IMG/VR virus record: IMGVR_UViG_3300031784_000011
Location: 1 to 64,000 of that record
Source of the DNA: a virus
Taxonomy: Duplodnaviria; Heunggongvirae; Uroviricota; Caudoviricetes
DNA length: 64,000 nucleotides
Direction: 5' to 3' (one strand)
The notes below the pieces were generated by a model, which saw only the letters and a list, made by a program, of their open reading frames with translations, was not told where the DNA came from and searched no databases. The position numbers were made by a program, and so were the translations under genes. Positions 1 through 64,000 of this stretch are shown here, piece by piece. How positions within the stretch are numbered: the stretch's first letter is position 1; each line of letters opens with the position of its first letter.

Positions 1-821
1 ACTTGACTACCGTCAGCCATTCTATAATACTTAAACAAAACGTATTTATCGCCTTCGGTTGTTTTAAAATGTGTATGTTTGGTGTAAGGGTTTAGTTGAA
101 AATCATGGTATAAATTTTTCCAAATTACTCCATCTCCTTTTACAGGTTTTACACTTCTTTCAATTGAATTAAAAGTTAGATGTCCACCCTCAGTAATGTT
201 ATTCAATGATATTTGGACACTCCACAATCTATTACCCATGTTTGTAAACAATTTGTCCTCCGATATTTGATTAGGTAGTAGAAAATCGTATTTTTCCTCA
301 TAATTGAATTCGGGTGTTATTTTTTGAATAAAAACATCTTCACCAAATGAATCTCGAATACCAATAACAGAATTGATTCTCTCATTTACTGTTTTATAAA
401 TCTCAGACTTTTTATCTAACTTATGAATCATGGGTGATTGCAAGTCCTTAGATTTTTTCTGTGAGTTTAATTTTTTGTCTGTAATCGATATCAAATCATC
501 ACATTCAATTAATGTTAATAATTCAGGGTAATGATAAATTTCAACTAAATTATTTTCAACTCTATAAGCTCTTGGGTTATCACATAGAGATTTATTGAAC
601 GGATAAAGTTCAACTTCGTAAGGTTGATTAAGGTTTTCCTGTGAATATTGTCTTTGCCAAATTAACGCGTTAGTTGGTTCAATTTCAAGTTCTCTTTTAA
701 TTAAATTGTAATCAAATCCATTATTAAGTAAAACATTAAAAATGGACTCTCTATCATATCCATTCACAATATTAGACCAAATCCATAGTTTCCATTCAGG
801 AGTAAAAATTCTATTAATCAT
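1..821 (-). CDS. hypothetical protein whose C-terminus runs off the window start; possible 2OG-Fe(II) oxygenase/P4H-like fold
   Basis: Minus-strand frame is open from the ATG (rc of cat at 819-821) to position 1, translated by eye. It is not in the ORF track because it has no stop inside the window. The motif GGHLTF...KGDGVIW resembles a prolyl-hydroxylase-type jelly-roll. Confidence 0.3.
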   Translation of the reverse strand, partial: MINRIFTPEWKLWIWSNIVNGYDRESIFNVLLNNGFDYNLIKRELEIEPTNALIWQRQYSQENLNQPYEVELYPFNKSLCDNPRAYRVENNLVEIYHYPELLTLIECDDLISITDKKLNSQKKSKDLQSPMIHKLDKKSEIYKTVNERINSVIGIRDSFGEDVFIQKITPEFNYEEKYDFLLPNQISEDKLFTNMGNRLWSVQISLNNITEGGHLTFNSIERSVKPVKGDGVIWKNLYHDFQLNPYTKHTHFKTTEGDKYVLFKYYRMADGSQ

Positions 822-824
822 ATT

Positions 825-1079
825 TTATTTTTTTATTTTTCTTTCGATTACATACACAGTATCACCTTTTTCATATGACCTGTACGATGTTATTTTCATT
901 TCGGGGTTTTTTAGATACAATTTCCAATATGGAGTTGTTTGTAAAGTATTGTCACAACCAATTCCATGATATTCAACAGAATCAACAATACATGGGATTT
1001 TAGTGTCAGTATATTGTGTCTTGTACTTGCAAGACATTAATATTAGACCCAAAAAAATTACAAATGTTAGATTTTTCAT
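825..1079 (-). CDS. small lipoprotein
   Basis: N-terminus MKNLTFVIFLGLILMSC is a signal peptide ending in a lipobox-like Cys. A TATATTTA promoter-like motif sits 4 nt upstream of the ATG. Confidence 0.5.
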   Translation of the reverse strand: MKNLTFVIFLGLILMSCKYKTQYTDTKIPCIVDSVEYHGIGCDNTLQTTPYWKLYLKNPEMKITSYRSYEKGDTVYVIERKIKK

Positions 1080-1115
1080 ATTCTAAATATAAATGATTTT
1101 TTTGATAAAACAAAA

Positions 1116-1370
1116 TTAATCTTCACAGAAACAATTGTTTCTTGAAAGAGCGATTAACTTGATGTGTTTTAAACATTCATTGTCGGCCCTAACTACCGCA
1201 CCACACAAATCGTTATTCACAACAGATTGAACGAAACTACCCCCAATGGGTCCAACCCCATCTCTTGTTCTCATTACCGATACAATGATGTTGATGATGT
1301 GTTCACTAACATCATCTTGTCCATACCTCTTTACGAAGTCTTTTGCTGCACTATATAATTTTTCTTCCAT
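1116..1370 (-). CDS. hypothetical protein
   Basis: 84-aa ORF in the co-directional minus-strand gene array. Confidence 0.4.
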   Translation of the reverse strand: MEEKLYSAAKDFVKRYGQDDVSEHIINIIVSVMRTRDGVGPIGGSFVQSVVNNDLCGAVVRADNECLKHIKLIALSRNNCFCED

Positions 1371-1373
1371 ATT

Positions 1374-1598
1374 TTAAACATTCCATGATGCCAACATTTG
1401 TCCTATATCATCATTCCTGTCCCTACCGTCGGCTTTAAAATTATCATCATCCAGTGTAATATTTTTTGTGATTGTAATAATTCCTTTTTTTATCGCATCA
1501 CATGGTTTTCTGTTACATGGACAAATTCTATATTCGAATGAGGTGTTAATACCACATCTCACACATTCATAATAATCTTTTGTGGTTGTTGTTATCAT
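1374..1598 (-). CDS. small Cys-rich (zinc-ribbon-like) protein
   Basis: CxxC...CxC cysteine pattern (YECVRCG...ICPCNRKPC). Confidence 0.4.
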   Translation of the reverse strand: MITTTTKDYYECVRCGINTSFEYRICPCNRKPCDAIKKGIITITKNITLDDDNFKADGRDRNDDIGQMLASWNV

Positions 1599-1606
1599 TA
1601 TTAGAA

Positions 1607-2092
1607 TTAGTTGTCAAACCAAAAGACAACTCTAAAACCATTCTCTTTAATCGTATACCTCTTTTGGTCATCATTTGTTATCCAAAATTCTTCTTTAAAC
1701 CTATTGTCCATAGAGTCAACAAAATATTTTAAGTTCTCAACGATTTCTTCATTATCTGAATTATTGTACAGATAATCTTTGAGTTCTTTTAAGGTGTAGT
1801 AAGAAGCTGTATGGACCATATCACCTCTTTCATATTCCTTTCTTGTTGTCTCAGTCACATCCTCAGGTAAACCCCTTGGGTCCGCAATCGGGTCCATTGA
1901 ACCTCTGACCTCCGCAAGAATTGAGAATAAATCATAATTTCTTCCCCAATAAAAAGCAACGTGGTCGTACTCCCTTTCGGAATCGTTCATTCCAAAATGT
2001 GGATTTATTTGCCAATGGTCAACATTGACCCATTTATTTTCACCATTTACTGAAGTGTATTTTTCCAAATACACATGAATATCACATCCCAT
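1607..2092 (-). CDS. hypothetical protein
   Basis: 161 aa. Preceded by an exact TTG-N20-TATATTTG promoter-like element whose motif ends 4 nt before the ATG. Confidence 0.55.
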   Translation of the reverse strand: MGCDIHVYLEKYTSVNGENKWVNVDHWQINPHFGMNDSEREYDHVAFYWGRNYDLFSILAEVRGSMDPIADPRGLPEDVTETTRKEYERGDMVHTASYYTLKELKDYLYNNSDNEEIVENLKYFVDSMDNRFKEEFWITNDDQKRYTIKENGFRVVFWFDN

Positions 2093-2096
2093 GATT

Positions 2097-2127
2097 CAAA
2101 TATAATTAATAATTTTTAAAATGTCAA
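2097..2127 (-). promoter_or_regulatory. host sigma-A-type promoter candidate (TTG-N20-TATATTTG), leaderless
   Basis: Minus-strand TTG at 2125-2127, a 20-nt spacer, TATATTTG at 2097-2104, then aatc, then ATG of 1607..2092. Confidence 0.5.
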
Positions 2128-2128
2128 T

Positions 2129-4042
2129 TTAGTACTGAGATATCTTACCCAATTTAGTAACCTTGTTTCCCCTAAATTCTGAGTGTTCCTTTATTATGCC
2201 GTAAAAAGACACCTTTGAATTAATTGAAACGCTCTTATGTAAATTAGTTGTTAGGTATTCAGTATTAATTTCACCAAATTTAGAAAATATGTTACCATTT
2301 TTGTCAACCAAATCATAGACAGTTGTTGGCCCATAAAGACCATTCACGGTTCTAATATCGGTAACAGTTAGTTCAAAATAAATTTTCATACCAGGACTAC
2401 CGACAAATTTACTCACCTTTAATTTGGATTCGTCAATGTCCCTTGATTTGTGGTTAACAAATGCATCAAAGTCGGTTACAAATCCTAAAGTGGTTTTGGC
2501 TCTTGTGTAAGCAACGTATTCTAAATTTTTTTCTTGTTCAATTTGCCATGGTAAGGTTGCAAATTTCGATGGAAATAATTCTGGGTGGATAATAAAAACC
2601 CTTTCTGATTCAAGACCTTTAGATTTATGTACGTTACTCAAGCATATTCCACTTTTTTTATCATCTGAAAAGATATCATCGATTTTCTTTACAACAATTG
2701 CGGGGTCATCTATCCCGTGGGATAACGCTTCTATTACTTGTATCTTTTCACCAAATAGAATTACTTGGTTATCCTCTAACGCTTCACTTCTTTTCATTGT
2801 GTGATTTGTCATTGTTTTTTCAATCAACTTTTCTTTGTCCTTAAGAAGACAACATATTACGTTTGTCATGTTATATTCTTCATTCTTCTTGTTGCAAGAA
2901 AGTATCATGGTTTTCAAAGACTTACCAATATCAGAACCAATTATATAAGATTTTTTACCTTCACTTAATAATTTGATACACAATGAGACAACCGGAAATG
3001 TATTTCTACACAAAACCATGTCCCCATCCATAATATCTTTATAGGAGAAGTTTTCAATTACTCTACCTGACCTATTTTTAGAATGAGCAATGATTGCTGG
3101 ATTTATGTGTCGAACCAAATTTAAAATCTCAGGCGAGACTCTATATGTAAAAGACAATGGTAATTCAACCGTGTTTGGTAGTTCTTTCAATTTTTGATAT
3201 GACTCATGGTCAGCACCTGCAAAACCATATATCGCTTGTTTAGGGTCACCTACAGCAATGAATCTACCACCATCAGGTTTCATTGCTTTTTGCATCAATA
3301 AACGGTGACAAGAATTCAAATCTTGACATTCGTCTATAAAAACAAAATCGTAATTATCTCCCGAATGGTTCAAAATGATTGGTAAAGAAATCATGTCGGT
3401 ATAATCGAGAACCTTTAGATAAGACATACCCAATTTAGACAGATACCATGCGGCAGTGGATTCACCATCTTGATTGTTCACAGAATGAAACTCTGCAATT
3501 TTATTTATCTCACCAACACCAATTGGTTTGATATCAAAATTTACTAAATGTTGTCTCGATAAATTACACAGAGTTACAACATCGGTAACAAATTTATACC
3601 TGTCAATATTCTCACCTTGAACAGAATCATGGATGCCTTGAATGTACTTGTTTTGTTCTTCGTTGAATCCGTATTTGTCTAAACTATCGGGTTTTTCACC
3701 ACTGTAAAAATTAATGATGTCCCAAAAAAGATTTCGATACTTTAAACTTTTTTCGTCAACACCACAATCATAGTTATTCCTCATGATTGTGTAACCGAAA
3801 CCATGGACCGTTTTGACATCAATGTTCTTATTTTCGGGAATCCTTCTTTTTAATTCATCTCGTATACTAACATTGAATGCCAAAAACAATACTGATTTAT
3901 CATCAGGTATTAAGTCCAAAGCTTTTAATAGTGTCGTCGTTTTACCACTACCAGCAACAGCAGAAACTACTGCGTTTCGAGTATCTTTTAAAATAAAATT
4001 GAAAATATCTTTTTGATATTTGCTGGGTGTAAATTTAGACAT
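2129..4042 (-). CDS. UvrD/Rep-type superfamily 1 DNA helicase
   Basis: Walker A AGSGKTTTL near the N-terminus. Motifs II/III FIDECQDLN...VGDPKQAIYGFAGA match UvrD-like helicases. About 100 aa of C-terminal extension. Confidence 0.8.
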   Translation of the reverse strand: MSKFTPSKYQKDIFNFILKDTRNAVVSAVAGSGKTTTLLKALDLIPDDKSVLFLAFNVSIRDELKRRIPENKNIDVKTVHGFGYTIMRNNYDCGVDEKSLKYRNLFWDIINFYSGEKPDSLDKYGFNEEQNKYIQGIHDSVQGENIDRYKFVTDVVTLCNLSRQHLVNFDIKPIGVGEINKIAEFHSVNNQDGESTAAWYLSKLGMSYLKVLDYTDMISLPIILNHSGDNYDFVFIDECQDLNSCHRLLMQKAMKPDGGRFIAVGDPKQAIYGFAGADHESYQKLKELPNTVELPLSFTYRVSPEILNLVRHINPAIIAHSKNRSGRVIENFSYKDIMDGDMVLCRNTFPVVSLCIKLLSEGKKSYIIGSDIGKSLKTMILSCNKKNEEYNMTNVICCLLKDKEKLIEKTMTNHTMKRSEALEDNQVILFGEKIQVIEALSHGIDDPAIVVKKIDDIFSDDKKSGICLSNVHKSKGLESERVFIIHPELFPSKFATLPWQIEQEKNLEYVAYTRAKTTLGFVTDFDAFVNHKSRDIDESKLKVSKFVGSPGMKIYFELTVTDIRTVNGLYGPTTVYDLVDKNGNIFSKFGEINTEYLTTNLHKSVSINSKVSFYGIIKEHSEFRGNKVTKLGKISQY

Positions 4043-4043
4043 A

Positions 4044-4262
4044 TTACTTTTCGATAAACATGTTTGTATTTGAAATTGGTACTCTTAAAACAGGAATATT
4101 TTTTTCATCTCCATCCAATTTCTTCATGACTTCATAGTAACCACTGTCACTTATTCTAACAGTTGGTGCATCTGTAATCATTTCTAATAATTTTGAAGAT
4201 TCTTTTGGACCTTCGTAAAGCTTAACTTCTTTTGTTGTTGTGTTAAAAATTAATGTTTGCAT
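4044..4262 (-). CDS. hypothetical protein
   Basis: 72-aa ORF with a 1-nt gap to the helicase gene upstream on the same strand. Confidence 0.4.
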   Translation of the reverse strand: MQTLIFNTTTKEVKLYEGPKESSKLLEMITDAPTVRISDSGYYEVMKKLDGDEKNIPVLRVPISNTNMFIEK

Positions 4263-4268
4263 TTTTAT

Positions 4269-5378
4269 TTATTTTATGTTTAGTAAATATTTTTTAAATA
4301 ATTCGTGCTCAACTGACACGCAGATTCTAGAATATGATGACCATAAGTCCTTATCGTGATAAACAAACTTATCAAGACCAACAGCACCGATTCTATGTTG
4401 AAATAAGTAATCTTCCGATTTATTTATAACCGCGAAGATACCTAATGGTTGACCACCTTGGTAAATTTCTTCAACCAGTAGGTTTTTCTCTTTTAGGTAA
4501 TTTACATTCTTAAAGATATTATTAGTTGTTATATTTTTAAATTGTTCTAATGAACTTCTTCCTTCGGGTGTGGTTAAAACTTTCTCAATAATCATTTGAG
4601 ATGGGGAACATACGGCATTGAATTCATAAAGTAAACGAATGTTTAATTCTGAATTAAAATCCTTGTCCTTACAAAAAATGAAACCCATTCTTAAACCCGA
4701 TAAACCTACCCATTTTGAAAAAGATTCGGTGATAATAACATTATCAAGATGGGCAACTTTATCAAAGAAATCATCTTCATAAAATAACTTACGGTATGGT
4801 GAATCAAATATTATAATCGCACCTGTCATCGATATCTCATAAATCTTTCTGAAAAGAATGTTGTCATCTATTTTTACACCTGTAGGATTATTTGGGTCAC
4901 AAATAAAAATACAAGATGATTCACTAAAATTGGATGCTTCTAAAGATTCTAATGATTCATAAAATGAAAAAGACTTTTGTCTAATTGTTGCCATTTTAGA
5001 ATAAGAACCCCAATAAAATTTTGGGAAATAAATATTTTCTACATTTAATAATTGGATAACCAAATCTAACGCAGGCATACCACCTGGTGTGATTGCAATA
5101 TTATTGATGAAATTAGGTGAATTTGCAAATGAAGGAAAATATTCTGAAACGATAGAATGTCTAAATGTTTCAATACCCAAGTTAGGTGCATATACTTGAA
5201 ACTCTTTTGAGTTAAAATCAATTTGTTTCATAACTCCCGTCAAATCGATTTCCGTAACAGCGTTTACACCTCTATTTAATTCGAGATATGAATTACCTGA
5301 TTCTTTTGCCGCCCTTTTAACTTTCTGACCAATCCCTACTATCGAAGAGAAGGTTGCATTCGATATATTTACTTTCAT
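4269..5378 (-). CDS. class I/II PLP-dependent aminotransferase
   Basis: CDPNNPTG (NPTG motif) and ESFSKWVGLSGLRMGF (PLP-lysine SxSK...GxRxG) are diagnostic of fold-type I aminotransferases. Confidence 0.75.
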   Translation of the reverse strand: MKVNISNATFSSIVGIGQKVKRAAKESGNSYLELNRGVNAVTEIDLTGVMKQIDFNSKEFQVYAPNLGIETFRHSIVSEYFPSFANSPNFINNIAITPGGMPALDLVIQLLNVENIYFPKFYWGSYSKMATIRQKSFSFYESLESLEASNFSESSCIFICDPNNPTGVKIDDNILFRKIYEISMTGAIIIFDSPYRKLFYEDDFFDKVAHLDNVIITESFSKWVGLSGLRMGFIFCKDKDFNSELNIRLLYEFNAVCSPSQMIIEKVLTTPEGRSSLEQFKNITTNNIFKNVNYLKEKNLLVEEIYQGGQPLGIFAVINKSEDYLFQHRIGAVGLDKFVYHDKDLWSSYSRICVSVEHELFKKYLLNIK

Positions 5379-5450
5379 TATATTCTAAGTTAGTCTGTAC
5401 TTACCACTAACAAAATATAATAAAAAGAAATCGTATTTCCAAAAATTAAT

Positions 5451-5478
5451 AAAAAAAAATCCCCTTTCGGGGATTAAA
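5451..5478 (-). terminator. intrinsic terminator
   Basis: Hairpin atcccc-tttc-ggggat at 5459-5474, followed on the minus strand by a 9-nt T-run (A-run 5451-5459 on plus). It lies directly downstream of gene 5479..5835. Confidence 0.6.
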
Positions 5479-5835
5479 TTAATATGGATTTTCAAATGTC
5501 AACGAGTCTAAGGACTCATCTATTTTGGAATTATACCACCCATTTATCCAACATTTTGTGGTATCACCAATTTTGGCGGGTTTATTGGTTAGTATTGTGA
5601 CACCATTTTCAAATGTTATATGATATTGATTTTGGAATATTTCTTCACAGGATACTACCGGTACAGGATACCACTCTTTTTCGCTCCTTGGTATAACTTC
5701 CTCACTTATTTCTTCCTCAACTATATTTTCATCTGTAATATAGTTATGTATCTTTTCTTTATTAAAATGAAGAATACCAGTGAAAATTATGACCGTTATA
5801 AACGCCAAAAGAATCCTGACTTGTTTTATATCCAT
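5479..5835 (-). CDS. membrane-anchored hypothetical protein
   Basis: N-terminal hydrophobic segment ILLAFITVIIFTGIL. Confidence 0.45.
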   Translation of the reverse strand: MDIKQVRILLAFITVIIFTGILHFNKEKIHNYITDENIVEEEISEEVIPRSEKEWYPVPVVSCEEIFQNQYHITFENGVTILTNKPAKIGDTTKCWINGWYNSKIDESLDSLTFENPY

Positions 5836-5837
5836 GA

Positions 5838-6404
5838 TTAAAATTTTTCTTTTAATTTTTCAGTTTGAATTATGTCTTTCAATAATTTAACATACCCTTC
5901 ACCCGCTTCGGCGTAGGTATTTGATAAATACAAATAGTATTCATTTTCAGTATTAATCTGACCAAGGTATCGGCATTGGTAAAACGCATAATCATAAACA
6001 GATTGGTACCAGTTATCATAAAACGCGTGACCGTTTTGAGTTCCTTTGGCGGTGTTGATTCTAACTGTCGCCTGTTTCATACCAAACAGATTATTATTTT
6101 CCTTGAAAACTTGACTTTTGTAATGTCCCGTCTCAGCAATGGCTTGAGCCATAACAATATGTGGAAATTTAACGTTTAATCTTTTTAGTTCTGATACAAA
6201 CTTATCCTCTGAAAATTTATTTTTTTCTTTTTCTAATGAAATTACGATTAATTCTTTTTCGTAACTGTCCAAACTTTTAAACCGTATAAAACGACCTAAA
6301 ATAAATGAAGAGATTACCAAAACAATTACAACCGACAACGCGATTTTTACTTTTTTCCAATCCTTTTTCCAAAGGAGTAGAGAGTTATCATATTTGTAAA
6401 ACAT
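5838..6404 (-). CDS. GH73 glucosaminidase-domain peptidoglycan hydrolase with N-terminal signal-anchor (endolysin candidate)
   Basis: MAQAIAETGHYKS...NNLFGMK matches the mannosyl-glycoprotein endo-beta-N-acetylglucosaminidase (FlgJ-type) core. There is one N-terminal TM segment. Confidence 0.6.
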   Translation of the reverse strand: MFYKYDNSLLLWKKDWKKVKIALSVVIVLVISSFILGRFIRFKSLDSYEKELIVISLEKEKNKFSEDKFVSELKRLNVKFPHIVMAQAIAETGHYKSQVFKENNNLFGMKQATVRINTAKGTQNGHAFYDNWYQSVYDYAFYQCRYLGQINTENEYYLYLSNTYAEAGEGYVKLLKDIIQTEKLKEKF

Positions 6405-6445
6405 AATTTTAGTGTTTGAGTGTTAGACAATTATTGTTCCAAAAT

Positions 6446-6826
6446 TTAACTTTTCGTAAAATGGTCCACGACCATTCTTGCACTTGAGTAGTTTGTAGCT
6501 AATGCCACTTCGTGCACATCACAAACCCTCATTAACATTTGTACATCAGGTTCGTGCGGGTGTTTATCCAATGGGTCCCTAAAAAATATAACCGCATCGA
6601 TTTCTTTTCTCGAGACCATTGCAGCAATTTCCGCGTCTCCACCCATTGGTCCTGAATTGACTTGTTCAACCTTTGTAACACCAGCAAACATTATTCTTTT
6701 ACCTGTCGTACCCGTTGCAACAATATCAACATCGGTTCGATTAAAAAAATCTAATCGTTTCATTACAAAGGCAACCATGTCCGCCTTCTTACCGTCGTGT
6801 GCTATGAGTGCTATTTTCATAATCAA
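6446..6826 (-). CDS. mgsA: methylglyoxal synthase
   Basis: IALIAHDGKK...ATGTTG...SGPMGGD...IFFRDPL...PHEPD aligns along its full length to MgsA, including the catalytic His/Asp region. Confidence 0.85.
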   Translation of the reverse strand: MIMKIALIAHDGKKADMVAFVMKRLDFFNRTDVDIVATGTTGKRIMFAGVTKVEQVNSGPMGGDAEIAAMVSRKEIDAVIFFRDPLDKHPHEPDVQMLMRVCDVHEVALATNYSSARMVVDHFTKS

Positions 6827-7290
6827 AAAATAAACAACCTACCCCCAATCATAAACTGAGGTTTATCGGTTTGATAAAAACTTAAAGTTAAGTACAAGGG
6901 ATATGATAATTTCAAATTTGCAGCGGTCTTCAATATAATTTGATTACCACCATCAACAGATAAACCCGCCCCACCTGTTAAAATTAACCATTTATAATCT
7001 TTATTTGTGTAAACGTAATTTAAAACAACATAAATTTCTTCAGGTCTACCATTGATTGTTAAAGTATTGGGGTTAAATAAATTTAATTCGGCCATCAATT
7101 TACCATAACCAATTCCAATAAAGGCATTTGTTTTTTCTTTGGAGAATTCGTAACCCGCGGAATAATATGATGAATTACCTCTAGGACCATAAGATAATCC
7201 ATAATTGAATATTCTTTGGGGTACTCTTAACCCTTGTGCCCATGTGTTGTTCATCAACAGCATACAAAATATCATTAAGAATTTTTTCAT
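6823..7290 (-). CDS. secreted outer-membrane beta-barrel-like protein
   Basis: Signal peptide MKKFLMIFCMLLMNNTWAQ. Alternating hydrophobic beta-strand pattern. C-terminal ...GGRLFIF ends in an aromatic residue, which is the OMP sorting signature. Confidence 0.45.
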   Translation of the reverse strand: MKKFLMIFCMLLMNNTWAQGLRVPQRIFNYGLSYGPRGNSSYYSAGYEFSKEKTNAFIGIGYGKLMAELNLFNPNTLTINGRPEEIYVVLNYVYTNKDYKWLILTGGAGLSVDGGNQIILKTAANLKLSYPLYLTLSFYQTDKPQFMIGGRLFIF

Positions 7291-7307
7291 TTTTTATGAT
7301 TTACATA

Positions 7308-7338
7308 CAAATATATTACTAGTATTTGAGATATCCAA
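7308..7338 (-). promoter_or_regulatory. host sigma-A-type promoter candidate (TTG-N20-TATATTTG)
   Basis: Minus-strand TTG at 7336-7338, a 20-nt spacer, TATATTTG at 7308-7315, 17 nt before the ATG of 6823..7290. Confidence 0.5.
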
Positions 7339-7348
7339 ATTTTTTTTC

Positions 7349-7375
7349 AAAAAAAAGAGGGACCGAAATCCCTCC
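7349..7375 (-). terminator. intrinsic terminator
   Basis: Hairpin gaggga-ccgaaa-tccctc at 7356-7374, with a T-run on the minus strand (A-run 7349-7355 on plus). Downstream of gene 7400..8440. Confidence 0.55.
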
Positions 7376-7399
7376 TTACAAATTTAGATTTGATTGTAA

Positions 7400-8440
7400 T
7401 TAAATTCTCCTCAAGGTGGCATTTTCATTGTCATAGGTTCCTCGTAAGATTTCTCTCGGTCCTTCCGACATCATTCCACTTGTCTCGTACGCCCTTTCTT
7501 CCACAACCGCTTCAACATCACGTTCAACTACCCATTCTCTCTCTTCTCTTATATCCACATTTCTCATATCCATATCAGCTTCACCCATTGGGGATTCCAT
7601 ATCCGTTGGTTCTGGTAGTACCTCCATTTTGGTAAACTCTTTCAGTAACACATCCTCTTTGATTCTATCTTCTTCAGTCAACAAAGAGTTGTTGGTTACT
7701 GGGTTTTCACTAACTTCATTTTTAATGACACCCAATATAAAATCAGGTAAACCACTTTCTAATGAATCGATACGAGAATCAATTTGATTCCAAAAAGAAA
7801 ATTCAGGGTCTGAGTCGAGTGATTTAAAGCAACCAACTTTTAATCCTGTTAATTTATTAATCACATAAATAAGGATACCTCTTTTGGAGTATCTTAGGAA
7901 ATAATCCGGGTTATTCTCAGACGACGTACACCATTTTGTTGATGACCCATATTTCTTTGAGGCGTAAAACGTTAAAGGTCTTAAAACAATCCACTCATCT
8001 GAAGTGAACAATGTGTGAATTTGTTTTTCCAAATCTTTCTCGAAAGCTTTAATCTCAGCGAGACTAGTCGCCGTCATTACATCGTCAAAAGATTTAAATT
8101 TAGATAAGTCATTATCTTGAATCAATCCTCTTTCATTGTAATCACAAAATTTTTGGAATGTTTTTAAATCTGAAAAATTAAAACTCTGTTCCAAAAATCT
8201 GTAAGAGCTAAAAATTTGAAATGGGGTCATTCCTTTAAAGTGGTCATCTGTAATTCCAAATTCTCTTTTTAGATTCTCACGAACTTCATTGACGTACATG
8301 TCTAAATGTTTCGTGTTTTTTGAAAGTCGAATTAAAAATTCGATGTACTTAGATTTACCCTCAGGGCAAAAGATTTGAAAGACATCAACCATATTTATGT
8401 TGTTGTCAGGATTTTGTTTTAGTTCTTTGATTCGTGACAT
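7400..8440 (-). CDS. hypothetical protein
   Basis: 346-aa ORF with an acidic C-terminal region. Confidence 0.5.
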   Translation of the reverse strand: MSRIKELKQNPDNNINMVDVFQIFCPEGKSKYIEFLIRLSKNTKHLDMYVNEVRENLKREFGITDDHFKGMTPFQIFSSYRFLEQSFNFSDLKTFQKFCDYNERGLIQDNDLSKFKSFDDVMTATSLAEIKAFEKDLEKQIHTLFTSDEWIVLRPLTFYASKKYGSSTKWCTSSENNPDYFLRYSKRGILIYVINKLTGLKVGCFKSLDSDPEFSFWNQIDSRIDSLESGLPDFILGVIKNEVSENPVTNNSLLTEEDRIKEDVLLKEFTKMEVLPEPTDMESPMGEADMDMRNVDIREEREWVVERDVEAVVEERAYETSGMMSEGPREILRGTYDNENATLRRI

Positions 8441-8459
8441 ATTGTTTTAATTTAGTTTA

Positions 8460-9128
8460 TTAATAAAATTTACGTAACATTTGAACCACGTCCCAAGCGT
8501 CCTCAAGAGCGGTGTGAGCGACTTCTCCGTCAATTCCAGCACGTTCTTTACATTTTTTAAGACTTGGAATTGCGTTATCCTCATCCCATATACAATACAA
8601 AACGGAAGGGTCAATAATTCTTTGTCTGATTTTTATGAGTTTTTTCCACCACGGTAATTCTTCCAAGAACAATTTATCAAAGGTTCCAAAATTTTTACCG
8701 GCAACATTAATTGTAAGTGATGGTGTGTGATTGTTAAAAGCCGGTATCATTGTTCCATTGACATTTCTAACATGATTATTTAGAAATGATGAATTTGGGT
8801 AGATACCATTTAAGAATAAAAAGTCATAGAATTTTTGTGCCAGTTCATTTTCTTCCAAAAATACATAATCACTATGATGTTCCAAGTTTGCCCTATCCTC
8901 TTCGTTACCTTCTTTATATTCACCAATTAATGATATGATTTCTTTGTTCATGGAAATCGCTCTCGGTGAACCGGTAATTTGGTTTTGAAGTACGATGGCG
9001 TTAAACTTTGGTAATTTCTCGTATGGTAATTTATTAGTGGTGTCTTCTATGATAGCACCAAAAGACAACACACTATTGTTTAACGGTTCGAGACCTGAAG
9101 TCTCAATGTCTATTGATACATATATCAT
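8460..9128 (-). CDS. DEDDh-family 3'-5' exonuclease
   Basis: N-terminal YVSIDIETSG (Exo I motif) and C-terminal HTALEDAWD (Exo III, YxxxD/H) are typical of DnaQ-like exonucleases. Confidence 0.7.
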   Translation of the reverse strand: MIYVSIDIETSGLEPLNNSVLSFGAIIEDTTNKLPYEKLPKFNAIVLQNQITGSPRAISMNKEIISLIGEYKEGNEEDRANLEHHSDYVFLEENELAQKFYDFLFLNGIYPNSSFLNNHVRNVNGTMIPAFNNHTPSLTINVAGKNFGTFDKLFLEELPWWKKLIKIRQRIIDPSVLYCIWDEDNAIPSLKKCKERAGIDGEVAHTALEDAWDVVQMLRKFY

Positions 9129-9316
9129 CGGTCAAGTGCTTTTACAACTACAACAATCATGATGACAATAAAGATGAGGGCAAACCCACCCCATAGTGGT
9201 GCGGTCACCCACCACCACGACCAATCAATAACACCAGTAAGTTTAAGTGTCATAAAAATTAAAAACATCAGACCGAAGAATCCCACTCCTCCTGATGACG
9301 AACTATTTTCTGCCAT
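9125..9316 (-). CDS. small two-TM membrane protein (holin-like topology)
   Basis: 63 aa with two hydrophobic helices, a WSWWW stretch and a charged C-terminus KALDR. Confidence 0.35.
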   Translation of the reverse strand: MAENSSSSGGVGFFGLMFLIFMTLKLTGVIDWSWWWVTAPLWGGFALIFIVIMIVVVVKALDR

Positions 9317-9795
9317 TAGTGTAAATTATATTTTTCTTTTAATATTTTGATTGTTTCTTCCGCGGAAGTATGAAGAATACCTTCACCACCGTTTTCATTC
9401 CAACCGTCTATAGTATCTTTCCTATCGTCGATTAATATTGTGTATGGAGCCGCGAAATCTTTTTTATGTTTAGCACTTCTTAATATTAAAGCAACACCGG
9501 GTAACTCCCTGTTTACCCATTCCATTTTCCCAATACGGGATTCAACTTGTCTTGATGGTGCAGATAAAAGGGTTGGATTATACTTGGAAATGTGTTCCCA
9601 CAAAATGTGACCGTCAGGTTCAATCCATTTCAAATTGACCCAAAAATCATATCCCGCCTTTTCTATTGGTGCCCAAAATTGTGAGTCGTTACGATGTTCG
9701 TCTTTGTTCAAATCAATACCAGTAAGGTCTTTATAACCTTGGTTGAAATCTATTAAGACCCCATCTAAATCACAAAAAATAGTATACTTTGTCAT
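9316..9795 (-). CDS. 5'(3')-deoxyribonucleotidase-like HAD phosphatase
   Basis: N-terminal IFCDLDGVLIDF (HAD motif I, DxDGV) and overall NT5C-like length. Confidence 0.65.
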   Translation of the reverse strand: MTKYTIFCDLDGVLIDFNQGYKDLTGIDLNKDEHRNDSQFWAPIEKAGYDFWVNLKWIEPDGHILWEHISKYNPTLLSAPSRQVESRIGKMEWVNRELPGVALILRSAKHKKDFAAPYTILIDDRKDTIDGWNENGGEGILHTSAEETIKILKEKYNLH

Positions 9796-9859
9796 TTGAA
9801 ATACTTCTATGACAAGTATAAGAATAAATTTTTAAAATAAAAAATTTTAAAGAGTAATT

Positions 9860-10198
9860 TTAATAATCATCATTGTCAGAATCCTCAACAAAATCATTGT
9901 AGTAGGTGTCTTCCTCTTCTTCTGTGAGTTCTTCCCCCTCGAATTCATCTATCTCCAATTCAGCGTACAAGGCCTCGTAGACCATATCTTCTGTTAACCA
10001 AGTTGGTAATTCATCAACTTCGTTGTTTGGTTCATATGATTTAATATCAACCTCATTGTTATCCATAAATAAATTATCATCTTCATCTGAATCATCTTTA
10101 TTTATGTATTCATAGGTTACGAATAATTCAAATTCCTCGTCAGTGTCTGGATGAAAAACAGTAATTACTCGAGTATTTAATCCTTTTTTGTTTGCCAT
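9860..10198 (-). CDS. highly acidic protein
   Basis: 112 aa, very rich in D/E (EEEEDTYYNDFVEDSDNDDY). Confidence 0.5.
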   Translation of the reverse strand: MANKKGLNTRVITVFHPDTDEEFELFVTYEYINKDDSDEDDNLFMDNNEVDIKSYEPNNEVDELPTWLTEDMVYEALYAELEIDEFEGEELTEEEEDTYYNDFVEDSDNDDY

Positions 10199-10224
10199 TT
10201 TAATTATGAAATATTTATTATTAT

Positions 10225-10725
10225 ATGTTTAAGTATATATCTGAAATATTATCAAAATTCACACAGAGACAAAGAATTGTTGCTCTGTCAATTTTGTTAT
10301 TTTCAATTATAATTATCTCGGTTGGACCCAAAATCACTGAGTCTTTAACATATAATGACGAAGAACTGAAATTAAGGATAGAATCCCAAAACAATCAGAT
10401 TGTACAACTAAACAATAGAATTGATGAGTTAAACAACCAAGTAATAGAAAATCAAAGAGAGTGTACCAATGAAATGGTTAAAAGGGAAAATGAGATATTA
10501 ACTATTATAAGTGATATTGAAAACTATACCAATAAAATGAAAAACGAGACAAGAGTAGTAAACTCAATGTCTCGTAAAACCTATAATATTAATGATGATA
10601 GTTCCGTAAGAGTGATGGCGATGCTTCCTGAATCATCTAACACCACCACTATTATTAATAATAAAAGGGATGAGAAATTAATTGGGATGATAAGGAACTT
10701 GAAGAAAAAAGTTAAGGACCAATAA
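10225..10725 (+). CDS. membrane-anchored coiled-coil protein
   Basis: N-terminal TM helix (ALSILLFSIIIISV) followed by heptad-like coiled-coil sequence. One of only two isolated plus-strand genes in the left arm. Confidence 0.5.
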   Translation: MFKYISEILSKFTQRQRIVALSILLFSIIIISVGPKITESLTYNDEELKLRIESQNNQIVQLNNRIDELNNQVIENQRECTNEMVKRENEILTIISDIENYTNKMKNETRVVNSMSRKTYNINDDSSVRVMAMLPESSNTTTIINNKRDEKLIGMIRNLKKKVKDQ

Positions 10726-10726
10726 T

Positions 10727-10960
10727 TTACTTGGTTGCAATTATTTCACCGGTTTCAACATCAGTTACGTATATTTTTCCATCGTCACCTTTACCAATAG
10801 CCACAGTTCTTTTTAATTCTTGTTCATCTTCGTACTCCTGAGCACCTGGTAATTCCTCGGGCTGTGCTTGAGTATCGAAATCATCAAACTCAGCTTCGTT
10901 GATTGTTCTTTTTACAATATTTTCTAAATCTTTGATTGATAATTTAACTACTTTTTTCAT
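10727..10960 (-). CDS. small acidic hypothetical protein
   Basis: 77-aa acidic ORF. Confidence 0.45.
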   Translation of the reverse strand: MKKVVKLSIKDLENIVKRTINEAEFDDFDTQAQPEELPGAQEYEDEQELKRTVAIGKGDDGKIYVTDVETGEIIATK

Positions 10961-10989
10961 TTTTTCTTTTATCTATAAATATCGTATGT

Positions 10990-11023
10990 AAACAAAAAAC
11001 CCCTCTTTCGAGGGGTTCTTTTT
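10990..11023 (-). terminator. intrinsic terminator (hairpin also usable on plus strand)
   Basis: cccctc-tttc-gagggg hairpin at 11000-11015, flanked by an A-run (10994-10999) and ttcttttt (11016-11023). Downstream of 11022..11873. Confidence 0.6.
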
Positions 11024-11873
11024 ATTTAATACCTATCATCGTATTATTTTTGTCACCTAACATGGTTTCGGGTAACTTCCCATTCCATTTATTAATCCAT
11101 TCAAGTTGTAGGAGTAAAGGTGTAATTGTTTGTTGTTTCATCCGATTGGCTTCGGATTCCGCTTTAGCCGCGGTCAACATTGCTTGAGCATTACCATTGG
11201 CGGTTGCAATTTTAATCTTGGCTTGAGCTTCCGCAGTTTTTACCTCATTTTCCGCCCTTAACGCTGCTTGGACCGCATTGTTCTTGGCTTCAATGGACTT
11301 CTTAAATGTCTCAGGGTAAATCAAATTTGAGGTGAATTGGTTTATCACAAACCCTTCTTTTAAAAGTTGACTTTCCAATAGTTTACGAACCTCAACTTCA
11401 AACACCGCCCTATTCGAGATTAGTTCATCAGCAGTGTACTTATTTGTTGCTAAACGAAACGCGTCATATACTGCGGTCTTTAAAAATCCCTCCTCAATTT
11501 CAGGTAATGACCTACGATACTTTGAAAATATTGTGGGTACTTTTTCTCTTTGAACCGAATAGTTCATAATTGGGGATACTTGAAACTCAGAACCGTCTTT
11601 TGAGTTTACAACAAATGAATTATCAGATTCCTCAGTTTTCTTATACTCTTTGTGTTGAATATAGGTTGGGAATTCATAAATCTTTGTTGTGAAGGGGTTG
11701 TAGAATACCATACCTGTACATTCGGTGACATCATCAACACCCTTTCCATCACCATATAGATTTACTTTTACACCGACGTGACCGGCGTCAATTCTCTCAC
11801 AAGAGAAAAACAATAAGGTTAGGATAATGAATCCTAAAATTCCGAAAATTAATCGTTTCAAAAATGGTTCCAT
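11022..11873 (-). CDS. SPFH/band-7 (stomatin/prohibitin-like) membrane protein
   Basis: N-terminal TM. SPFH core. C-terminal Ala/Gln-rich coiled coil AEAQAKIKIATANGNAQAMLTAAKAESEA. Confidence 0.7.
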   Translation of the reverse strand: MEPFLKRLIFGILGFIILTLLFFSCERIDAGHVGVKVNLYGDGKGVDDVTECTGMVFYNPFTTKIYEFPTYIQHKEYKKTEESDNSFVVNSKDGSEFQVSPIMNYSVQREKVPTIFSKYRRSLPEIEEGFLKTAVYDAFRLATNKYTADELISNRAVFEVEVRKLLESQLLKEGFVINQFTSNLIYPETFKKSIEAKNNAVQAALRAENEVKTAEAQAKIKIATANGNAQAMLTAAKAESEANRMKQQTITPLLLQLEWINKWNGKLPETMLGDKNNTMIGIK

Positions 11874-11876
11874 AAT

Positions 11877-12221
11877 TTATTTAGTTTGTTTTTTAATTTT
11901 AATTGTTGTTTTAGATTTTCTTTCTTTTTTGGTAACTTTCTTTGGATTATAATCCAATTCCGTCTCAGGTGTTTTATTTGGGTCCGGTGTGAAGAGTTCA
12001 AAAGGTTCATCATTAAAGTACATAAACCTAATATAAAAAACCGCAAACATTGCCGTACCCACCGAAAAAATCGCTGAGATTATGTTGATTATCGTATTTG
12101 CAACGGTTAATCCAGGAAAGATTAAAAATTGATAAGAAATTCCAATGAAGAAAAATACCAAAAAGGTAATCGTTGTTTTGGATTTTATAATATTGGTGAA
12201 GATTTTGTTTAACATGTTCAT
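11877..12221 (-). CDS. membrane protein with basic C-terminal tail
   Basis: Two to three TM helices, then a K-rich tail. Overlaps and is co-oriented with the SPFH gene. Confidence 0.5.
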   Translation of the reverse strand: MNMLNKIFTNIIKSKTTITFLVFFFIGISYQFLIFPGLTVANTIINIISAIFSVGTAMFAVFYIRFMYFNDEPFELFTPDPNKTPETELDYNPKKVTKKERKSKTTIKIKKQTK

Positions 12222-12259
12222 TAATTAAATTATATGAAATATTTTTTAAAGTAAAAAAT

Positions 12260-12931
12260 TTAACCTACAACATTTTTCATGTCGTCATTGTGATGGTCTA
12301 TATCCCCCAATTCAGAACCAATCGGAACCTTCAACATTGGATTTAAAACCTCATGTACAAAGTCATATGGTCTGAACTCAGGGTGTCCATCCATACCAAC
12401 ATCCATTCTTCTCCCACCACTAACTTTTAAGTGGTTAGGTAAATGACAGTGTCCGTGTAAATGGATTCTACCCTTTCTCAGATTGTTCCACGAACTGATA
12501 GGATAATGTAACATCTCGAATGAATGCCCTTGGTATTCAAGTCTATTGTAATGACTTACACTGGTAAATAAACTCTGACAATTCTCACGGTTTCTTTCAA
12601 TGTGATGGTCATGGTTACCCAATAGGATGTGAATCTCTTGACAAACGATTCTATGTCTGAATTCCGCTATATTATCAAACCCACCGAATGACCAATCACC
12701 CAAGTGAATCAAAACATCATCCTGTCCAACAACCTCATTGATGTTGTTTACAATCGCGGCGTTCATCTTATCAAGAGTTGCGAAGTCTCTCGTTTGATTA
12801 ACGGGAATACTACCGTCAGGCATTCTCCAATTAGTAATTCCTCTACATATATTAGTATGTGAGTAATGCGTGTCAGACGTTATCCAAACTTTTCTATTGT
12901 TATCTATTCTTAACATATTAACTAAAATCAA
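12260..12931 (-). CDS. calcineurin-like metallophosphoesterase
   Basis: Motifs DTHYSH, GDWSFGG, GNHDHH, HGHCH are the MPP-superfamily metal ligands. Confidence 0.65.
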   Translation of the reverse strand: MILVNMLRIDNNRKVWITSDTHYSHTNICRGITNWRMPDGSIPVNQTRDFATLDKMNAAIVNNINEVVGQDDVLIHLGDWSFGGFDNIAEFRHRIVCQEIHILLGNHDHHIERNRENCQSLFTSVSHYNRLEYQGHSFEMLHYPISSWNNLRKGRIHLHGHCHLPNHLKVSGGRRMDVGMDGHPEFRPYDFVHEVLNPMLKVPIGSELGDIDHHNDDMKNVVG

Positions 12932-13424
12932 CTGATGTACTCACACGAAGTCCATCGATTATTAAATCATCATATTTTTCGTTGTCCATCCAAAACATTC
13001 CGTGGCCTTTCGACCTTTGGTCTCTCCTGTATTCTTCATTTACAACCCAACCATCTGGTTGACCCCACTCAAGAGCCATGGTGATAAACTCTTCAACATT
13101 CCATTCTTCACCATATTCATCCACAATTCTTCCTGAACGAATAAATGAAAGTAGTTCTTCTTTATTTGAATAATGTTTATTATTATGAAAATTCCAACAA
13201 AACTTCCACCCACCACTTCTTTTACCTAAATGAATTGATGTACCATCTCTGAATATGTCCCAAGGGCTAACTATCTCCCAAGATTCTTTAAATGGGTCAA
13301 TAAAGGGAAATCCACGTTCAATATCACTAGGTGACATTGTCATCTTTTCTATATCTCTTTGGAGACGTGATTTACGTGACTCCATTTCCTCTGCGGTCGG
13401 TATACGATAATAATTTGTACCCAT
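12918..13424 (-). CDS. hypothetical protein (start moved to first in-frame ATG)
   Basis: The ORF track begins at a TTG (13443-13445). The first ATG (13422-13424) is preceded by an exact TTG-N20-TATATTTG element. Confidence 0.5.
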   Translation of the reverse strand: MGTNYYRIPTAEEMESRKSRLQRDIEKMTMSPSDIERGFPFIDPFKESWEIVSPWDIFRDGTSIHLGKRSGGWKFCWNFHNNKHYSNKEELLSFIRSGRIVDEYGEEWNVEEFITMALEWGQPDGWVVNEEYRRDQRSKGHGMFWMDNEKYDDLIIDGLRVSTSVDFS

Positions 13425-13442
13425 TTTAAAATTAATATGGGC

Positions 13443-13473
13443 CAAATATATGAAATAATTTTGGATATACCAA
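13443..13473 (-). promoter_or_regulatory. host sigma-A-type promoter candidate (TTG-N20-TATATTTG)
   Basis: Minus-strand TTG at 13471-13473, a 20-nt spacer, TATATTTG at 13443-13450. Confidence 0.5.
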
Positions 13474-13480
13474 AATATTG

Positions 13481-13510
13481 CAAAAAAAAATCCCGATTTC
13501 TCGGGATTTA
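13481..13510 (-). terminator. intrinsic terminator
   Basis: Hairpin atcccga-tttc-tcgggat at 13490-13507, with a 9-nt T-run on minus (A-run 13482-13490). Downstream of 13524..14717. Confidence 0.6.
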
Positions 13511-13523
13511 ATTTGGTTTTAAT

Positions 13524-14717
13524 TTATTTGACCACTTTTTGAACTATTCGACTCACCAATTTATTTTTTATTGATTCGTTAAGTTCATTTTGGTTTGGAC
13601 CCCCAACTTGGTATCTTTTTACTGTTGCGCTTTTAAGATTGTCTTTTGGATTTAATGATAAAATCTGTGTTTTTAAATCATTAATAACTTCCATTAACGC
13701 ATCCACAACTTGTTTATCGTTCATTACCGTATAATTATCATTGAATGTTGTTCCAGGTCTAAGTTGTGCGGTTGCAGATGATTGAATTAATTTATCATCG
13801 AGAAACCCACCTTTTAATCCACTTTCGCTTTCAAGTTTTTTACCTAACTTGGTTTGAGCTCTAGCGGTCCACGCAAAACTATTTTCACCAATTAATTCTC
13901 CTTTAAGTTCAAAATCCATTCTAACTGTAACGTCTATGTTTTTTTCCTCAAGACCATATGCGTCTAACATATATTTTGGTGTTTTACCAGCATATTGTTT
14001 CAACATTTTTTTGTCTGCTCTCCAGTTATTGTAATTTTTATTGTACTGACGAGCCATATAAAATGTTTTCATTTCATCAGTATCTTTACCCTGAACTCGA
14101 GCCACTGCCGATAATAAAAAATCCCTTACTGTTGGGTAAGCATTATAGTTATGTGTTGAGTATTCAATTAATTGATTTGTAAATTTACCATATTGGTCGA
14201 CATTCTTTCTATCTCTAGCAACCACAGCAGGAATACTTCTTTTGTTAAGTTCTTGAACAAACGATTCGTCTTCAAAAGTATTTGCAATGATTGTGAATAG
14301 TCTTCTCTTAATTGTTTCTTGTTCTTTATATGTGTCACCTGTGGGTTTATATCCACCCTCAACATATTTTTCAATAGGTCTATGGTACTTTCCTCTCTTA
14401 CAAGCGGCTAATTGTGGTTCTAAATTGTGGAGTTCTTTGATTTTTTCTAAGAATTCTTTGTTTGCATTTTTAAACGCTTCAAGTTCCTGACAATCTAATG
14501 GTACCACTAATATCTCACCACCCTCTTGTAAGGTGGGGTTTGCAATCCAATAATCAGGGATATCTGTGTCATTATCTTCTTTGAAGAAAGGTTTATATTT
14601 TACTAGTTTACCTTTGTCATCCCTGACACCCTTTTGTTTGTATGCCATTTCCTCCACATCAGAGATATAAGATTCAGAAATGATACGTCTTAAATATTTT
14701 TCGGTTAATTTATCCAT
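13524..14717 (-). CDS. hypothetical protein
   Basis: 397-aa ORF. Confidence 0.5.
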   Translation of the reverse strand: MDKLTEKYLRRIISESYISDVEEMAYKQKGVRDDKGKLVKYKPFFKEDNDTDIPDYWIANPTLQEGGEILVVPLDCQELEAFKNANKEFLEKIKELHNLEPQLAACKRGKYHRPIEKYVEGGYKPTGDTYKEQETIKRRLFTIIANTFEDESFVQELNKRSIPAVVARDRKNVDQYGKFTNQLIEYSTHNYNAYPTVRDFLLSAVARVQGKDTDEMKTFYMARQYNKNYNNWRADKKMLKQYAGKTPKYMLDAYGLEEKNIDVTVRMDFELKGELIGENSFAWTARAQTKLGKKLESESGLKGGFLDDKLIQSSATAQLRPGTTFNDNYTVMNDKQVVDALMEVINDLKTQILSLNPKDNLKSATVKRYQVGGPNQNELNESIKNKLVSRIVQKVVK

Positions 14718-14760
14718 AGAAATAATTCTTTACATATAAATACAACCAAAAACAGAATTG

Positions 14761-14985
14761 TTAATACTTATCGGACAATCTTCTGACTTTTTCACCCAAT
14801 TCCATATCGTTTGGTGTATCCCTAATTAAATCAATTGGAACACATAAGTTTTTAGTCTCATCGGAACGATTACATTTCTCACACAATTGACCTAATCCCT
14901 CAACGTAACCGTATCTCAAATCAATATGAGTTTCAAATTCATATGGTGTCTCAACACCACAAATTACACAGGTATCTTTTGCCAT
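14761..14985 (-). CDS. small zinc-ribbon protein
   Basis: CVICG...CEKCN CxxC pairs. Confidence 0.45.
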   Translation of the reverse strand: MAKDTCVICGVETPYEFETHIDLRYGYVEGLGQLCEKCNRSDETKNLCVPIDLIRDTPNDMELGEKVRRLSDKY

Positions 14986-15040
14986 AACTTTTTGTTTTAT
15001 GAAAAGATATGAAAGAAAAAGAAAAAGTAAAATTAATTTT

Positions 15041-16369
15041 TTACGCTAAAGATTTGATTTTTGGACTGGCACCTCTTTCGTAACCATCTACAACTTTGGC
15101 AACCAAAGTACCAGTACCCCAAGTCTTAAGTGATTCACACTTAGCAATTTCCGCAGCACCAATATCATTTACCAAACCATCAACAATACAAGTATAAAGA
15201 CCATTTCTCAATGTTTTGATGGTTGCTTTCATACCGTCTTCTAAAGATTTGTAATTTTTAACACCAACACTATTTGCGTTAGTGGAACCCGGTAAATCCC
15301 ATGTGGTATTAAATGGATTATATTTTCCACCCGAACCTTCTGACTGTCTCCAAGCGTATAAGAATTTTAAGTTTTCCTCACTTTCGGGTGCACCTAAATT
15401 TTCAAGTAGTTTTTTATAAAAATTGATGTCCGTTAAACCGTCAACATTGATTTGTGAATTTTTAGCCGCTTGGTCAAGGTATTGTTTTAACTCTTCGGAT
15501 TTAACACCTTTAGCTTTTAATAATTCCAATAACTTATTTAACATTTCAGGTGTGGCATTTTCAGAAGTACCACTACTAGAAGATGATTTACCACCATATT
15601 GTAAATGAAAATGACCACCAGTTGCGGCTTTGGTTGGATTGGTGTATTCATCTATGTATGAAAAATTACCATCACTACTTTTTGTTGAGTTGAGTAATTT
15701 TATAAAATCGGAAGCGTTTTTTGAATTATATGGATTTAAAACCAAATCAATTGCATTTCCTTTGGTGTGTTGACTTACGTAATTTAAATTATGGTGGAAT
15801 TTATCGTTACCTGCGGTTATGGTAACCTCAACATCAGGATTACTTTGACTGTACTTGTCAAGAATTTGACTAACAATATCTGTGAGTTTGTCATTAATAG
15901 AACCACCACTGGTTAACTCATTACCTTTTTCGGTGTAACCTAAATCATCTAATTTATCTCTTAATGAATCGGCACTTTCTTTGATTACAGAATTATCTGA
16001 TTTGAATTTTCTAACAGCACTTGCGGTTTCAGGACCAAATAAACCATCAACACCAAATTTAGGTAACTCATAACCCAAGAGTATTAAACCAATTTGCATA
16101 GTTTCGACACCTTTTTGATATTCCATAGAACCTCTTGGTTGTTCTGATAACCCACCCTGAGCTGCGGTATCTTCTAATGTCTTATAAAATTCTGCAACGT
16201 CAGGTGAAACTAAGTCCGCCTTTTTGGGGTCGTCTATTTTTTTTTCGTCTTTTTTACCTAACCCAATTTTACCCAATAAATCATCGATAAAATTTTCATT
16301 TACCATTGATTTACCGTAGGTAATTTCATGGATTCGTTGTAATTCTTCTTGTAGTGTGGGTTTTTTCAT
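15041..16369 (-). CDS. cell-wall hydrolase: peptidoglycan-binding domain plus M15-type (VanY/L-Ala-D-Glu peptidase-like) zinc peptidase
   Basis: GVDGLFGPETASAVRKFK is a PG_binding_1 motif. SQHTKGNAIDL and GGHFHLQ match the H...D / HxH zinc ligands of peptidase M15. Confidence 0.55.
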   Translation of the reverse strand: MKKPTLQEELQRIHEITYGKSMVNENFIDDLLGKIGLGKKDEKKIDDPKKADLVSPDVAEFYKTLEDTAAQGGLSEQPRGSMEYQKGVETMQIGLILLGYELPKFGVDGLFGPETASAVRKFKSDNSVIKESADSLRDKLDDLGYTEKGNELTSGGSINDKLTDIVSQILDKYSQSNPDVEVTITAGNDKFHHNLNYVSQHTKGNAIDLVLNPYNSKNASDFIKLLNSTKSSDGNFSYIDEYTNPTKAATGGHFHLQYGGKSSSSSGTSENATPEMLNKLLELLKAKGVKSEELKQYLDQAAKNSQINVDGLTDINFYKKLLENLGAPESEENLKFLYAWRQSEGSGGKYNPFNTTWDLPGSTNANSVGVKNYKSLEDGMKATIKTLRNGLYTCIVDGLVNDIGAAEIAKCESLKTWGTGTLVAKVVDGYERGASPKIKSLA

Positions 16370-16420
16370 TAAAACAATTCTATACTTAAATAAATATCCC
16401 TACGTTTAGAAACGGTGTAA

Positions 16421-16993
16421 TTAAGTAAGGTAATCGATAATCTTTTGTTTTATACCAGATTGTTTGATACCTAAAGTAGATGATGGAGTTAATACAAAAT
16501 TATCTAAACCCCAATCTTTCCAGTCCTCTCCATTTTTACCCATATCCAAATCATCAACAGAAACCCAATGAGTAACTTCAGGGTGGTCGTGTAAAAATTG
16601 TTTAATCTCGATAACGCGAGTCATCTCCAAATCCCATCTCGGTGACCAAACCCATACTTTATCATTATACCAATTACACTGACCTAAATTAGGTGTGAGA
16701 GCGATTGGTTTTTTAGAGATACCTTTTGATTCGTAGTATTCACCCATTTCTTCGAGATTTGCCCACCTCTTCCAATCAGATGACGTTACAATTTCCGCAC
16801 CTGTTTTTTCGATGATTTGGTTTAATACCTTAACCGCTTTTTGATTGAAATTATCAAATCGGTATTCTAGTGGCATTTCTGATGTTGTCATAGATAATTT
16901 ACGACCACCCCATTTTTCTTGTTTCTTGAATCGACCACCCCATTCTGACGACAAACAAATTACACCGTCGTGGTCTAAAAATATAACTTTCAT
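16421..16993 (-). CDS. HAD-like hydrolase
   Basis: N-terminal VIFLDHDGVI (DxDG motif I). Confidence 0.45.
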   Translation of the reverse strand: MKVIFLDHDGVICLSSEWGGRFKKQEKWGGRKLSMTTSEMPLEYRFDNFNQKAVKVLNQIIEKTGAEIVTSSDWKRWANLEEMGEYYESKGISKKPIALTPNLGQCNWYNDKVWVWSPRWDLEMTRVIEIKQFLHDHPEVTHWVSVDDLDMGKNGEDWKDWGLDNFVLTPSSTLGIKQSGIKQKIIDYLT

Positions 16994-17676
16994 TTATTGA
17001 ATCTTTTAAATATTTTAATAAAGTCTGACGAATATTTTTCATAGACAGAATCTTTCCATTCATGATGTTTACCTGTTGACATGTATGCTTGAATCTCGTC
17101 ATCAATAATCGTTTTGTCGTCAGAATATCCACCTTTAATTAAAACTTTTTTCAAATGTTCATAATCTCTATGATTAATATCTCCAATTAAATAATCGACC
17201 TCAACTTTGTATTGTGGGTTTGTATAATAAAATCCGTGAGCTATTTCATGATTCATTACACCACTTTTTACTTTATCAGCGCCGATAAGATACCAAGAAT
17301 GTTGTTCACCACGATTCTTTATTCTACACTCTCTTTCACAGTATTCAATAATTTCATACATAGTATAATCATATTGGGTTCGAGGTAAACCAAACGTATT
17401 TTTTGCCTCTAAAAGAACTTTCGAGGGTATATTATAACCAGTCCAATCGCTTGGATACGTAAAATGAGGTTTTTTATTTGTATCAATGTACAACTTCATG
17501 TATTGTTCTAAAGTGAAAAACTTACCTCTAATCTGTGGGTATGGAGATTCGTAAAATTCTTGGTATCTACAAAACAAGCTAGACCTATCATATTGGTTTT
17601 TAACGATAACAGCAAATATGAAAGGTTTTATTTCTCTCACTTCACCTTCAATTAATGAATTTGAAATACGCATCAT
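16990..17676 (-). CDS. hypothetical protein with HExxH motif (putative zinc metallopeptidase)
   Basis: MNHEIAHGFYY contains HEIAH. Confidence 0.4.
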   Translation of the reverse strand: MMRISNSLIEGEVREIKPFIFAVIVKNQYDRSSLFCRYQEFYESPYPQIRGKFFTLEQYMKLYIDTNKKPHFTYPSDWTGYNIPSKVLLEAKNTFGLPRTQYDYTMYEIIEYCERECRIKNRGEQHSWYLIGADKVKSGVMNHEIAHGFYYTNPQYKVEVDYLIGDINHRDYEHLKKVLIKGGYSDDKTIIDDEIQAYMSTGKHHEWKDSVYEKYSSDFIKIFKRFNK

Positions 17677-17722
17677 TTTAAGATTTTTTAGTAAATATAA
17701 CTATTTTTTTTCAAATTATCAC

Positions 17723-17730
17723 TATATTTG
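17723..17730 (+). promoter_or_regulatory. TATATTTG -7-like element, leaderless
   Basis: Plus-strand TATATTTG, then 4 nt, then the GTG start of 17735..18202. The 17677-17734 region also carries a TATATTTA on the minus strand for 16990..17676 (divergent promoters). Confidence 0.4.
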
Positions 17731-17734
17731 ACTT

Positions 17735-18202
17735 GTGAATATATTCTTTCTTGATAAAGATGTAAAAAAATGTGCCGAATATCATTGCGACAAACACGTT
17801 GTGAAAATGATATTGGAAACTGCACAACTTTTGTGTGGGGCTCATCACATGACCGAACAAGTAACCGGTCAAGTACCGTACAAGTTGTCACATAAAAATC
17901 ACCCGTGTTCAATATGGGTAAGAGAATCCTTGACAAACTATCTAATACTCTGTGAATTGGGTTTAGAACTTTGTAAAGAGTACACTTACCGTTATGGTAA
18001 ACGTCATAAATCTCAAGAAGTTATTGAGTGGTGTGTCACAAATAAATTAAAAATTTGTGACAAAGGTTTGACTACACCACCAAAAGCAATGCCAATAGAG
18101 TATAAAACAGATTGTGTGATTGAATCTTACAGAAACTACTACAGGGGTGCAAAATCAAAATTCACAACATGGAAAAATAGAGATGTACCTCCTTGGTTTT
18201 AG
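17735..18202 (+). CDS. conserved hypothetical protein
   Basis: GTG start in the ORF track. N-terminus NIFFLDKDVKKCAEYHCDKHVVKMILETAQLL looks like a conserved phage family that I cannot name. Confidence 0.45.
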   Translation: MNIFFLDKDVKKCAEYHCDKHVVKMILETAQLLCGAHHMTEQVTGQVPYKLSHKNHPCSIWVRESLTNYLILCELGLELCKEYTYRYGKRHKSQEVIEWCVTNKLKICDKGLTTPPKAMPIEYKTDCVIESYRNYYRGAKSKFTTWKNRDVPPWF

Positions 18203-18345
18203 TAGAAATTTTGTTCGGTATGTTGTTTATTATCGTCCCAAGTATAATCATTATCTGATTCATAATTCTCCTGAATTATTTCATCATTTACAATTGGGTT
18301 ATCTTCTTTAATGACCTGATTATTAATTTCTTTTGGACTTTTCAT
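18199..18345 (-). CDS. small acidic hypothetical protein (start trimmed to internal ATG)
   Basis: Track ORF 18199..18399 overlaps the next gene by 43 nt. The internal ATG at 18343-18345 removes the overlap. Confidence 0.3.
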   Translation of the reverse strand: MKSPKEINNQVIKEDNPIVNDEIIQENYESDNDYTWDDNKQHTEQNFY

Positions 18346-18356
18346 GAAAATAAATA

Positions 18357-18731
18357 TTAAGGTCCGACAAAATATTTTGACCTCCAAAATTGATACCATT
18401 TTCTCTTTTGGATTGGTTTACATTTTGAGAACGGATTGTCCCCAAAATTTACTCTTCCTTGATATCTTGAAGATAAAACATTTAAAAATATTTCATGGTA
18501 TTCAGGTGGTATAGTATTAAAGTCTGCCTTTATTTCAACTCGTAAAGAAACTGGTCCCTCATCGTGTTGAACTACCAAATAATCATTTAGGGTGATTATT
18601 GTTGATTTTCTAATATTAATCCATTCACCACTAATACCAATATCCTGATTGTTTTCATTTGATGGGTCAACAACTATCATCTCTTCTTCTTTTTGTGGTT
18701 CGACTTTTTGTTTTGTCTTATTCTGTCTCAT
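18357..18731 (-). CDS. hypothetical protein (start trimmed)
   Basis: Track ORF 18357..18824 overlaps 18718..18990 by about 107 nt. The internal Met (MRQNKTKQ) gives a 14-nt overlap. Confidence 0.4.
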   Translation of the reverse strand: MRQNKTKQKVEPQKEEEMIVVDPSNENNQDIGISGEWINIRKSTIITLNDYLVVQHDEGPVSLRVEIKADFNTIPPEYHEIFLNVLSSRYQGRVNFGDNPFSKCKPIQKRKWYQFWRSKYFVGP

Positions 18732-18990
18732 TTGATAATATGTGGTCAAATTCTTCGGCAGCTTTTGGGTTTCTTTCATAGAACATATCATACGCCATCG
18801 CGAACCTATTATATTCAGTTTCAAATAAAAATAGATAGGTTTGTAAACTATCCATTTCCTGTTTGGTTCTTGATAGTTCCGTTTTTAATTTATTTTCTCT
18901 ATGTATGGATTTTTGGAGAAGAATACCCATAGAGATGGCAAACAACATGGTGAGTACCAAATAAAATTTGATATCTTGAATGAATTTCAT
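18718..18990 (-). CDS. small membrane protein
   Basis: N-terminal TM FYLVLTMLFAISMGILL, then a coiled-coil tail. Confidence 0.45.
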   Translation of the reverse strand: MKFIQDIKFYLVLTMLFAISMGILLQKSIHRENKLKTELSRTKQEMDSLQTYLFLFETEYNRFAMAYDMFYERNPKAAEEFDHILSNETE

Positions 18991-19002
18991 GGTTAATACA
19001 AT

Positions 19003-19167
19003 TTAAAAGATTTCTTCCGCGATACCGAGTATCTCCGCCACAAAAAATAAAATTGCCGCAGTTTCTAAATTGGTAAAAAATAAGAAATAACAAGCCACGA
19101 TTCTCAAACCTGACTTGGCCAAACTTATATTGAAGTGAGAATTAGATTTTGATTCTTTTGGTTCCAT
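19003..19167 (-). CDS. unannotated 54-aa protein with hydrophobic C-terminus
   Basis: Not in the ORF track (under 60 aa). Translation MEPKESKSNSHFNISLAKSGLRIVACYFLFFTNLETAAILFFVAEILGIAEEIF. Preceded by an exact TTG-N20-TATATTTG, then 20 nt, then ATG. Confidence 0.35.
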   Translation of the reverse strand: MEPKESKSNSHFNISLAKSGLRIVACYFLFFTNLETAAILFFVAEILGIAEEIF

Positions 19168-19187
19168 GATTAAGGGGTTTTACCAAC

Positions 19188-19218
19188 CAAATATAGAAAA
19201 GAAAAATTTGATTTCCAA
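19188..19218 (-). promoter_or_regulatory. host sigma-A-type promoter candidate (TTG-N20-TATATTTG)
   Basis: Minus-strand TTG at 19216-19218, a 20-nt spacer, TATATTTG at 19188-19195. Confidence 0.5.
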
Positions 19219-19231
19219 AAAAATCCTAAAA

Positions 19232-20635
19232 TTATTTTGAAATATATTCATATTTTTCTTTAGTCCATGTCATATTGGAATATTTCATCATTTTTTTTGA
19301 TATTTCATTTATTGCGGGATTGAAATAAGACTCAACAGGACTATTGGCCTTACCAAAAGACATTATCAAACTACCTTTTTTATATTCTAAATTAATCTTT
19401 GTTCGATTACATTTCATGGAAAGATAGATATAGACCACACCTTTGCTGAATTGTTTAGACATACAATTTTTCATCATAAATCCTTCAGTGAAAAAATCCT
19501 CTTCGGTTTTGAGTATTTTGGTTTGAAAAACTTTATTGTCAATTATAATGTCAGATTCTATTTCATTTATGAACTCCTCATTAAATGAATATCTTGTTTT
19601 GTAACCCCTTTTAAAATGATTTTTTATGTTTTCAAATTTATTTAAAAGTAATTCTACAGAGTCGGAATCGCTCGCATTAAATTTACAGGGGATATTTTTG
19701 GATTCTATGAATTCTCGAAGATTCATTAATTTGTTCACCAACTCAACAAAATTATCTTTATATAGGTTTGTGGTTTCCCAATCATTAATAACCTTGACCA
19801 TCATGGATTTTTCTTTATCATTTTTCAAAGTGTGGAATTTTCTGAAATTAGAATTACGTTTTACAATGTCGTGCCACTTAGTTTGTCTTAAATAATCAAC
19901 GTAACCATCACCAAAAAGTTTACATAGAAAGCTTAGACTTTTAATATTCACATCAAAGTTTTGTGGTTTATTTAATTCAGCAATCAAGTACTTTGATTTA
20001 ATTCCATACGAATCTAAAATAGAAGGTAAAAATTTATTATCATTTAATTTTAACCATTTTTTCTGTGGATACTCTTGTTGAATTGTGGTGTAAACAGTAT
20101 CATGGTATTTTATATTTTTCTTTGATAAATGAAAATCAACTAACAAATCATATAGTGGATTAATATAGCATTTCTCTTGATAATTCTTTTCAATATTAAA
20201 ATTTGACTCAGATTGTATTTTGGATATTAAAATATTAATAATGTCCTGAATTGATTTATTATACCTTTTACCCCAATAATCTTTTCTCTTTTCACCCTTG
20301 TACATGCCGTTTTCTATTAGTGCAAGTATTGAATCAAAATTATTCTTCTTTCTATTATTTTTACTTCTACCTTTATCACCTTCACTCACTGAATAGTTTG
20401 ATAATTGGTAGTAAGTATTTATGTCCCCGTTTTTTAAATTAACCGTGAACCCGTGATGGATGGTAAGGATGTTTTTTATTCCGTATCGTAAATAATCGAA
20501 AGAAAAATCCGCGATATAGTGTATCAAACTATCATATTGATACAACTGTAATTCACAAATCGAAACCGAATTGTTCGTTTTGGATTTTTTGTTTTGATAA
20601 TGTCTAAGTAACAAATCCATGTATAAAATATACAT
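19232..20635 (-). CDS. large hypothetical protein, paralog A of a tandem pair
   Basis: Shares blocks with 20659..22494 (SILDSYGIKSKY vs SILDSYGINSKF; C-terminal FMMKNC...IYLSM vs FMHHC...ISLRT). Confidence 0.55.
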   Translation of the reverse strand: MYILYMDLLLRHYQNKKSKTNNSVSICELQLYQYDSLIHYIADFSFDYLRYGIKNILTIHHGFTVNLKNGDINTYYQLSNYSVSEGDKGRSKNNRKKNNFDSILALIENGMYKGEKRKDYWGKRYNKSIQDIINILISKIQSESNFNIEKNYQEKCYINPLYDLLVDFHLSKKNIKYHDTVYTTIQQEYPQKKWLKLNDNKFLPSILDSYGIKSKYLIAELNKPQNFDVNIKSLSFLCKLFGDGYVDYLRQTKWHDIVKRNSNFRKFHTLKNDKEKSMMVKVINDWETTNLYKDNFVELVNKLMNLREFIESKNIPCKFNASDSDSVELLLNKFENIKNHFKRGYKTRYSFNEEFINEIESDIIIDNKVFQTKILKTEEDFFTEGFMMKNCMSKQFSKGVVYIYLSMKCNRTKINLEYKKGSLIMSFGKANSPVESYFNPAINEISKKMMKYSNMTWTKEKYEYISK

Positions 20636-20658
20636 GGACTAAATTTAATTATGTAGTA

Positions 20659-22494
20659 TTAAAACTCTATGTCACCATTCATCAGTTGTTCAAATAAATC
20701 AGGTTCTCTTTGGTTGACTTCCTTCCCATTTATTTTAACTTTCACCTTTTTAATATCAATGTGGTTCAATAATCTTTGTGACGCAAATTTTCTAACTCTT
20801 TGTTTTAATATTTCTAATGATTCACCAAAATACTCAGGTGGTAACTTATTACAAAAATGTCTCTCCTGAATACAGTCACCTGTTTTTTTGTTAAACTCAC
20901 ATGTTACTCTATCTGAACCACCGTTGGTCCTCAATGAAATTATCATTGATGATTCTTTGTTTGCGTAACTGGCAACACAGTGGTGCATAAATGTACCCTC
21001 TTCCGAATATTCTTCTTCTCTCTTTAATATCACAGGAGAAAAAATATGATTGTCGTTCTCAAATCGAGTCTTTATTTGTTCCTCCACTAATCTCACCATT
21101 CTGTTGTCATATTGATATTCGATTGACCAACCCTTTTTGATTAATGAACATGTCTTGGATAGTTCAATGTGCTCTGTATGAAAGTCCGTGTAATTTGTTG
21201 CCCTCATTTTTATGTTAGGGTCAAATTCACGAATCTTTTCAATCATATCGAAGTGGTCTTTTATCAAAGTGTATATACCTCGAGTAACCGACGATACTGA
21301 ATGGTCTCCTGCCGGTTTGGGAATCAGGGAATTTAAAATTTTAATGATATTTTCCCTATCAACATTATCAATAAACAGGTGTCGGTGGTGATTTTTAGCA
21401 CCTCTCAATTCAAGCGGTACCATAGAATGTGCATTACCATTATCTACCATAAAAAGATTAAAACATTCACTTTTCAAAGAACCGAGGTATTTTGGATAAT
21501 CCTTTCCAAGTAAATCACACATACATGAAAACTCTTGTAAATTTAATTTTGGATTTTCATGGAAAAGTTTCAAGGTAAATTTTGAATTTATTCCGTAACT
21601 ATCCAAAATAGATTGCATTAATTTTCTCTGATTCTTTTTAAGGTATTTTTCAGTTGGGTAATGTATTTTAATAAGTGGTACAAAGTCGTTTGGTGTTTTT
21701 ATTTTTTTCTTTTCCGCAAAGAATTCAATAAAACTAGTTATAAAAAAATGTTTATCAAATAAGTTTCCAACGTTAGTAGGTAAGTTTGGAATGTGATTTT
21801 TAATAACATTTACAAATTCGTGTTCATTAAATGTGTCATCAAATTCCTTAGCGATTTTAAGATTGTTACTAAACTCTTTTTTTAAATTGAAAAGACTGTT
21901 TGAACCCAACAAGATTTCTAACGTAGTAAATGAATTTTTTCTAAATCTTTTGGATTTTATCTTTCCAAAATTCATATCCCCAATCGTAAAATCTCCCTTC
22001 TGTAAATCAATTGTTAACGTCATTACCTTGGAAGATTTACGGAAATATTTCCAATTAAAATCACGATATCTGGTATTCTTGTAACACCTTATGTAAAGTT
22101 TACCTTCTCTAAGTTCTATTGTTCTTTCAAATGTTACAATTTGTATTGATGAGAAAGGATTCCCATAATGTCTTTTTAAATGTTTTTCACTTGTTGTGTA
22201 ACAAGGTTCTTTTGTCAATTTTATGAAAGAAACGTATTCTTTTTCTTTTTCACCATAAAAATATTTTGTCCTCGCACCCTTTGATGGTCTTGGTTCCAAT
22301 TTTATGGTTTCAAATTTGGTATCCCTATTTACAACGGGCTCAAGTGTCTTAACCTGTTCAGTAAATAAAAAATCATCATCCAGTTCTTTACCATCAGATA
22401 CAACAATTGGTATTGGTCTATCTTCAGACAACATACAATTATCCCTAACTAAATCTATTCTGAAATAAGAAAATCTTTGTTTGATGAGTTGCAT
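20659..22494 (-). CDS. large hypothetical protein, paralog B of a tandem pair
   Basis: 611 aa. Paralogous to 19232..20635. Upstream TATATTTG at 22510-22517. Confidence 0.55.
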   Translation of the reverse strand: MQLIKQRFSYFRIDLVRDNCMLSEDRPIPIVVSDGKELDDDFLFTEQVKTLEPVVNRDTKFETIKLEPRPSKGARTKYFYGEKEKEYVSFIKLTKEPCYTTSEKHLKRHYGNPFSSIQIVTFERTIELREGKLYIRCYKNTRYRDFNWKYFRKSSKVMTLTIDLQKGDFTIGDMNFGKIKSKRFRKNSFTTLEILLGSNSLFNLKKEFSNNLKIAKEFDDTFNEHEFVNVIKNHIPNLPTNVGNLFDKHFFITSFIEFFAEKKKIKTPNDFVPLIKIHYPTEKYLKKNQRKLMQSILDSYGINSKFTLKLFHENPKLNLQEFSCMCDLLGKDYPKYLGSLKSECFNLFMVDNGNAHSMVPLELRGAKNHHRHLFIDNVDRENIIKILNSLIPKPAGDHSVSSVTRGIYTLIKDHFDMIEKIREFDPNIKMRATNYTDFHTEHIELSKTCSLIKKGWSIEYQYDNRMVRLVEEQIKTRFENDNHIFSPVILKREEEYSEEGTFMHHCVASYANKESSMIISLRTNGGSDRVTCEFNKKTGDCIQERHFCNKLPPEYFGESLEILKQRVRKFASQRLLNHIDIKKVKVKINGKEVNQREPDLFEQLMNGDIEF

Positions 22495-22509
22495 TTTTGA
22501 TATTTTTTA

Positions 22510-22517
22510 CAAATATA
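22510..22517 (-). promoter_or_regulatory. TATATTTG -7-like element
   Basis: Minus-strand TATATTTG 15 nt upstream of the ATG of 20659..22494. No TTG at -20 (TGG instead). Confidence 0.35.
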
Positions 22518-22563
22518 CCACTTTTTTAATGATATCCATATTTATTTTTATAAAATTATTAAC

Positions 22564-22716
22564 ATGGCAGCAGGAAAAAGTTCAAAAGGTAAATCATCAA
22601 ACGCATCTATAAAGGTGAATTTTGGTAAAAGAAGATTAGGTAAAGCTAAAAAATCTTTTAATAAACACGATAAAAGTGAGAAAAACTACCGTGGACAGGG
22701 TAGGAGAACTAATTAA
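22564..22716 (+). CDS. unannotated small basic protein (50 aa)
   Basis: MAAGKSSKGKSSNASIKVNFGKRRLGKAKKSFNKHDKSEKNYRGQGRRTN. Very K/R-rich. Sits in an otherwise empty 218-bp gap and converges on 22713..23024. Confidence 0.3.
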   Translation: MAAGKSSKGKSSNASIKVNFGKRRLGKAKKSFNKHDKSEKNYRGQGRRTN

Positions 22717-23024
22717 AAAATACTCCCCAATAACCCAATTAAAGTATAAGATAACTTATACCCTGTGAACGCACCCAATGCCGAAGGGATTGGGAAAACT
22801 ATCAACTTACCTAAATCTGTAACGTACTTTGGTCGATTAACTATCCGACCCATGTAATAATAGTAGACAATATAACCGATAAGAACAGCAAAGTCGGTTC
22901 TTGTTGCAATAAAAACAACAAGTGTCGCTCCGATGAAACCGAAAGTAAAATTGTCTCTAATTCCTTCCCATATCTCATAAGTTGTAGCATTTTTATATTC
23001 TTTTACGATTTTACGGAGCTTCAC
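22713..23024 (-). CDS. membrane protein
   Basis: Three predicted TM helices. Confidence 0.5.
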   Translation of the reverse strand: MKLRKIVKEYKNATTYEIWEGIRDNFTFGFIGATLVVFIATRTDFAVLIGYIVYYYYMGRIVNRPKYVTDLGKLIVFPIPSALGAFTGYKLSYTLIGLLGSIF

Positions 23025-23043
23025 TTGTTGTTATTTTATGTTA

Positions 23044-24420
23044 TTACTTATCAGAATTCAAGTTACCTTGAATTGACCATGTGAAATCTAATTTAACATC
23101 ATTCTTAAATAACGATGTGTCCATCATATCAATGTATTGATTTGTGGTGTATCCATTCTTACCCGTCATAGTCGACAATGCGTGACATGACATACAGTTT
23201 GTTTGCATTCCATACACAAAATCAGGTCTGAATTTGTTTTGTAAACTGAAAACTTTTGGACCAAATCCACCCTCTAAATAAGGATTGAAAGCAAGTATCG
23301 GTCTAGCGTTGTTGTCAGAACCGCCACTCACAGGTTGATTCGGCCAAACCATTGCGTATGCTGTACTAACTGCGTAGTGTGAAGCGGCGCCTTTAAGTTC
23401 TTTAGGTCTAAGACCTGCTTCAAATTTAGAACTTGGTGAAGGAGGGTTAGACGGGTCAGGGCACCAAAAATAAGTTTGCCATGTCCAATTTTTAAATTCT
23501 TTTGTTGTTACGTGCATGGCTACCAACAACACATAGTCACCTTCGATAAATTGTCTACTTGGTGTAGTTCCAACGTCTTGGTGACTATTGAGATAGTCCG
23601 CACCTACTCTATCAATTTTATAATTAATAAAATCATTTACGTTACAGGTCGCATCTTTAATTTGTTCCTCTGTGGGATTTGATGTTGTTACAGGTACTAA
23701 CTTTTTATTCGGTTCCTGTTTATTATTAACATCGGCGTAAACCCATTGTTGCCATTCATTATATCTATACGCTTTGGCCGGATTTGGTGATACCCAAACA
23801 GGTACTCTAATCAAACCGTTTTTACTTGGTACACCAGCATAATATGTTGGTTTGGTGGTGATTGAAGTATTAGGAAATTCAGGTACCGCACCAATTCCAT
23901 CTTTTACCAAATATTTGTTCAATGACGATTGATTAAATAATTTGTTTGATGTTGCAAAATGTGCCGCAGATGGGTCATAAGAAACTGTTTCCAACACAGT
24001 GAAGTTTGTGTCAATCTTTTGTCCCGCGAAAAGTTTACCATGTACAAATTGTTTCGGGATGTTAAGTTCAGTTCTGTTTGATTTTTCCATTGAACTTGAA
24101 ACTTGACCCTGTGCAGACATTGCAGATAGTTCTTGAACACCCATCCAAGTTTCAAAAACCAACAATGTTTGACCATTGTATTTTTGTTTTGTTGGTTGAG
24201 TAAGTCCAGCCCAAATACCCCACGCGTGATTTACAATACTGGTTGTATCTTGATTCTCTAACCATCCGTAAATTTTCGTAGAGTCTTCAGGAAAATTGAA
24301 TCCCGAAATACCTAAGTCCGTTGGGAACTCTTGTGGTTTAATTGTTTTACTCGTGTCAGAACATGAGTATACGATTGTAAACAATCCTAAAATTAATAAT
24401 AGTGTTTTTGTAATTTTCAT
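23044..24420 (-). CDS. secreted lipoprotein with CxxCH motif
   Basis: Signal peptide plus lipobox (LFTIVYSC). C-terminal NCMSCHAL contains a c-type heme-binding-like CxxCH. Confidence 0.5.
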   Translation of the reverse strand: MKITKTLLLILGLFTIVYSCSDTSKTIKPQEFPTDLGISGFNFPEDSTKIYGWLENQDTTSIVNHAWGIWAGLTQPTKQKYNGQTLLVFETWMGVQELSAMSAQGQVSSSMEKSNRTELNIPKQFVHGKLFAGQKIDTNFTVLETVSYDPSAAHFATSNKLFNQSSLNKYLVKDGIGAVPEFPNTSITTKPTYYAGVPSKNGLIRVPVWVSPNPAKAYRYNEWQQWVYADVNNKQEPNKKLVPVTTSNPTEEQIKDATCNVNDFINYKIDRVGADYLNSHQDVGTTPSRQFIEGDYVLLVAMHVTTKEFKNWTWQTYFWCPDPSNPPSPSSKFEAGLRPKELKGAASHYAVSTAYAMVWPNQPVSGGSDNNARPILAFNPYLEGGFGPKVFSLQNKFRPDFVYGMQTNCMSCHALSTMTGKNGYTTNQYIDMMDTSLFKNDVKLDFTWSIQGNLNSDK

Positions 24421-24424
24421 TTTT

Positions 24425-24673
24425 TTATTTGTTTTTATTTTTATTTTCTATAACTATGAACTTATTTATTTCGTGAAGAACTTCGGCAGTATCATATCTT
24501 ACACTATAAACCACGTCCCATATTGTTCTATCATTATAAGAAGGGTGTAATCTTGATTGGGCCCATTTTTTGGCTTTATTAAAATCCTCTACTGACCATT
24601 TTACTGGTTCAACTATTGTTGGGGAATTTAAACGCCTAAGTTTCATCAATAGCAGTTTTAAAAATTTAATCAT
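24425..24673 (-). CDS. hypothetical protein
   Basis: 82-aa ORF. Confidence 0.45.
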   Translation of the reverse strand: MIKFLKLLLMKLRRLNSPTIVEPVKWSVEDFNKAKKWAQSRLHPSYNDRTIWDVVYSVRYDTAEVLHEINKFIVIENKNKNK

Positions 24674-24709
24674 CTATATTTTTCAATTATCTGTTATGTT
24701 TTGGTGTAT

Positions 24710-24795
24710 AACCAATAACCAATTGATAACTAAACCAACCAATTATTAATTCATAATCACCATTTAACCAACTGTTATATGTTATTTTAACATAT
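24710..24795. repeat. AACCAA direct-repeat array plus 8-bp-arm inverted repeat in a 170-bp noncoding gap
   Basis: AACCAA at 24710, 24717, 24733, 24737 and 24766. Inverted repeat atatgtta-ttt-taacatat at 24777-24795. Confidence 0.4.
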
Positions 24796-24845
24796 GGTAA
24801 AATATAAGATTGATATACAACTTTGTCAATACTTATTTTCATAGT

Positions 24846-26171
24846 TTAATTACTTAAGGGTGCTTTAATCGATGGGTGTGATTGATAATTTTCGATTTGA
24901 AAATCCTTATTTTCCAAATGAGTTATTAAAGATGAGTCTTCAGATAATGATTTATAAAATTCATCGGTCTTCATATGTTTTAGTTTGGGTAATTTATAAG
25001 GTTCTCTTGTGTATCGTGGTATTTTATATATCTCATAATATTCAGACATACCTCCACCAAATGGTGCTAAGTCTTTCAACGCACTTTTATAACCATTAGG
25101 ACCCATCGCCTCTTTTAACATACCTTCTCTCTCTTCATGTGTATACTTTCTACCGATTTGTTCTCTTGCTTGTTCAACATGGTTACTATACAAATGAGTA
25201 TCACCTAAATTACCAATCAACTCATCAGGTACCATATTTACTTCTTTAGCAATAATCTCAAGTAACAAACCGTAAGAAGCAATATTGAATGGTAGACCTA
25301 AGAATGTGTCTACTGAGCGTTGATTCCACATTAAAGAGATTGCTCGTTTAGGAACTCTTAAACTATCCATGTGAACATCGTGATAATCACTACTTTGATT
25401 TAAAGGGTCTTTTGTTGAGTTATAATAATTAATCCTTTCATCTAAACTCAACTCTCTCGTATAAACTTGAAATCCATAATGACAAGGTGGAAGAACCATT
25501 TGGTCCAGCTCTCCAACATTCCAAGCATTGACCATTAATCGTCTTGAGTCTGGATTTGTTTTAAGGTCGTTGATTAGGTTTGTGATTTGGTCTATTGAAT
25601 TGTTTTGGTATTCTATTTTGACACCATACTTGGTAACATCTTCACCGATTTCAATTGCTTTTAGTACTCTGTGTTGGTCAGAACCTTTTACATCCTTTAA
25701 GTCGTAATTAGTCACATTCTTTCTACCCCATCTTCTCCATTGCTTACCATACACAGGTCCGAGGTCACCCCACTTCTTAGCAAACTCATCATCGGTTTTT
25801 ATTTTGTTGATGAATTCTTCTTTTGTTAATCGAAATCCTAACTCTAACATTTTTTCTTTTGACATATTAGGTAAGATTTTGGCATCTTCAATTAGATAGT
25901 TCTTATACGCATCACCATCCCAAATATGACAATTGTTATCAACAAGGAACTTGATGTTTGTATCACCACGAAGGAACCATAACAATTCGGTTACCATCGT
26001 CTTCCACGCCATTTTCTTGGTTGTAAGTAATGGAAACCCATCGGACATTTTATGACGGATTGTATAACCAAAAATAGATTTGGTTCCTGTACCTGTACGG
26101 TCTTTCTTTTCTACCCCATAATCTATAATAGTTTGGAGTAAGTCTGTGTATTGTTTATCTAATTTGTTCAT
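24846..26171 (-). CDS. thyA: thymidylate synthase (ThyA type, with insertions)
   Basis: LLTTKKMAWKTMVTELLWFLRGDTN and the catalytic-Cys region LPPCHYGFQVY match ThyA. 441 aa implies large inserts. Confidence 0.85.
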   Translation of the reverse strand: MNKLDKQYTDLLQTIIDYGVEKKDRTGTGTKSIFGYTIRHKMSDGFPLLTTKKMAWKTMVTELLWFLRGDTNIKFLVDNNCHIWDGDAYKNYLIEDAKILPNMSKEKMLELGFRLTKEEFINKIKTDDEFAKKWGDLGPVYGKQWRRWGRKNVTNYDLKDVKGSDQHRVLKAIEIGEDVTKYGVKIEYQNNSIDQITNLINDLKTNPDSRRLMVNAWNVGELDQMVLPPCHYGFQVYTRELSLDERINYYNSTKDPLNQSSDYHDVHMDSLRVPKRAISLMWNQRSVDTFLGLPFNIASYGLLLEIIAKEVNMVPDELIGNLGDTHLYSNHVEQAREQIGRKYTHEEREGMLKEAMGPNGYKSALKDLAPFGGGMSEYYEIYKIPRYTREPYKLPKLKHMKTDEFYKSLSEDSSLITHLENKDFQIENYQSHPSIKAPLSN

Positions 26172-26785
26172 TACTCAAATGTTTGAATTTTTGCGTCTAC
26201 TTCTTTTAATTCAGACCACGTTCCAAGATACGTAATCGCTCTGACTTTTCTATTATCAATCCACACATATTCTTGGTCATCTTTGATTCTTGGTTTGTCC
26301 ATAACCAATCCGTGATATTTAAAACCTTTTTCTTTTAACCATGTTTCGGTTACTTCACGGTCTTTACTTTCACGAGCGGTAAAAAATGTAATTACATTTC
26401 CCTCATCGTACCATTTGTTGATGATACCCAACGCGTTTGGGTAATGGTTAGCTGTCGGATAAAGATGTGAATCTTCATTTTTAATGTCGTCACAAATTGT
26501 CCCATCAATATCAATCAGAAAAACCCGACTAACCATTTTTTGCGTTATTATGATGTCAGCAATTGTACTATGAAAAATATCATCGTACATTACTTGACAA
26601 TTTGTTTTTAAAACATACTCGACTTCATCACCGTCTTTTACATCATATTTTCCGCTTTTTATTTTTTCTAAAGTTTCTTTTGATGCTTCAAAATTCTTTG
26701 ATGAATCTTCAGAAACAATAAACCATCCTTCGACACTGTTAATAAGTTCGTCAGATTTTTTTTGATATATTAATTTACCTTTCAT
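26171..26785 (-). CDS. HAD-family phosphatase
   Basis: RVFLIDIDGTICDD (motif I). Confidence 0.5.
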   Translation of the reverse strand: MKGKLIYQKKSDELINSVEGWFIVSEDSSKNFEASKETLEKIKSGKYDVKDGDEVEYVLKTNCQVMYDDIFHSTIADIIITQKMVSRVFLIDIDGTICDDIKNEDSHLYPTANHYPNALGIINKWYDEGNVITFFTARESKDREVTETWLKEKGFKYHGLVMDKPRIKDDQEYVWIDNRKVRAITYLGTWSELKEVDAKIQTFE

Positions 26786-27179
26786 TTCTAACCCATTTTC
26801 TATCTGAATTTAATGTAAAAGCACCAATAAAATCGTCACCCCGATTCCAATCTTTTGGTGATAATAATGATAATGTATTTACACCATTAAAATTATATAA
26901 GTAATATGTTTCACCAACAATTGGGTCAAAAGAAATTTTTGATTCCCAAACCATTATTGAATCCACATACTCTCTTTGAAGTTTTTCTATTGATTGAATG
27001 ATTTCTTCTCTTTGACGATTAAAGACATCAATCATTTTTTTTGAGGACTCTTTTTTTACGAGACCCACATTAGGTAATTCAAATTTTGGCGAACCGATAC
27101 TGGTAGGATAATGCTTTCTATTAGCGTCGTACCCATTTGTTTCATCCCAAACAACAATATCAGGTTTCTTTTTATTCAT
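26775..27179 (-). CDS. hypothetical protein
   Basis: 134-aa ORF. Confidence 0.45.
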   Translation of the reverse strand: MNKKKPDIVVWDETNGYDANRKHYPTSIGSPKFELPNVGLVKKESSKKMIDVFNRQREEIIQSIEKLQREYVDSIMVWESKISFDPIVGETYYLYNFNGVNTLSLLSPKDWNRGDDFIGAFTLNSDRKWVRNER

Positions 27180-27331
27180 CCTCCAAACCGTCCATTAAAG
27201 TTACGTCCCAATCTGAAAAATCGTCACCTAATTCCATACCCAATTTCAAATTTTCCAAAAAATTTTTTTCCCATTCCTCATAAGAAAGATTTGAGTTGGG
27301 ATTTTGTTTAATGTAAATTTTATATTGTCTT

Positions 27332-27760
27332 TTAAGGGTTGACATCGTTTTGTTCAGAATCTCTTATGTCAATTAATTTTTGAATTCTACTCCTACCTTT
27401 TTCACCAATTGGTACCGGATTACCTTCTTCATCAATCCTAACAAACCTTATGTTTGTTTTCAAGATGACAATTTGGTTACCTGTGTAAACATTATGTGCT
27501 CTTGCTTCCATATACAAGGTAACTGAAGTATTCCCTAATTTACTTGGTGACCCGTAAATTTTAATCAACTGACCCTCTTTGGCTGGTTTTTCAAAAAAAC
27601 ATTTATCAATTGATACGGTAACTAATCTTGGTGAATCACACAATTGCATGGAGTATCCCGCAGCCGCCGCGTCAATCCACGCTAAAAGTTTTCCACCGAA
27701 TAAATTTCCGTGGAATCCTAAATCCGACTTTTTTATGGGGTGTGAATTCAAAAATTCCAT
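27332..27760 (-). CDS. hotdog-fold acyl-CoA thioesterase (YciA/4HBT-like)
   Basis: HGNLFGGKLLAWIDAAAAGYS aligns with the YciA-type thioesterase active-site helix. Confidence 0.65.
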   Translation of the reverse strand: MEFLNSHPIKKSDLGFHGNLFGGKLLAWIDAAAAGYSMQLCDSPRLVTVSIDKCFFEKPAKEGQLIKIYGSPSKLGNTSVTLYMEARAHNVYTGNQIVILKTNIRFVRIDEEGNPVPIGEKGRSRIQKLIDIRDSEQNDVNP

Positions 27761-28108
27761 TACTCAAAAGTTATTTGTTCTCTAATAATGTATTCTTTTA
27801 ATGCGTTTTCCGCTTCTATTTTAGTTGCAAAAACCCCAATAGTTTGGTCAAATTCTGTTGGGTCGGACACACCAAATTGTCCGTTTAATGTTTCATAAAT
27901 GAACGTATCTAAAATTTGTTGACTTACCATAATTAATTTATATTTCTTGATTTTTATTTGATTCCGATTCTTGATTTATTGATTCAGAATTTTTAGTCTC
28001 TTGCATTTTCTTAAATAAATTCATCAATGTGGACTCTTCTCTCTTTAATCTTTGATTACGAGCTTGAACTTTTTTTCTATGTTCTTTGTCTTTTTTTCCC
28101 ATGGTATT

Positions 28109-29233
28109 TTATTCTTCTTCATCTTTTCGATAACTTTCCAAGAGTTCCTCCCCTGAAAGTGTACCGTATTTATTTACAATTTTTTCGGTGTCTATTTCAA
28201 CATTCATCATGTGATGAACATTATTTAATTCTTCGGCTAATGATAAACTATCACTAATCACTTTAACGATTTTATATGGGTCCGCGTGTGATGCTGGTCT
28301 CCTGTCTTCAAGATAACCCTTCCATGTCTCACCAACGGATTTTGGTACACGGATAGATGCACCTCTGTCTGAGACACCCCAACTAAATTTATCAATAGAT
28401 TGTGTCTCAAAATGACCTGTTAATCTCAAATGGTTATCAGAACCATAAGAGTCAATATGTTCTTGTGTTCTTGATTCAAAAGACCTAAAAATTGCATTGA
28501 AGTATTGTTCACCACCCTCTTCTCTCATTTTTTGATTTGAGAAATTTGTATGTAAACCTGAACCGTTCCATTCTCCGTGGGTCATCGGTTTGGGATGTAA
28601 CTCAATAGAACGACCATATTTCTCAGCAATTTTATGTAAAAAATATCTACTCATCCATAAATCATCAGAAGCGGCAATTTTACCTGTTGCAAAAATTTGG
28701 TATTCCCATTGACCTAATGCAACCTCTGAATTGGTTCCCTCCACATTGATGTCATATTTTAAACACATGTTCAAATGTTCATCAGAAATATTTCGACCAA
28801 CAATATGTCCACCTACACCACAATAATAAATTCCTTGACCGTCAATGATACCATTTCTTTCAAATCCAAGAATTGGATTATTATGTGAAGAACGAATAAA
28901 ATATTCCTGTTCAAATCCAACCCAAAAATTTACATCTTCCTCACCTACTTTTGCTCTATGATTTGATGGATGAATTTCATTATTACCATCTAAAACCTCA
29001 CATAATACATATACTGTATCAAGTGAACTATTTGTATGATATAATTTTACTGGCTTAAGATAACAATCTGAAAAGTTACCTTCCGCTTGTTTAGTTGAGC
29101 TTCCGTCAAACCCCCAATTGGGGATGTGTTTCAATTCAAATGGTGCCGGTAGGTCCACAATTTTTATTTTACTTCTGAGATTTGGCTCAGGGGAATACCC
29201 ATCAAGCCATACGTATTCTACTTTTGTTTTCAT
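28109..29233 (-). CDS. glutamine synthetase, type II (eukaryote-like) family
   Basis: EYVWLDG, FDGSSTKQAEG, YYCGVG, WMSRYFLHKIAEKYG...HPKPM..GEWNGSGLHTNFS and RGASIRVP are the GSII signature blocks in the correct order. Confidence 0.8.
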   Translation of the reverse strand: MKTKVEYVWLDGYSPEPNLRSKIKIVDLPAPFELKHIPNWGFDGSSTKQAEGNFSDCYLKPVKLYHTNSSLDTVYVLCEVLDGNNEIHPSNHRAKVGEEDVNFWVGFEQEYFIRSSHNNPILGFERNGIIDGQGIYYCGVGGHIVGRNISDEHLNMCLKYDINVEGTNSEVALGQWEYQIFATGKIAASDDLWMSRYFLHKIAEKYGRSIELHPKPMTHGEWNGSGLHTNFSNQKMREEGGEQYFNAIFRSFESRTQEHIDSYGSDNHLRLTGHFETQSIDKFSWGVSDRGASIRVPKSVGETWKGYLEDRRPASHADPYKIVKVISDSLSLAEELNNVHHMMNVEIDTEKIVNKYGTLSGEELLESYRKDEEE

Positions 29234-29439
29234 TTTTTATAATATATGTTTTTCTGTATCTGAATACCGACCATAAAAATTAAGAATCTCAAAGCCAAAC
29301 CCCAGCTTGGTGAGGTTGCACCGGTTTCAAAAAACGTGTCTTTACGGTAGTAAAATATGGGAGTTGGTAAAAGAAACCAATGGTATTTCTTTCTTATTAC
29401 AAAAAAATCCGTGATGTATTTCTTTTCTTTATTTGACAT
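29230..29439 (-). CDS. small hypothetical protein
   Basis: 69-aa ORF overlapping the GS start by 4 nt. Confidence 0.3.
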   Translation of the reverse strand: MSNKEKKYITDFFVIRKKYHWFLLPTPIFYYRKDTFFETGATSPSWGLALRFLIFMVGIQIQKNIYYKK

Positions 29440-29549
29440 TTTTTTTCTTTTTTAAATAATCTAAAACTATATTGAATGAACCAAGAGAAATTATACCAAA
29501 TCCAAAATATTTTTCAATCTCGGGATTACTGGTGTTCATTCCGTATTTT

Positions 29550-29795
29550 TCAATTATGATTCCCGTCAGAATCATCAGTACGTAAATTATTGTCCTTATA
29601 TTCATATGTTTTTAAGTATTGAATTGTTTTATATAACGTGTGTGTTTCCCTCATGTTAAAAACACCGGAATAATGACCATGTTGTAAACCCATTTCAATA
29701 ATTTGAATTGCCATCTGTGGGTTTAAATTATCTAAAACCATTTCCAATTCATCATTATTGTCAAAATTTAATTGGTCGTTGAATAGTCCTTTCAT
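29550..29795 (-). CDS. hypothetical protein
   Basis: 81 aa. A TATATTTT element sits 6 nt upstream of the ATG. Confidence 0.45.
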   Translation of the reverse strand: MKGLFNDQLNFDNNDELEMVLDNLNPQMAIQIIEMGLQHGHYSGVFNMRETHTLYKTIQYLKTYEYKDNNLRTDDSDGNHN

Positions 29796-29819
29796 GATAT
29801 TAAAATATAGTAAACAAAT

Positions 29820-30215
29820 ATGATAAAGTCAAATATTTATAAAAATATGTCAGTGATTATTAATAATACAAAGTTCCCTGCGGAATACCTATCCGAACCT
29901 GAAGAAATTAGTCAAGGTATGATGGGTAGAGATAATTTAAATGGTTGTATGGTTTTTAATATGGGTGGTGTTGGTCACCATTCTTTTTGGATGAAAAACT
30001 GTTTAATACCTTTGGATATTGTTTTTGTATTGAAAAATAGAATCAGTAAAATACATAGAAATTGTGAACCCGCTGGTCAAAATGAATTGAACCCAAAAAG
30101 ATACACCGGCATAGGTGACCATGTTATTGAGTTTCCCGCCGGTGTTACTGATAAATTTAAAGAAGGTGACCGAGTTAATATGTATTTGGGAACACCTATG
30201 AATCCTGTCCGTTAA
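29820..30215 (+). CDS. DUF192-family protein
   Basis: GMMGRDNL...GMVF...FWMKNCLIPLDIVF matches the COG1430/DUF192 core. Confidence 0.55.
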   Translation: MIKSNIYKNMSVIINNTKFPAEYLSEPEEISQGMMGRDNLNGCMVFNMGGVGHHSFWMKNCLIPLDIVFVLKNRISKIHRNCEPAGQNELNPKRYTGIGDHVIEFPAGVTDKFKEGDRVNMYLGTPMNPVR

Positions 30216-30217
30216 TT

Positions 30218-31072
30218 TTATTCTTCAAACATTACCAGTTGTTTCTTTTGGTTATCATAATCAATCAATCTCTGTTGAGATATCTTTGTGTAAGATTCTG
30301 ATAACTCAAAACCAATATAATTTCTATTCAGCTTCTTAGCTGACAAAGCGGTGGTTCCACTTCCTGAAAAACAATCAACAATCAGGTCATTTTGATAGGA
30401 AAGTATTTTTATTGCTTTCATTGGGATGTCCATGGAGAATGTGGCTTTAGTTAAAGATTTTGTGTCGTTGAAGTATTTCCATTGACCAAAGACTAATTCC
30501 ATGAATTCGTTTTTGTCTTTATCTGAATAAACCCTTTTGTTTTTAAAATTACCTTCCTCGTTTTCGACCTCAATCTGATTATAAGACCATTGAGATATAC
30601 CTTTTTCTTTCTTTTTGTAATCTTTCTTATATGCAAGAATTACACATTCTTTTGGATTGTATATGTATGGTGATGATGGTGACATCCAAGAACCCCAAGC
30701 GGTTGTTTTAGAACGGTGTGGAGAATCCTCCTCTAAGTCCACAACACCAAAGAATCCAAAACCAATCTCTTTCATCATCTGCCAATATTCAGATACTAAG
30801 AAAATTCTCCCACCTCTTTCTCTAACGTTTATTTCATATGGTATATTCAAGGCAATTCTACCATCATCTTTTAATGTACGGTAAACTTCGGATAACCATT
30901 TCTTACACCACTCAAAATACTCATCCATCGGAGCATCGTCTTTGTGCACATCATAACTAATACCGACATTGTACGGTGGACTCGTAACAAAGAGGTCTAC
31001 AGTACCGTCATTTAACTCCTTAAACAGTTCTAAGCAGTCACCCTGATAAATTTTATTCATTTCCATTGACAA
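30218..31072 (-). CDS. beta-class DNA methyltransferase (N4-C or N6-A)
   Basis: LFVTSPPYNVG (motif IV) is N-terminal and DCFSGSGTT (motif I) is C-terminal, which is the beta-class order. The ORF-track start is TTG; the first ATG is 2 codons in. Confidence 0.75.
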   Translation of the reverse strand: MSMEMNKIYQGDCLELFKELNDGTVDLFVTSPPYNVGISYDVHKDDAPMDEYFEWCKKWLSEVYRTLKDDGRIALNIPYEINVRERGGRIFLVSEYWQMMKEIGFGFFGVVDLEEDSPHRSKTTAWGSWMSPSSPYIYNPKECVILAYKKDYKKKEKGISQWSYNQIEVENEEGNFKNKRVYSDKDKNEFMELVFGQWKYFNDTKSLTKATFSMDIPMKAIKILSYQNDLIVDCFSGSGTTALSAKKLNRNYIGFELSESYTKISQQRLIDYDNQKKQLVMFEE

Positions 31073-31153
31073 ATTGTTTTCTATTTATTATTATTACAAA
31101 AGATAACGAATAAAAAACAATAAACCAAAATATTTATAAAAAAACTTAAAATC

Positions 31154-31339
31154 ATGGGATGCGGATGTAAAAAAAGAAACCAACCTGTTAGTAATCAAAC
31201 GGTAAACATTCAACTAACCGAAGGTGGTTCAACACCTCCACAGGAGATTACAATTATGGAACAACAACTTGACCAAATCATAAAAAAGGTTGAGGAGATT
31301 AACAATCAAACTAACGAAGAAAACACAGAAGGACAATAA
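31154..31339 (+). CDS. small hypothetical protein
   Basis: MGCGCKKRNQ...; 61 aa; followed by a strong terminator. Confidence 0.4.
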   Translation: MGCGCKKRNQPVSNQTVNIQLTEGGSTPPQEITIMEQQLDQIIKKVEEINNQTNEENTEGQ

Positions 31340-31342
31340 ATT

Positions 31343-31379
31343 GTATCGGACAGTCTAATAAATTGTCCGATATTTTTTG
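31343..31379 (+). terminator. intrinsic terminator
   Basis: 9-bp stem tatcggaca / tgtccgata (31343-31351, 31364-31372) with an 11-nt loop, then ttttttg. Confidence 0.55.
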
Positions 31380-31415
31380 TCTTTTATAATATATATAAAT
31401 TTATATACTTATATT

Positions 31416-31616
31416 ATGCCTAAACAACAAACAAAACTAACCAGCGTTAACATCATAGATGATGTTTATAAAAGATTTAAGATAAAAAGTGTAGATGGTT
31501 CAATCAATCTACAAAAATTAGTAAACCGAGCTCTTGACCTATATAACACTAGAGAAGATTTTAGAAAACAAATTGATAATCACAACGGTCTTGCACCAAA
31601 CGGTTCCAAATTTTAA
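31416..31616 (+). CDS. ribbon-helix-helix (Arc/CopG-like) DNA-binding protein candidate
   Basis: Start taken at MPKQQ. KLTSVNIIDDVYKRFKIKSVDGSINLQKLVNRALDLY fits a beta-strand, helix, loop, helix RHH pattern. Confidence 0.4.
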   Translation: MPKQQTKLTSVNIIDDVYKRFKIKSVDGSINLQKLVNRALDLYNTREDFRKQIDNHNGLAPNGSKF

Positions 31617-31665
31617 GTTGTGAATTTTATTTCTTATATTATCATCAATATTTTAAAACAAAAAA

Positions 31666-33123
31666 ATGATTACAATAGGTTACAGTACAAGAGAGTCCAA
31701 CCCAAAATTTCAAGAATATTTAAAAAAAACTTGTGGACACCCCAAAGTTCAAGTTATTGAAAAAGTAAACAATGGTGAAAAAAGTCTTTCACAAACTTAC
31801 AATGAAATTATTCAAGAGTCGATTCATGATATTGTCGTACTTTGTCATGATGACATTTACTTTAATACGACTTCGTGGGGTAGAAAATTAGTCAAACATT
31901 TTGAAGAATCTGACTACGGGATTCTCGGTGTTGCCGGTACAACCAATATTCATGAGAGTGGTAGGTGGTGGACAGATAATACCAAAATGGTTGGTATTGT
32001 TAATCATGAAAATGAGGGTAAAAAATGGGAATCGAGATATGCAAATGGAATCCCAAATTCAATTCACGAAGTTTGTTTAGTGGATGGTTTATTCATTGGA
32101 ATCCACAAAAACAGAATAAAACACACTTTTGATGAGTCAGTACCGGGTTTTCATTTTTATGATATGGTATTCTGTACTAGCAATCACTTAAGTGAGGTAA
32201 ACATCGGTGTTATATACAACATAAGAATCACTCACAAATCAATCGGAATGACCAATGATTCTTGGGAAAAGAATAGGGAATTTTACATTGAAAAATTTAA
32301 AGAGAACCTACCAATTAATATAACACCAAAAATTGATTATGACATAACCAAACCAAAACAGTTTAAAGATAAATTTAATTTAATAGTTCAAACATCAAAC
32401 GATAATGAAAATTTAATTCAGTTTTTTGAAAACATAAAAAAATTACCAGTGTTTGATAGTTTACAGATTTCACTCATCTCGACGGATACCAATATAGACA
32501 ATATTAGAGAATTTGAATCTGAAAATATTAAAATTTACGAGGGTTTTTTTGATACATTAAATAAAAACTTATCAGTACTGAAATGGGATGAATCGTTTAT
32601 GGAATCAAAAACAGATTTGTTATTTTTCAGTAATGATACTGTTACCGTATTGAACGACGTTTTCTCAAGTATGTATTCAATATTTAAGAGTGAAAAAAAT
32701 ACTTTTGGGTGCGTCTTTCCTACAGTATTAGAAAACGACCGAACAATTTTTTCAAATGGATTGGATATAGTTCAAAACAACGAACAGTTCAATTTAATTT
32801 TTAAAAACAAATCATCTTTTTTCAATATTTTACACGGACACTTTCCAAACAATTTTGGTAGTATTAGTGACTTTTTTGCCACTACATCTACAAATTTAAA
32901 AATGATTGATTGGTTTGATATTAATTTAGAAACATCAATTTATAACTTAGATTTTGCGTTGAAAACTTTACTTAAAAAACGTAAAACATTCATTGACACA
33001 AACAGTGTGGTAATGATTGATATGGCATCAAAATTTGAAAAGGTTGATGTTGAATTAAAACAAGTCTTAGGTCAGTACATAAACTCACCTGAAATTAGAA
33101 AAAATATCAAACAATTAAGATGA
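31666..33123 (+). CDS. GT-A fold glycosyltransferase (family 2-like) with C-terminal extra domain
   Basis: CHDDIYF (DxD) and GFHFYDMVF are typical of GT2-type nucleotide-sugar transferases. Confidence 0.5.
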   Translation: MITIGYSTRESNPKFQEYLKKTCGHPKVQVIEKVNNGEKSLSQTYNEIIQESIHDIVVLCHDDIYFNTTSWGRKLVKHFEESDYGILGVAGTTNIHESGRWWTDNTKMVGIVNHENEGKKWESRYANGIPNSIHEVCLVDGLFIGIHKNRIKHTFDESVPGFHFYDMVFCTSNHLSEVNIGVIYNIRITHKSIGMTNDSWEKNREFYIEKFKENLPINITPKIDYDITKPKQFKDKFNLIVQTSNDNENLIQFFENIKKLPVFDSLQISLISTDTNIDNIREFESENIKIYEGFFDTLNKNLSVLKWDESFMESKTDLLFFSNDTVTVLNDVFSSMYSIFKSEKNTFGCVFPTVLENDRTIFSNGLDIVQNNEQFNLIFKNKSSFFNILHGHFPNNFGSISDFFATTSTNLKMIDWFDINLETSIYNLDFALKTLLKKRKTFIDTNSVVMIDMASKFEKVDVELKQVLGQYINSPEIRKNIKQLR

Positions 33124-33899
33124 TAAAAATTGTATCGGGATTTACAGAAAAAGGTGGTTCTACCACTTTTTTTATAAACTTAACAAATTTCTTAAATGAA
33201 AATGGTATTGATTGCACATTTTACGGTAATCAGAATTACCATTTAGACAAATGTAAATCAGGGAACATTGAAAAAGATTTAAAGTATGAATCTGATGATA
33301 TTGTAATTACCCATTTTTTACAACTACAGGAAAGACCACCTGTTAAAAAAGTTATTTTGTCTTGTCATGAAAAATGGTGGTTCCCTGTTGGTAAAATTAA
33401 ACAGTATTGGGACCTGTGCGTGTTTTTACATGAAGAGCATCGAAAATATCACTCGGATTACAGGGGTGATTATGTAATAATACCAAACATCAAAGAAAAT
33501 TTAATTATTTCAAATAAAGAGCTGGTAAGAAATATTGCAGGAATTATTGGTACAATTGAAGACAGAAAACAGACCCATGTGTCAATACAAAGAGCATTAA
33601 AAGACAGGTGTGAAAAAATCTATTTGTTCGGTCACATCGGTGACCAAAACTATTTTGACAAATTGGTAAAACCTTTAATGAATCCAAGAGTAATTCATTA
33701 CGGTCACACCACCAATAAACAAGAAATGTACGATATGATTGGTAAGGTATATCACTCATCAAAGGGTGAGGTTGCTTGTTTGGTTAAAGATGAATGTTAT
33801 TTAACCGGTACAGAGTTTTATGGTAATGAAGAGACTATGAATGAAGTTTCTAAATTAAGTAACGAAGAGATATTAACACTTTGGAAAAACATATTTTAA
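33120..33899 (+). CDS. GT-B (group 1-like) glycosyltransferase candidate
   Basis: N-terminal SGFTEKGGSTTF resembles the GT4 G-rich loop. Confidence 0.3.
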   Translation: MIKIVSGFTEKGGSTTFFINLTNFLNENGIDCTFYGNQNYHLDKCKSGNIEKDLKYESDDIVITHFLQLQERPPVKKVILSCHEKWWFPVGKIKQYWDLCVFLHEEHRKYHSDYRGDYVIIPNIKENLIISNKELVRNIAGIIGTIEDRKQTHVSIQRALKDRCEKIYLFGHIGDQNYFDKLVKPLMNPRVIHYGHTTNKQEMYDMIGKVYHSSKGEVACLVKDECYLTGTEFYGNEETMNEVSKLSNEEILTLWKNIF

Positions 33900-33900
33900 A

Positions 33901-34623
33901 ATGAAGATACACGCACATATACTGTCATGGAATGAAGAAAAAATATTACCATTCACATTGGATTACTATAGTACAATCTGTGAAAAAATATTCATATACG
34001 ATAATATGTCAACGGACTCCTCTGATGAGATTTATAAGAGGTACCCAAAAGTTGAGGTTATTAAATGGGATAGTGGTAATGAAATAAATGAAATTAATTA
34101 CGTAAACATTAAATCCGAAGAGTATAAAAAAAGAAGTAGAGGTCAGGGTGTTGATTGGGTTATAGTTTGTGACTGTGATGAGTTTATATACCATGAAAAT
34201 CTTATGGATAAACTTCAAGAGTACAAAGAAATGGGTATAACCGTCCCAAGAATAGACGGTCACGACATGGTTAGTACTGAATTTCCAATATACGACGGTG
34301 AATTCATTACAACAAAAATTAAAACAGGTTCACAAACGTATGAACCAATGTGTAAAAATATAATTTTTCATCCTGATTTAGATATAAAATACGGCATTGG
34401 TGGTCACAGTTTTAATTCTGTTGATGGTAAATTTTCGGATGAGCGGGAAATAAAACTTCTTCACTATAAATTCTTGGGTAAAGACTACGTGAAGAACATT
34501 TACATTTCAAGAGCAAAGAGATTGTCATCGTTCAATAAACAACATAAATTCGGTGAACATTATTTTAATTTACCATTCAATTACATGGACAGCATGTTAA
34601 AAGAAAATTATCAAGTTATATGA
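33901..34623 (+). CDS. GT-A type glycosyltransferase candidate
   Basis: ILSWNEEKILPFTLDYY...VIVCDCDEF (DxD). Confidence 0.4.
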   Translation: MKIHAHILSWNEEKILPFTLDYYSTICEKIFIYDNMSTDSSDEIYKRYPKVEVIKWDSGNEINEINYVNIKSEEYKKRSRGQGVDWVIVCDCDEFIYHENLMDKLQEYKEMGITVPRIDGHDMVSTEFPIYDGEFITTKIKTGSQTYEPMCKNIIFHPDLDIKYGIGGHSFNSVDGKFSDEREIKLLHYKFLGKDYVKNIYISRAKRLSSFNKQHKFGEHYFNLPFNYMDSMLKENYQVI

Positions 34624-35441
34624 GGAAAATACTTATATCGGATTTTACCATTAAAGAAGTACCTCACGGTGGTTCTGAATGGGTGAATCAAGTTTTAATT
34701 GATAGATTTAATCTTGAGTTTGAATATTCAAACCAAGTCAAGTCATTTGATTACAACGCCCTGTATATTATATCAAATATTTCTTTGATGAACCCAAACT
34801 TGGTTAATCAAATACAAAATTTGAACTACGTCATTATTGAAAACGATTATAAAATATGTGCAAGTAGACACCCATGGAGATATACCGACAACATAATTCC
34901 GATTGAGGAAAGAACCAACTATTCTCTTTACCGGAATGCAAAAGCGGTATTTGTTCAAACAACCGACCACATGAACGTTTATCTTAAAAACGATGTTGTT
35001 GCTAATTTTATAAATCTGAATAGTTCGATATGGTCAAATGAGGACTTAGAATTATTGAGGAATTTAAATAAATCCAACAATGTTAAAAACGACAAATATT
35101 CTGTTTACTATACAAATAATTGGATAAAGAACACCCAAGGTAGTCTGAAGTATTGTTCTGAAAATAAATTACCGGTCCATATTCTTAAAGAATCTAAAGA
35201 CAGAGTTGAATTTTTAAGTAATATGGCCAAATGTAAAGGTATTGTGTTTTTCCCGATAGCAAGAGAAACTTTTTGTAGACTGGTTGTTGAGGCAAAATGT
35301 TTAGGTTTGGAAGTAATAACGACACAAAATTATGGTGCAAGTTTAGAAGAATGGTTTAATAGGTTATCAGGTGATGAATTAATTGATTTCTTAGAAACTA
35401 ACACTTTAAAAAATTTAGAAATCATTTCAACTTATATATGA
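34620..35441 (+). CDS. GT-B (group 1) glycosyltransferase candidate
   Basis: N-terminal VPHGGSEWV and C-terminal ARETFCRLVVEAKCLGLEVITTQNYGASLEEW match the GT4 conserved loops. Confidence 0.45.
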   Translation: MRKILISDFTIKEVPHGGSEWVNQVLIDRFNLEFEYSNQVKSFDYNALYIISNISLMNPNLVNQIQNLNYVIIENDYKICASRHPWRYTDNIIPIEERTNYSLYRNAKAVFVQTTDHMNVYLKNDVVANFINLNSSIWSNEDLELLRNLNKSNNVKNDKYSVYYTNNWIKNTQGSLKYCSENKLPVHILKESKDRVEFLSNMAKCKGIVFFPIARETFCRLVVEAKCLGLEVITTQNYGASLEEWFNRLSGDELIDFLETNTLKNLEIISTYI

Positions 35442-36430
35442 TATTATTTTGTTACGGCACAAGACCTGAGTATATTAAAATAAAAAAATTAATAGAAATG
35501 TGTGGGGAAAGTATTCCCCATAAAATTTTATATGTTACCCAACACAAAGATATTGTATTGGGTGATTTTGATTATAAATTATCCATTGATGATACGTGTG
35601 AAAATAGATTGGATAGTATTATGTCATCCGTATTTTTAAATTTTAAAAAAGAATTTTTGGAAGGGGTTACACATATACTTATCCAAGGGGACACCGCAAC
35701 CGCTCTTTCATTATCCCTAATAGGATTACACCATAAAAAAGAAGTGATTCATTTAGAAGCGGGATTACGGACATATGACTACAATCACCCTTACCCCGAA
35801 GAAATGTATCGGCAGTTAATTAGTAGAATTTCAAACTATAATCTTTGCCCAACAGAAAGTAACAAGATGAACTTAGAAAATGAAAAAGTTCAGGGTAAAA
35901 ATTTTGTAGTTGGCAATACCGTATTAGATAATCTTAATAAAGAAAATATTACATACGAAAATAAAGTCTTAATCACTTTACATAGAAGAGAGAATCATGA
36001 GATGATGTCGGAGTGGTTTGATGTTATCAATCGATTAGCAAAGAATAATCCTGAATTAAAATTCATTCTTCCAATACACCCAAACCCAAACGTCATAAAA
36101 CACAAACATATATTGACACATGTTGATGTTATTGAACCATTAACCCATGATAAATTTATTGAGGAATTCAAATCCTGTAAATTACTAATTTCAGATAGTG
36201 GGGGTGTTCAAGAAGAGGCGTCGTTCCTAAATAAGAAAGTTATTGTATGTAGAGAAAAAACTGAGAGACCTGAGTCCTTGGGTAAAACGTCTTTTATATG
36301 TAAAAAACCCATTGACTTAGAAGGTATTTTTTACGATATTATTAACGATTTCCAAACAGAATATGATTGTCCTTTTGGTGATGGTAATTCTTGTGAAAGA
36401 ATCATTGAAATATTTAGAAAAATTGTATGA
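35438..36430 (+). CDS. UDP-N-acetylglucosamine 2-epimerase (non-hydrolysing, WecB-like)
   Basis: HLEAGLRTYDYNHPYPEEMYRQLISRISNYNLCPTE and DSGGVQEEA match the epimerase_2 family. Confidence 0.75.
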   Translation: MILFCYGTRPEYIKIKKLIEMCGESIPHKILYVTQHKDIVLGDFDYKLSIDDTCENRLDSIMSSVFLNFKKEFLEGVTHILIQGDTATALSLSLIGLHHKKEVIHLEAGLRTYDYNHPYPEEMYRQLISRISNYNLCPTESNKMNLENEKVQGKNFVVGNTVLDNLNKENITYENKVLITLHRRENHEMMSEWFDVINRLAKNNPELKFILPIHPNPNVIKHKHILTHVDVIEPLTHDKFIEEFKSCKLLISDSGGVQEEASFLNKKVIVCREKTERPESLGKTSFICKKPIDLEGIFYDIINDFQTEYDCPFGDGNSCERIIEIFRKIV

Positions 36431-37155
36431 GTATAACGGTAATATTAAATGGGTATAAAAGACCACATGTTCTCCAAAAACAATTGGAATCAATTAGAAA
36501 TCAAAGTGTCCAACCCGAATCAATTTTATTTTGGCAAAATTCTGGTTCTCAATTTGATGAGGGACTAACCAAAGATTTAATTCACGCATCTTGTAATAGT
36601 AATTTAGGTGTGTGGGCAAGATTTGCATTTGCTTTAAATGCCAACACAGAATATATTTGTGTTTTTGATGATGACACAATACCGGGTAAACTATGGTTAG
36701 AAAACTGTCTAAACACCATGAAAATTCAAGAAGGTTTATTAGGAACTATCGGTGTAAAATTTCACACAAAAAACTCTTATTGGCCAGCAACAAGAGTCGG
36801 TTGGGACCAACCTAACGAAGAAATTGAAAAGGTCGACATTGTTGGTCACTCGTGGTTCTTTAAAAGAGAATGGTTATCGATATTTTGGAGAGAATTACCT
36901 GAAATCAATCAGAGTAAATTAGTTGGTGAGGATATGCACTTTTCATATACATTACAGAAATACGCAAATATCGGAACTTACGTTCCTCCCCATCCTAAAG
37001 AAAATAGAGAAATGTGGGGTAGTATACCAGAATATGCATGGGAACATGGAACTGATTCCAACGCAATTTCCGTAAATCATTCAAATATGAATTTAATGGG
37101 TGAAGTTTACCGTGGGTATGTAAATAAAGGATTTAAGACAATATTAAATGATTGA
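36427..37155 (+). CDS. family-2 glycosyltransferase
   Basis: ITVILNGYKRPHVLQKQLESIRNQS and FDDDTIPG (DxD). Confidence 0.5.
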   Translation: MSITVILNGYKRPHVLQKQLESIRNQSVQPESILFWQNSGSQFDEGLTKDLIHASCNSNLGVWARFAFALNANTEYICVFDDDTIPGKLWLENCLNTMKIQEGLLGTIGVKFHTKNSYWPATRVGWDQPNEEIEKVDIVGHSWFFKREWLSIFWRELPEINQSKLVGEDMHFSYTLQKYANIGTYVPPHPKENREMWGSIPEYAWEHGTDSNAISVNHSNMNLMGEVYRGYVNKGFKTILND

Positions 37156-37867
37156 AAAGTATATTGAAGATTTTAATTCGTTTTGGGAAAAGATAGATAG
37201 TCGAACTAACTTTTCTTTTGTTAGATATGCCGATGGTGAAGTGATGTTAATGAATAATTCACCGATAGAAAAGAATACACAAGCGTATCAAAACGATAAA
37301 TGGTTTTCGAGTGGGGGACAAACCAAATTAGGTGTGGATTTAAATGAATGTATAGGGTTGAACGACCCAAATTTTTATTTTGCAATATCCTCCAAAACTG
37401 ATAGTATTAGAGACTATAATTTTTTATATGATAGAATACAAAATAAATCAAACATTACATTTGCTAACCTATGGATTAACGCAAATTACAAAGAAAATAT
37501 ATCAAGAATAAGAAATATAAATCGAGATGTTGTTTTAATTTGTAATGAAAATTGTGATTTAAAAAACATACCATTTAGTGTATCAGAATTTGTACCGTTC
37601 CCTAATGATTGTGTAAACTATTGGGAAGAACATAGAGATTCGTTTTTAGAAAAAATATACAATGTTTCTTCAAAATATAAAGATACTTTATTTATCGTAT
37701 GTTGTGGACCAACATCTGCTGTTATCATAAAACATATGTTTACAAATAATAGTAATAACACTTATATTGATTTTGGTTCCGCATTAGATGTATTCATACA
37801 TAATAAAATAACTAGACCATACATGTATGAAGGGTCACAATATCATAATCACATATCAAAATTTTAA
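37148..37867 (+). CDS. GT-D type (DUF1792-like) glycosyltransferase candidate
   Basis: FVRYADGEV, CCGPTSAVII and IDFGSALD echo the GT-D/DUF1792 motifs. Confidence 0.35.
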   Translation: MIEKYIEDFNSFWEKIDSRTNFSFVRYADGEVMLMNNSPIEKNTQAYQNDKWFSSGGQTKLGVDLNECIGLNDPNFYFAISSKTDSIRDYNFLYDRIQNKSNITFANLWINANYKENISRIRNINRDVVLICNENCDLKNIPFSVSEFVPFPNDCVNYWEEHRDSFLEKIYNVSSKYKDTLFIVCCGPTSAVIIKHMFTNNSNNTYIDFGSALDVFIHNKITRPYMYEGSQYHNHISKF

Positions 37868-37873
37868 TTCAGT

Positions 37874-38464
37874 ATGAATAATGATTTTTGTGTCATAGTA
37901 CAAGGACCTTCAGACTACGTTAAAGAATTAAAAAACGCTTGGACTGGTTATGATTTGATTTGGTCAACATGGCAAGGTGAAGAATCAAAATACGATACTA
38001 ATGATGTTGTCTTATTCAACAGTATTCCACACGATAGGGGTGTACAAAATATAGCACTACAAAAAATATCAACTTTGAATGGAATAATGAAAGCCAAAGA
38101 AATAGGTTACAACAGAGTCCTTAAATGGAGAAGTGATTTACTACCATCTAATGCAAATAGATTAGTTTCCACATTTAAAAAAGAGTGTGTAAATTTTTTG
38201 ACTTGGCATAATGAAGGAAAATATTTTGTTGATTATTTTGTGGAGGGTGAAATAGATACGGTGTTTGATATTTGGAATGTATCTACCATACACGATGAGT
38301 ATTCGGAAAAAATAATCACGGAAAATATAATATCACTTAACTATAAAAATATAAACTTTATGGGTGGCGAATTAAGTAATGATAATGAAATTTTTTGGTT
38401 AAAACGAAATATTAATTTGTCCACATATAAAGACGCACCATGTTATAGTATGGTGGTGATTTAA
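37874..38464 (+). CDS. hypothetical protein (possibly WavE-like LPS biosynthesis)
   Basis: N-terminal CVIVQGPSDY. Confidence 0.3.
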   Translation: MNNDFCVIVQGPSDYVKELKNAWTGYDLIWSTWQGEESKYDTNDVVLFNSIPHDRGVQNIALQKISTLNGIMKAKEIGYNRVLKWRSDLLPSNANRLVSTFKKECVNFLTWHNEGKYFVDYFVEGEIDTVFDIWNVSTIHDEYSEKIITENIISLNYKNINFMGGELSNDNEIFWLKRNINLSTYKDAPCYSMVVI

Positions 38465-38475
38465 AAATTATAAAA

Positions 38476-39210
38476 ATGATAGATAATTCAAAATTTATTG
38501 ACGACGCATTTACTCAAGATGAATTAAATAGGGGTGCCTTTACCGATTTGAATGGTAGATGTCCATTATGGACAACAAAAATGATTAATGTTATAAAAGA
38601 TAAAATTGACTTTAATGATGTCAACACAATATTAGATATTGGGTCAAGAGATGGTTGCCAAAGTTTAGAGTTAAATAGATGGTTTCCACATGCTAAAATA
38701 TATGCGTTTGAACCAGTAAAAGAAAACTACGAATTTACAGTTAAGAACGTTGAGAAAATTAATAACATAAAAGTTTACCAATACGCAATAAACAATTACA
38801 ACGGTAAAACTAAATTTTACGAAGTTTATAATGGAAATGTGGGTGCCAGTTCTTTATTACAGACAACAAACCACTGGCGTTCATCTCAGTGGGCCCAAAA
38901 GGAAACTGAGGTTGACTGTATTGTTCTTAGTGATTGGTTAAAAGAAAATGATATTAAAAGTGTTGATTTGATTTGGATGGATGTTCAAGGTGCAGAAAAT
39001 ATCGTATTAGACTCTCTAAAAGAATATTTAAATGATGTAAAAATAATAACCACCGAAGTAGGGTTACAGGAATTATATCGTGGTTCTACAAGTAAATCTG
39101 AACTAGATGAAAAACTAAATAGGTTTATACCAATAGACGAGTCGCCAGAATCTTCAAACACAGAAATGGATGTGGTTTATATCAACAAAAATTTAACACC
39201 TTATGGATAA
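38476..39210 (+). CDS. FkbM-family SAM-dependent methyltransferase
   Basis: ILDIGSRDGCQSLEL...AFEP and the overall FkbM pattern. Confidence 0.55.
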   Translation: MIDNSKFIDDAFTQDELNRGAFTDLNGRCPLWTTKMINVIKDKIDFNDVNTILDIGSRDGCQSLELNRWFPHAKIYAFEPVKENYEFTVKNVEKINNIKVYQYAINNYNGKTKFYEVYNGNVGASSLLQTTNHWRSSQWAQKETEVDCIVLSDWLKENDIKSVDLIWMDVQGAENIVLDSLKEYLNDVKIITTEVGLQELYRGSTSKSELDEKLNRFIPIDESPESSNTEMDVVYINKNLTPYG

Positions 39211-39904
39211 TAAAATTTGTTACGTTACTTATACAAATTCAAAATGTTCAGATATTTTGGATATGTTCTTGTTAGAACAAAAAAAGTACACAAACTTACC
39301 GATGTATTTTATTACAGATGTAATGATACCCGAGCAAATTTGTTTTTTATATGAAAATCAAGAACCTTATTATGAATCATGGTTAAAGTGTTTATCTTCA
39401 ATACCATATGACTATTTTATATACTTACAAGAAGACTTTATTCTTTATAACAATGTCAGTCATGATAAAATTTTTAATTACCTCGATTTTTTACATGATA
39501 ACCAAGAATATTCGTTCATTAGATTGTTAAAATCGGGGTCTGTTAAAGATAAAAAAATTTATGAGACCTTATATGAAATAGAATCCGACAATAAAGATAT
39601 ATTTTCTATGCAACCAACTATTTGGAAAAAAGATGATTACATTAAAATCATGAAAGGTACCAAAAATAATATGTGGTTAGAGAATGAAACATATAGAAAT
39701 TTTATGATAGAAAACAACATCAAAGGTTTATATCATTACGATGGTGAAAACAAAAGGGGGTTGAATCATTTTGATAGTTCTGTTTATCCATATATAGCAA
39801 CGGCTTTAGTTAGAGGTAAATGGAATTTATCTGAATACCCTAATGAACTCTCTCCATTAATAAATGAATATGAAATAAACGTAAATGTTCGGGGGATACA
39901 TTAA
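39203..39904 (+). CDS. hypothetical protein
   Basis: 233-aa ORF inside the sugar island. Confidence 0.4.
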   Translation: MDNKICYVTYTNSKCSDILDMFLLEQKKYTNLPMYFITDVMIPEQICFLYENQEPYYESWLKCLSSIPYDYFIYLQEDFILYNNVSHDKIFNYLDFLHDNQEYSFIRLLKSGSVKDKKIYETLYEIESDNKDIFSMQPTIWKKDDYIKIMKGTKNNMWLENETYRNFMIENNIKGLYHYDGENKRGLNHFDSSVYPYIATALVRGKWNLSEYPNELSPLINEYEINVNVRGIH

Positions 39905-39906
39905 TA

Positions 39907-40581
39907 ATGAAAATTGTTCTATCTTTTTACACCAACAATAAATTTAGTAACACCGTTCAAAAATTAATCGGATATTATAATTCACGTGGTTTCAATGATA
40001 TCCGAGGATTTAAATCTGAAGATGTTAAGAAAGGTATTTTTTATGAAAACCATAAAGAAATATTAGATTGTGAAACGGGTGATGGATTTTGGTTGTGGAA
40101 ACCAAAAATTATTTTAGATATTTTGAATGAATTAGAAGATGGGGATGCATTAATTTATACCGATGCCGGTGATTTAGTTGATGTTGATTATAATACGATT
40201 GCAAATTATTTGAAAGATAATGATTATTATTTTACAAATTGGAATGGAAATCGTTGGCCTCAAAAAATATGTACAAAAAGAGACTGTTTTATCTTGATGG
40301 ATTGTGATGAAGAAAAGTTTCATGAAACACCACAGATGGAAGCAGGATTTATCATCATTAAAAAAACCAAACAAATGATGGAATTTGTTCACGATTATTT
40401 TAAGTATTGTAGTATTAAACAGATAGTTGACAATGAACCAAATCAAATTGGTGAGAATTTTCCAAATTGGCAATTCCATAGAAATGACCAAAGTATATTA
40501 ACTAACTTGGTTGTGAAACATAATTTAAAATTTGATTATTGTCTCGATTATAGAATAAAATACAACGTATATATACCATGA
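39907..40581 (+). CDS. hypothetical protein (possible DxD glycosyltransferase)
   Basis: GFWLWKPKIIL...IYTDAGD. Confidence 0.35.
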   Translation: MKIVLSFYTNNKFSNTVQKLIGYYNSRGFNDIRGFKSEDVKKGIFYENHKEILDCETGDGFWLWKPKIILDILNELEDGDALIYTDAGDLVDVDYNTIANYLKDNDYYFTNWNGNRWPQKICTKRDCFILMDCDEEKFHETPQMEAGFIIIKKTKQMMEFVHDYFKYCSIKQIVDNEPNQIGENFPNWQFHRNDQSILTNLVVKHNLKFDYCLDYRIKYNVYIP

Positions 40582-41339
40582 AATTTATTGCATTAAATTA
40601 TAATTATGACTTAAATAAAATGTCCCAAATCGGTCGGAAATGGGCGTTTGATGTCTACAAAAATAAAGAGTTTATATCTGATTATTCATCAGCATCTTAT
40701 GCTTCATTTATTGATAAGAATAGAAAAAGTATTTTACATCTTTATACTGATGATGTTGAGGGTATGAAAGAAAAAATGAACAAGTATAACATTGACCAAG
40801 ACAGAATTATTTATATTGATTACACGGAACAACTTACCAAATACAATGAAAGTCTTAATTATAGTTTTACAGTTTTAAATGATTTTATTAATTATGCAAA
40901 ATCAGAAACTGAGTACACTGTAAAAATCGATAATGATTTATTTTTTCATTCGGAATTACCACAAATTGATGATAATTCTATTATGGTTTGGAAGTATGAA
41001 AGAATCGTTAGGAATGGTGACCCGAGATGGGGTGAAATAAAAATATGTAAACAGGTTACAAATGATTTAGATTTTAAAATTTATAATTTAGGTATTTTTG
41101 GGTTGCCCGCGGATTACAATATTCACCAAGCAAAAAAAATTATGGAAGATATGATATCGGTAGACATTTCAGATGTGACTGATACAGACTCGAAGATTTA
41201 TCATTGTTGTGAGCAAACGGCAAATAATTGGATTTTTCACAAAGAAAATTATAACGTGATTGAAACGTATAATTATGTTGACCACCTGTTTGATAGAAAA
41301 GGTGATTGTATAGAATTATCAAAATATCTTTTAAAATGA
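40578..41339 (+). CDS. hypothetical protein
   Basis: 253-aa ORF inside the sugar island. Confidence 0.4.
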   Translation: MKFIALNYNYDLNKMSQIGRKWAFDVYKNKEFISDYSSASYASFIDKNRKSILHLYTDDVEGMKEKMNKYNIDQDRIIYIDYTEQLTKYNESLNYSFTVLNDFINYAKSETEYTVKIDNDLFFHSELPQIDDNSIMVWKYERIVRNGDPRWGEIKICKQVTNDLDFKIYNLGIFGLPADYNIHQAKKIMEDMISVDISDVTDTDSKIYHCCEQTANNWIFHKENYNVIETYNYVDHLFDRKGDCIELSKYLLK

Positions 41340-42103
41340 AAACATCAGTAGTATTGACAATTCACAACAAGGAATTCTTAATGAACCAAGTGGTGAGTAA
41401 CTTGGTAAATAATTTATCAGAACTGAATGACCAGATTGTAATAGTTTTTGATGGTTGTACAGATAATAGTGAAGGTATTGTTCGTGACAATTTAAAGAGA
41501 GTTAGTAATAAAAAAATTGATTACCTGTATGCCGACAATGTTTTTGAAACCAAAGCAAATAATATTGGTCTAAAGTCTGTTATAAATGATTATGTGGTCT
41601 TAATCCAAGATGATATGGTTGTCACAGAAAAAGATTTTGATAAGAGGATGTTGGAACCGTTCATAAAATATAGTGATGTGTTCGCTGTAACATCTTTTGT
41701 TGCTCACAATAACATCTATAATGAACAAACAAAACAAATAAATTACATCGATATTGCACATAAAGATAACTCATCAAGAGATATTTTTTATGCTAGAGAA
41801 TATGGTAACAGAGGTCCACTAATGTACAACTATAATGACGTGGTCAAATTAAATTTTTTAGACGAATATTTTTCACCCCAAAATTATGATGATATGGATA
41901 TGTCCATGAGAGCATTCAAAGAACTCGGAAAAGTGTCAGGTTTATATACGATAGATTATATTTCCGAACCTGGATGGGGGACCACTAGACAAAAAAATCA
42001 ATCATTACATAATAATTTAGTTTACGTAAACGCAGCAAAAATACTTGAAAAACACAGGGATTTATTGTATAATAAAGACAAATATAAAGAGGATAGAGAA
42101 TGA
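41336..42103 (+). CDS. family-2 glycosyltransferase
   Basis: Start taken at MKTSVV. VVLTIHNKEF...VIVFDGCTDNSE...LIQDDMV. Confidence 0.5.
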   Translation: MKTSVVLTIHNKEFLMNQVVSNLVNNLSELNDQIVIVFDGCTDNSEGIVRDNLKRVSNKKIDYLYADNVFETKANNIGLKSVINDYVVLIQDDMVVTEKDFDKRMLEPFIKYSDVFAVTSFVAHNNIYNEQTKQINYIDIAHKDNSSRDIFYAREYGNRGPLMYNYNDVVKLNFLDEYFSPQNYDDMDMSMRAFKELGKVSGLYTIDYISEPGWGTTRQKNQSLHNNLVYVNAAKILEKHRDLLYNKDKYKEDRE

Positions 42104-42717
42104 ATAATATAGAGCTAAAGACATTTATGATTAATCATAATGTTAATATCCATGGTGTGATTCACGTTGGTGCACATTTTGGTCAAGAAGATGAAGTTTA
42201 TAAGGAATTGGGTATTTCAAACAGAATATACTTTGAACCTCTATCGTCTAATTTTGAGACCTTAAAAGAAAAAATAGATGATGACGCAATTTTAGTTAAA
42301 CTGGCGTTAGGTAATGAAAAGAGAAAAGTTTCTATGTTTGTAGAATCCTTTAATAAAGGTATGTCATCCTCAATATTAGAACCGAAATTACATTCTGTTC
42401 AATTTCCTCATATCGTTTTTGATTCTGTAGAAGAAGTTGAAATGGATAGATTGGATGATTTAAATTACGATTTTTCAAAATACAACATGATGAATATCGA
42501 TGTTCAAGGTTTTGAATTAGAGGTTCTCAAAGGTTCCGTGAATACATTAATCAACATTGACTACGTTATTGTAGAAATAAACAGAGCCGAATTATATAAA
42601 GGTTGTCCACACTTTGATGAAATAAACAATTGGATGACACATCATGGGTTTACCTGTGTTGAACAATTTTGGTGGGGTAATAATTTTGGTGAGGGATTTT
42701 TTAAAAAAATAAAATGA
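42100..42717 (+). CDS. FkbM-family methyltransferase
   Basis: IHVGAHFGQEDEVY...YFEP. Confidence 0.5.
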   Translation: MNNIELKTFMINHNVNIHGVIHVGAHFGQEDEVYKELGISNRIYFEPLSSNFETLKEKIDDDAILVKLALGNEKRKVSMFVESFNKGMSSSILEPKLHSVQFPHIVFDSVEEVEMDRLDDLNYDFSKYNMMNIDVQGFELEVLKGSVNTLINIDYVIVEINRAELYKGCPHFDEINNWMTHHGFTCVEQFWWGNNFGEGFFKKIK

Positions 42718-43775
42718 AACGAGTATTAGTATTGGGTGGTGGCGGATTTATTGGTGGTCACCTAGCAAAAAGATTAAAAAATGAAGGAAACTACGTAAGA
42801 GTAGTTGATATAAAAAGACACGAATATTTTGATGAGAAAGACTTTTGTGACGAATTCTTAATATATGACCTTACGGACCCAAAAAACGTATCATCAGTAA
42901 TGAGATTAGAAGAATTAAATGGTACGATATTACCGTTTAATTATTACAAACAACCATATTCAACTGAGGTCCCATTTGATGAGGTTTATCAATTAGCTGC
43001 CGATATGGGTGGTGCTGGTTACATCTTCACTGGTGAAAATGACGCGAATGTTATGCACAATTCTGCAATGATAAATTTAAATGTTGTAAATGAATCAGTG
43101 AAGACAAAAGTTAAGAAGATTTTTTATTCATCATCGGCATGTATGTATCCTGAACACAATCAATTAGACCCTAACAACCCAAATTGTGAAGAATCATCAG
43201 CATATCCCGCGAATCCTGATTCAGAATATGGTTGGGAAAAACTTTTTTCGGAAAGGTTGTACTTGGCTTTTCACAGAAATCACGGTTTGGATGTTCGAAT
43301 TGCTAGATTTCATAACATATTTGGTCCATATGGTACGTGGAAAGGTGGTAAAGAAAAAGCACCAGCAGCTATGTGTAGAAAAGTTGCCGAAATGTTAGAC
43401 GGTGGAGAAATTGAAGTTTGGGGTGATGGTCAACAGACTCGTTCATTCTTATATGTGGATGAATGTGTTGAAGCGGTTTTAAGACTAATGAGACAAGACT
43501 CTTTTTTGGGTCCTGTAAACATTGGTTCTGAAGAGAAAGTAACAATTAATGATTTGGCTCAAATGGCTATAGATATTTCAGGTAAAGAAATTTATATCAG
43601 AAATATTGGTGGGGAAGAATTTAAACAGAAGTATGGATATAAATGTCCTGTTGGTGTGAGGGGAAGAAATTCAGACAATAAATTATACCACGAAAAAATA
43701 GGTTGGGTTGTTAGTGAACCTCTGTTCTATGGAATGGAAAAAACCTATAAATGGATTAATAGTTTAGTTAAATAA
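42714..43775 (+). CDS. GDP-mannose 3,5-epimerase-like NAD-dependent epimerase/dehydratase
   Basis: Rossmann GGGGFIGGHL. SEYGWEKLFSE (YxxxK). RFHNIFGPYGTWKGGKEKAPAAMCRK closely matches the plant/bacterial GME signature. Confidence 0.7.
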   Translation: MKRVLVLGGGGFIGGHLAKRLKNEGNYVRVVDIKRHEYFDEKDFCDEFLIYDLTDPKNVSSVMRLEELNGTILPFNYYKQPYSTEVPFDEVYQLAADMGGAGYIFTGENDANVMHNSAMINLNVVNESVKTKVKKIFYSSSACMYPEHNQLDPNNPNCEESSAYPANPDSEYGWEKLFSERLYLAFHRNHGLDVRIARFHNIFGPYGTWKGGKEKAPAAMCRKVAEMLDGGEIEVWGDGQQTRSFLYVDECVEAVLRLMRQDSFLGPVNIGSEEKVTINDLAQMAIDISGKEIYIRNIGGEEFKQKYGYKCPVGVRGRNSDNKLYHEKIGWVVSEPLFYGMEKTYKWINSLVK

Positions 43776-43808
43776 AAAAGGGGGTTATTGACCCCCTTCT
43801 TTTTTTTC
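43771..43808. terminator. bidirectional intrinsic terminator
   Basis: Stem aagggggt / acccccctt (43778-43785, 43791-43798), loop tattg, A-run upstream, 9-nt T-run downstream. It overlaps the stop codon of the convergent gene 43785..44078. Confidence 0.65.
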
Positions 43809-44078
43809 AATGTATTTTAATATAATTGCTAACGCCTCGTCGTCCCCATTAAAATCTTTTTCGGGACAAAAAAAGGGTCCTTTACCAGTGTCGTCTTTTT
43901 TAATGTAAAAGGCGGGTAAATATTCATTACCCGTTTGTTCAATTACTTTATTCCAAATCTCTTTATTCTTACCAACTTCAACTTCTCGGTAAGGTAATGA
44001 TTCTTTTTGGAGTCTCTCTTTTAATCTTTTACAACCTCCACAACCCTCAAGTGTAAATAGAAGTAATTCATTCGCCAT
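43785..44078 (-). CDS. glutaredoxin/NrdH-like redoxin
   Basis: LFTLEGCGGCKRLKE (CxxC), about 97 aa. Confidence 0.5.
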   Translation of the reverse strand: MANELLLFTLEGCGGCKRLKERLQKESLPYREVEVGKNKEIWNKVIEQTGNEYLPAFYIKKDDTGKGPFFCPEKDFNGDDEALAIILKYIEKKEGGQ

Positions 44079-44079
44079 A

Positions 44080-44385
44080 TTATAAAGTGTTTAATATTTC
44101 TTTGTAAAAAGAATCGGGTCTAACACCTGATGTTCTTGATACTTCGTTATTACCATTAAATATCATTACCGTTGGTACTGAACGTACCCCATATTCTTGA
44201 GAACCTGACATTTCAGAATCAACATTAACCTTGACGAATTTAACATCAGGGTATTCGTGTTGTAGTAAATCTAATTTTGGTAATAACATTTTACATGGTC
44301 CACACCATTCAGCGTAAAAGTCGGCAAGAACTTTCTCACCGTTTTGTTTCATTTCATTTAGTTTTTCAACTGTTACTAATTCCAT
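44080..44385 (-). CDS. thioredoxin
   Basis: FYAEWCGPCKML, 101 aa. Confidence 0.8.
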   Translation of the reverse strand: MELVTVEKLNEMKQNGEKVLADFYAEWCGPCKMLLPKLDLLQHEYPDVKFVKVNVDSEMSGSQEYGVRSVPTVMIFNGNNEVSRTSGVRPDSFYKEILNTL

Positions 44386-44397
44386 TTTTCTTTAATT

Positions 44398-45465
44398 TTA
44401 AAATCCTATTTGTTTTTTATTTTCAACTCGAACCACGTCTTCATCGATATTATAAATATCCGCAAGTGTAGTTGGTTTATCAACTGTTTTTTTCTTACCT
44501 AAGTGTTTTAATAATTTGTTAGATTCTTCAACACTTAGAGGTTCAAATTTATGTTCACAAATTAATCTACCCTTTCTCAGTAGGGCTTGGTCAATTTTTT
44601 CTTTTTTCATATTGAAGGTAGCAACGATTTGAATATTCAAACAATCCCCAAGAATACCATCTGTTATGTTTAATATATTAGAAACACCAACAGAAGAACC
44701 GTTTAATTCTCTATCTGAAATTACTTTCTCGGCATCTTCAATAATCAGAATAGAGTTTTTATGTTCCATCAAGAATGGAATAATTGAGGGTTCTGAAAGA
44801 GATTCGGCCATAGATGGTGGAATAAATAGTATCTCTTTATCGACAATCAATCTTGTAAGGTACTTTATATACGAAGTTTTGCCCGTGCCGGGGTCTCCAT
44901 GAAATAACACAATACCTTTATCATTTTTCTTGTTCAGTCGAGTGACAATAGTATCGTGTAGTTTTACAAACTTATCACCGTAATTTAATTTTATGTCAAC
45001 ATCAGGTACATTTAATTCATATTCCTCGGTGTCCATATGACCATGTTCAGATTTTACTAAACTAATACCACTCTTTTTTAATTCAAACTCAAATCCTGAT
45101 ATTTTTTTCAAATCAAAATTTGTATCAAATATACCATGAGATAATGTGTAATAAAATTCTAACTCAAATAATAATTCTTCTTTTTCATATTTTGATTTTA
45201 ATAATATTGCAGTTTTATTATTATCATTAAGAAGAAAAATTTCTGTATTTGGTTTATGTACTCTTCTTTTAGAGGTTGAATTTAATTCACATATAGGTCT
45301 ATATCCATCTGATATGAAATAATCCATTACATCTGATGTATACACCTTCTCCGTCTTATAAACAGATGGTATTTCATCAAAGGTGTGAAGATACAATTGA
45401 TTCGTTGGTACGTCGGTACCATACGATGTTTCATAAATAAAATATTGGTCTGGTGTTTTTCTCAT
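44398..45465 (-). CDS. AAA-family ATPase
   Basis: Walker A HGDPGTGKTS, Walker B ILIIEDAEK, then an arginine-finger region. Confidence 0.65.
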   Translation of the reverse strand: MRKTPDQYFIYETSYGTDVPTNQLYLHTFDEIPSVYKTEKVYTSDVMDYFISDGYRPICELNSTSKRRVHKPNTEIFLLNDNNKTAILLKSKYEKEELLFELEFYYTLSHGIFDTNFDLKKISGFEFELKKSGISLVKSEHGHMDTEEYELNVPDVDIKLNYGDKFVKLHDTIVTRLNKKNDKGIVLFHGDPGTGKTSYIKYLTRLIVDKEILFIPPSMAESLSEPSIIPFLMEHKNSILIIEDAEKVISDRELNGSSVGVSNILNITDGILGDCLNIQIVATFNMKKEKIDQALLRKGRLICEHKFEPLSVEESNKLLKHLGKKKTVDKPTTLADIYNIDEDVVRVENKKQIGF

Positions 45466-45466
45466 T

Positions 45467-45757
45467 CTATTTGTAATAAAATTTTAAATCCGTTGATTCA
45501 TAAAAGTAAATTCCATTAAATTCACTATCTTCTACTTTTTTAAAAATCATCAAAGATACTCTTAGAAATTCAAGTTGTTCCTGTGTTAATTGAGGTTCAC
45601 CTGTTTTTCTAAAATTATTTTCAGCGACTTTTAAAATACTATTATAAAACTCATCTTCGTTCAAGTTTGATAAAAAATATTTTCTCGCTTCCTCATTACT
45701 TTCAAAGTAATTTTTAATTGTTTGCAAATATATCAAACTTTCAGGAGAAAAATCCAT
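45467..45757 (-). CDS. hypothetical protein
   Basis: 96-aa ORF. Confidence 0.45.
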   Translation of the reverse strand: MDFSPESLIYLQTIKNYFESNEEARKYFLSNLNEDEFYNSILKVAENNFRKTGEPQLTQEQLEFLRVSLMIFKKVEDSEFNGIYFYESTDLKFYYK

Positions 45758-45759
45758 TT

Positions 45760-46650
45760 TTAATAATTCATAATCAGTAATTCAATACCTTCGTTTTGTG
45801 TTCCGTCTTTTTTAGCGGCAGCCGCCTTTTTGAAAGTTTCTTTAGCCCATTTGTAACCAGTTGGTTGAAACATCAAAAGTTGTCCATTTTTACCAATACC
45901 AACACCATTTTCGGGGAACCAATCATGAAGTTGTTTAAACTCATAATAAGATAAACTAAATTTACCTTGTATACCCTTTAATGTGTTTGCCAACCTTTCA
46001 TGGTCATTACTATCAAAATCATGATTTGAATAATAATTTTCTGTTTTCCAATAAGGGGGGTCCATGTAAAAATATGTTTTTGGCGAATCATACTTTTCAA
46101 CAACTTTTTGGAAATCCATGTTTTCGACAAACGTGATTCTATCTAAATGTGCTCTATATTCAGGATGTTTGAGTTTGTCCATAAAGATTAACACCTTACA
46201 TCTGTACTTACCCTTGTAATCAGTATAACTAGAAGTTTCGGGTTTGGAACCTGAGAAAACTTGAGTTAATACGTAAACGTATTTTGCGGCAACATCAAAA
46301 TTGGGCTCATCCCCAATGACTAATTCTTCGTTGAATACTTCTTTTTGGTATGTACGGAACATTTGTTCATATTCAGGTGGGGTGTTTTCCACACCTAATT
46401 GTTGACATGGGTATTTCGCGAGTTCATCCCATAACCTATCGTAATGTTTAGCACATTTAAAAAGGTTTGCGTTCAATCGATTAAAGTCATTGTAAACGAC
46501 TGTTTTGAGATTGGGGTATTTCTTTAGGTCCATATTAAAAAAGACCCAAAACATACCCGAAAACCCCTCCACGTAGGTTTCAATATCATTAGGTATGAAC
46601 GGAACAATCCACTTACCTATTCTAGCTTTTCCTCCAATGTAAGATATCAT
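45760..46650 (-). CDS. dam: D12-class N6-adenine DNA methyltransferase (Dam-like)
   Basis: N-terminal ISYIGGKARI and motif IV MDPPYWKT. Confidence 0.8.
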   Translation of the reverse strand: MISYIGGKARIGKWIVPFIPNDIETYVEGFSGMFWVFFNMDLKKYPNLKTVVYNDFNRLNANLFKCAKHYDRLWDELAKYPCQQLGVENTPPEYEQMFRTYQKEVFNEELVIGDEPNFDVAAKYVYVLTQVFSGSKPETSSYTDYKGKYRCKVLIFMDKLKHPEYRAHLDRITFVENMDFQKVVEKYDSPKTYFYMDPPYWKTENYYSNHDFDSNDHERLANTLKGIQGKFSLSYYEFKQLHDWFPENGVGIGKNGQLLMFQPTGYKWAKETFKKAAAAKKDGTQNEGIELLIMNY

Positions 46651-46940
46651 TTATAATTTTATATTTTGCGTTATTAGTCCTCTAACTATAAAAATATAAG
46701 AAACTTTTTTCAAAAATGGAAATCAGTGCGCACTTTTATTTTACCGGCTGAGATTTGGTCTTTCCACCTTTCTGTCTTTTTCTTCTCGCGGCGCAGTGGG
46801 CTTTTTGAGAAAAACCTTTTGGATTGCTACAATCTATGGTCTTTTTATATTTCATTGACCATTTTTCAACCACCATGTCTTCCAACAATTCAATCAATTT
46901 CATATTGATAAATACTTATTTATTACTTATTTTTTGTATT

Positions 46941-47105
46941 ATGGGATGTTCTAATTGTAAACAGAAGAAAGAAATGGCTCCTCCAACAAAGGAGTCATTG
47001 GAAAGATTAGCACAAAAGACAGAAAAGGTGATGTATGGTGCTTTTATTATTTGGAGTGTTTTCGCGGTTTACGGAATCTACTCCTTTGTTAAAAACTTTC
47101 TATGA
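46941..47105 (+). CDS. small membrane protein candidate (internal start of track ORF 46824..47105)
   Basis: MGCSNCKQKK...AFIIWSVFAVYGIYSF has a C-terminal TM helix. Confidence 0.25.
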   Translation: MGCSNCKQKKEMAPPTKESLERLAQKTEKVMYGAFIIWSVFAVYGIYSFVKNFL

Positions 47106-47740
47106 AAAATGGAAAATACTTTGTAGTTCTCTTTTGTAACAAGAAAAGAGTTAAAATTCTATACAGGTGTCAAAAAAGGACAACTGTGTACGAGTATTGG
47201 CATGAATATAAGACAGAGAAAAAACCAAGATTTGTAAAAACACAAAACAGAAAAAGAAACAACGAAGTAGTTTATGAACTTGCGTTAATTTTTCCTAACA
47301 ATAGGTGGGCGACTAAAACATTTGTCAAGGATAGTTTGGGGAGATTGATTGAGGCTAAGTACGAAGATGATAAATTCAGAATCAAAGAGATAATTCCTTA
47401 TTGGAAAGAAGAACTAATATACGATTTTCAAAAGAAGGAAAGAATTAGATATCATGAATTGTTAGAACAAATAACATCTATAAATGAAATAGGTCAAATA
47501 TTCACATTGAATAATAAACTATTTGTTCAAAACGATGATAATATACTGTTGTTTGGAAATAAGAACATCCGTGACGCTAAAAGGTTGTTTGAATTGATAA
47601 GAGAGGACGTTCTAAAAAAGAAGAAAGGTAATTTCATATTCATAAAAGACGTGTCAACCGCACAAAGAAAATTGTTATATCAACTACTTGAATCCAAAGG
47701 ATTTAAAAAATCAGAATTATTTAGACACTACTCTTATTAA
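47102..47740 (+). CDS. hypothetical protein
   Basis: 212 aa, basic. Confidence 0.45.
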   Translation: MKNGKYFVVLFCNKKRVKILYRCQKRTTVYEYWHEYKTEKKPRFVKTQNRKRNNEVVYELALIFPNNRWATKTFVKDSLGRLIEAKYEDDKFRIKEIIPYWKEELIYDFQKKERIRYHELLEQITSINEIGQIFTLNNKLFVQNDDNILLFGNKNIRDAKRLFELIREDVLKKKKGNFIFIKDVSTAQRKLLYQLLESKGFKKSELFRHYSY

Positions 47741-47960
47741 AGATGATATCCACCTGACCAATTTTAATTGTAAAAGTTTTGTCGGGTTTAACCATTCGAC
47801 TATTTTGTTTTTTTGAGATATAATCAAAAGTTTGTAGAAACTTTTCGTTTTCTAACTCAATAACCAATGTGCACGATTTAGTATCCAAATTAATTTTTTC
47901 AATTAAATCTGATATTATTGCCAATTGATTTATCAAGTCACCTTTTTTTTCCATATCCAA
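47721..47960 (-). CDS. hypothetical protein
   Basis: 79-aa ORF. Confidence 0.4.
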   Translation of the reverse strand: MDMEKKGDLINQLAIISDLIEKINLDTKSCTLVIELENEKFLQTFDYISKKQNSRMVKPDKTFTIKIGQVDIIFNKSSV

Positions 47961-48502
47961 AAATTATAGAAAGTCTTTTAAAAAAAGAAAGTTTTTCTTT
48001 TTTAGGGGTCTCAAACATTTTGGTTTTATCCAATTTTTTGATTTCCTCAATCATTTGATTCTTGTGGGATTGTATCTCCTTGGAGTCCCTCTCCACTTCC
48101 CGATTCAACCAATTTAATCCCTGTTGTATTCTCTTGTCTTGCATCCTCAATAAATGATATTTCTTTTAACTTATCAAGTGTCTGGTGTTGAAACAAAACT
48201 TCTAACTCTTTAATCTTTTGTTGTAAGAGTCTTTGTTTCTCTTCCATTTCTTTATTCATGGTTATTATTTCTTTTGCACAAGAAAAAACAACATCATAAC
48301 CATCAGCGGTTGCATTACTGATTAATGAAACCAAAGTAAATTTCTCATTTTTATCTTGTATCTTATATTTGATAGATTTGTATTGAGAAATTATTGATTC
48401 GATTTTCCAAGTAACAGGAAGTTTAATGTCTAAACTTACGTTATTGTCTATTTCTCTCAAAGAGAAAAAATATGGTCTTAAATGTCTTATATTGTCAAAC
48501 AC
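47938..48502 (-). CDS. hypothetical coiled-coil protein, apparently split over two frames (48047..48502 and 47938..48150)
   Basis: The upstream frame ends in low-complexity text. The +1 frame carries protein-like coiled-coil sequence through the 104-nt overlap. Confidence 0.35.
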
Positions 48503-48506
48503 TAAA

Positions 48507-48689
48507 TTATATTATTAAAAATGTTATTATGTAAGAAACCGCAAGATAAAACAAAACAGATTCTATTTTGGTCAACTTTAATATTGAGGGTTGTTCTGAG
48601 AAGAATTTTATCAAAAATTCAACACAGAACCTTAGTACGTAAATGGTACTCAATACCATCAAAAAAATAAAGATATAATTAATCATCAT
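48507..48689 (-). CDS. small membrane protein
   Basis: 60 aa with two TM helices. Confidence 0.35.
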   Translation of the reverse strand: MMINYIFIFLMVLSTIYVLRFCVEFLIKFFSEQPSILKLTKIESVLFYLAVSYIITFLII

Positions 48690-48861
48690 GTTTTTTTATT
48701 TCTTGTAATAGTTCTTTTCTATAAAGAGGAATTAACTCTTTTATTTCTTGAGCATATTTTCTAGCTCGAATAGATGCACTTCTATTACCCTTTTCGAATA
48801 CCTTGGTGGTATCAACAGACATTTTTTCCACCAAGTCTTTGATTTGTTTAAGTGTGTCCAT
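48679..48861 (-). CDS. small basic hypothetical protein
   Basis: 60-aa ORF. Confidence 0.35.
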   Translation of the reverse strand: MDTLKQIKDLVEKMSVDTTKVFEKGNRSASIRARKYAQEIKELIPLYRKELLQEIKKHDD

Positions 48862-48896
48862 TTTTCCGTTTTTATATATAGTATACGGAAAATAAA

Positions 48897-49361
48897 CTAC
48901 TTTTTCAAGTTTTGTTCGAATAATTTATAAATTTCTGTGAGAATGTCCAACTCGGACCTTGACTTTTGATATCTAAAATCAAATAACTTGTAAAAGTATT
49001 CAGATATTCTATTTTCTTTTTCTTCCAATTTAACAAAATAGTACGCCTCATAGAAAAAATTCCACATATATTCATAGTGGGTTCCTTTCTCCTTGAAGAA
49101 TATTTTTTCTTTATCAAAATTGGTGATTATTTTATTCCAACACCAATTAAAATGGTTTCGTTGGTCTATTTCGTCATAAAGTACATCAGAACCTAAAAAG
49201 GTTTCGTCTACTAAATCATATAAAGAAGATAGGAAATCATAAAATAATATTATTTTATCCCTATTAATGTTGTAGGTTCTATACCAAATGTCTATTTGAT
49301 GTTTGTATTTTTCAGAAATATCTGACTCAATATACTCTTCTCTATTTTCCATAATCCTCAT
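48897..49361 (-). CDS. hypothetical protein
   Basis: 154 aa. A TATATTTT element sits 5 nt upstream of the ATG. Confidence 0.5.
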   Translation of the reverse strand: MRIMENREEYIESDISEKYKHQIDIWYRTYNINRDKIILFYDFLSSLYDLVDETFLGSDVLYDEIDQRNHFNWCWNKIITNFDKEKIFFKEKGTHYEYMWNFFYEAYYFVKLEEKENRISEYFYKLFDFRYQKSRSELDILTEIYKLFEQNLKK

Positions 49362-49402
49362 CTGTTAAAATATAAGGATAAAAGAAAACAAAAAAAAGAA
49401 GA

Positions 49403-50728
49403 TTACTGAGTACTTTCGTTGTATCCGATGATTTTTTTCATTCTCGAGATTTCCTCATTCACAATTGAAGTCATTGTAGTTTTAGATTCATTCACACTCT
49501 TTACTTTTAAAGGTTGAACTCCTCTTGCTCCATGGAATGCTTCAGGTGCGTCTTTCTCTTTTTCTTTTTTTCTTTCAGCCGATTTACTTAATCTCTCTCC
49601 TGTTTTTGTTTTTATAACGTTAGCAGCATTTTGTGAGTTACCCATTTTTGAGTCACCTTCTAATGCCATTTTTAATCTTTTTTTGAATGATTCTGATGGT
49701 TCAAAATCATAATTTAAATCTAAAAGGGTACCACCCTTCATATTATCATCAATATACTCTTCTTGTTTCTCAGTTGGGTTTACCGCCATTTTTTCACCTT
49801 TACCAACTTGTTTTGGAAACTCAGGATTATCATTACCATCAAATGTTGATGCTTTTTTCAGTTTTTTCTGAACATCTTTAATTGCGTCGTCATTTTCTTT
49901 TTTAGAACCACTCTGAGCTTTCTTAGTTACCGCAATACCGGGTACCGCCTCACTTAGATTTTTTTTTGAATCAATTACCATTTTTTTAATCAAAGAAACC
50001 ATTTCACTTTCAGTAAGTCTAAGAACCGATTTCTTAGATTCATACATACCAGTACCACACTCTGAACACATTCCTTCCTCATTCATGGGTGAACCACACT
50101 CACTACACGTACCCATTTCACCTTCATTTGTATCAATATCTTTAGTGATTGTTACTTTATGCATTTTACCACTTCCTTTAGGGAATTCGAATTCTTTTTT
50201 ACCAGCATCTCTCGCTTTATCAGCAGCCAAAACAAACGCGCTTGATTCCTCCACATTTGTTTCTTCTTCCATATAACCTTGTCCACACTCATCACAAACA
50301 CCTTCCTCTTCTTCAAGTTGTTTCCATGATTCTTCAACATTATGTACTTTTCCGTTAAATTTAATTTCTTTTAGACCTTTTTCTTTAGCGGATAAAATGG
50401 CTTCTGCCATGCTCGATACTTTAATTTTTTTCATTTTTGTGGTTTCTTTATTTTCTTCTAATTCTTCTCCCATCTGGTCTAATTTATCAATCATTTCAGT
50501 TGGTGAATTATATTTTACTTTTTCGATTATGAACTCCTTTTTAGGATGTTTCTTTTTATAAATATCCAAATGTTGCATTGCAATTTCTTCGGATTCAAAT
50601 GTTTCAACGGGTTCTCCCTCGCAAGTAATTTGAAACATATCTTGAGATTTTTTATTTTCTTTTAATATGGTTCTTTTTACTTCGTCAAATAATGACTCCG
50701 AAATGATATTTGATATATTCTTTTTCAT
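49403..50728 (-). CDS. acidic protein with three CxEC-G modules
   Basis: GVCDECGQG, GTCSECGSP and GMCSECGTG, each preceded by a K-E-[IF]-x-F-x-GK-[VM]H-[NK]V block. Confidence 0.5.
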   Translation of the reverse strand: MKKNISNIISESLFDEVKRTILKENKKSQDMFQITCEGEPVETFESEEIAMQHLDIYKKKHPKKEFIIEKVKYNSPTEMIDKLDQMGEELEENKETTKMKKIKVSSMAEAILSAKEKGLKEIKFNGKVHNVEESWKQLEEEEGVCDECGQGYMEEETNVEESSAFVLAADKARDAGKKEFEFPKGSGKMHKVTITKDIDTNEGEMGTCSECGSPMNEEGMCSECGTGMYESKKSVLRLTESEMVSLIKKMVIDSKKNLSEAVPGIAVTKKAQSGSKKENDDAIKDVQKKLKKASTFDGNDNPEFPKQVGKGEKMAVNPTEKQEEYIDDNMKGGTLLDLNYDFEPSESFKKRLKMALEGDSKMGNSQNAANVIKTKTGERLSKSAERKKEKEKDAPEAFHGARGVQPLKVKSVNESKTTMTSIVNEEISRMKKIIGYNESTQ

Positions 50729-51232
50729 TTACTTAATAAATATCTTATTTATTTCATTTATTACAATTTTCTCGACCTGAGAATACGGTAATCCTAATTT
50801 TTTTGATACATTATAAACGGATTCTTTCAATTCTTGGTCTTCAAAAAAATCTAAACTTTTGATATCACCCTGATTACAGTAAGGATATTTTTTACATCTT
50901 TCTTTTACCTTTACATAAACACCACCAGGACCTCCCCATTTTGGGAAATTTTTATCTTTTACCGCTCGACTGTTCATGATACTATTGGGACCATTGATTT
51001 TTAATGGGTTCGACCTACCAGCACTATAAGAAGTGTCATATTGTCCTGAAGAAGAAGAGTCTGTAACTTCACTTAATTCTTCTTCAAAATTATGAATCTT
51101 TTTTATTTTCCTTTTAACTAATGGACCGCTCAGAGCTCCCTCAAATGAACCTGAGGAATCTGCAGAAGTTTCATTTGTATCTTTTGGGGAAGATTTTTTC
51201 CCTCTCAATATTTTCTCGAAATTATATGACAT
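50729..51232 (-). CDS. hypothetical protein
   Basis: 167-aa ORF. Confidence 0.45.
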   Translation of the reverse strand: MSYNFEKILRGKKSSPKDTNETSADSSGSFEGALSGPLVKRKIKKIHNFEEELSEVTDSSSSGQYDTSYSAGRSNPLKINGPNSIMNSRAVKDKNFPKWGGPGGVYVKVKERCKKYPYCNQGDIKSLDFFEDQELKESVYNVSKKLGLPYSQVEKIVINEINKIFIK

Positions 51233-51471
51233 TATCTAACACTTTTTAAGGGTTGTTCCCAAAAAGACTTACGTTGCCATAGTGTTTTGAAAAGTTCCAC
51301 AACAACTTTAGATGATAGGTCAACGATTCTTTCATCAACTGACCTAGCACCTATCTCTTTTTGTATTATTTTCATTACAATGGTATGTGCTTGAGTGGTC
51401 TCAAGAAAATCTTTCATTTCTTTTCTTGCAATCTTTTCAATTTCTTTAACATCGGTGTTTGTAAGTGCCAT
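51232..51471 (-). CDS. hypothetical protein
   Basis: 79-aa ORF. Confidence 0.4.
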   Translation of the reverse strand: MALTNTDVKEIEKIARKEMKDFLETTQAHTIVMKIIQKEIGARSVDERIVDLSSKVVVELFKTLWQRKSFWEQPLKSVR

Positions 51472-52016
51472 TATGCGTTCATTCTATCTCTAATTAATGG
51501 CTCCATAGCCGATGTGAAAGTTGGTTCAAATTTTCTCAATTTTTCTAACATGTCCATTGTTTCGTCGTCTAATAATAACATGTCGCCATTTATGTATAAC
51601 CCACTACCTTCACCCGAAATCATAACAAAATTAATTTCTAAGTCTGTAATTTCACCATCAAGTCTGATTTCAGTCTCGGTTATGGTAATTCCAGGTTCTA
51701 AACTTGCAATTTGTGAAACTTGTTGTCTAAATGAATCAATTATTTGTGATAAGGCGGTTTTTTCTTCAGGTTTAAGTTTTATATCCTCTTGGTCAGAAGA
51801 CAATAATTTAACATCCACATCATTAACAACCTCCACGTTATCGTACTGTTTTTTGTTTAACTCGTTATCGGTATTTTGTGTATTGGTATTAGGTTGTTGA
51901 GTTTCATCCTCTTCCTTAATCAAATTCTTGTTGGTGTACACGGTTTCATTAAGAGACCTTAACGTCTTTAACATACCTTTTATCTCGTCGTACCCCGATG
52001 TTTTTCTATTGTTCAT
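51471..52016 (-). CDS. hypothetical protein
   Basis: 181-aa ORF. Confidence 0.45.
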   Translation of the reverse strand: MNNRKTSGYDEIKGMLKTLRSLNETVYTNKNLIKEEDETQQPNTNTQNTDNELNKKQYDNVEVVNDVDVKLLSSDQEDIKLKPEEKTALSQIIDSFRQQVSQIASLEPGITITETEIRLDGEITDLEINFVMISGEGSGLYINGDMLLLDDETMDMLEKLRKFEPTFTSAMEPLIRDRMNA

Positions 52017-52611
52017 TTTTAAAAATTAGTCTAAAATTAAATGATGGGTTTATATCTGTATAAATATTTGAGAAATTAGATTTACACACTACACCATTAA
52101 ATTTAATAGCGCTTTCAAGATATCCCTGAGAAGGTACTATATTTTTTGGTATACCGTGGGATTCACATATATGTTCACACAATGATGAAATTGATAATAC
52201 TTGGTCATCATTATACCTATCCCAAAAATAATGGTTTCTCCAATTTCTAACGAAAGGTTCACATCTGTAAGGGTCTCCAATCCAATTATGCATGAAACCT
52301 GTTACGGTATTTTTACTTAACCATCCTAAATTTTCAACCGCAATTTTAATAAATTGTTTGTCAATATAAGGTTCGTCAAATGTATTTGAATAATAGTTGG
52401 TATCGAAAAGTTGGTAGATTGTACCTAATTTAGTGACAATAAAGTGTGGTATTTCGTCGTATTTACCACACTTCCTGTACTTTAATTTATTAATGAAATC
52501 GTCCGCACGTCTATTAGTGTCGTACAGTAATATTTGGGTTTTTTTCGTTCTGCGACGAACAACATTTAAAGTTTTATCATCTAAACCTTCTACGTTGTGT
52601 ATTTCCAACAT
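52006..52611 (-). CDS. amidase_2/PGRP-like domain protein (candidate N-acetylmuramoyl-L-alanine amidase)
   Basis: PHFIVTKLGTIYQ, KIAVENLGWL and a C-terminal C..N..P region resemble T7-lysozyme/PGRP spacing. The zinc ligands are not all evident. Confidence 0.35.
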   Translation of the reverse strand: MLEIHNVEGLDDKTLNVVRRRTKKTQILLYDTNRRADDFINKLKYRKCGKYDEIPHFIVTKLGTIYQLFDTNYYSNTFDEPYIDKQFIKIAVENLGWLSKNTVTGFMHNWIGDPYRCEPFVRNWRNHYFWDRYNDDQVLSISSLCEHICESHGIPKNIVPSQGYLESAIKFNGVVCKSNFSNIYTDINPSFNFRLIFKNEQ

Positions 52612-52725
52612 TTCTAGTTAACCTTTTACTGATAACAGAAGAAATGTCGTTGTCTTCTGTATTATTTATTTCCCCATTGTCCAAACCAAAGTTTTCCAAC
52701 GATTCCTCCTGTTGTGGGGACTCTT

Positions 52726-53835
52726 CTAATTTTTTTTTTCTTCCTCAATGGGAAGTTGTTCATCTTGTATTGGTTCCTCAACAATCGGTTCAGGTGTTTC
52801 AATTATTTCCTCAACAATCGGTTCAGGTGTAACAATTGGTTCTTCAATTACTATCGGTTGTTCTTCAACTATTACAGGTTGTTCTTCAACAATTGGTTCT
52901 TCAATTACTATCGGTTGTTCTTCAACTATTACAGGTTGTTCTTCAACAATTGGTTCAGGAGTAATAGTTGTTTCTTCAATTACTATCGGTTGTTCTTCAA
53001 CAATTGGTTCAGGTGCAATAGTTGGTTCAGGTGTGACAATTGGTTCTTCAACTATTACAGGTTGTTCTTCAACAATTGGTTCAGGAGTAATAGTTGTTTC
53101 TTTAACAACCACCGGTTCTTCTTTAATTAAATGGTCCTCAATTAAAAAAACATCTGATGAGTCATTATCCTCTTCTTCCTCAGGAGTTTCAACATCTTTT
53201 GGTTGGGGGGTTTTGTTAAGTAATTTTTCTAAAATATCTAAATCTTCTTGAGAGATTCTAACTCGAGAGACTTCACCAACAATGTCTTTAGCATCTACCA
53301 CCGGTGTTTCTTCACCAACGGGTTCAGGAGCGTCTTTTACCACTGGTTGTTCAACCTCTACAGTATTTTTCTCACTCTGAGTAAACTTAACTAACATATG
53401 TAGAAAAGAAAGTGAAATGATTGGTAACATACCTCCAGCGAAAAACGCTAAAAATCTTTTGTGACCAATCATGTCTGTAGGGTCAACACCAATATATTCT
53501 AAAAGTGGTGAAACTAACTCAACCCAAGAAATAAATGCTTGACTCGTAATATCAATATATGAATAGGCGAAATAAATATTACCAATAAATTGAATGAGGG
53601 TTACAATACCAAATGGGAAATATACTTTTCTACCCATATCAGCTGATATTGCAGCCAACGCAGATAATGCGGCAATTTCGATACCTATTGATAAATAGAT
53701 AGCCCAACTAATTGGGTTTGAAATTCCGTACCATTTAGTTACGTGTGATATTGAAACCAACGCAACAGTTATAATTGGTATTAAAAACGCAGATACTATT
53801 AATGTTTTATAATTTTTATTAATCCAATTTTTCAT
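52726..53835 (-). CDS. polytopic membrane protein with long C-terminal Pro/Glu/Val/Ile-rich repeat domain
   Basis: Four to five TM helices in the first 150 aa, then about 200 aa of (E)PIVEEQPVIVEE-type repeats. Confidence 0.55.
   Translation of the reverse strand: MKNWINKNYKTLIVSAFLIPIITVALVSISHVTKWYGISNPISWAIYLSIGIEIAALSALAAISADMGRKVYFPFGIVTLIQFIGNIYFAYSYIDITSQAFISWVELVSPLLEYIGVDPTDMIGHKRFLAFFAGGMLPIISLSFLHMLVKFTQSEKNTVEVEQPVVKDAPEPVGEETPVVDAKDIVGEVSRVRISQEDLDILEKLLNKTPQPKDVETPEEEEDNDSSDVFLIEDHLIKEEPVVVKETTITPEPIVEEQPVIVEEPIVTPEPTIAPEPIVEEQPIVIEETTITPEPIVEEQPVIVEEQPIVIEEPIVEEQPVIVEEQPIVIEEPIVTPEPIVEEIIETPEPIVEEPIQDEQLPIEEEKKN
52745..53110. repeat. coding tandem repeats (about 57-bp units)
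   Basis: The unit ggttgttcttcaactattacaggttgttcttcaacaattggttcttcaattactatc recurs. It encodes the PIVEEQPVIVEE repeats of gene 52726..53835. Confidence 0.6.
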
Positions 53836-54119
53836 TTAACACTATTTTCCAACTTGCTTATTTCATTATCAATTTCAGTTTGACGGTTTACATCTAAAAT
53901 TTTTCTATCAGTTGCTTGAATCATTCTTTTTTCTGATTTCAATCCTTCAATTCTTAACCTAACATCCAATTCTTCTTTGGTGTAGGTAGAATCTTTAATT
54001 GACTCAATTTCCTTTCTCATTTTAGAGAGTTCTCTTCCGTCGCCACAACTTTTAAAAAATCCTAAAAGTGCAACAACCAAAACGATTATTGTGAAATTTT
54101 TTTGAATAAAATTTTTCAT
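53832..54119 (-). CDS. lipoprotein with coiled-coil body
   Basis: Signal peptide plus lipobox (LLGFFKSC), then a heptad-rich 70 aa. Confidence 0.5.
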   Translation of the reverse strand: MKNFIQKNFTIIVLVVALLGFFKSCGDGRELSKMRKEIESIKDSTYTKEELDVRLRIEGLKSEKRMIQATDRKILDVNRQTEIDNEISKLENSVK

Positions 54120-54128
54120 GTTTTTTAT

Positions 54129-54941
54129 TTATAAATAGTTTAATAATCCATAACTGTCGTTACGAAGTTTCTTTAGTGCTTTATCACGTAGTTGTCTAAT
54201 ACGTTCTTTAGTGCATCCGAATTCATCACCCAAGTCTTCTAAATTCATTTCAATACCGTTCAACCCATAAGACTTTTCAATAATGACCTTTTCTCTATCG
54301 TCAAGGATTGAAAGCATTTGAGAAACTCTTTTTTTAATTTCTTCAGACGTATTTAAAATGTCTTCAGGGTTATCAGCGTTGACATTAATGATGGTATCGA
54401 TTAATTGGTCTCCCTCTTCATTTATTTCATCATTCAAGTTTACACAATGAGGTAGTACTATTTCTGCCCCATTATCTTCATAATTGATAAAGAAAGGGTC
54501 ATCAACATTTAACTGTTCATTTTTCTTTCTTTTTTGATTTTCCTGAATAATGTTTGACGGCAGTCTTATCATCCTTGAATTCTCGTTTAGAGAAGCCATA
54601 ATAGATTGTTTAATCCACCAAACAGCATATGAAATAAATTTGTAACCACTGTTAGGGTCAAATCTTTCGGCGGCTCGTATGAGACCGATATTACCTTCGG
54701 ATATTAAATCAATTAAATCCATACCATTGTTTTGATATGATTTAGCGACGGTGATTACAAAACGTAGATTACCCACTACGAGTTCGTTTAACAAATCGAC
54801 TCTTTCCTTCTTAGGTAGGTCTTTATTTTTTAAGAGTTCGAAGACTTCATCCTGTCTTTGGTGAGTAATTACCTTAATCTTTCGGATGTCTTTGATGTAG
54901 TTCTGAATTTCTTCAGTGTTGATTAGTAATGTTTTGGCCAT
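54129..54941 (-). CDS. sigma-70 family RNA polymerase sigma factor (regions 2-4)
   Basis: Region 2.2-2.4 DLISEGNIGLIRAAERFDPNSGYKFISYAVWWIKQSI. Region 4.2 LEDLGDEFGCTKERIRQLRDKALKKLR. Confidence 0.8.
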   Translation of the reverse strand: MAKTLLINTEEIQNYIKDIRKIKVITHQRQDEVFELLKNKDLPKKERVDLLNELVVGNLRFVITVAKSYQNNGMDLIDLISEGNIGLIRAAERFDPNSGYKFISYAVWWIKQSIMASLNENSRMIRLPSNIIQENQKRKKNEQLNVDDPFFINYEDNGAEIVLPHCVNLNDEINEEGDQLIDTIINVNADNPEDILNTSEEIKKRVSQMLSILDDREKVIIEKSYGLNGIEMNLEDLGDEFGCTKERIRQLRDKALKKLRNDSYGLLNYL

Positions 54942-54985
54942 GAATGTTCGGTTTGTGGTTCATGGGTAAAAATATGTAAAAAAAA

Positions 54986-55447
54986 TCAATTTTGGAAGCC
55001 ATCCAAGAATTTTTTTTCGTCAGGAGTCAAACTGTCTATCCCCTCCTGTTCAATTTTCTCTAAAATATTATCAAGGTCCATTGTTTCGTTAGGGTTCTCG
55101 GTGTTTTCTTTTTTATTATATTCTAACCTTAATGAACTATATTCTTCACTTGGCTTAAACATAAAGTCCTTCATCTGTATAGGTAAATTGGCACTATATA
55201 TACTTTCTCTTTCGAAGAGGAAGTAAAATTTCACATCCTCCATAGAAATAATATTGTGAAGTTCTTCAGAGAGCTCTTTTCTATTTGATTCGGATTCAAA
55301 TATAACTATTATACTTTTAGACGTATCTTCAATAACAAACCTAACCTTGGCAATTTTTGGACTAACTCCAAGAACTTCCAAACAAAAAAATTCAATGTCT
55401 TCGTGGTCTTCGAAATTCGCGAATAAAAATAAAAGATATGTCTTCAT
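54986..55447 (-). CDS. acidic hypothetical protein
   Basis: 153-aa ORF. Confidence 0.45.
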   Translation of the reverse strand: MKTYLLFLFANFEDHEDIEFFCLEVLGVSPKIAKVRFVIEDTSKSIIVIFESESNRKELSEELHNIISMEDVKFYFLFERESIYSANLPIQMKDFMFKPSEEYSSLRLEYNKKENTENPNETMDLDNILEKIEQEGIDSLTPDEKKFLDGFQN

Positions 55448-55456
55448 TCAAATAAA

Positions 55457-55885
55457 TTACTGTACGATTAAAAATACGGATAAAATTGCAATAAGTCCAC
55501 CCCCAACGATGGTTTTGAACTTATTTTTCACCTTTTCTTTCTTCAACTGTAATTCTAAATTTTTTGTGTGATTTTCTAAAATTTGATATTTTTCGTCTTG
55601 AGATTTAATTATTGTTAAATAATTTTCCTCTTTCTTCTGCATGGTAACAATTACACTATCTTTCAGTGAAACCTTTTCCTCTAATTTTGTGATTTGTTCA
55701 TTTGATAATTTCAATTCAGCAATCGCAGAATCACCTCTTAATAAGTCTTTAGCAATTGACTTAAATGTAGAAACCGGTAAACATTTTACTGGTTCGGGGG
55801 TTCGATTTTTATTATTTGTATCTGTCTGAGAAAAAGCTATCAAGCTCTGGCTCAGTAAAATTAGAAACACGATTAATTTTTTCAT
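55457..55885 (-). CDS. secreted coiled-coil protein with C-terminal TM anchor
   Basis: Signal peptide MKKLIVFLILLSQSLIAFSQ. C-terminal GGGLIAILSVFLIVQ. Confidence 0.45.
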   Translation of the reverse strand: MKKLIVFLILLSQSLIAFSQTDTNNKNRTPEPVKCLPVSTFKSIAKDLLRGDSAIAELKLSNEQITKLEEKVSLKDSVIVTMQKKEENYLTIIKSQDEKYQILENHTKNLELQLKKEKVKNKFKTIVGGGLIAILSVFLIVQ

Positions 55886-56204
55886 GATATACTTCCTTTA
55901 CTATTGTTTTTTGATTTTTAATTTTATCGATACTATTATCAACTTCTCCAATTTCTTTATTGATGTTGTCGATTTTATCGTCTAACATTTCTTGTTCTTT
56001 ATACATGTTATTAATTACAACATTCAAAGAATCAATCTTCGCCTTATCTTCAGGTGACATACCCACTCGAGGTGTTAAAATGAAAATCATCCAATACAGA
56101 ACGAACAACCCGAACACAACCATTAAAACGGTTTTATAGTTCTTTGCAAGAAAACCTGCAATTTTATTTGTATTTTCTTTTGCGTTTAAAAGTCTTTCGT
56201 CCAT
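55812..56204 (-). CDS. type II membrane protein with periplasmic coiled coil (i-spanin-like topology)
   Basis: N-terminal TM VLMVVFGLFVLYWMIFIL followed by a coiled coil. Overlaps the next gene by 74 nt. Confidence 0.45.
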   Translation of the reverse strand: MDERLLNAKENTNKIAGFLAKNYKTVLMVVFGLFVLYWMIFILTPRVGMSPEDKAKIDSLNVVINNMYKEQEMLDDKIDNINKEIGEVDNSIDKIKNQKTIVKEVYHEKINRVSNFTEPELDSFFSDRYK

Positions 56205-56226
56205 ATGATATAAATATTAATAATAA

Positions 56227-56901
56227 TTATTTTTTCTTTCTAATTATCTCATCGATAATGCCATAACTCAACGCATCTTCTGATGATAACCACAAATCTC
56301 TCGACGCATCCTCCATGACAACTTCGGATGGTTTGTTACAATATTCACCCAATAGGTCAAATAGAATTTTATTTAATTTTTCCCATTCTTTCATATTAAT
56401 CTTAGCATCCTGAATATTACCTTCAAAACCTCCTGAAGACTGATGTAACATTGTTCTACTGAATCTTAGTGAACATCTCTTACCTTTTGTACCCGCACCA
56501 AGTAAAACCGAACCCATAGATGCTGCCATTCCAGTGTTGATTGTACGAATATCCGAGTTGATATAATCCATTACATCCACCATTGATAATCCACTTTTTA
56601 CAGAACCACCAGGACTATCAATGTGCATTGTGATATCAGTATTATCGATACTGTCTAAAAACATAAGTTGAGCTTGAACCACTGTCGACATGTTATCGTT
56701 TACAACACCCGCAACCCATATGATTCTTTCCATCATCAATCGTGAGAATACATCCATCACGGTTACGTTCATTTGTCTCTCTTCCAATATGTATGGAGTT
56801 AAACTGTCTTCAACTTGTTTGTTGTAGTGATGTAAATTTAAACCGCTAATCCCTTTGTCCTTAGCGAATAGTCCGAAGTCTTTATATAGTTTACTGTTCA
56901 T
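56227..56901 (-). CDS. clpP: ClpP-family serine protease
   Basis: Ser (GMAASMGS), His (MLHQSSGG) and Asp (SRDLWLSSEDALSYGIIDEI) triad regions are all present with ClpP spacing. Confidence 0.8.
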   Translation of the reverse strand: MNSKLYKDFGLFAKDKGISGLNLHHYNKQVEDSLTPYILEERQMNVTVMDVFSRLMMERIIWVAGVVNDNMSTVVQAQLMFLDSIDNTDITMHIDSPGGSVKSGLSMVDVMDYINSDIRTINTGMAASMGSVLLGAGTKGKRCSLRFSRTMLHQSSGGFEGNIQDAKINMKEWEKLNKILFDLLGEYCNKPSEVVMEDASRDLWLSSEDALSYGIIDEIIRKKK

Positions 56902-56940
56902 GTGAATTATTTTTTTTAAATCTAAGAAAAAAAAGTGATA

Positions 56941-59307
56941 TTAAGAAATTTTTGGTGTGATAAAATCAATTGAACTAATGTTGTTATCTTTTTTGACCAT
57001 AACCAAATTGTCCGACCAGTTTCTAATTAATGGGTTATGGGAAATAACAAATATGTGTTCAAAATAATCTTTAATTTTTTTGAAGAACTCTCCCACCATT
57101 TCCAAATTCTCATCCGCAATTTTACCAAATACTTCATCCATTACAACAATATTTGGTTTGGGTAATGACGATATCTTGGTTAATACGCTTCGAAGGGCAA
57201 GTGATGAAATAGTTCTTTCATAACCCGAACCACTAACGAGTGGTTTTACTACTCTAGTTTCAGTATCAATCATTATAAATTCAACCTCGTTTCTCTCGTT
57301 GATGTTCAATTCTAAAATAAAGTGACAACTATCAACTAAAAGTCTGTACAACTCTTGGTTAATTAGTGGGACCATATTTTTTAAAATAACCTTTGAGATT
57401 CCATTCTTACCGAAAACGGTTAGGTAAACCTTGAAGATAGATTGAGTTTCATTTTCAACTTTTATCTTTCTAATTAAATCCTTATTAGTTTCAATTTTTT
57501 CAGTTAAAGTTTGATTCTGATTTTTTAATCTTTCAATAGTAGTGCCATAACTTCTTAGATTTGCATTGAGGGTTTCAATTTGAGACTTTAAACCCACAAT
57601 TTCAGCATCTATTCTTTGATTCTCTTCTAACTTTTGTTTGTTGCGGTCATAGTTATCAAGTTTTGTTTGTAACTTTTCAATTTCTATTTTTTTCTGCTCG
57701 ACCTCCAACTCATACCTTGTCTTTTTAATTTTGTTTTTTTCGTACCCATCGTACTCTTTTTTCAAATCAATAAAGACCTTTTCCTTTTCAGTTAATTCAT
57801 CATACTTCTTACGATTATCTGTTTGAATTTTCCTAATTGATTCGACCAATTCTTTTAATTTATTTATTTCATCAGTGTGGTCAACCTCAGCTAATGCTCT
57901 TTTACAGGTCGGACATATTTGTCCTTCCTCTAATTGTTTTATTAGTTCTTCGTTTCGTTTAATGGAGTCAGCATTTACTCTACCTTCCACAACTATTCCA
58001 TTCATTTCATCTTTTAGTAACAAATGATTTTCCTCAAGATAAAACTGTGAAGGTTCTTTTACATTAACAGAATCGGCGTTAGTAATTGAAACTTGTTTTT
58101 GTTTTTCCAAATTACTAATATCAACCTTTATTTGACTTGTATTGGTACGAATTAAATCTTGGTCAATATCTGTGTTTCTTTTTGACAACAAATCATCTCT
58201 TTTATTTTCCGCATTTTTTAAGGTTGACTGAGTTTTTGTTGTTTCAATTTCTAATCTAGATATTTCTGATTTGTTTTCATCGATACCTTCTTGAAAAGAA
58301 GTAATCTCTGTTTCCAAATCATTCATATTATGATTATTGGAAATCAATTTTTTACTCCATTCACTTTGAATTGTTTTACAGATTTCTTCTTTTTCTTTAA
58401 GAATTTCTAAACCTAAAAACTTTGTAAGTATTAAACCTCTTGCAGTAGGTTTTGATTCAATGAGTTCTTCTAAATTATTTCCAGTTGTTAATATTGTTGA
58501 TAGAAAATCTTCCTCTGTGCCGATTGCCTTTGTTATAAAATCTTCAGTTTCTCTACGTTGTTCACCTGTTAAATTTTCAATCGTACCATCTTGATTTTTT
58601 TTATAAAAATCCAATTTATTTGTGACGGTATAATCACCACTTTTTGTTTTCTTACGTGAGCTTATTCTCTCAATAATGTAGTCCTCATTGTCTATGGTTA
58701 TGTATCCCTTAACTTTTACTTCGTCATTGTTACTGAACCTATTGAAAATTTCTGAATTGGTTTTAGTTTTTGTGGTTTTATTAAAAAATAAAAACATCAT
58801 TAAATCAACTGTTGCAGTTGACTTACCACCAAAATTTTTGGGTGTAGATTCTACAACTGTGATGCCGGGTAATATGGTAAAATCAATCTCATTGTTTCCC
58901 CCATAGGACAGGAAATTTGAAAATTCAACCTTTTTGATATACCATTTAGTGTATTTGATTCTATCACCGTTTTTACGGATGAATTCTTCATTTACTTTAT
59001 TGTCAAGATTATTAAGTCTTTCTAATGATATATTGATTTCATTCTCCTCAACGAAATCTTTCATCAAAGTTTTTTGGTACTGAAAATCAGAAATATTTTC
59101 TGTTATGTCTAATGACGCTAATTTTGTTTGGTCATCATTGGATATAACTTTAGTTATAATTTGAACGTACTTTGTGTTGTATTTCTTTTGAAAATATGAT
59201 TTAACTCTATTGAGTTTTTCAGAGGTGAAGTTCTCATGTGTATCCTGCCATGTAACTTTAATGTAGGGATTTTTAAGATTGGTTACTTCTTTCTTTGTAG
59301 TGTCCAT
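56941..59307 (-). CDS. SbcC/Rad50-like recombination ATPase (T4 gp46 analogue)
   Basis: Walker A PKNFGGKST. Central coiled coil with a CPTC zinc hook. C-terminal VVMDEVFGKIAD (Walker B/D-loop). Confidence 0.8.
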   Translation of the reverse strand: MDTTKKEVTNLKNPYIKVTWQDTHENFTSEKLNRVKSYFQKKYNTKYVQIITKVISNDDQTKLASLDITENISDFQYQKTLMKDFVEENEINISLERLNNLDNKVNEEFIRKNGDRIKYTKWYIKKVEFSNFLSYGGNNEIDFTILPGITVVESTPKNFGGKSTATVDLMMFLFFNKTTKTKTNSEIFNRFSNNDEVKVKGYITIDNEDYIIERISSRKKTKSGDYTVTNKLDFYKKNQDGTIENLTGEQRRETEDFITKAIGTEEDFLSTILTTGNNLEELIESKPTARGLILTKFLGLEILKEKEEICKTIQSEWSKKLISNNHNMNDLETEITSFQEGIDENKSEISRLEIETTKTQSTLKNAENKRDDLLSKRNTDIDQDLIRTNTSQIKVDISNLEKQKQVSITNADSVNVKEPSQFYLEENHLLLKDEMNGIVVEGRVNADSIKRNEELIKQLEEGQICPTCKRALAEVDHTDEINKLKELVESIRKIQTDNRKKYDELTEKEKVFIDLKKEYDGYEKNKIKKTRYELEVEQKKIEIEKLQTKLDNYDRNKQKLEENQRIDAEIVGLKSQIETLNANLRSYGTTIERLKNQNQTLTEKIETNKDLIRKIKVENETQSIFKVYLTVFGKNGISKVILKNMVPLINQELYRLLVDSCHFILELNINERNEVEFIMIDTETRVVKPLVSGSGYERTISSLALRSVLTKISSLPKPNIVVMDEVFGKIADENLEMVGEFFKKIKDYFEHIFVISHNPLIRNWSDNLVMVKKDNNISSIDFITPKIS

Positions 59308-59789
59308 TTGTTCTTCTTTAAGTTATAGGTTTGAACGTGTTCTTTTTTAAATGACATCCATTTTTCTATCTCTTCACTATTGTTTGGTTTGAATTCTGTG
59401 AAAAGTATTTTGTCTTTATTCTTAATTGTGGTTGGTTTTATTAATATAACTTGAGTAAAATCTCTGTTTGTTCTAATAAACCAATGCTTATTTTTGTTTG
59501 GGGTTATAGTATCACCTACTTTATCGTACCAATACTTTACCTTCCGTATTGGAATATTAACAGTCCTAAAATCATAACCACTAATCAAGGAATATTCATT
59601 CTCCCAAAAATCACCAATCCAACCCCCTCTTTCCAACTCCACACCAAATGAATTATCGTCAACACAAATTAAATCAATTGCTTTTGAATTAGGATGTGAC
59701 TCGAACAAAATGTTAAAAACTTCTTTAATGAAAATTTTAGCAAAATTTCTTACTTCAGTGTCATCAAAACTTCTTTTTATGTAACCCAT
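59283..59789 (-). CDS. hypothetical protein
   Basis: 168-aa ORF. Confidence 0.45.
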   Translation of the reverse strand: MGYIKRSFDDTEVRNFAKIFIKEVFNILFESHPNSKAIDLICVDDNSFGVELERGGWIGDFWENEYSLISGYDFRTVNIPIRKVKYWYDKVGDTITPNKNKHWFIRTNRDFTQVILIKPTTIKNKDKILFTEFKPNNSEEIEKWMSFKKEHVQTYNLKKNKWTLQRKK

Positions 59790-59817
59790 TTAAAATTTTT
59801 GAACATCCCGTCAGGGT

Positions 59818-60162
59818 TTATTTATTGAATCTACTTTCTTCAAAGAATTCAACTATTCCATTTATAGCCCATACACTTCCCGCGGTAAACATACCGTCAA
59901 AGAAAATAGATGGTAACCAATGAATACCAAAATGAGTTGTCATTCCCCCGAGACAGATTGAAAAGAAGAATCCAACCCATGTTGATGTACATAACATACA
60001 ACTAATCAATCCTGAAATAAAATTTCCAACTCCTTGTAAAGGAGCGTATTCATTTTTGGCCCAATTATGTATGGAATCTCTTACAGAGTCAAAAATAGAA
60101 CCGTAAACGATTATAGTGCTCATTCCATATGCTGCCATAATCCAAATAAAAATGTTTGTCAT
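59818..60162 (-). CDS. polytopic membrane protein
   Basis: Three to four TM helices. Confidence 0.45.
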   Translation of the reverse strand: MTNIFIWIMAAYGMSTIIVYGSIFDSVRDSIHNWAKNEYAPLQGVGNFISGLISCMLCTSTWVGFFFSICLGGMTTHFGIHWLPSIFFDGMFTAGSVWAINGIVEFFEESRFNK

Positions 60163-60210
60163 GTTTGAATGTATTTTATAAAATATATGAAAAAAAAATC
60201 AATAAAAAAA

Positions 60211-60732
60211 TTATTCACCATATAAAGATGAGAGGTTACTGTCCTTCATAAATTTACCCTTTCTGCCGAGACCCTCTAATGATTTTGTTAGACTTTCCAA
60301 TTCAGACTTTAATTTCTCATTTTCAACTTTTAAAGTGTTTAATTCTTCGTCATTTTTTACCTCAATAATCTTTTCAATTGGGACTTCTTTTATAACCTCT
60401 CTTACTACAATCTGAGTATCCCCTTTTATCTCCACCGGTACCTCTTTAATAACTTCAACAGGTACCTCTTTAATAACTTCTCGAATAATTTCAATTGGTT
60501 TTTCAATTATCCTATCTACGGGAATCTCTTTAATAATTTCTTTGATTACTTCCTTCTCTACTATCTTTTCACCAGATGAAAATCCAAATGGTACTTCACC
60601 GTACTTTACAATATTGAAACCTTTTTTAAAAACTTGTTCCGCAAATTCTTGAGGATTCTCAATTTTGTTTAATTCACAATACTTTATGAATTCATTATCT
60701 AATATTAAGTAGTTTTTCTGATTCATTGTCAA
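60211..60732 (-). CDS. protein with tandem (R)EVIKEVPVE repeats
   Basis: Repeat units are visible in the DNA (ggtacctctttaataacttc occurs twice around 60430-60480). C-terminal coiled coil. Confidence 0.45.
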   Translation of the reverse strand: MTMNQKNYLILDNEFIKYCELNKIENPQEFAEQVFKKGFNIVKYGEVPFGFSSGEKIVEKEVIKEIIKEIPVDRIIEKPIEIIREVIKEVPVEVIKEVPVEIKGDTQIVVREVIKEVPIEKIIEVKNDEELNTLKVENEKLKSELESLTKSLEGLGRKGKFMKDSNLSSLYGE

Positions 60733-61501
60733 TATCTAATATGTCAGATATGGAGAAATGTAGAAAAGGTTGTTCATTCTCTATATCATAAGTATGGTAT
60801 TCATCGTTTACCACGTCATAAACACCGTATCCGTGATAATTAACTGTCTCACCAAAATTTTGTTGAATCAGAGAACCAATCATGATAGCTTTACCTCCGT
60901 TGGGTAAGTCAAACATTTGTCTTTTATGGATATCACCACAAAGTAATAAATCCAAACCAACAAAGTTTAATGGTGAGTAGGCATTTTCAAACTCGAACCC
61001 TAAATCAGTGGACAAACCTTGTATTGGTCCATGAAATAAACCAACATAAAATTTATTATCCTCTTTTTCAAAATCGGGTTTTTGATTGTGTTGATATAAA
61101 GAGTAAACCACCCAATTAATGTTCTCATCCTCATATACCCCACTGTTTTTGAAATATTTGACATTTTCATTATTCAACATTTCAACAATTGGGGTAATAC
61201 TATCCAATCTACTCACATTATTTTCTAAAAAATCATGGTTTCCTGGTATTATTATAACAGGTCCGATGTTTTCGTGTAACTGTGTTAGGAACCAAGATGT
61301 GAGCATCATTTGTTCGTTTGAGATATTAATTTTTTGATGAGCAATGTCACCAGTAATGACCACTCTTATCTCATCGTAATTACAATCTTCCACTCTTCTC
61401 ATCGCATCGTCAATTACCATCTTGAATTGTTTCTTATACATGTCATGTAATTGAAAGGTCCTGATGTGTAAATCAGATATGTGTATAATTTTTCTTATCA
61501 T
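60695..61501 (-). CDS. SbcD/Mre11-like nuclease (T4 gp47 analogue)
   Basis: HISDLH, GDIAH, PGNHDF and GDIH metallophosphoesterase motifs in Mre11 order. Confidence 0.75.
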   Translation of the reverse strand: MIRKIIHISDLHIRTFQLHDMYKKQFKMVIDDAMRRVEDCNYDEIRVVITGDIAHQKINISNEQMMLTSWFLTQLHENIGPVIIIPGNHDFLENNVSRLDSITPIVEMLNNENVKYFKNSGVYEDENINWVVYSLYQHNQKPDFEKEDNKFYVGLFHGPIQGLSTDLGFEFENAYSPLNFVGLDLLLCGDIHKRQMFDLPNGGKAIMIGSLIQQNFGETVNYHGYGVYDVVNDEYHTYDIENEQPFLHFSISDILDIDNESEKLLNIR

Positions 61502-62352
61502 TTTAAGTATTTTTTTATATCCATTTGTAAAATCGAATTGGTCATGTCCGATGGGACTTTGTATTCCGTAAACGTCCCATTATCTTTAAGATGTGTAATG
61601 ACACAACCTAATAATTTGATATCTGAAAACTTACTACCTTCCAACATTTTTAATAATAGTTTACCATACAATGGTAGTTGAACATAATAGTGACTTAGAG
61701 CGGTATCATAATAGTTTTCAAAAGGGTGTAACATTTTTGAAGTATAGGGTTGTATTTGAAAATTCTTTTCTTGGTTTGTTTTCCAATCCGTAACAACAAT
61801 TCCAAATCCGTCTTTTTGTTTGTTCATCATCAGCCAGCATTTATCAGGTTGACCAACATATCCTAGTTCAGGGTCACCCAACACCATTTCAGTATCTAAG
61901 AGTACCGCACCTCTTTCTTCCATCAAGGTTAAAAAATCTTTACCCGCTGATATCATACTGTCACTCTTCATGATTTGTTGATTGTCACATTCAAAAATTG
62001 GTTGTCTCACATCTTTATAATTACCATATCTACCAACTAAATCAGTTTCTAACATGTAATGAACCCTACTACCTAAATTTGTAGAGTAATCACCCGCTTT
62101 CTTCCATTTTTCTAACAATAAACGAGTTTCTTCCTCGTCACCATCTGTCATTTGGTAAGCTTTAGATTCTGCATCAAATGGGATGTAAAATTTTTTAATG
62201 ACTTTTGATACGGATGGAAAATTATTTCTATGTTTTCCATCTAAATCTCTCATAAAATAAATGTGTTCATCTTCATAAAAAGTAAGTTCTAACTCCTTTT
62301 TTCTAATTTCAACACACTCTCTGATTTCCTGTGCTATTTCTGTTAAATTCAT
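61498..62352 (-). CDS. PD-(D/E)XK nuclease (Cas4/RecB/YqaJ-like) candidate
   Basis: D...VTDWKT (D-ExK-like) followed by YVQLPLYG (QxxxY). Confidence 0.4.
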   Translation of the reverse strand: MNLTEIAQEIRECVEIRKKELELTFYEDEHIYFMRDLDGKHRNNFPSVSKVIKKFYIPFDAESKAYQMTDGDEEETRLLLEKWKKAGDYSTNLGSRVHYMLETDLVGRYGNYKDVRQPIFECDNQQIMKSDSMISAGKDFLTLMEERGAVLLDTEMVLGDPELGYVGQPDKCWLMMNKQKDGFGIVVTDWKTNQEKNFQIQPYTSKMLHPFENYYDTALSHYYVQLPLYGKLLLKMLEGSKFSDIKLLGCVITHLKDNGTFTEYKVPSDMTNSILQMDIKKYLK

Positions 62353-62353
62353 T

Positions 62354-63334
62354 TTAATCTAATTTAAATTCTTTGTATTCGGTTAAGTTTCCTTGTAAAT
62401 CTGCAATGTCTTTGTCTTTAGGTAGTTTCACGATGTTTATCTTACCCAATAGTTTACCACAATTTAATTTGTGATATAATTTTTCTGCGTCGTCCCACGC
62501 ATCACCATCTAACAATATTGTCACTTCACATCTAAGGTCATATATTTTATTAAAGAGTAAATCACTTATGTACTTACCTAACATTGGGACGGCATTATCT
62601 AAAAAAATAGAGTCAAACGCACCCTCGACTAAATAAATTTTTTTTGACCAATCTATCAAACTTTCATTAAAAATAATTGTCTCTTTTTGTACGTCAGGAT
62701 TTTTATATTTTAATTTAGTTTTTGACAAAAATGAACGTGCAACAAAGTAATTGATTTGTCTCCATTCATTATAAGATGGAATTATTATTCTATTCTCATA
62801 TGGTCCTGAGAATGCAAACCCTATATTGTGTTTTCTTATTATTTTGTCAGTAACGTTTCTCTTTTTTAGATACGCCATGGCTTGTCTATAGTGGTGAGTC
62901 AATTTAACACCGTCACTTGGATTGTTAAGTGCAATAAATTCTTTGGGTAATTCAACTTGTTTGAATTGTTTTACCACAAGTTCTACCTCATCAGGTTTTA
63001 ATAACTCATATCTTTTTAGATGTTTTTCGTTTCCATATTTTTTTATGAGTTTGTAAACCGAGCCATGGGTATTGTATAATTCAGAACATGACCAACACTT
63101 ATAAACCAACATTTTGTAATTGATTTCCAAGTTACCTTTACCATCACCGTGGTCTAATCCTTTGATTTCGTGGGAACATACTGGACAATCAAACGCCAAC
63201 TGTCCTTTGTATTCGTTGTGCATTCTACAGTCACCAAGAATATCTTCAAGGATGTCAATAACAGGTTTGTATTCAATGGCAACTGATGGCATAGATAAAA
63301 TATACAAAATAAAAATTGTAAAACCAAACCGCAT
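62354..63334 (-). CDS. DNA primase (Zn-ribbon plus TOPRIM)
   Basis: CPVCSH...CWSC zinc ribbon. LVEGAFDSIF and ILLDGDAWD (TOPRIM E and DxD). Confidence 0.6.
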   Translation of the reverse strand: MRFGFTIFILYILSMPSVAIEYKPVIDILEDILGDCRMHNEYKGQLAFDCPVCSHEIKGLDHGDGKGNLEINYKMLVYKCWSCSELYNTHGSVYKLIKKYGNEKHLKRYELLKPDEVELVVKQFKQVELPKEFIALNNPSDGVKLTHHYRQAMAYLKKRNVTDKIIRKHNIGFAFSGPYENRIIIPSYNEWRQINYFVARSFLSKTKLKYKNPDVQKETIIFNESLIDWSKKIYLVEGAFDSIFLDNAVPMLGKYISDLLFNKIYDLRCEVTILLDGDAWDDAEKLYHKLNCGKLLGKINIVKLPKDKDIADLQGNLTEYKEFKLD

Positions 63335-63372
63335 AAAAAAAGGTGGGGGTTATACACCAAAACCTCCCACCT
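63335..63372 (-). terminator. intrinsic terminator
   Basis: Stem aggtgggggtt / aacctcccacct (one bulge), with a 7-nt T-run on minus (A-run 63334-63340). Confidence 0.5.
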
Positions 63373-63463
63373 TATGTCAAAATACTAATGCTATCTTGAC
63401 ATTATTAGTTATTGAATCAAATTCTTTTCAAAGTATACACAATCATTTTCATAAAAACAAATT

Positions 63464-64000
63464 TTAATTGGAAATACCTAATTTTTGCATGTTCACAAAT
63501 CCAATCACCGCTGTTGCCGCATCACTCATATCGTAGTTTTCTTTTTTCAATTGACCGTTTTTACCATACAACCACTCTACCTCAGGACAAACGGTATTTA
63601 CGTTTTCCCATATAATGTGTTTCTTGTCTATATCTTTAGGTAAACCACCAAATAAAACATTCTTACCCTTATCGTTTTTACCAACTAAGCTTGGAAATGC
63701 ATATTTTCTTGCATTGTAGGTGGTAATGAAAGTAGGTACAATACCTAAAATCTCATAACACGATTTGAGAATCATTGTGTTGTATCTCAATAATGTTCCA
63801 ACAGTGTAAATGTTATTTGAATTTAATAGTGGTTCCTCAATAACAACTCGTGTTATCCCCACATCTTTATAATCTTCTAAATGTTTTTTAAACGCCTGTG
63901 CCTTCTTTAGAAGTTCCTCAATCTTATCTTCAGGTTGAGGTTTTATTTTAGGAGAAAAGTGTGTCAATTCTAAAAGTCGCGAAGAATTAACATCAAATAG
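63464..64000 (-). CDS. RuvC-like Holliday-junction resolvase candidate (N-terminus beyond window end)
   Basis: Frame stays open to position 64000. RVVIEEPLL...YDMSDAATAVIGF resembles the RuvC C-terminal catalytic Asp region. Confidence 0.4.
   Translation of the reverse strand, partial: LFDVNSSRLLELTHFSPKIKPQPEDKIEELLKKAQAFKKHLEDYKDVGITRVVIEEPLLNSNNIYTVGTLLRYNTMILKSCYEILGIVPTFITTYNARKYAFPSLVGKNDKGKNVLFGGLPKDIDKKHIIWENVNTVCPEVEWLYGKNGQLKKENYDMSDAATAVIGFVNMQKLGISN

Follow-up and report, generated by a model that had tools for sequence, protein, structure and literature searches.

What is the short repeated element that precedes so many genes in this phage DNA, which RNA polymerase reads it, and where do the resulting mRNAs begin relative to their start codons? 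The window analysed here is the whole stretch of 64,000 nt, positions 1 to 64,000 of the IMG/VR record IMGVR_UViG_3300031784_000011 (Caudoviricetes). The original prediction described an identical octamer, TATATTTG, recurring upstream of genes, often with a TTG 20 nt further 5', and took it for a Bacteroidota-type promoter driving leaderless genes. Our data suggest, with a probability of about 0.8, that the elements are promoters of the type recognised by the Bacteroidota primary sigma factor. The promoters would belong to the region for replication, repair and nucleotide metabolism in the genome of a large uncultivated phage, probably of 170 kb or more.

Core of the element and its placement

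All six predicted positions of TATATTTG are correct (boxes 2097, 7308, 13443, 19188 and 22510 on the minus strand and 17723 on the plus strand), as are the TTG exactly 20 nt upstream at 2097, 7308, 13443 and 19188 and the variants TATATTTA (1084 and 17692) and TATATTTT (29802, 49367 and 60180). A frequency scan of the octamer gave a divided answer: over the whole window its excess is not significant (12 copies against 7.63 ± 2.08 expected), whereas five copies occur in sense intergenic sequence, where 0.22 are expected. The generic form TANNTTTG is not enriched in the window (96 against 105 expected). Half of the 12 copies of TATATTTG lie in intergenic DNA, which makes up 3.5% of the window, and each of these faces a downstream gene. 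The other six are in coding DNA (36652 and 48364 on the plus strand; 42079, 45126, 45725 and 55297 on the minus strand); neither these nor the primase promoter at 63292..63372 had been listed before.

Strand bias was counted in 2.5 kb of intergenic sequence oriented toward the gene start, and for TATATTT the expectation was computed with a Markov model built from the same intergenic sequence. TATATTT occurs 13 times in the sense orientation against 2.27 expected, a count that none of 1000 simulations reached, and 0 times in antisense; ATATTT occurs 27 times in sense (7.5 expected) and once in antisense, and 23 of the 36 upstream gaps contain it (3.8 expected). The actual core of the element is (T)ATATTT, not the octamer with a terminal G that had been proposed as the conserved unit: the eighth base is G in 32 of 95 family sites (about a third) and in 17 of the 36 family sites that also carry an upstream TTG. 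The accompanying idea that genes lacking the motif depend on a phage sigma factor finds no support: 59 of 100 genes follow a co-directional gene at less than 15 nt, most of the motif-less genes being within tight operons, and a search for a second motif in the gaps without ATATTT found none, only variants of the same box being enriched (TATCTTTG, 15 against 0.6 expected).

Spacing, terminators and conservation

The two-block pattern TTG-N20-TATATTT is present in 11 copies (1.15 ± 1.0 expected), a number that 0 of 100 shuffles reach. Of the 95 non-redundant family sites, 25 have the TTG at N=20 and 11 have it at N=19, as compared with about 1 for other spacings, and across about 40 related IMG/VR phage contigs there is a sharp TTG peak 19-20 nt 5' of the box. 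The -33 element is TTG, often within TTGGAWAT or TTGAC. Terminator-like hairpins number 19 in the first 20 kb (9.0 expected) and lie directly 5' of boxes 5412, 7308, 10976 and 13443 and of the primase box; the boxes appear to mark transcription-unit starts, often right after an intrinsic terminator. The candidate promoters and boxes are as follows, with distances from box to start codon.

1084..1113, minus strand: promoter; TTG 1113-1111, 19 nt spacer, TATATTTA 1091-1084; 4 nt to ATG 1079, gene 825-1079; leaderless geometry
2097..2127, minus strand: promoter; TTGACA 2127-2122, TATATTTG 2104-2097; 4 nt to ATG 2092, gene 1607-2092; leaderless geometry
5412..5475, minus strand: promoter; hairpin 5475-5458, TTG 5442-5440, 20 nt spacer, TATATTTT 5419-5412; 33 nt to ATG 5378, aminotransferase gene 4269-5378
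7308..7377, minus strand: promoter; terminator 7377-7354, TTG 7338-7336, 20 nt spacer, TATATTTG 7315-7308; 17 nt to ATG 7290, gene 6823-7290
10976..11017, minus strand: hairpin 11017-10998, variant box GATATTTA 10983-10976; 15 nt to ATG 10960, gene 10727-10960
13443..13509, minus strand: promoter; terminator 13509-13488, TTG 13473-13471, 20 nt spacer, TATATTTG 13450-13443; 18 nt to ATG 13424, gene 12918-13424
15002..15009, minus strand: box TATCTTTT; 16 nt to ATG 14985, gene 14761-14985
17692..17699, minus strand: box TATATTTA, no TTG at 19-21 nt upstream; 15 nt to ATG 17676, gene 16990-17676
17702..17730, plus strand: two boxes, TATTTTTT 17702-17709 and TATATTTG 17723-17730, the latter 4 nt from the GTG start of the DenV-like glycosylase gene 17735-18202
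19188..19218, minus strand: promoter; TTG 19218-19216, 20 nt spacer, TATATTTG 19195-19188; 20 nt to ATG 19167, 54-aa ORF 19003-19167
22510..22517, minus strand: box TATATTTG; 15 nt to ATG 22494, PcfJ-like gene 20659-22494
29802..29832, minus strand: promoter; TTGAC 29832-29828, 20 nt spacer, TATATTTT 29809-29802; 6 nt to ATG 29795, gene 29550-29795; near-leaderless geometry
46691..46698, minus strand: box TATATTTT; 40 nt to ATG 46650, DNA methyltransferase gene 45760-46650
49367..49374, minus strand: box TATATTTT; 5 nt to ATG 49361, 14 nt to ATG 49352
54967..54974, minus strand: box TATTTTTA; 25 nt to ATG 54941, phage sigma-factor gene 54129-54941
56917..56924, minus strand: box TAGATTTA; 15 nt to ATG 56901, ClpP-like protease gene 56227-56901
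60180..60187, minus strand: box TATATTTT; 17 nt to ATG 60162, gene 59818-60162
63292..63372, minus strand: primase promoter; hairpin 63372-63335, TTG 63327-63325, 20 nt spacer, TATATTTT 63304-63297; 4 nt to ATG 63292, DNA primase gene 62354-63292

Footprinting across the roughly 40 related contigs revealed that T1, A2 and T5-T7 of the box are kept, among others in the promoters of the sigma-factor, protease, primase and methyltransferase genes. Positions 3-4 vary and so do the flanks; the spacing between box and ATG ranges from 3 to 43 nt among orthologs that retain the box. The counterpart of the 1084 promoter in ortholog L039 reads TTTG-N-TATAATTA, gaat and ATG; the 2097 promoter is kept in L039 with 4 nt to the ATG and in L040 as TTG-N20-TATATTTG, yet 16 nt from the ATG. 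The 7308 promoter, spacer included, is kept whole in L047 and L040. L047 also keeps box 15002 and has the same arrangement as box 22510 with its degenerate -33 element (ATGG). Box 10976 carries lower confidence because its first base is G, not T; its cGATATTTAT is kept in L040 despite diverged flanks. The boxes at 17692 (minus) and 17702..17730 (plus) are arranged back to back, and the L047 equivalent of the former is TATTTTTA.

Further to the right, the methyltransferase box is kept in about 10 orthologs, 5-40 nt from the ATG, and the 60180 box in 12, only 3 nt from the ATG in L013, L014, L035 and L021. Canonical TAnnTTTG, with variable middle positions, is found in 12 of about 18 orthologous protease promoters, and the orthologous promoters of the sigma-factor gene read TAnnTTTA (TATTTTTA, TATCTTTA, TATATTTA, TACTTTTA and others), many with TTTG 19-20 nt upstream. 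The primase box is kept as T-A-n-n-n-T-T-N, mostly followed by exactly 4 unconserved nt and then ATG, and this succession of box, 4 nt and ATG recurs across about 25 orthologs, right after a terminator.

As originally observed, Shine-Dalgarno sequences are generally absent: only 2 of the 101 genes have a core Shine-Dalgarno upstream, and the sequence ahead of the genes is rich in A. The nearest deposited relatives of the helicase belong to Bacteroides, Chryseobacterium and Flavobacterium phages, and the epimerase shares 70-76% identity with Bacteroidota genes. Independently of the promoters, a Bacteroidota host is likely, at the level of the phylum only; the Flavobacteriia-like host first suggested is supported for the phylum and not specifically for Flavobacteriia.

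Sigma factor recognition

Taken together, the conservation of the motif and the host evidence (helicase and epimerase relatives, scarce Shine-Dalgarno sequences) suggest promoters of the Bacteroidota -33/-7 type, with a -33 TTG, a spacer of 19-20 nt and a -7 box T-A-n-n-T-T-T, in this phage mostly TATATTT with G, T or A as the next base. The reader would most likely be the host core RNA polymerase with host sigma-A. This assignment agrees with the original prediction and draws on the strand-specific intergenic enrichment, the spacer, the upstream terminators and the conservation among orthologs; that these genes form an 'early class' read by unmodified host polymerase can only be inferred, from gene content. 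As annotation, the promoter element is useful but unsurprising.

Promoters of the Bacteroidota primary sigma factor (sigma-ABfr or sigma-A), described in B. fragilis, F. johnsoniae, F. psychrophilum and B. thetaiotaomicron, carry a -33 TTTG and a -7 TAnnTTTG, with T at -8 and -6 (PMC6847099, PMC9723704). The phage elements resemble them in placing a TTG some 19-20 nt ahead of a box of 8 nt (PMC6847099, PMC9723704, PMC7366714), in their conserved T-12, A-11, T-8, T-7 and T-6, the free middle positions seldom being G, in the AT-rich spacer, the lack of a Shine-Dalgarno and the A-rich leaders, and in the canonical TAnnTTTG of many orthologous phage promoters. They differ in their strong preference for TA at the middle positions (TATATTT), and G at -5, nearly invariant in F. 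johnsoniae (PMC6847099), occupies only about a third to a half of the phage sites. In addition, the -33 TTG stands out in the phage far more clearly than in host sets, which hardly show it (PMC6847099; our own control is weak), and the predicted phage leaders of 0-2 nt or about 10-16 nt compare with host medians of 24-32 nt.

The strongest alternative, which we nevertheless regard as unlikely, is that the boxes, or their non-G subset (TATATTT plus T or A), are read by the RpoD-like sigma factor of the phage (54129-54941) on host core, as a phage-specific class of middle-gene promoters. This protein, kept throughout the clade, contains sigma regions 2 and 4, with a score like that of a group 1/2 sigma factor, so it should read a two-block promoter; the eighth base tends to be constant within orthologous promoter families, the intergenic G-type boxes all lie in the left 22 kb while only non-G boxes occur at 44-64 kb around the sigma gene, and the near-invariant G-5 of host promoters points the same way. 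However, the promoter of the sigma gene itself and all promoters up to 10 kb upstream of that gene are of the non-G type, so a requirement for the phage sigma factor would create a bootstrapping problem. G and non-G sites also share the -33 element, the spacing and the box core, with no clean split, and the same orthologous promoter alternates among G, A and T in relatives. Moreover, a cultured Chryseobacterium phage uses TA(C/T)CTTTA boxes, and the gaps without ATATTT yielded no second motif. The phage protein, a full-length RpoD-like sigma factor, could be able to read some or all of the boxes.

Ordinary sigma-70 -35/-10 promoters (TTGACA-N17-TATAAT-like) in an AT-rich phage of a non-Bacteroidota host are improbable. 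TTG-N20-TATATT does have the geometry of TTGACA-N17-TATAAT, with the same distance between blocks and conserved A-11 and T-7; site 2127-2099 matches 11 of 12 sigma-70 consensus positions, and several -33 elements read TTGAC. Yet TATAAT shows no enrichment in sense intergenic sequence (3 against 4.06 expected), a scan with the sigma-70 consensus stays at chance (101 sites against 97.6 in shuffles), and the phage box has T rather than A at -8, with conservation extending to T-6 and often to G at -5; the near-absence of Shine-Dalgarno sequences and the Bacteroidota origin of the helicase and epimerase relatives also argue against such a host. Hardly credible at all is an A/U-rich ribosome-recruiting element acting at the RNA level, or a by-product of AT-rich intergenic composition: many copies do lie 3-20 nt from start codons and Bacteroidota use A/U-rich upstream sequence instead of a Shine-Dalgarno (PMC6847099), but a translation signal would have no use for a TTG fixed 19-20 nt upstream, the box persists whatever its distance to the ATG, boxes come after terminators, and the Markov model predicts 2.3 copies where 13 are seen, with none in antisense.

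Leaderless geometry

If the boxes are promoters of the Bacteroidota primary-sigma type, their distance to the start codon bears on where the mRNAs begin. In Bacteroidota the box spans positions -12 to -5, which should put the start of transcription 4-5 nt past it. The two distance groups reported earlier are present, with five short cases rather than six: 4 nt for boxes 2097, 17723 and 1084, 5 nt for 49367 and 6 nt for 29802, against 15-20 nt for 22510, 17692, 7308, 60180, 13443 and 19188. Distances in the window peak sharply at d=4, and those of the family are bimodal (3-6 nt and 14-17 nt); in 15 of 45 gene families one member or more has its box 6 nt or less from the start codon.

The leaderless geometry originally proposed is real and recurs in the clade, with two corrections. 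The short distance at 49367 is a start-call artefact, because the orthologs begin at ATG 49352, probably the true start (their alignment runs from residue 4, they begin with ATGGAA, and a conserved AAGGA lies 5' of this ATG). A leaderless GUG start at 17735 is doubtful; the Pfam Pyr_excise alignment, from residue 1, supports the GTG as the start. The geometry is well supported for starts 1079, 2092 and 63292 and plausible for 29795. Start 2092 gains support from a phrog_10141 alignment beginning at residue 1, and the primase promoter looks to be the best leaderless candidate in the window: 63292 is the true start of the primase gene, more than 20 orthologs beginning at residue 15 of the longer ORF.

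Where the ATG lies 3-6 nt past the box (1079, 2092, 63292 and probably 29795), the mRNA would begin on the AUG or no more than 1-2 nt from it, and such mRNAs would be translated as leaderless messages; leaders from the remaining promoters would be very short (about 10-16 nt) and rich in A. Several copies near a start codon probably produce mRNAs without a leader. In many relatives the short spacing is most often 3 nt and not 4-5 nt, which needs a start one base nearer the box than is usual in the host. We infer promoter activity, start sites, leaderless translation and the sigma factor used from a motif whose strand and location bias, spacing and conservation are directly observed.

Leaderless mRNAs include lambda cI from PRM and are abundant in Mycobacterium and Deinococcus. 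As in known cases, the phage box places the predicted start on the A of the AUG and there is no Shine-Dalgarno; unlike them, the phage arrangement is deduced from geometry only. About a third of the promoter-bearing gene families of the clade are of the leaderless type at least once, well above the host-genome frequency; in studied Bacteroidota, leaderless mRNAs make up only 3.7-5.5% (PMC7366714, PMC9723704).

Comparison with other phages

The promoters of Chryseobacterium phage MA9V-3 and Bacteroides phage DAC22, to whose helicases that of the window is 33-36% identical, were analysed here by the same method; the searchable literature yielded no description of their repeated promoters. Unlike those of the window, their boxes stand about 25-55 nt away from the start codons and form no leaderless cluster, and their -33 contexts differ. 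Like the window, DAC22 has TACCTTTG and TATATTTG boxes, and MA9V-3 carries cTGTTGTCt-N20/21-TA(C/T)CTTTA upstream of at least 7 genes, with the same spacing and a non-G eighth base (A).

Gene content of the window

The 64-kb window has a G+C content of 31-32% and holds ~101 densely packed genes. Most are encoded on the minus strand, and a block of plus-strand genes occupies 31.2-43.8 kb; intergenic DNA accounts for ~2.25 kb, or 3.5% of the window. The identifiable genes form a replication, repair and nucleotide-metabolism set, and a glycan-biosynthesis cluster lies within the phage.

Identifiable genes in the window
Replication and repair: SF1 helicase, primase, SbcC-like protein, SbcD-like protein, exonuclease
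Thymidylate synthase and two separate DNA methyltransferases (30218-31072, minus strand; 45760-46650, minus strand)
DenV-like glycosylase; ClpP-like protease; RpoD/RpoS-like sigma factor (54129-54941, minus strand)
31666-43775, plus strand: 12-kb glycan cluster with almost no internal gaps (several family-2 glycosyltransferases, UDP-GlcNAc 2-epimerase, FkbM methyltransferase, NAD-dependent epimerase/dehydratase)

A tRNA scan found no tRNA. Megablast returned no close DNA-level relatives among deposited phages, tblastn with a 458-aa protein gave no match to them, and the only tblastn matches to the SbcC-like protein were distant ones in Bacillus and Staphylococcus phages. Dozens of relatives are present in IMG/VR, as contigs of 170-290 kb with a G+C content of 28-33%.

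A -33/-7 element in the intergenic DNA

The original prediction held that an octamer, TATATTTG, recurs upstream of phage genes, often 20 nt downstream of a TTG, and all of its coordinates were correct on re-examination. As a repeat count the recurrence is weak, since the window contains 12 copies against 7.6 expected, 6 of them within genes, and the generic TANNTTTG occurs in the window at chance frequency. The signal is nevertheless real, because of the intergenic location of the motif rather than its copy number. This was evident when intergenic sequence was read in the direction of the gene start next to it, with expectations taken from a first-order Markov model fitted to that intergenic sequence.

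Motif counts in oriented intergenic sequence
TATATTT: sense 13, expected 2.27 (0/1000 simulations), antisense 0
ATATTT: sense 27, expected 7.5, antisense 1
TATATTTG: sense 5, expected 0.22, antisense 0
TATAAT: sense 3, expected 4.06, antisense 2

An unbiased k-mer screen of the upstream gaps likewise recovered ATATTT in 23/36 (3.8 expected) and TATATTT in 11/36 (0.93 expected). The window contains 11 copies of the composite TTG-N20-TATATTT (1.15 ± 1.0 expected), a count reached in none of 100 shuffles, and TTG-N19-TATATTT is at chance there. Intrinsic terminators are enriched in the first 20 kb (19 versus 9.0 expected) and stand directly upstream of the boxes at 5412, 7308, 10976 and 13443, the arrangement expected of transcription-unit boundaries.

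Further exact TTG-N20-TATATTT matches lie in coding DNA at 24800-24829 (minus), 27916-27945 (plus) and 62518-62547 (plus), two of which run antisense to the genes there; chance alone would account for about one such site, so a subset may be promoters, internal or antisense. One TTG-N20-TATATTTG is also found at 36629-36659, in sense orientation within a glycosyltransferase gene of the glycan cluster.

Conservation of the element among related phages

Gene calling in ~40 related contigs, with the -7 box as the anchor, gave 95 non-redundant upstream-gap sites with TATATTT. A TTG stands 20 nt upstream of the box in 25 of these and 19 nt upstream in 11, with about one site at each other spacing; a TTG or TTTG thus placed ~19-21 nt from the box is what a Bacteroidota-type promoter should have at -33, the original prediction having given a spacer of 17-23 nt. 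The eighth base of the box, at -5, is G in 32 sites, T in 40, A in 16 and C in 7, and among the 36 sites that also carry TTG at N19-21 it is G in 17; G at this position is above background, yet far from invariant. Because the eighth base varies, TATATTT, and not TATATTTG, is the conserved unit.

Comparison of orthologous upstream regions revealed that the box is kept while its surroundings have changed. Upstream of the sigma gene it reads TATTTTTA, TATCTTTA, TATATTTA, TACTTTTA, TATATTGT or TATATTTG, mostly TAnnTTTA and often with TTTG 19-20 nt upstream; that of the ClpP-like protease is TACTTTTG, TATATTTG, TACATTTG, TAACTTTG or TATCTTTG in 12 of ~18 orthologs (TAGATTTA in the window), G being the eighth base in 12 of ~18. 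The TTG-N20-TATATTTG of genes 1607-2092 and 6823-7290 is retained down to 44-49% protein identity. Positions T1, A2 and T5-T7 are fixed in the orthologous promoters of the sigma, protease and other genes, in agreement with the Bacteroidota -7 rule of T-12, A-11, T-8, T-7 and T-6 (PMC6847099), and positions 3-4 are free (TA, TT, TC, CT, CA, AC or CC); this pattern follows the Bacteroidota rule and not the TATAAT rule. In primase orthologs position 5 varies too (T, C or A). Judged by their sequence, the elements in the window are therefore best described as Bacteroidota-type -33/-7 promoters in a phage, which is expected biology, and we found no open-access description of promoters of this type in phages. 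The proposed match to the Bacteroidota consensus thus holds for the TTG spacing and the box core and is less clear for the terminal G, present in 32/95 family sites.

Three promoters carry additional features. The spacer of the 7308 promoter, GGATATCTCAAATACTAGTAA (7316-7335, minus), includes the palindromes GATATC and TACTAGTA and is kept in two related contigs, L047 and L040, at 44-76% protein identity; it is more conserved than a spacer requires and may be an operator. An inverted repeat, TTGGAAAT-N3-ATTT(T)C, overlies the -33 element in both the 5412 and the 19188 promoter (5420-5442 and 19196-19218, both minus).

The primase promoter and leaderless geometry

The longest primase ORF, 62354-63334 (minus), is 14 codons too long; its extension covers its own promoter and starts right after a terminator hairpin. 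More than 20 orthologs start at residue 15 of the ORF called from 63334, that is, at the ATG at 63292, which gives the following arrangement.

Primase promoter, minus strand
63372-63335: hairpin
63327-63325: TTG, followed by a 20-nt spacer
63304-63297: box, TATATTTT, followed by 4 nt
63292: ATG

This layout of hairpin, T-rich spacer with TTTG, and box is kept in ~25 orthologs of 45-98% identity. Across them T1, A2, T6 and T7 of the box are invariant, and the gap between box and ATG is mostly exactly 4 unconserved nucleotides (atct, aacc, acat, agtc, attt, attc, gagt, tacc). The terminator directly upstream means that the primase needs a promoter of its own, and the sole conserved candidate leaves no space for a leader.

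Bacteroidota promoters have the box at -12 to -5, with transcription beginning 4-5 nt past it (PMC6847099, PMC9723704), so that a box followed by 4 nt and ATG predicts a 5'-terminal AUG. On this geometry leaderless mRNAs are predicted at the following starts.

Predicted leaderless starts
1079, ATG, 4 nt from the box at 1084
2092, ATG, 4 nt from the box at 2097
63292, ATG, 4 nt from the primase box
29795, ATG, 6 nt from the box at 29802

At these four starts the available space excludes a Shine-Dalgarno sequence. The primase, which the original prediction had missed, would be a better case than any it had named. Among those, 2092 and 1079 appear solid as examples of the geometry, the former start being backed by phrog_10141 and by orthologs, with the same 4 nt in the related contig L039; 29795 is plausible and stands without orthologs for its start. 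The proposed start at 17735, from the box at 17723, is doubtful: it is a GTG, though Pfam aligns from residue 1, and a second box at 17702-17709 could give this gene a leadered transcript. The 49367 box had been placed close to its gene wrongly, as ortholog starts correspond to ATG 49352, 14 nt away.

When a generic box followed by d nt and an ATG is counted across the window, for ORFs no shorter than 50 aa, the maximum falls at d = 4 (8 cases), which agrees with a box at -12 to -5. Box-to-ATG distance in the family sites is bimodal, at 3-6 nt (n = 28) and 14-17 nt, and 15 of 45 promoter-bearing gene families have a distance of at most 6 nt in at least one member. Leaderless mRNAs make up only 3.7-5.5% of mRNAs in host genomes (PMC7366714, PMC9723704).

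Additional d = 4 candidates from the generic box, with starts at 52016, 20635 and 6820, were not confirmed; the conservation upstream of 52016 is that of coding sequence. The 58-nt divergent region at 17677-17734 has back-to-back promoters, TATATTTA at 17699-17692 (minus) and TATTTTTT at 17702-17709 with TATATTTG at 17723-17730 (plus), and the plus-strand gene beside it encodes the DenV-like pyrimidine-dimer glycosylase with its GTG start. A Shine-Dalgarno-like AAGGA(tt) is located in 49352-49366 (minus), 5-6 nt ahead of an ATGGAA start, and is kept in ~10 relatives.

The phage sigma factor and genes without the motif

The phage sigma factor is a compact RpoD/RpoS-like protein of 270 aa with regions 2 and 4, about equally near to SigA, RpoS and RpoD in PDB and NCBIfam comparisons. 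Metagenomes contain over 120 distinct clusters of this protein at 67% identity or more, all ~269 aa, on contigs of up to ~319 kb; in a search of 5.8 billion proteins the best 120 matches were all clade members, with no cellular source among them. Such a protein could read a two-block promoter, and the boxes might thus be read by it instead of host sigma-A. We consider this unlikely, as the promoter of the sigma gene itself and neighbouring promoters lack G as the eighth base, which argues against a requirement for the phage sigma; moreover, boxes with and without G have a common architecture, orthologous promoters swap G, A and T, and promoters of a cultured Chryseobacterium phage (cTGTTGTCt-N20/21-TA(C/T)CTTTA) are likewise of the non-G type. 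A division of G-type and non-G-type boxes into two clean sigma regulons is a trend only and was not established.

The related proposal that genes lacking the motif depend on the phage sigma found no support in the window, which does not reach the structural, presumably late, genes. Fifty-nine of 100 genes follow a co-directional gene at a distance of under 15 nt and are probably co-transcribed. In addition, family gaps without ATATTT are enriched in TATCTTTG (15 versus 0.6 expected, in 7 gene families), TATCTTT, TATACT and A-rich leaders, and they yielded no distinct second motif beyond these box variants and leaders.

Other promoter types fit less well. A T4-type late promoter, with a -10-only TATAAATA and a gp55-like minimal sigma, is at odds with the -33 TTG at fixed spacing and with a phage sigma that has regions 2 and 4. 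A classical sigma-70 -35/-10 organization is not supported, TATAAT being unenriched and a consensus scan giving 101 sites versus 97.6 ± 9.6 in shuffles. A second class with a 12-nt spacer (TTGA-N11-TATATTT; 17692, 46691, 54968, 60180) seemed credible from the window alone but is best read as a coincidence: its TTG is unconserved in orthologs and at the sigma promoter is the stop codon of the upstream gene, and N = 12 is just a minor bump in the family spacing histogram.

Host assignment, comparison with known systems and significance

The nearest deposited relatives of the helicase are in Bacteroides phages DAC16-23 and SJC03 (167-179 kb), followed by Chryseobacterium and Flavobacterium phages, and the NAD-dependent epimerase shares 70-76% identity with genes of Flavobacterium, Chryseobacterium, Kaistella, Chitinophagaceae and Saprospiraceae. 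A general absence of Shine-Dalgarno sequences, noted at the outset, is confirmed: the core sequence precedes 2/101 genes, below coding controls, and upstream regions are A-rich, both Bacteroidota traits (PMC6847099). Together these indirectly support Bacteroidota as the host phylum; the suggested Flavobacteriia-like host is upheld to this level only, the evidence reaching phylum and not class.

Compared with host promoter sets, in which G at -5 is nearly invariant (PMC6847099), the phage boxes have a relaxed -5 position and strongly favour TA in the middle two, and their -33 TTG is much clearer. The same method applied to 62 Bacteroidota genome loci, a small and noisy control, gave 39 TAnnTTTG sites and no -33 peak.

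No novel type of regulatory system emerges from these observations; their main value is in annotation, host assignment and the prediction of a leaderless primase mRNA. The promoter model of TTG, 19-20 nt and TAnnTTT with a TATATTT bias is usable for the large uncultivated phages of an abundant clade and supports the assignment of that clade to Bacteroidota hosts; gene starts are corrected, such as primase 63292 and gene 49352; and the elements are predicted natural strong promoters for Flavobacteriia genetics. A testable prediction is that several conserved genes, the primase foremost, produce leaderless mRNAs, a kind of message uncommon in this phylum (3.7-5.5%). More speculatively, and with a probability of about one in five, the clade may have switched a substantial part of its gene set to messages with no leader or almost none, the primase promoter being fused to the AUG clade-wide, under a phage-tuned host promoter (TTG-N20-TATATTT with relaxed -5) that the phage RpoD-like sigma might preferentially read. 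If true, this would be a phage strategy to escape or outcompete the unusual, non-Shine-Dalgarno translation-initiation rules of the host.

Cultured comparators differ in predicted leader length. Leaders in the window are predicted to be very short or absent, whereas the repeated-promoter boxes of Chryseobacterium phage MA9V-3 lie ~25-30 nt from the ATG and the TACCTTTG boxes of Bacteroides phage DAC22 ~45-55 nt, far beyond the distances in the window. In MA9V-3 the promoter-like cTGTTGTCt-N20/21-TA(C/T)CTTTA precedes no fewer than 7 small genes, at ~12.9-16.3 kb and ~39.9 kb, and TGTTGTCT occurs 7 times against 0.16 expected. In DAC22, TACCTTTG followed by GTAAAAAGGGA is repeated upstream of 3051, 8115 and 27056, ~45-55 nt ahead of the start codons, and this repeat is made up of a canonical -7 box and, downstream of it, a conserved element.

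Follow-up and report, generated by a model that had tools for sequence, protein, structure and literature searches.

The window, by which we mean the whole 64,000-nucleotide stretch of viral DNA analysed here, carries on its minus strand a gene (mgsA) whose product is, by every sequence and fold test applied, a complete short-form methylglyoxal synthase (MgsA, EC 4.2.3.3). The gene has an intact active site and the fold of its family, stands in a phage context, is widely distributed among uncultured viruses and is under strong purifying selection. The reading that we favour, with somewhat better than even confidence, is that a large phage, probably with a Bacteroidota host, carries a catalytically competent MgsA as an auxiliary metabolic gene (AMG), and that its likeliest benefit would be the release of phosphate.

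The first-pass annotation had reported an ORF of 126 amino acids at 6446–6826; this span and size proved exact, and the strand, which it had left unstated, is the minus strand. The 126-residue product of the ORF listing and its translation depends on an alternative TTG start at 6826, which overlaps the stop codon of the upstream ORF (6823–7290). Two codons inside this start, at 6820, lies an ATG from which the protein begins MKIAL. As the majority of MgsA homologues have a start of this type, and the identical gene was called likewise by JGI, 6446–6820 (stop codon 6446–6448; 124 aa) is the likelier coding sequence, and identical 124-aa gene calls are on record for both JGI and ENA contigs. With a GC content of 40.7%, against 32.2 ± 2.9% for the ORFs of the window, mgsA was also its most GC-rich ORF.

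Sequence searches placed the product among the methylglyoxal synthases. It matched the Pfam MGS family (PF02142) with an E value of 4e-14 and scored 155.3 bits against the NCBIfam methylglyoxal synthase equivalog model NF003559 (cut-off 84), whilst the score against the older model TIGR00160 was marginally under its cut-off (145.6 vs 146.9 bits). A sequence search of the PDB matched 11 distinct sequences, every one an MgsA, the best being that of Thermus sp. GH5 (2xw6, E = 3.9e-33 over residues 4–120), with Bacillus subtilis (6f2c, E = 1.8e-32) and Escherichia coli (1b93, E = 4.7e-22) also among them. The MgsA match on which the first-pass annotation had let its identification stand or fall was thus strong in the Pfam, NCBIfam and PDB searches alike, and the five motifs that it had listed were all found in the translation (AHDGKKA, ATGTTG, SGPMGGD, FFRDPL and PHEPD).

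We then compared the protein with E. coli MgsA, using a reference sequence that was checked and is identical to 1b93. All 13 key E. coli positions were identical (H19, D20, K23, T45, G46, T47, T48, S65, G66, D71, D91, H98 and D101). Asp71 is presumably the base in the E. coli enzyme, and we take the catalytic set also to include His98, His19, Asp20, Asp91 and Asp101; in the 126-aa numbering of the phage protein D71, H98, H19, D20, D91 and D101 correspond to D64, H91, H10, D11, D84 and D94. The catalytic Asp and His whose absence the annotation had said would count against it, E. coli D71 and H98, were therefore conserved on alignment. The phosphoryl-binding residues K23, T45, T47, T48, S65 and G66 correspond to K14, T38, T40, T41, S58 and G59. 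Among the best 80 of at least 165 viral relatives, the active-site residues were essentially invariant in all 80 copies.

An AlphaFold2 (AF2) monomer model of the phage protein (pLDDT 82.8, pTM 0.79) was searched against the PDB with Foldseek. The top 26 matches were all MgsA, with a TM score of 0.85 to 1wo8, and the MGS-like domains of carbamoyl-phosphate synthetase (CPSase) ranked after them at 14–18% identity. A long-form, E. coli-type MgsA was rejected, as the protein stops about 25 residues short of the E. coli C-terminus and so lacks the extension found there. That extension presumably carries Arg150, which we take to be involved in allosteric phosphate control. Given the retained residues and fold, the phage protein would be expected to be enzymatically active.

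Gene content suggested that the window is part of a large uncultured phage. It has 32% GC and mostly co-directional, tightly packed ORFs, many of them without a family assignment, with no tRNA genes in the window and no recognizable housekeeping genes among the window ORFs scanned. Replication and recombination genes were present (a UvrD-type helicase, DnaQ-like exonuclease, primase, SbcC/SbcD, RNase H-like exonuclease and AAA ATPase), as were a sigma-70 factor and Dam-like and N4/N6 methyltransferases. We also found a ThyA homolog with a large insertion, a glutamine-synthetase-like protein, ClpP, glutaredoxin, thioredoxin, HAD and metallo-phosphatases, and a glycosyltransferase island of 12 kb. 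Five IMG/VR contigs of 46–310 kb (L001–L005) were syntenic with the mgsA neighborhood, and assemblies from JGI (157 kb) and ENA (194 kb) that are independent of each other had the same gene order around mgsA. In the assembly collection 110 blocks contained the exact MgsA protein, on contigs of up to 0.2–1 Mb and on none above 1 Mb. Gene content, the syntenic contigs and this absence of the exact protein from contigs above 1 Mb bear out the earlier statement that the gene is phage-encoded.

The window primase was closest to those of Flavobacterium phage immuto and of SPO1/Twort-type phages, the nearest isolated phage being Flavobacterium phage vB_FspM_immuto (35% primase identity). Neither a megablast of the 8 kb around mgsA nor a tblastn of two orphan neighbor proteins gave a match in INPHARED, suggesting that the phage has no close isolated relative there. 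Capsid, tail and terminase genes were not identified in the window or in 10 kb either side, and the window's own contigs were not among the matches listed for a Gp23 query of IMG/VR. Judged by its gene content and surroundings, mgsA appears to sit inside a bona fide phage genome and not in a host flank, with no structural gene seen nearby.

Within this genome mgsA appears to belong to a four-gene transcription unit on the minus strand. Upstream, the unit is bounded by a terminator-like hairpin with a T-run at 7354–7377 (a 10-pair stem, then TTTTTTGAAAA), which ends the gene at 7400–8440. It is followed at 7308–7339 by a promoter-like sequence of the Bacteroidota -33/-7 type (TTTG-N20-TATATTTG), 18 nt before the start of the ORF at 6823–7290. 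This ORF encodes 155 aa with a signal-peptide-like N-terminus and a C-terminal ...LFIF, has no Pfam hit, resembles a small beta-barrel protein of the outer membrane and is syntenic in L001–L005 at 38–76% identity. The mgsA ATG begins 2 nt after its stop codon. A glucosaminidase (peptidoglycan hydrolase) ORF follows 41 nt after mgsA (5838–6404; 188 aa, with an N-terminal hydrophobic segment; PF01832, E = 1.2e-13) and is likewise syntenic in L001–L005. The last ORF (5479–5835; 118 aa) has an N-terminal hydrophobic segment and no family hit, and a second terminator-like hairpin and T-run at 5458–5475 (AATCCCCGAAAGGGGATT, then TTTTTTTATT) forms the downstream boundary. The partners of mgsA within the unit are thus envelope proteins and include no metabolic enzymes, which we counted against the reading that we favour.

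The -7 consensus of Flavobacterium and Bacteroides is TAnnTTTG (PMC7641319). In the window the -7 box TATATTTG occurred 12 times, 7 of them in the 15% of the window that is non-coding, and all 7 were co-oriented with a start codon and shortly upstream of it (binomial probability ~6e-4). This positional enrichment supports a Bacteroidota host, and a host-type RNA polymerase transcribing the mgsA unit. The full -33/-7 Bacteroidota pattern was not enriched in the window (6 observed vs 4.4 expected), nor was the T4 late-promoter motif TATAAATA (12 observed vs 11.3 expected). The host phylum, the promoter of the mgsA unit and its timing are all inferences.

The gene is no isolated case. Scanned by pattern, IMG/VR yielded at least 165 stretches of uncultured viral contigs that encode close relatives of this MgsA. 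The best 80 of these share 60–97% identity with it; they represent 64 different proteins, which fall into 46 clusters at 95% identity. Besides the five syntenic loci, the contexts of these 80 were unlike the window and unlike each other; around a 78% identical copy (P0029), for instance, small orphan ORFs were densely arrayed on one strand, and in other viral loci a family-B DNA polymerase adjoins mgsA. A T4-type Gp23 capsid gene (PF07068, E = 3.6e-73) was found within 10 kb of mgsA in 15 loci belonging to six clusters, and in 14 of these 15 it was within four genes. No neighbor was universal across the viral loci. The commonest was a ThyA homolog, within 10 kb in 14/46 viral clusters against 0/80 cellular loci, and a 4HBT thioesterase lay directly downstream of mgsA in 5/46 viral clusters and in no cellular locus. 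In three related phages (L082, L084 and L085) neighboring genes were kept at ~51–72% identity, with no mgsA in the 10 kb either side of the neighboring gene's homolog. By this comparison mgsA behaves as an accessory gene.

Comparison with the syntenic relatives gave dN/dS values of 0.017–0.12 for mgsA, with synonymous sites near saturation (pS of 0.56–0.64 for the pairs with estimable dS). MgsA was the best or nearly best conserved gene of the syntenic block: its identity was 97% in L001, 90% in L002 and 83% in L005, where the other shared ORFs had 53–90%, 38–83% and 52–79%, respectively, and only 2/15 neighbors were more conserved than MgsA in L003. Together, the low dN/dS and the top conservation within the block rule out a decaying passenger gene. 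Taken with its closest cellular relatives in Bacteroidota, these comparisons point to a host-derived metabolic gene that is maintained by selection in phages.

For a cellular comparison, the best 80 loci were taken from 185,579 species-representative bacterial genomes, and in these mgsA was the only gene in common with the window. A neighbor-joining tree (123 columns, no bootstrap, short internal branches) grouped all 80 viral copies into a single cluster, outside which the cultured Bacteroidota fell. Bacteroidota MgsA is the likely ancestral pool of the viral gene. Nested inside the cluster were seven MAG contigs, and both of those checked were cellular: L092 is a Flavobacteriales contig of 648 kb that carries T9SS and TonB genes, and L087 has 65% GC with mgsA adjoining 2-oxoglutarate dehydrogenase. 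An exclusively viral MgsA clade was therefore rejected, and phages have the MgsA subfamily in common with a small number of uncultured cellular lineages. Its signature lies off the active site and consists of V21, M22, K23, R24, L25, F28 and Y113 together with a one-residue loop insertion.

The kind of enzyme and the AMG concept were already known, and JGI annotation already names such genes 'methylglyoxal synthase'. What is new is how broadly the gene is spread over large uncultured phages, how strongly it is constrained, and the characteristic viral subfamily. The remark in the first-pass annotation that this is not a standard phage auxiliary gene agrees with what we found in databases and literature. 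PHROGs has no family for MgsA. A tblastn search of INPHARED with MgsA returned 22 records of at most 48% identity; the 2 sampled were rejected as isolated phages, being 'UNVERIFIED' contigs with cellular genes (KsgA and ABC transporters in one; PBP2, MinD and RodA in the other), and no genuine isolated phage carrying mgsA was found in INPHARED. The searchable literature held one passing mention of a phage MgsA and nothing besides: in a study of Lake Baikal viromes mgsA appears in the AMG table, as a gene of a 120-kb scaffold recruiting up to 8.8% of the reads of one sample (PMC8066274).

MgsA converts dihydroxyacetone phosphate (DHAP) to methylglyoxal and phosphate, is inhibited by phosphate, and is thought to be important when phosphate is limiting and when glycolytic flux is high (PMC11850910); for glycolysis, the methylglyoxal route serves as an overflow pathway (PMC12096831). 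In the mechanism that we propose, a host-type (Bacteroidota sigma-A-like) promoter would drive the unit of an outer-membrane-like protein, MgsA, a membrane-anchored glucosaminidase and a small membrane protein. During infection the phage MgsA would turn DHAP into methylglyoxal and inorganic phosphate. This would release phosphate held in triose phosphates and ease the accumulation of sugar phosphates while phage DNA is being made, and carbon flow could continue past the phosphate-requiring GAPDH step. The benefit, which is the one classically ascribed to the enzyme but here placed under phage control, would be felt when the making of phage nucleotides and DNA uses up phosphate, above all where the water is poor in it. 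The presence of thyA and DNA-precursor neighbors in viral and not in cellular contexts fits this reading, as does the aquatic setting of the published sighting. Such relief of phosphate or sugar-phosphate stress is the physiological benefit that we infer for the phage. No pstS- or phoH-type phosphate-acquisition gene was seen among the family-assigned genes of the window and its 10-kb flanks. Precomputed Pfam calls over the same region gave no glyoxalase, DJ-1 or aldo-keto reductase; with no such detoxification partner, the phage would rely on its host against the toxic product, and a deliberately toxic role fits this equally well.

Methylglyoxal itself might indeed be what is useful to the phage, through shut-off of host growth and macromolecular synthesis, damage to host or competitor DNA and proteins, or a block to superinfection, with the phosphate incidental. 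We consider this unlikely, though it is the most serious of the rivals. Methylglyoxal is a strongly toxic electrophile (PMC11850910), and the absence of a detoxification gene from the window and its 10-kb flanks would suit a poison. One could even speculate that the methyltransferases, the ThyA with its insertion and the glycosyltransferase island of the window shield phage DNA and virions; as it is, phage DNA and proteins would suffer methylglyoxal damage too. The missing C-terminal extension, with the Arg150 that we take to serve allosteric phosphate control, might suggest an enzyme released from regulation, but the tail-less short form is normal in Thermus, Bacillus and Bacteroidota cells, so it does not indicate phage-specific deregulation. 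The sequence offers nothing that separates a toxic role from one in phosphate or flux.

A change of function is improbable by comparison. Here the MgsA fold would eliminate phosphate from some other substrate, possibly as a step in nucleotide or DNA modification, which would suit the ThyA homologs and the directly downstream thioesterases (14 and 5 of the 46 viral clusters, respectively) that cellular loci do not have, as well as the viral signature, which lies away from the active site, with its loop insertion and the TIGR00160 score just under the cut-off. However, the signature is also carried by the MAG copies in ordinary cellular contexts, every phosphate-binding and catalytic residue of E. 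coli MgsA is kept so that the whole DHAP site is retained, full-length identity to cellular Bacteroidota MgsA reaches 58–67%, and the stricter-scoring NF003559 equivalog was passed by a wide margin. Least probable of all, at a level that we regard as very low, is that mgsA is not phage-borne or has no function, owing to a chimeric assembly, a provirus flank or the recent arrival of a passenger without a selected role. IMG/VR and INPHARED do contain host DNA, the two cellular 'UNVERIFIED' records being examples, and mgsA is a GC outlier with no structural gene seen nearby. Yet the same gene stands in the same order in the independent JGI and ENA assemblies, within a co-directional phage block and 2 nt after the preceding ORF. 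Synteny is kept despite saturated synonymous sites at a dN/dS of 0.02–0.12, other contigs place mgsA a few genes from Gp23 capsid genes, and cellular loci have no other gene in common with the window. We regard an artefact of assembly or of host DNA as all but excluded.

Bacteria control MgsA tightly, its product being toxic. That mgsA is intact, constrained and recurrent across dozens of unrelated contexts suggests that either methylglyoxal production or the release of phosphate from DHAP pays off in infection. If the benefit is phosphate salvage, as we favour, this would be a new, purely intracellular route among phage strategies for phosphorus-limited waters; if it is toxicity, it would be a new mechanism of host control. 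The recruitment of up to 8.8% of reads in Lake Baikal (PMC8066274) suggests that mgsA may matter for lake carbon and phosphorus flow. More speculatively, a widespread group of large aquatic phages might flood their hosts with the electrophile, for shut-off, against competitors or as a trigger of K+ efflux and acidification; or, in the several lineages where a 4HBT thioesterase directly follows mgsA, the thioesterase might hydrolyse lactoyl thioesters, so that the phage would encode a glycolytic bypass that liberates phosphate. Taking the two forms jointly, we think this proposal unlikely; each of them would amount to a novel kind of metabolic takeover by phages.

Among characterized enzymes, the phage protein shares its length class (~124–137 aa) with the short MgsA of Thermus and Bacillus (1wo8, 2x8w and 2xw6; 6f2c). 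It has 49–55% identity and TM scores of 0.82–0.85 to the enzymes of Thermus thermophilus, Thermus sp. GH5 and B. subtilis, with identical HD..K, ATGTTG, SGPxGGD, DPL and PHxxD motifs, and differs from them in being phage-encoded and in having a clade-specific surface signature and the one-residue loop insertion. E. coli MgsA (1b93 and 1egh) is more distant at 39% identity (TM 0.82 on query length), with 13/13 key positions kept, and the lack of its C-terminal extension means that regulation of the phage enzyme may differ. The nearest cultured cellular relatives are the MgsA proteins of Bacteroidota (Algoriphagus and other Cyclobacteriaceae, Odoribacter, Saprospiraceae and others; 58–67% identity over the full length), which nevertheless fall outside the viral cluster, have neighborhoods unlike the window and are without the viral-clade signature.

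Phage AMGs that rewire phosphate and central carbon metabolism include pstS, phoH, talC and cp12 of cyanophages. The reaction of the phage mgsA product differs from those of pstS, phoH, talC and cp12, and its product is toxic. Like those AMGs, mgsA appears to be a host-derived metabolic gene under purifying selection, carried among nucleotide-metabolism genes by large phages of lytic type, and its plausible benefit is the same, a supply of phosphate and carbon for DNA synthesis.

The methylglyoxal synthase gene mgsA (6446-6826) has the highest GC content of the 71 ORFs analysed in the window, at 40.7% compared with a mean of 32.2% (sd 2.9), and its GC3 ranks 70th of the 71. This GC excess persists despite the age of the gene in the phage lineage, synonymous sites being saturated between relatives. 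Cellular MAG contigs of high GC (L087-L089, 62-65% GC) encode MgsA proteins with 71-72% identity to that of the 32%-GC phage, and these also carry the viral-clade signature (V21, M22, K23, R24, L25, F28 and Y113 with a one-residue loop insertion). The MAG taxonomy labels of the three contigs disagree with one another, and 2-oxoglutarate dehydrogenase E1/E2 genes were seen upstream in L087. This suggests that the MgsA subfamily has moved between distant lineages. Two 'UNVERIFIED' phage records from INPHARED that bear an mgsA homolog, OR846639.1 (L256) and MT835478.1 (L257), were rejected as bacterial DNA filed as phage, as their genes were plainly cellular: one has KsgA and ABC transporters (MalK-type and others), the other PBP2, MinD, RodA, a D-Ala carboxypeptidase and a gene of the alanine racemase type.

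Related phages in IMG/VR (L082, L084 and L085, 150-287 kb) retain homologs of the window genes from 7400-20635, with 41-72% identity. Homologs of mgsA, the glucosaminidase, the aminotransferase and UvrD were absent from all three within the 10 kb fetched on either side of the homolog of ORF 7400-8440. The stretch of the window that holds these genes is therefore variable and accessory. The ORF that directly precedes mgsA (6823-7290, minus strand) is poorly conserved, with 38-76% identity among relatives, and has no Pfam match. From its signal-peptide-like N-terminus (MKKFLMIFCMLLMNNTWAQ) and its C-terminus (...GGRLFIF), the predicted product resembles a small outer-membrane beta-barrel protein.

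A 4HBT-fold thioesterase gene lies directly 3' of mgsA in nine loci, representing five clusters at 95% identity: L003/L004 (at 10399-10797 in these loci, which are two of the five IMG/VR contigs syntenic with the mgsA neighborhood of the window), L027, L054, L056, L057 and L059-L061. These thioesterases share 59-68% identity with the product of window 27332-27760, and thyA is often the next gene along. No thioesterase of this type adjoined mgsA among the 80 cellular loci compared. Speculatively, the mgsA-adjoining enzyme could hydrolyse lactoyl thioesters derived from methylglyoxal.

A ThyA homolog is also encoded in the window, in a five-protein module on the minus strand (24846-29233) which comprises a glutamine-synthetase-like protein (374 aa), a 4HBT thioesterase, a DUF2452 protein, a HAD/LNS2 phosphatase and the ThyA homolog itself (441 aa), whose Pfam match is split by a large insertion. 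This module and the class I/II aminotransferase encoded at 4269-5378 might together form a pathway for nucleotide or DNA (hyper)modification rather than for plain dTMP synthesis.

About 13 co-directional genes on the plus strand make up a 12 kb island (31666-43775), encoding glycosyltransferases (family-2 and others), two FkbM methyltransferases, a UDP-GlcNAc 2-epimerase and an NAD-dependent sugar epimerase/dehydratase. Strand and GC skew in the rest of the window are opposite to those of the island, which looks like a phage-encoded cluster for glycan synthesis or modification. The phage also encodes glutaredoxin and thioredoxin, a 60-aa Hc1 histone-H1-like protein, a sigma-70-family factor of its own and the protease ClpP (regions 44080-44700, 48600-48800, 54129-54941 and 56227-56901 for this set).

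Seven of the 12 copies of the octamer TATATTTG in the window are non-coding, lying just 5' of start codons and co-oriented with them (2097, 7308, 13443, 17723, 19188, 22510 and 45725). These sites are probably a host-type promoter set of the phage. The octamer fits the Bacteroidota -7 box, TAnnTTTG, a clue that points to a Bacteroidota host.

Follow-up and report, generated by a model that had tools for sequence, protein, structure and literature searches.

A divergent type II glutamine synthetase gene with a clade-specific C-terminal tail on a phage contig

The glutamine synthetase locus

A glutamine synthetase (GS) gene is carried on viral record IMGVR_UViG_3300031784_000011, positions 1 to 64,000 of which form the window, i.e., the whole 64-kb stretch of DNA that was analyzed. 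The complete coding sequence (28109 to 29233, minus strand; ATG to stop, 374 amino acids [aa]) comprises an N-terminal beta-grasp domain (residues 4 to 82; 28988 to 29224, minus strand; placed by Pfam Gln-synt_N and residue mapping), a catalytic domain (residues 95 to 330; 28244 to 28951, minus strand; placed by Pfam Gln-synt_C over residues 95 to 320 and by mapping to human GS), and an acidic C-terminal extension, here called the tail (residues 331 to 374; 28112 to 28243, minus strand).

GS belongs to a co-directional run of jumbo-phage genes on the minus strand (24846 to 29795; defined from open reading frame [ORF] coordinates and Pfam matches), which consists of orf81, orf58, orf69, GS, orf54, orf56, a 4HBT thioesterase, orf57, a DUF2452 protein, a HAD phosphatase, and ThyA. 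Four nucleotides (29230 to 29233) are shared between the GS start and the stop of the small upstream orf69. No terminator-like site was found on the minus strand across the scanned interval (24000 to 31700), which includes the GS run, and a sigma-70 promoter scan was uninformative (39 sites versus 39.1 expected). The most constant neighbor of GS in its clade is an N6/N4 DNA methyltransferase, found here at 30218 to 31072 (minus strand; Pfam N6_N4_Mtase, 3e-36). Synteny was assessed over 81 loci (80 viral contigs plus L081, a locus from a bacterial assembly discussed below); an N6 methyltransferase lies within a few kilobases of GS in 72 of these, and DUF192 lies near GS in 45, each in two gene arrangements. 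The ThyA homologue is unusual (441 aa), and GS sits between it and a 12-kb glycan/amino-sugar cluster with a UDP-GlcNAc 2-epimerase, which begins 2.4 kb from GS.

The window as a whole is arranged in long co-directional runs with numerous ORFans. Recognizable genes encode a UvrD/Dda-like helicase, an SbcC-like nuclease with its Metallophos partner, a primase, ThyA, two DNA methyltransferases, a sigma-70 factor (54129 to 54941), ClpP, an Amidase_2 endolysin-like protein, an Hc1 histone-like protein (PF07432; 48679 to 48861), thioredoxin, and glutaredoxin. No capsid or terminase gene was found within the 64 kb, so the window is taken as viral from its gene content, its IMG/VR membership, and its similarity to described lineages. 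GC content is 0.29 to 0.35 throughout, and the GC content at third codon positions (GC3) of GS is 0.23, against a window ORF mean of 0.27 ± 0.04. No tRNAs were found in the window, and an Rfam scan of the full window, run at gathering thresholds, returned neither a glutamine (glnA) riboswitch nor any other RNA family. A Shine-Dalgarno core was present in only 2 of 55 ORFs, and upstream regions are A-rich. The sole nucleotide match to a deposited phage was a 150-nucleotide piece of thyA with 92% identity to Flavobacterium phages, and the SbcC-like protein had no deposited match above 25% identity. The scarcity of Shine-Dalgarno starts and the thyA match fit a host that is probably a member of the Bacteroidota.

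Family identity and active site

The ORF is a genuine type II glutamine synthetase (GSII), with matches far above chance. The five GSII signature blocks listed in an earlier note on this DNA, made from the sequence alone, were all located in the order given there (EYVWLDG, residues 6 to 12; FDGSSTKQAEG, 42 to 52; YYCGVG, 136 to 141; GEWNGSGLHTNFS, 220 to 232; RGASIRVP, 290 to 297), together with the metal-ligand blocks FEQEY (107 to 111) and YLEDRRP (307 to 313), and its assignment to GSII agrees with Pfam, NCBIfam, and PDB searches. Pfam returned Gln-synt_N (PF03951; 4e-9, 36.4 bits versus a gathering cutoff of 33.4) and Gln-synt_C (PF00120; 4e-17, 62.9 bits versus a gathering cutoff of 24). 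The best NCBIfam model was GlnII (NF041605; 2e-96, 323 bits, profile positions 1 to 328 of 333), with GSI and GSIII models at 47.5 and 28.7 bits, respectively. The GlnII equivalog cutoff (500 bits) was not reached, so this diverged protein would escape automatic naming as GlnII despite the end-to-end alignment. GSII chains in the PDB matched at 6e-82 (Streptomyces coelicolor, 4bax) to 4e-71, whereas GSI chains matched at 6e-8 or weaker.

GSII assembles as two pentameric rings stacked into a decamer, and its active sites lie between subunits. An AlphaFold2 (AF2) monomer model of the phage protein was of moderate quality (pLDDT, 73; pTM, 0.76); the low pLDDT of loops 127 to 141 and 273 to 304 is consistent with, but not proof of, ordering that depends on subunit interfaces. 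All top 50 Foldseek matches to this model were GSII, with 4bax first (TM score, 0.71/0.77).

Functional residues were taken from a 26-residue alanine scan of substrate-binding positions in human GS (PMC6601560), with a cryo-EM description as a second source (PMC9713474), and the query was mapped to human GS twice, by HMMER alignment to chain 9otp and in a large MAFFT alignment. Identity was found at 23 of the 26 scanned substrate and metal positions. These are the metal ligands E108, E110, E170, E177, H228, and E309, so the Glu/His ligands that the earlier note had singled out for an alignment check are all conserved; the substrate residues Y137, G166, N223, G224, N230, S232, R237, R270, E276, R290, R295, Y307, R311, and R312; W104; and, in the N-terminal domain, D43 and S46, which correspond to D63 and S66 of the human ammonium site. 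The ammonium pocket (D43, S46, Y137, and E276) is therefore kept in full. The three mismatches fall at human T191, P208, and K333, the last being W304 in the phage protein; T191 and P208 were non-critical in the alanine-scan assay (PMC6601560), and tryptophan is the commonest state at the W304 position in cellular prokaryotic GSII (52 of 78).

All 23 identical residues are invariant across 172 distinct phage-clade sequences, as is W304, the non-critical A182 being the sole mapped exception to invariance. Only four positions discriminate the clade from cellular GSII (an extra G97, P to I at 121, R to K at 201, and I to V at 296), all of them conservative and non-catalytic. The GS core is under purifying selection, with a dN/dS of ~0.14 (Nei-Gojobori; 282 pairs with dS of 0.05 to 0.7, the pairs not being independent). 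From its residues, the phage protein is apparently a working glutamine synthetase, and nothing in them points to an altered substrate.

The earlier note had also suggested a repurposed GS-fold ligase. Such an enzyme would form amides with another amine (gamma-glutamyl-polyamine or ethylamine) or serve a DNA or glycan modification step, and the position of the gene between the unusual 441-aa ThyA homologue and the glycan cluster, along with a score under the GlnII equivalog cutoff, would suit it. GS-like enzymes that use other amines do exist (PuuA and GlnA3-type), but those are, to our knowledge, GSI-like rather than GSII. The phage protein scored 24.8 bits against the gamma-glutamylputrescine synthetase (PuuA-type) model NF045547, for which the cutoff is 650, and it keeps as invariant residues the ammonium pocket, all glutamate-binding residues, and the metal and ATP sites, with only the four conservative differences from cellular GSII. 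A change of substrate is thus improbable, and the suggestion did not hold up.

Relatives, origin, and residence in phages

Relatives were sought in one genome per GTDB species, which yielded 537 matching stretches. The best cellular GSII relatives were 51 to 57% identical to phage GS, none exceeding 57% except L081, and were spread over Planctomycetota, Bacteroidota, Verrucomicrobiota, Gammaproteobacteria, Rhodothermota, and Marine Group II archaea. A neighbor-joining tree was built from 308 columns with Kimura distances (many database representatives being unlabeled) and bootstrapped (100 replicates) with the set cut down to 122 sequences. Phage sequences that bear the tail were monophyletic in 91% of replicates, and in 100% when joined by the tail-less L081.

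Kimura distances from phage GS were 0.63 to 0.69 to the aquatic prokaryotic groups, with no host phylum nearer, 0.92 to Streptomyces, and 0.94 to 1.03 to eukaryotes. By these measures the phage clade falls inside prokaryotic, not eukaryotic, GSII; "eukaryote-type", as the gene had been called, is a historical name only, and a eukaryote-derived origin was rejected on the distances and the tree position. Prokaryotic GSII (e.g., 4bax) has the same two-domain architecture, length class, and fold as the phage protein and identical metal, glutamate, ATP, and ammonium residues, but it has no tail of ~40 aa (79 cellular genes) and lies outside the monophyletic phage clade. Eukaryotic GSII (human GLUL, yeast Gln1, and plant GS1/GS2) shares the fold and catalytic residues at ~36 to 42% identity in structural alignments, yet it is more distant than prokaryotic GSII, and it ends in a short C terminus that bears no relation to the phage tail.

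Because the phage clade is equidistant from the cellular phyla, GS was not captured recently from any of the host groups sampled. The earlier note had thought the same probable because GSII is not the dominant GS of Bacteroidota; as a sign that GSII would be foreign there, this premise is weak, given the GSII genes in genomes of Saprospiraceae, Cytophagales, Flavobacteriales (including Zunongwangia), and Prolixibacteraceae. We infer from the tree that GS is an old phage-resident gene that diversified inside phages.

The identical GS protein occurs on 36 contigs, the longest 288 kb (JGI, ENA, NCBI, and Logan), and is indexed in 63 collection blocks, and relatives with 63 to 89% identity were found on 142 IMG/VR viral contigs. 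Placement among viral genes, viral composition, and recurrence in related viruses make it an auxiliary metabolic gene (AMG). It is highly improbable that the gene is instead cellular DNA, brought in by host contamination, misassembly, or a chimeric contig. The 64-kb window has no virion gene, and the closest tail-less relative, L081, is filed in a Lake Baikal Flavobacteriaceae metagenome-assembled genome, which might suggest as much; the neighbors of L081, however, have PHROG matches and look phage-like themselves, and L081 apart, no cellular genome among the 537 matches rose above 57% identity. The same protein and neighborhood recur in independent assemblies, synteny extends over the 81 loci, composition matches that of the phage, and phage-type genes lie on both flanks. 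Host contamination was rejected on synteny, composition, and phylogeny, and the gene belongs to the phage, as the earlier note had taken it to.

GS carriage by phages is already known. It is indeed rare, as had been claimed, among deposited phage genomes, where GSII was found in 4 of 50,697 records, but not among large phages from metagenomes: a preprint on huge phages (above 200 kb) gives 248 GS genes in 247 of 7,295 genomes, mostly freshwater and marine, and proposes GS as an AMG (bioRxiv 10.1101/2025.02.27.640493), a reading also put forward for GS in moraphages, and glnA is listed among AMGs in a jumbo-phage survey. GSII of the huge phages of Al-Shayeb et al. was 54% (LR756501 and LR756503) or 43% (LR745206 and LR756502) identical to the query. 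Those proteins are likewise phage-carried but lack the tail and take different positions in the tree, which implies at least three separate acquisitions of GSII by phages.

The moraphages have genomes of 200 to 307 kb, are mainly from freshwater, have predicted Flavobacteriia hosts, include Hc1 (PF07432) and a sigma factor among their shared genes, and carry GS in 9 of 25 genomes (Perez-Hernandez et al., Arch Virol 2025, PMC12619734). The window fits this description through a 288-kb contig, Hc1, sigma factor, GS, and starts lacking Shine-Dalgarno sequences, and the thyA match to Flavobacterium phages also fits the predicted moraphage host. The phage lineage is probably that of the moraphages, a likeness drawn from the published description rather than from direct comparison of GS sequences. 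In the available text of the huge-phage and moraphage reports, GS is mentioned at annotation level only, with no GS type, active-site analysis, GS phylogeny, or tail; its typing as GSII and its tail seem to be undescribed.

The C-terminal tail and the possible role of GS during infection

All 79 complete viral-contig homologues run 41 to 111 aa past query residue 330, whereas 79 cellular GSII genes taken from genomes stop 1 to 10 aa after it. A tail of ~40 aa is specific to the phage clade and occurs in no cellular GSII examined. The acidic extension reported in the earlier note is thus real, with 12 D/E in the final 44 residues, although its length of 50 aa was slightly too long given where prokaryotic GSII ends; relative to prokaryotic GSII, the tail measures ~35 to 44 aa. 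A few Saprospiraceae GSII have a stretch of ~21 to 24 aa beyond residue 330, unrelated to the phage tail.

The tail consensus is L.LA..L..TLH.MY.DIDT.KL.EKYGTLS.EELL.EY..D., and certain sublineages append another segment of ~25 to 70 aa. A hidden Markov model (HMM) of the tail matched every full-length clade member and had no match in 79 cellular, 3 huge-phage, and ~147 other 50%-cluster representative GSII sequences. Searched against six-frame ORFs from 1.63 Mb of the window and fetched loci, it matched GS genes only, and a docking motif common to other proteins was rejected on that result. The tail is under purifying selection (dN/dS, ~0.19; Nei-Gojobori, 282 pairs, dS of 0.05 to 0.7). In the AF2 model it forms helices at 319 to 344 (a prolongation of the last core helix), 349 to 356, and 361 to 373, with a pLDDT of ~86 to 90 up to residue 340 and ~60 beyond. 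No homology to the tail was found in Pfam, and the best PDB matches (E values of 0.5 to 0.7) were noise.

The tail probably leaves the chemistry unchanged. It may act on the presumed decamer, whose assembly, regulation, or stability it could affect, for instance by clamping subunits together or by docking a partner. The "helical thong" of GSI offers an analogue for a tail that clamps two rings. Whether it amounts to a functional module (a ring clamp, insulation from host feedback or inactivation, or docking of a phage partner) that would make this protein a virus-specific regulatory variant of GSII is a tentative and rather doubtful proposition.

A further step would be to give GS a mainly regulatory role, with bulk supply of glutamine secondary: the enzyme would raise glutamine or lower glutamate or 2-oxoglutarate, or its tail would bind host nitrogen regulators, and the outcome would be a false nitrogen-replete signal or a sequestered host factor. 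The tail invites this idea, being clade-specific, conserved, under purifying selection, with no cellular counterpart, and present in no other ORF, and no amidotransferase sink was seen near the gene; the huge-phage preprint speculates similarly on destabilized host nitrogen networks (bioRxiv 10.1101/2025.02.27.640493). On the other side, no binding partner is identifiable, and the full invariance of the catalytic residues implies that catalysis itself is selected. We consider a primarily regulatory role unlikely, and since glutamine signaling would need a working GS, it would refine the catalytic explanation more than replace it.

That explanation, which we think likely on the conserved residues and the phylogeny, is that phage GS is a true, catalytically competent GSII acting as an AMG. 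It would convert glutamate, NH4+, and ATP to glutamine, ADP, and Pi, and would have been carried vertically over the long term by a lineage of large aquatic phages. During infection it would keep ammonium entering glutamine, working independently of the host GS, which is regulated differently, and a benefit would be expected in nitrogen-poor freshwater. Purines, pyrimidines, amino sugars, and NAD all draw amide nitrogen from glutamine in their synthesis. The adjoining amino-sugar/glycan cluster could be one sink for glutamine; a search of the 64-kb window and of ~2.4 kb and ~8.4 kb past its ends turned up no glutamine-using amidotransferase, so this sink is put forward by inference.

With GS in large aquatic phages already published, the added value of this locus lies in the details. 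The gene has diverged to ~63% identity within phages with every catalytic residue kept, which argues for long-term selection for activity and against a transient pickup, and the tail offers a concrete way into how a virus adapts a host enzyme that is central and heavily regulated. An enzyme that proves active would give this phage lineage its own entry of ammonium into biosynthesis, which would bear on nitrogen processing by infected cells in nitrogen-poor lakes.

Metabolic and glycan genes around the glutamine synthetase

The phage type II glutamine synthetase (GSII) gene (28109-29233, minus strand) lies 2.4 kb from a glycan or amino-sugar cluster of 14 back-to-back open reading frames (ORFs) on the plus strand (31666-43775), which encodes several glycosyltransferases, a UDP-GlcNAc 2-epimerase (35438-36430, plus strand), two Methyltransf_21 proteins, and an NAD-dependent epimerase/dehydratase (42714-43775, plus strand). 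Two minus-strand genes, one for a class I/II aminotransferase (4269-5378; PF00155, 7e-21) and one for a small protein with an MGS-like domain (6446-6826), may also serve nitrogen or carbon metabolism in the same phage. Adjacent genes on the minus strand (43785-44385) encode a glutaredoxin (97 amino acids [aa]) and a thioredoxin (101 aa), and an AAA ATPase gene adjoins this pair.

Links to other phages and translation starts

Minus-strand genes in the window also encode an Hc1 histone H1-like protein of 60 aa (48679-48861; PF07432), a sigma-70 family factor (54129-54941), and a ClpP protease (56227-56901). Hc1 and a sigma factor are among the features given for the "moraphages," a lineage of large aquatic phages, in its published description (PMC12619734). 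The thymidylate synthase (ThyA) homologue (24846-26171, minus strand) was unusually long (441 aa); its Pfam match spans residues 6 to 344 and covers only 227 of the 266 profile positions, indicating internal insertions and a tail of about 95 aa at the C terminus. Over 150 nt, this gene is 92% identical to thyA of Flavobacterium phages vB_FspM_immuto, and this was the sole nucleotide-level link between the window and deposited phages. Across the window, a Shine-Dalgarno core was found upstream of only 2 of 55 ORF starts, and the 20 nt upstream of the starts were A-rich, as in Bacteroidota-style translation initiation.

GSII genes lacking the acidic tail

A sister of the phage GSII that lacks the clade-specific acidic C-terminal tail was encoded on a 24.8-kb contig (SHWW01000027.1) filed under a Lake Baikal metagenome-assembled genome, "Flavobacteriaceae bacterium Baikal-deep-G76." The contig also carries a CobS/CobT-like AAA and vWA pair, ORFans that match PHROGs, and a gene for a HAD protein resembling polynucleotide kinase. 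It probably comes from a phage and was assigned to that genome by a binning error. GSII without the tail was likewise encoded by three loci (LR756501.1, LR745206.1, and LR756502.1) of the huge phages of Al-Shayeb et al., whose GSII carriers are 635 to 735 kb long. These genes fell at two tree positions other than that of the phage clade described here, which suggests that large phages have captured GSII repeatedly and independently.
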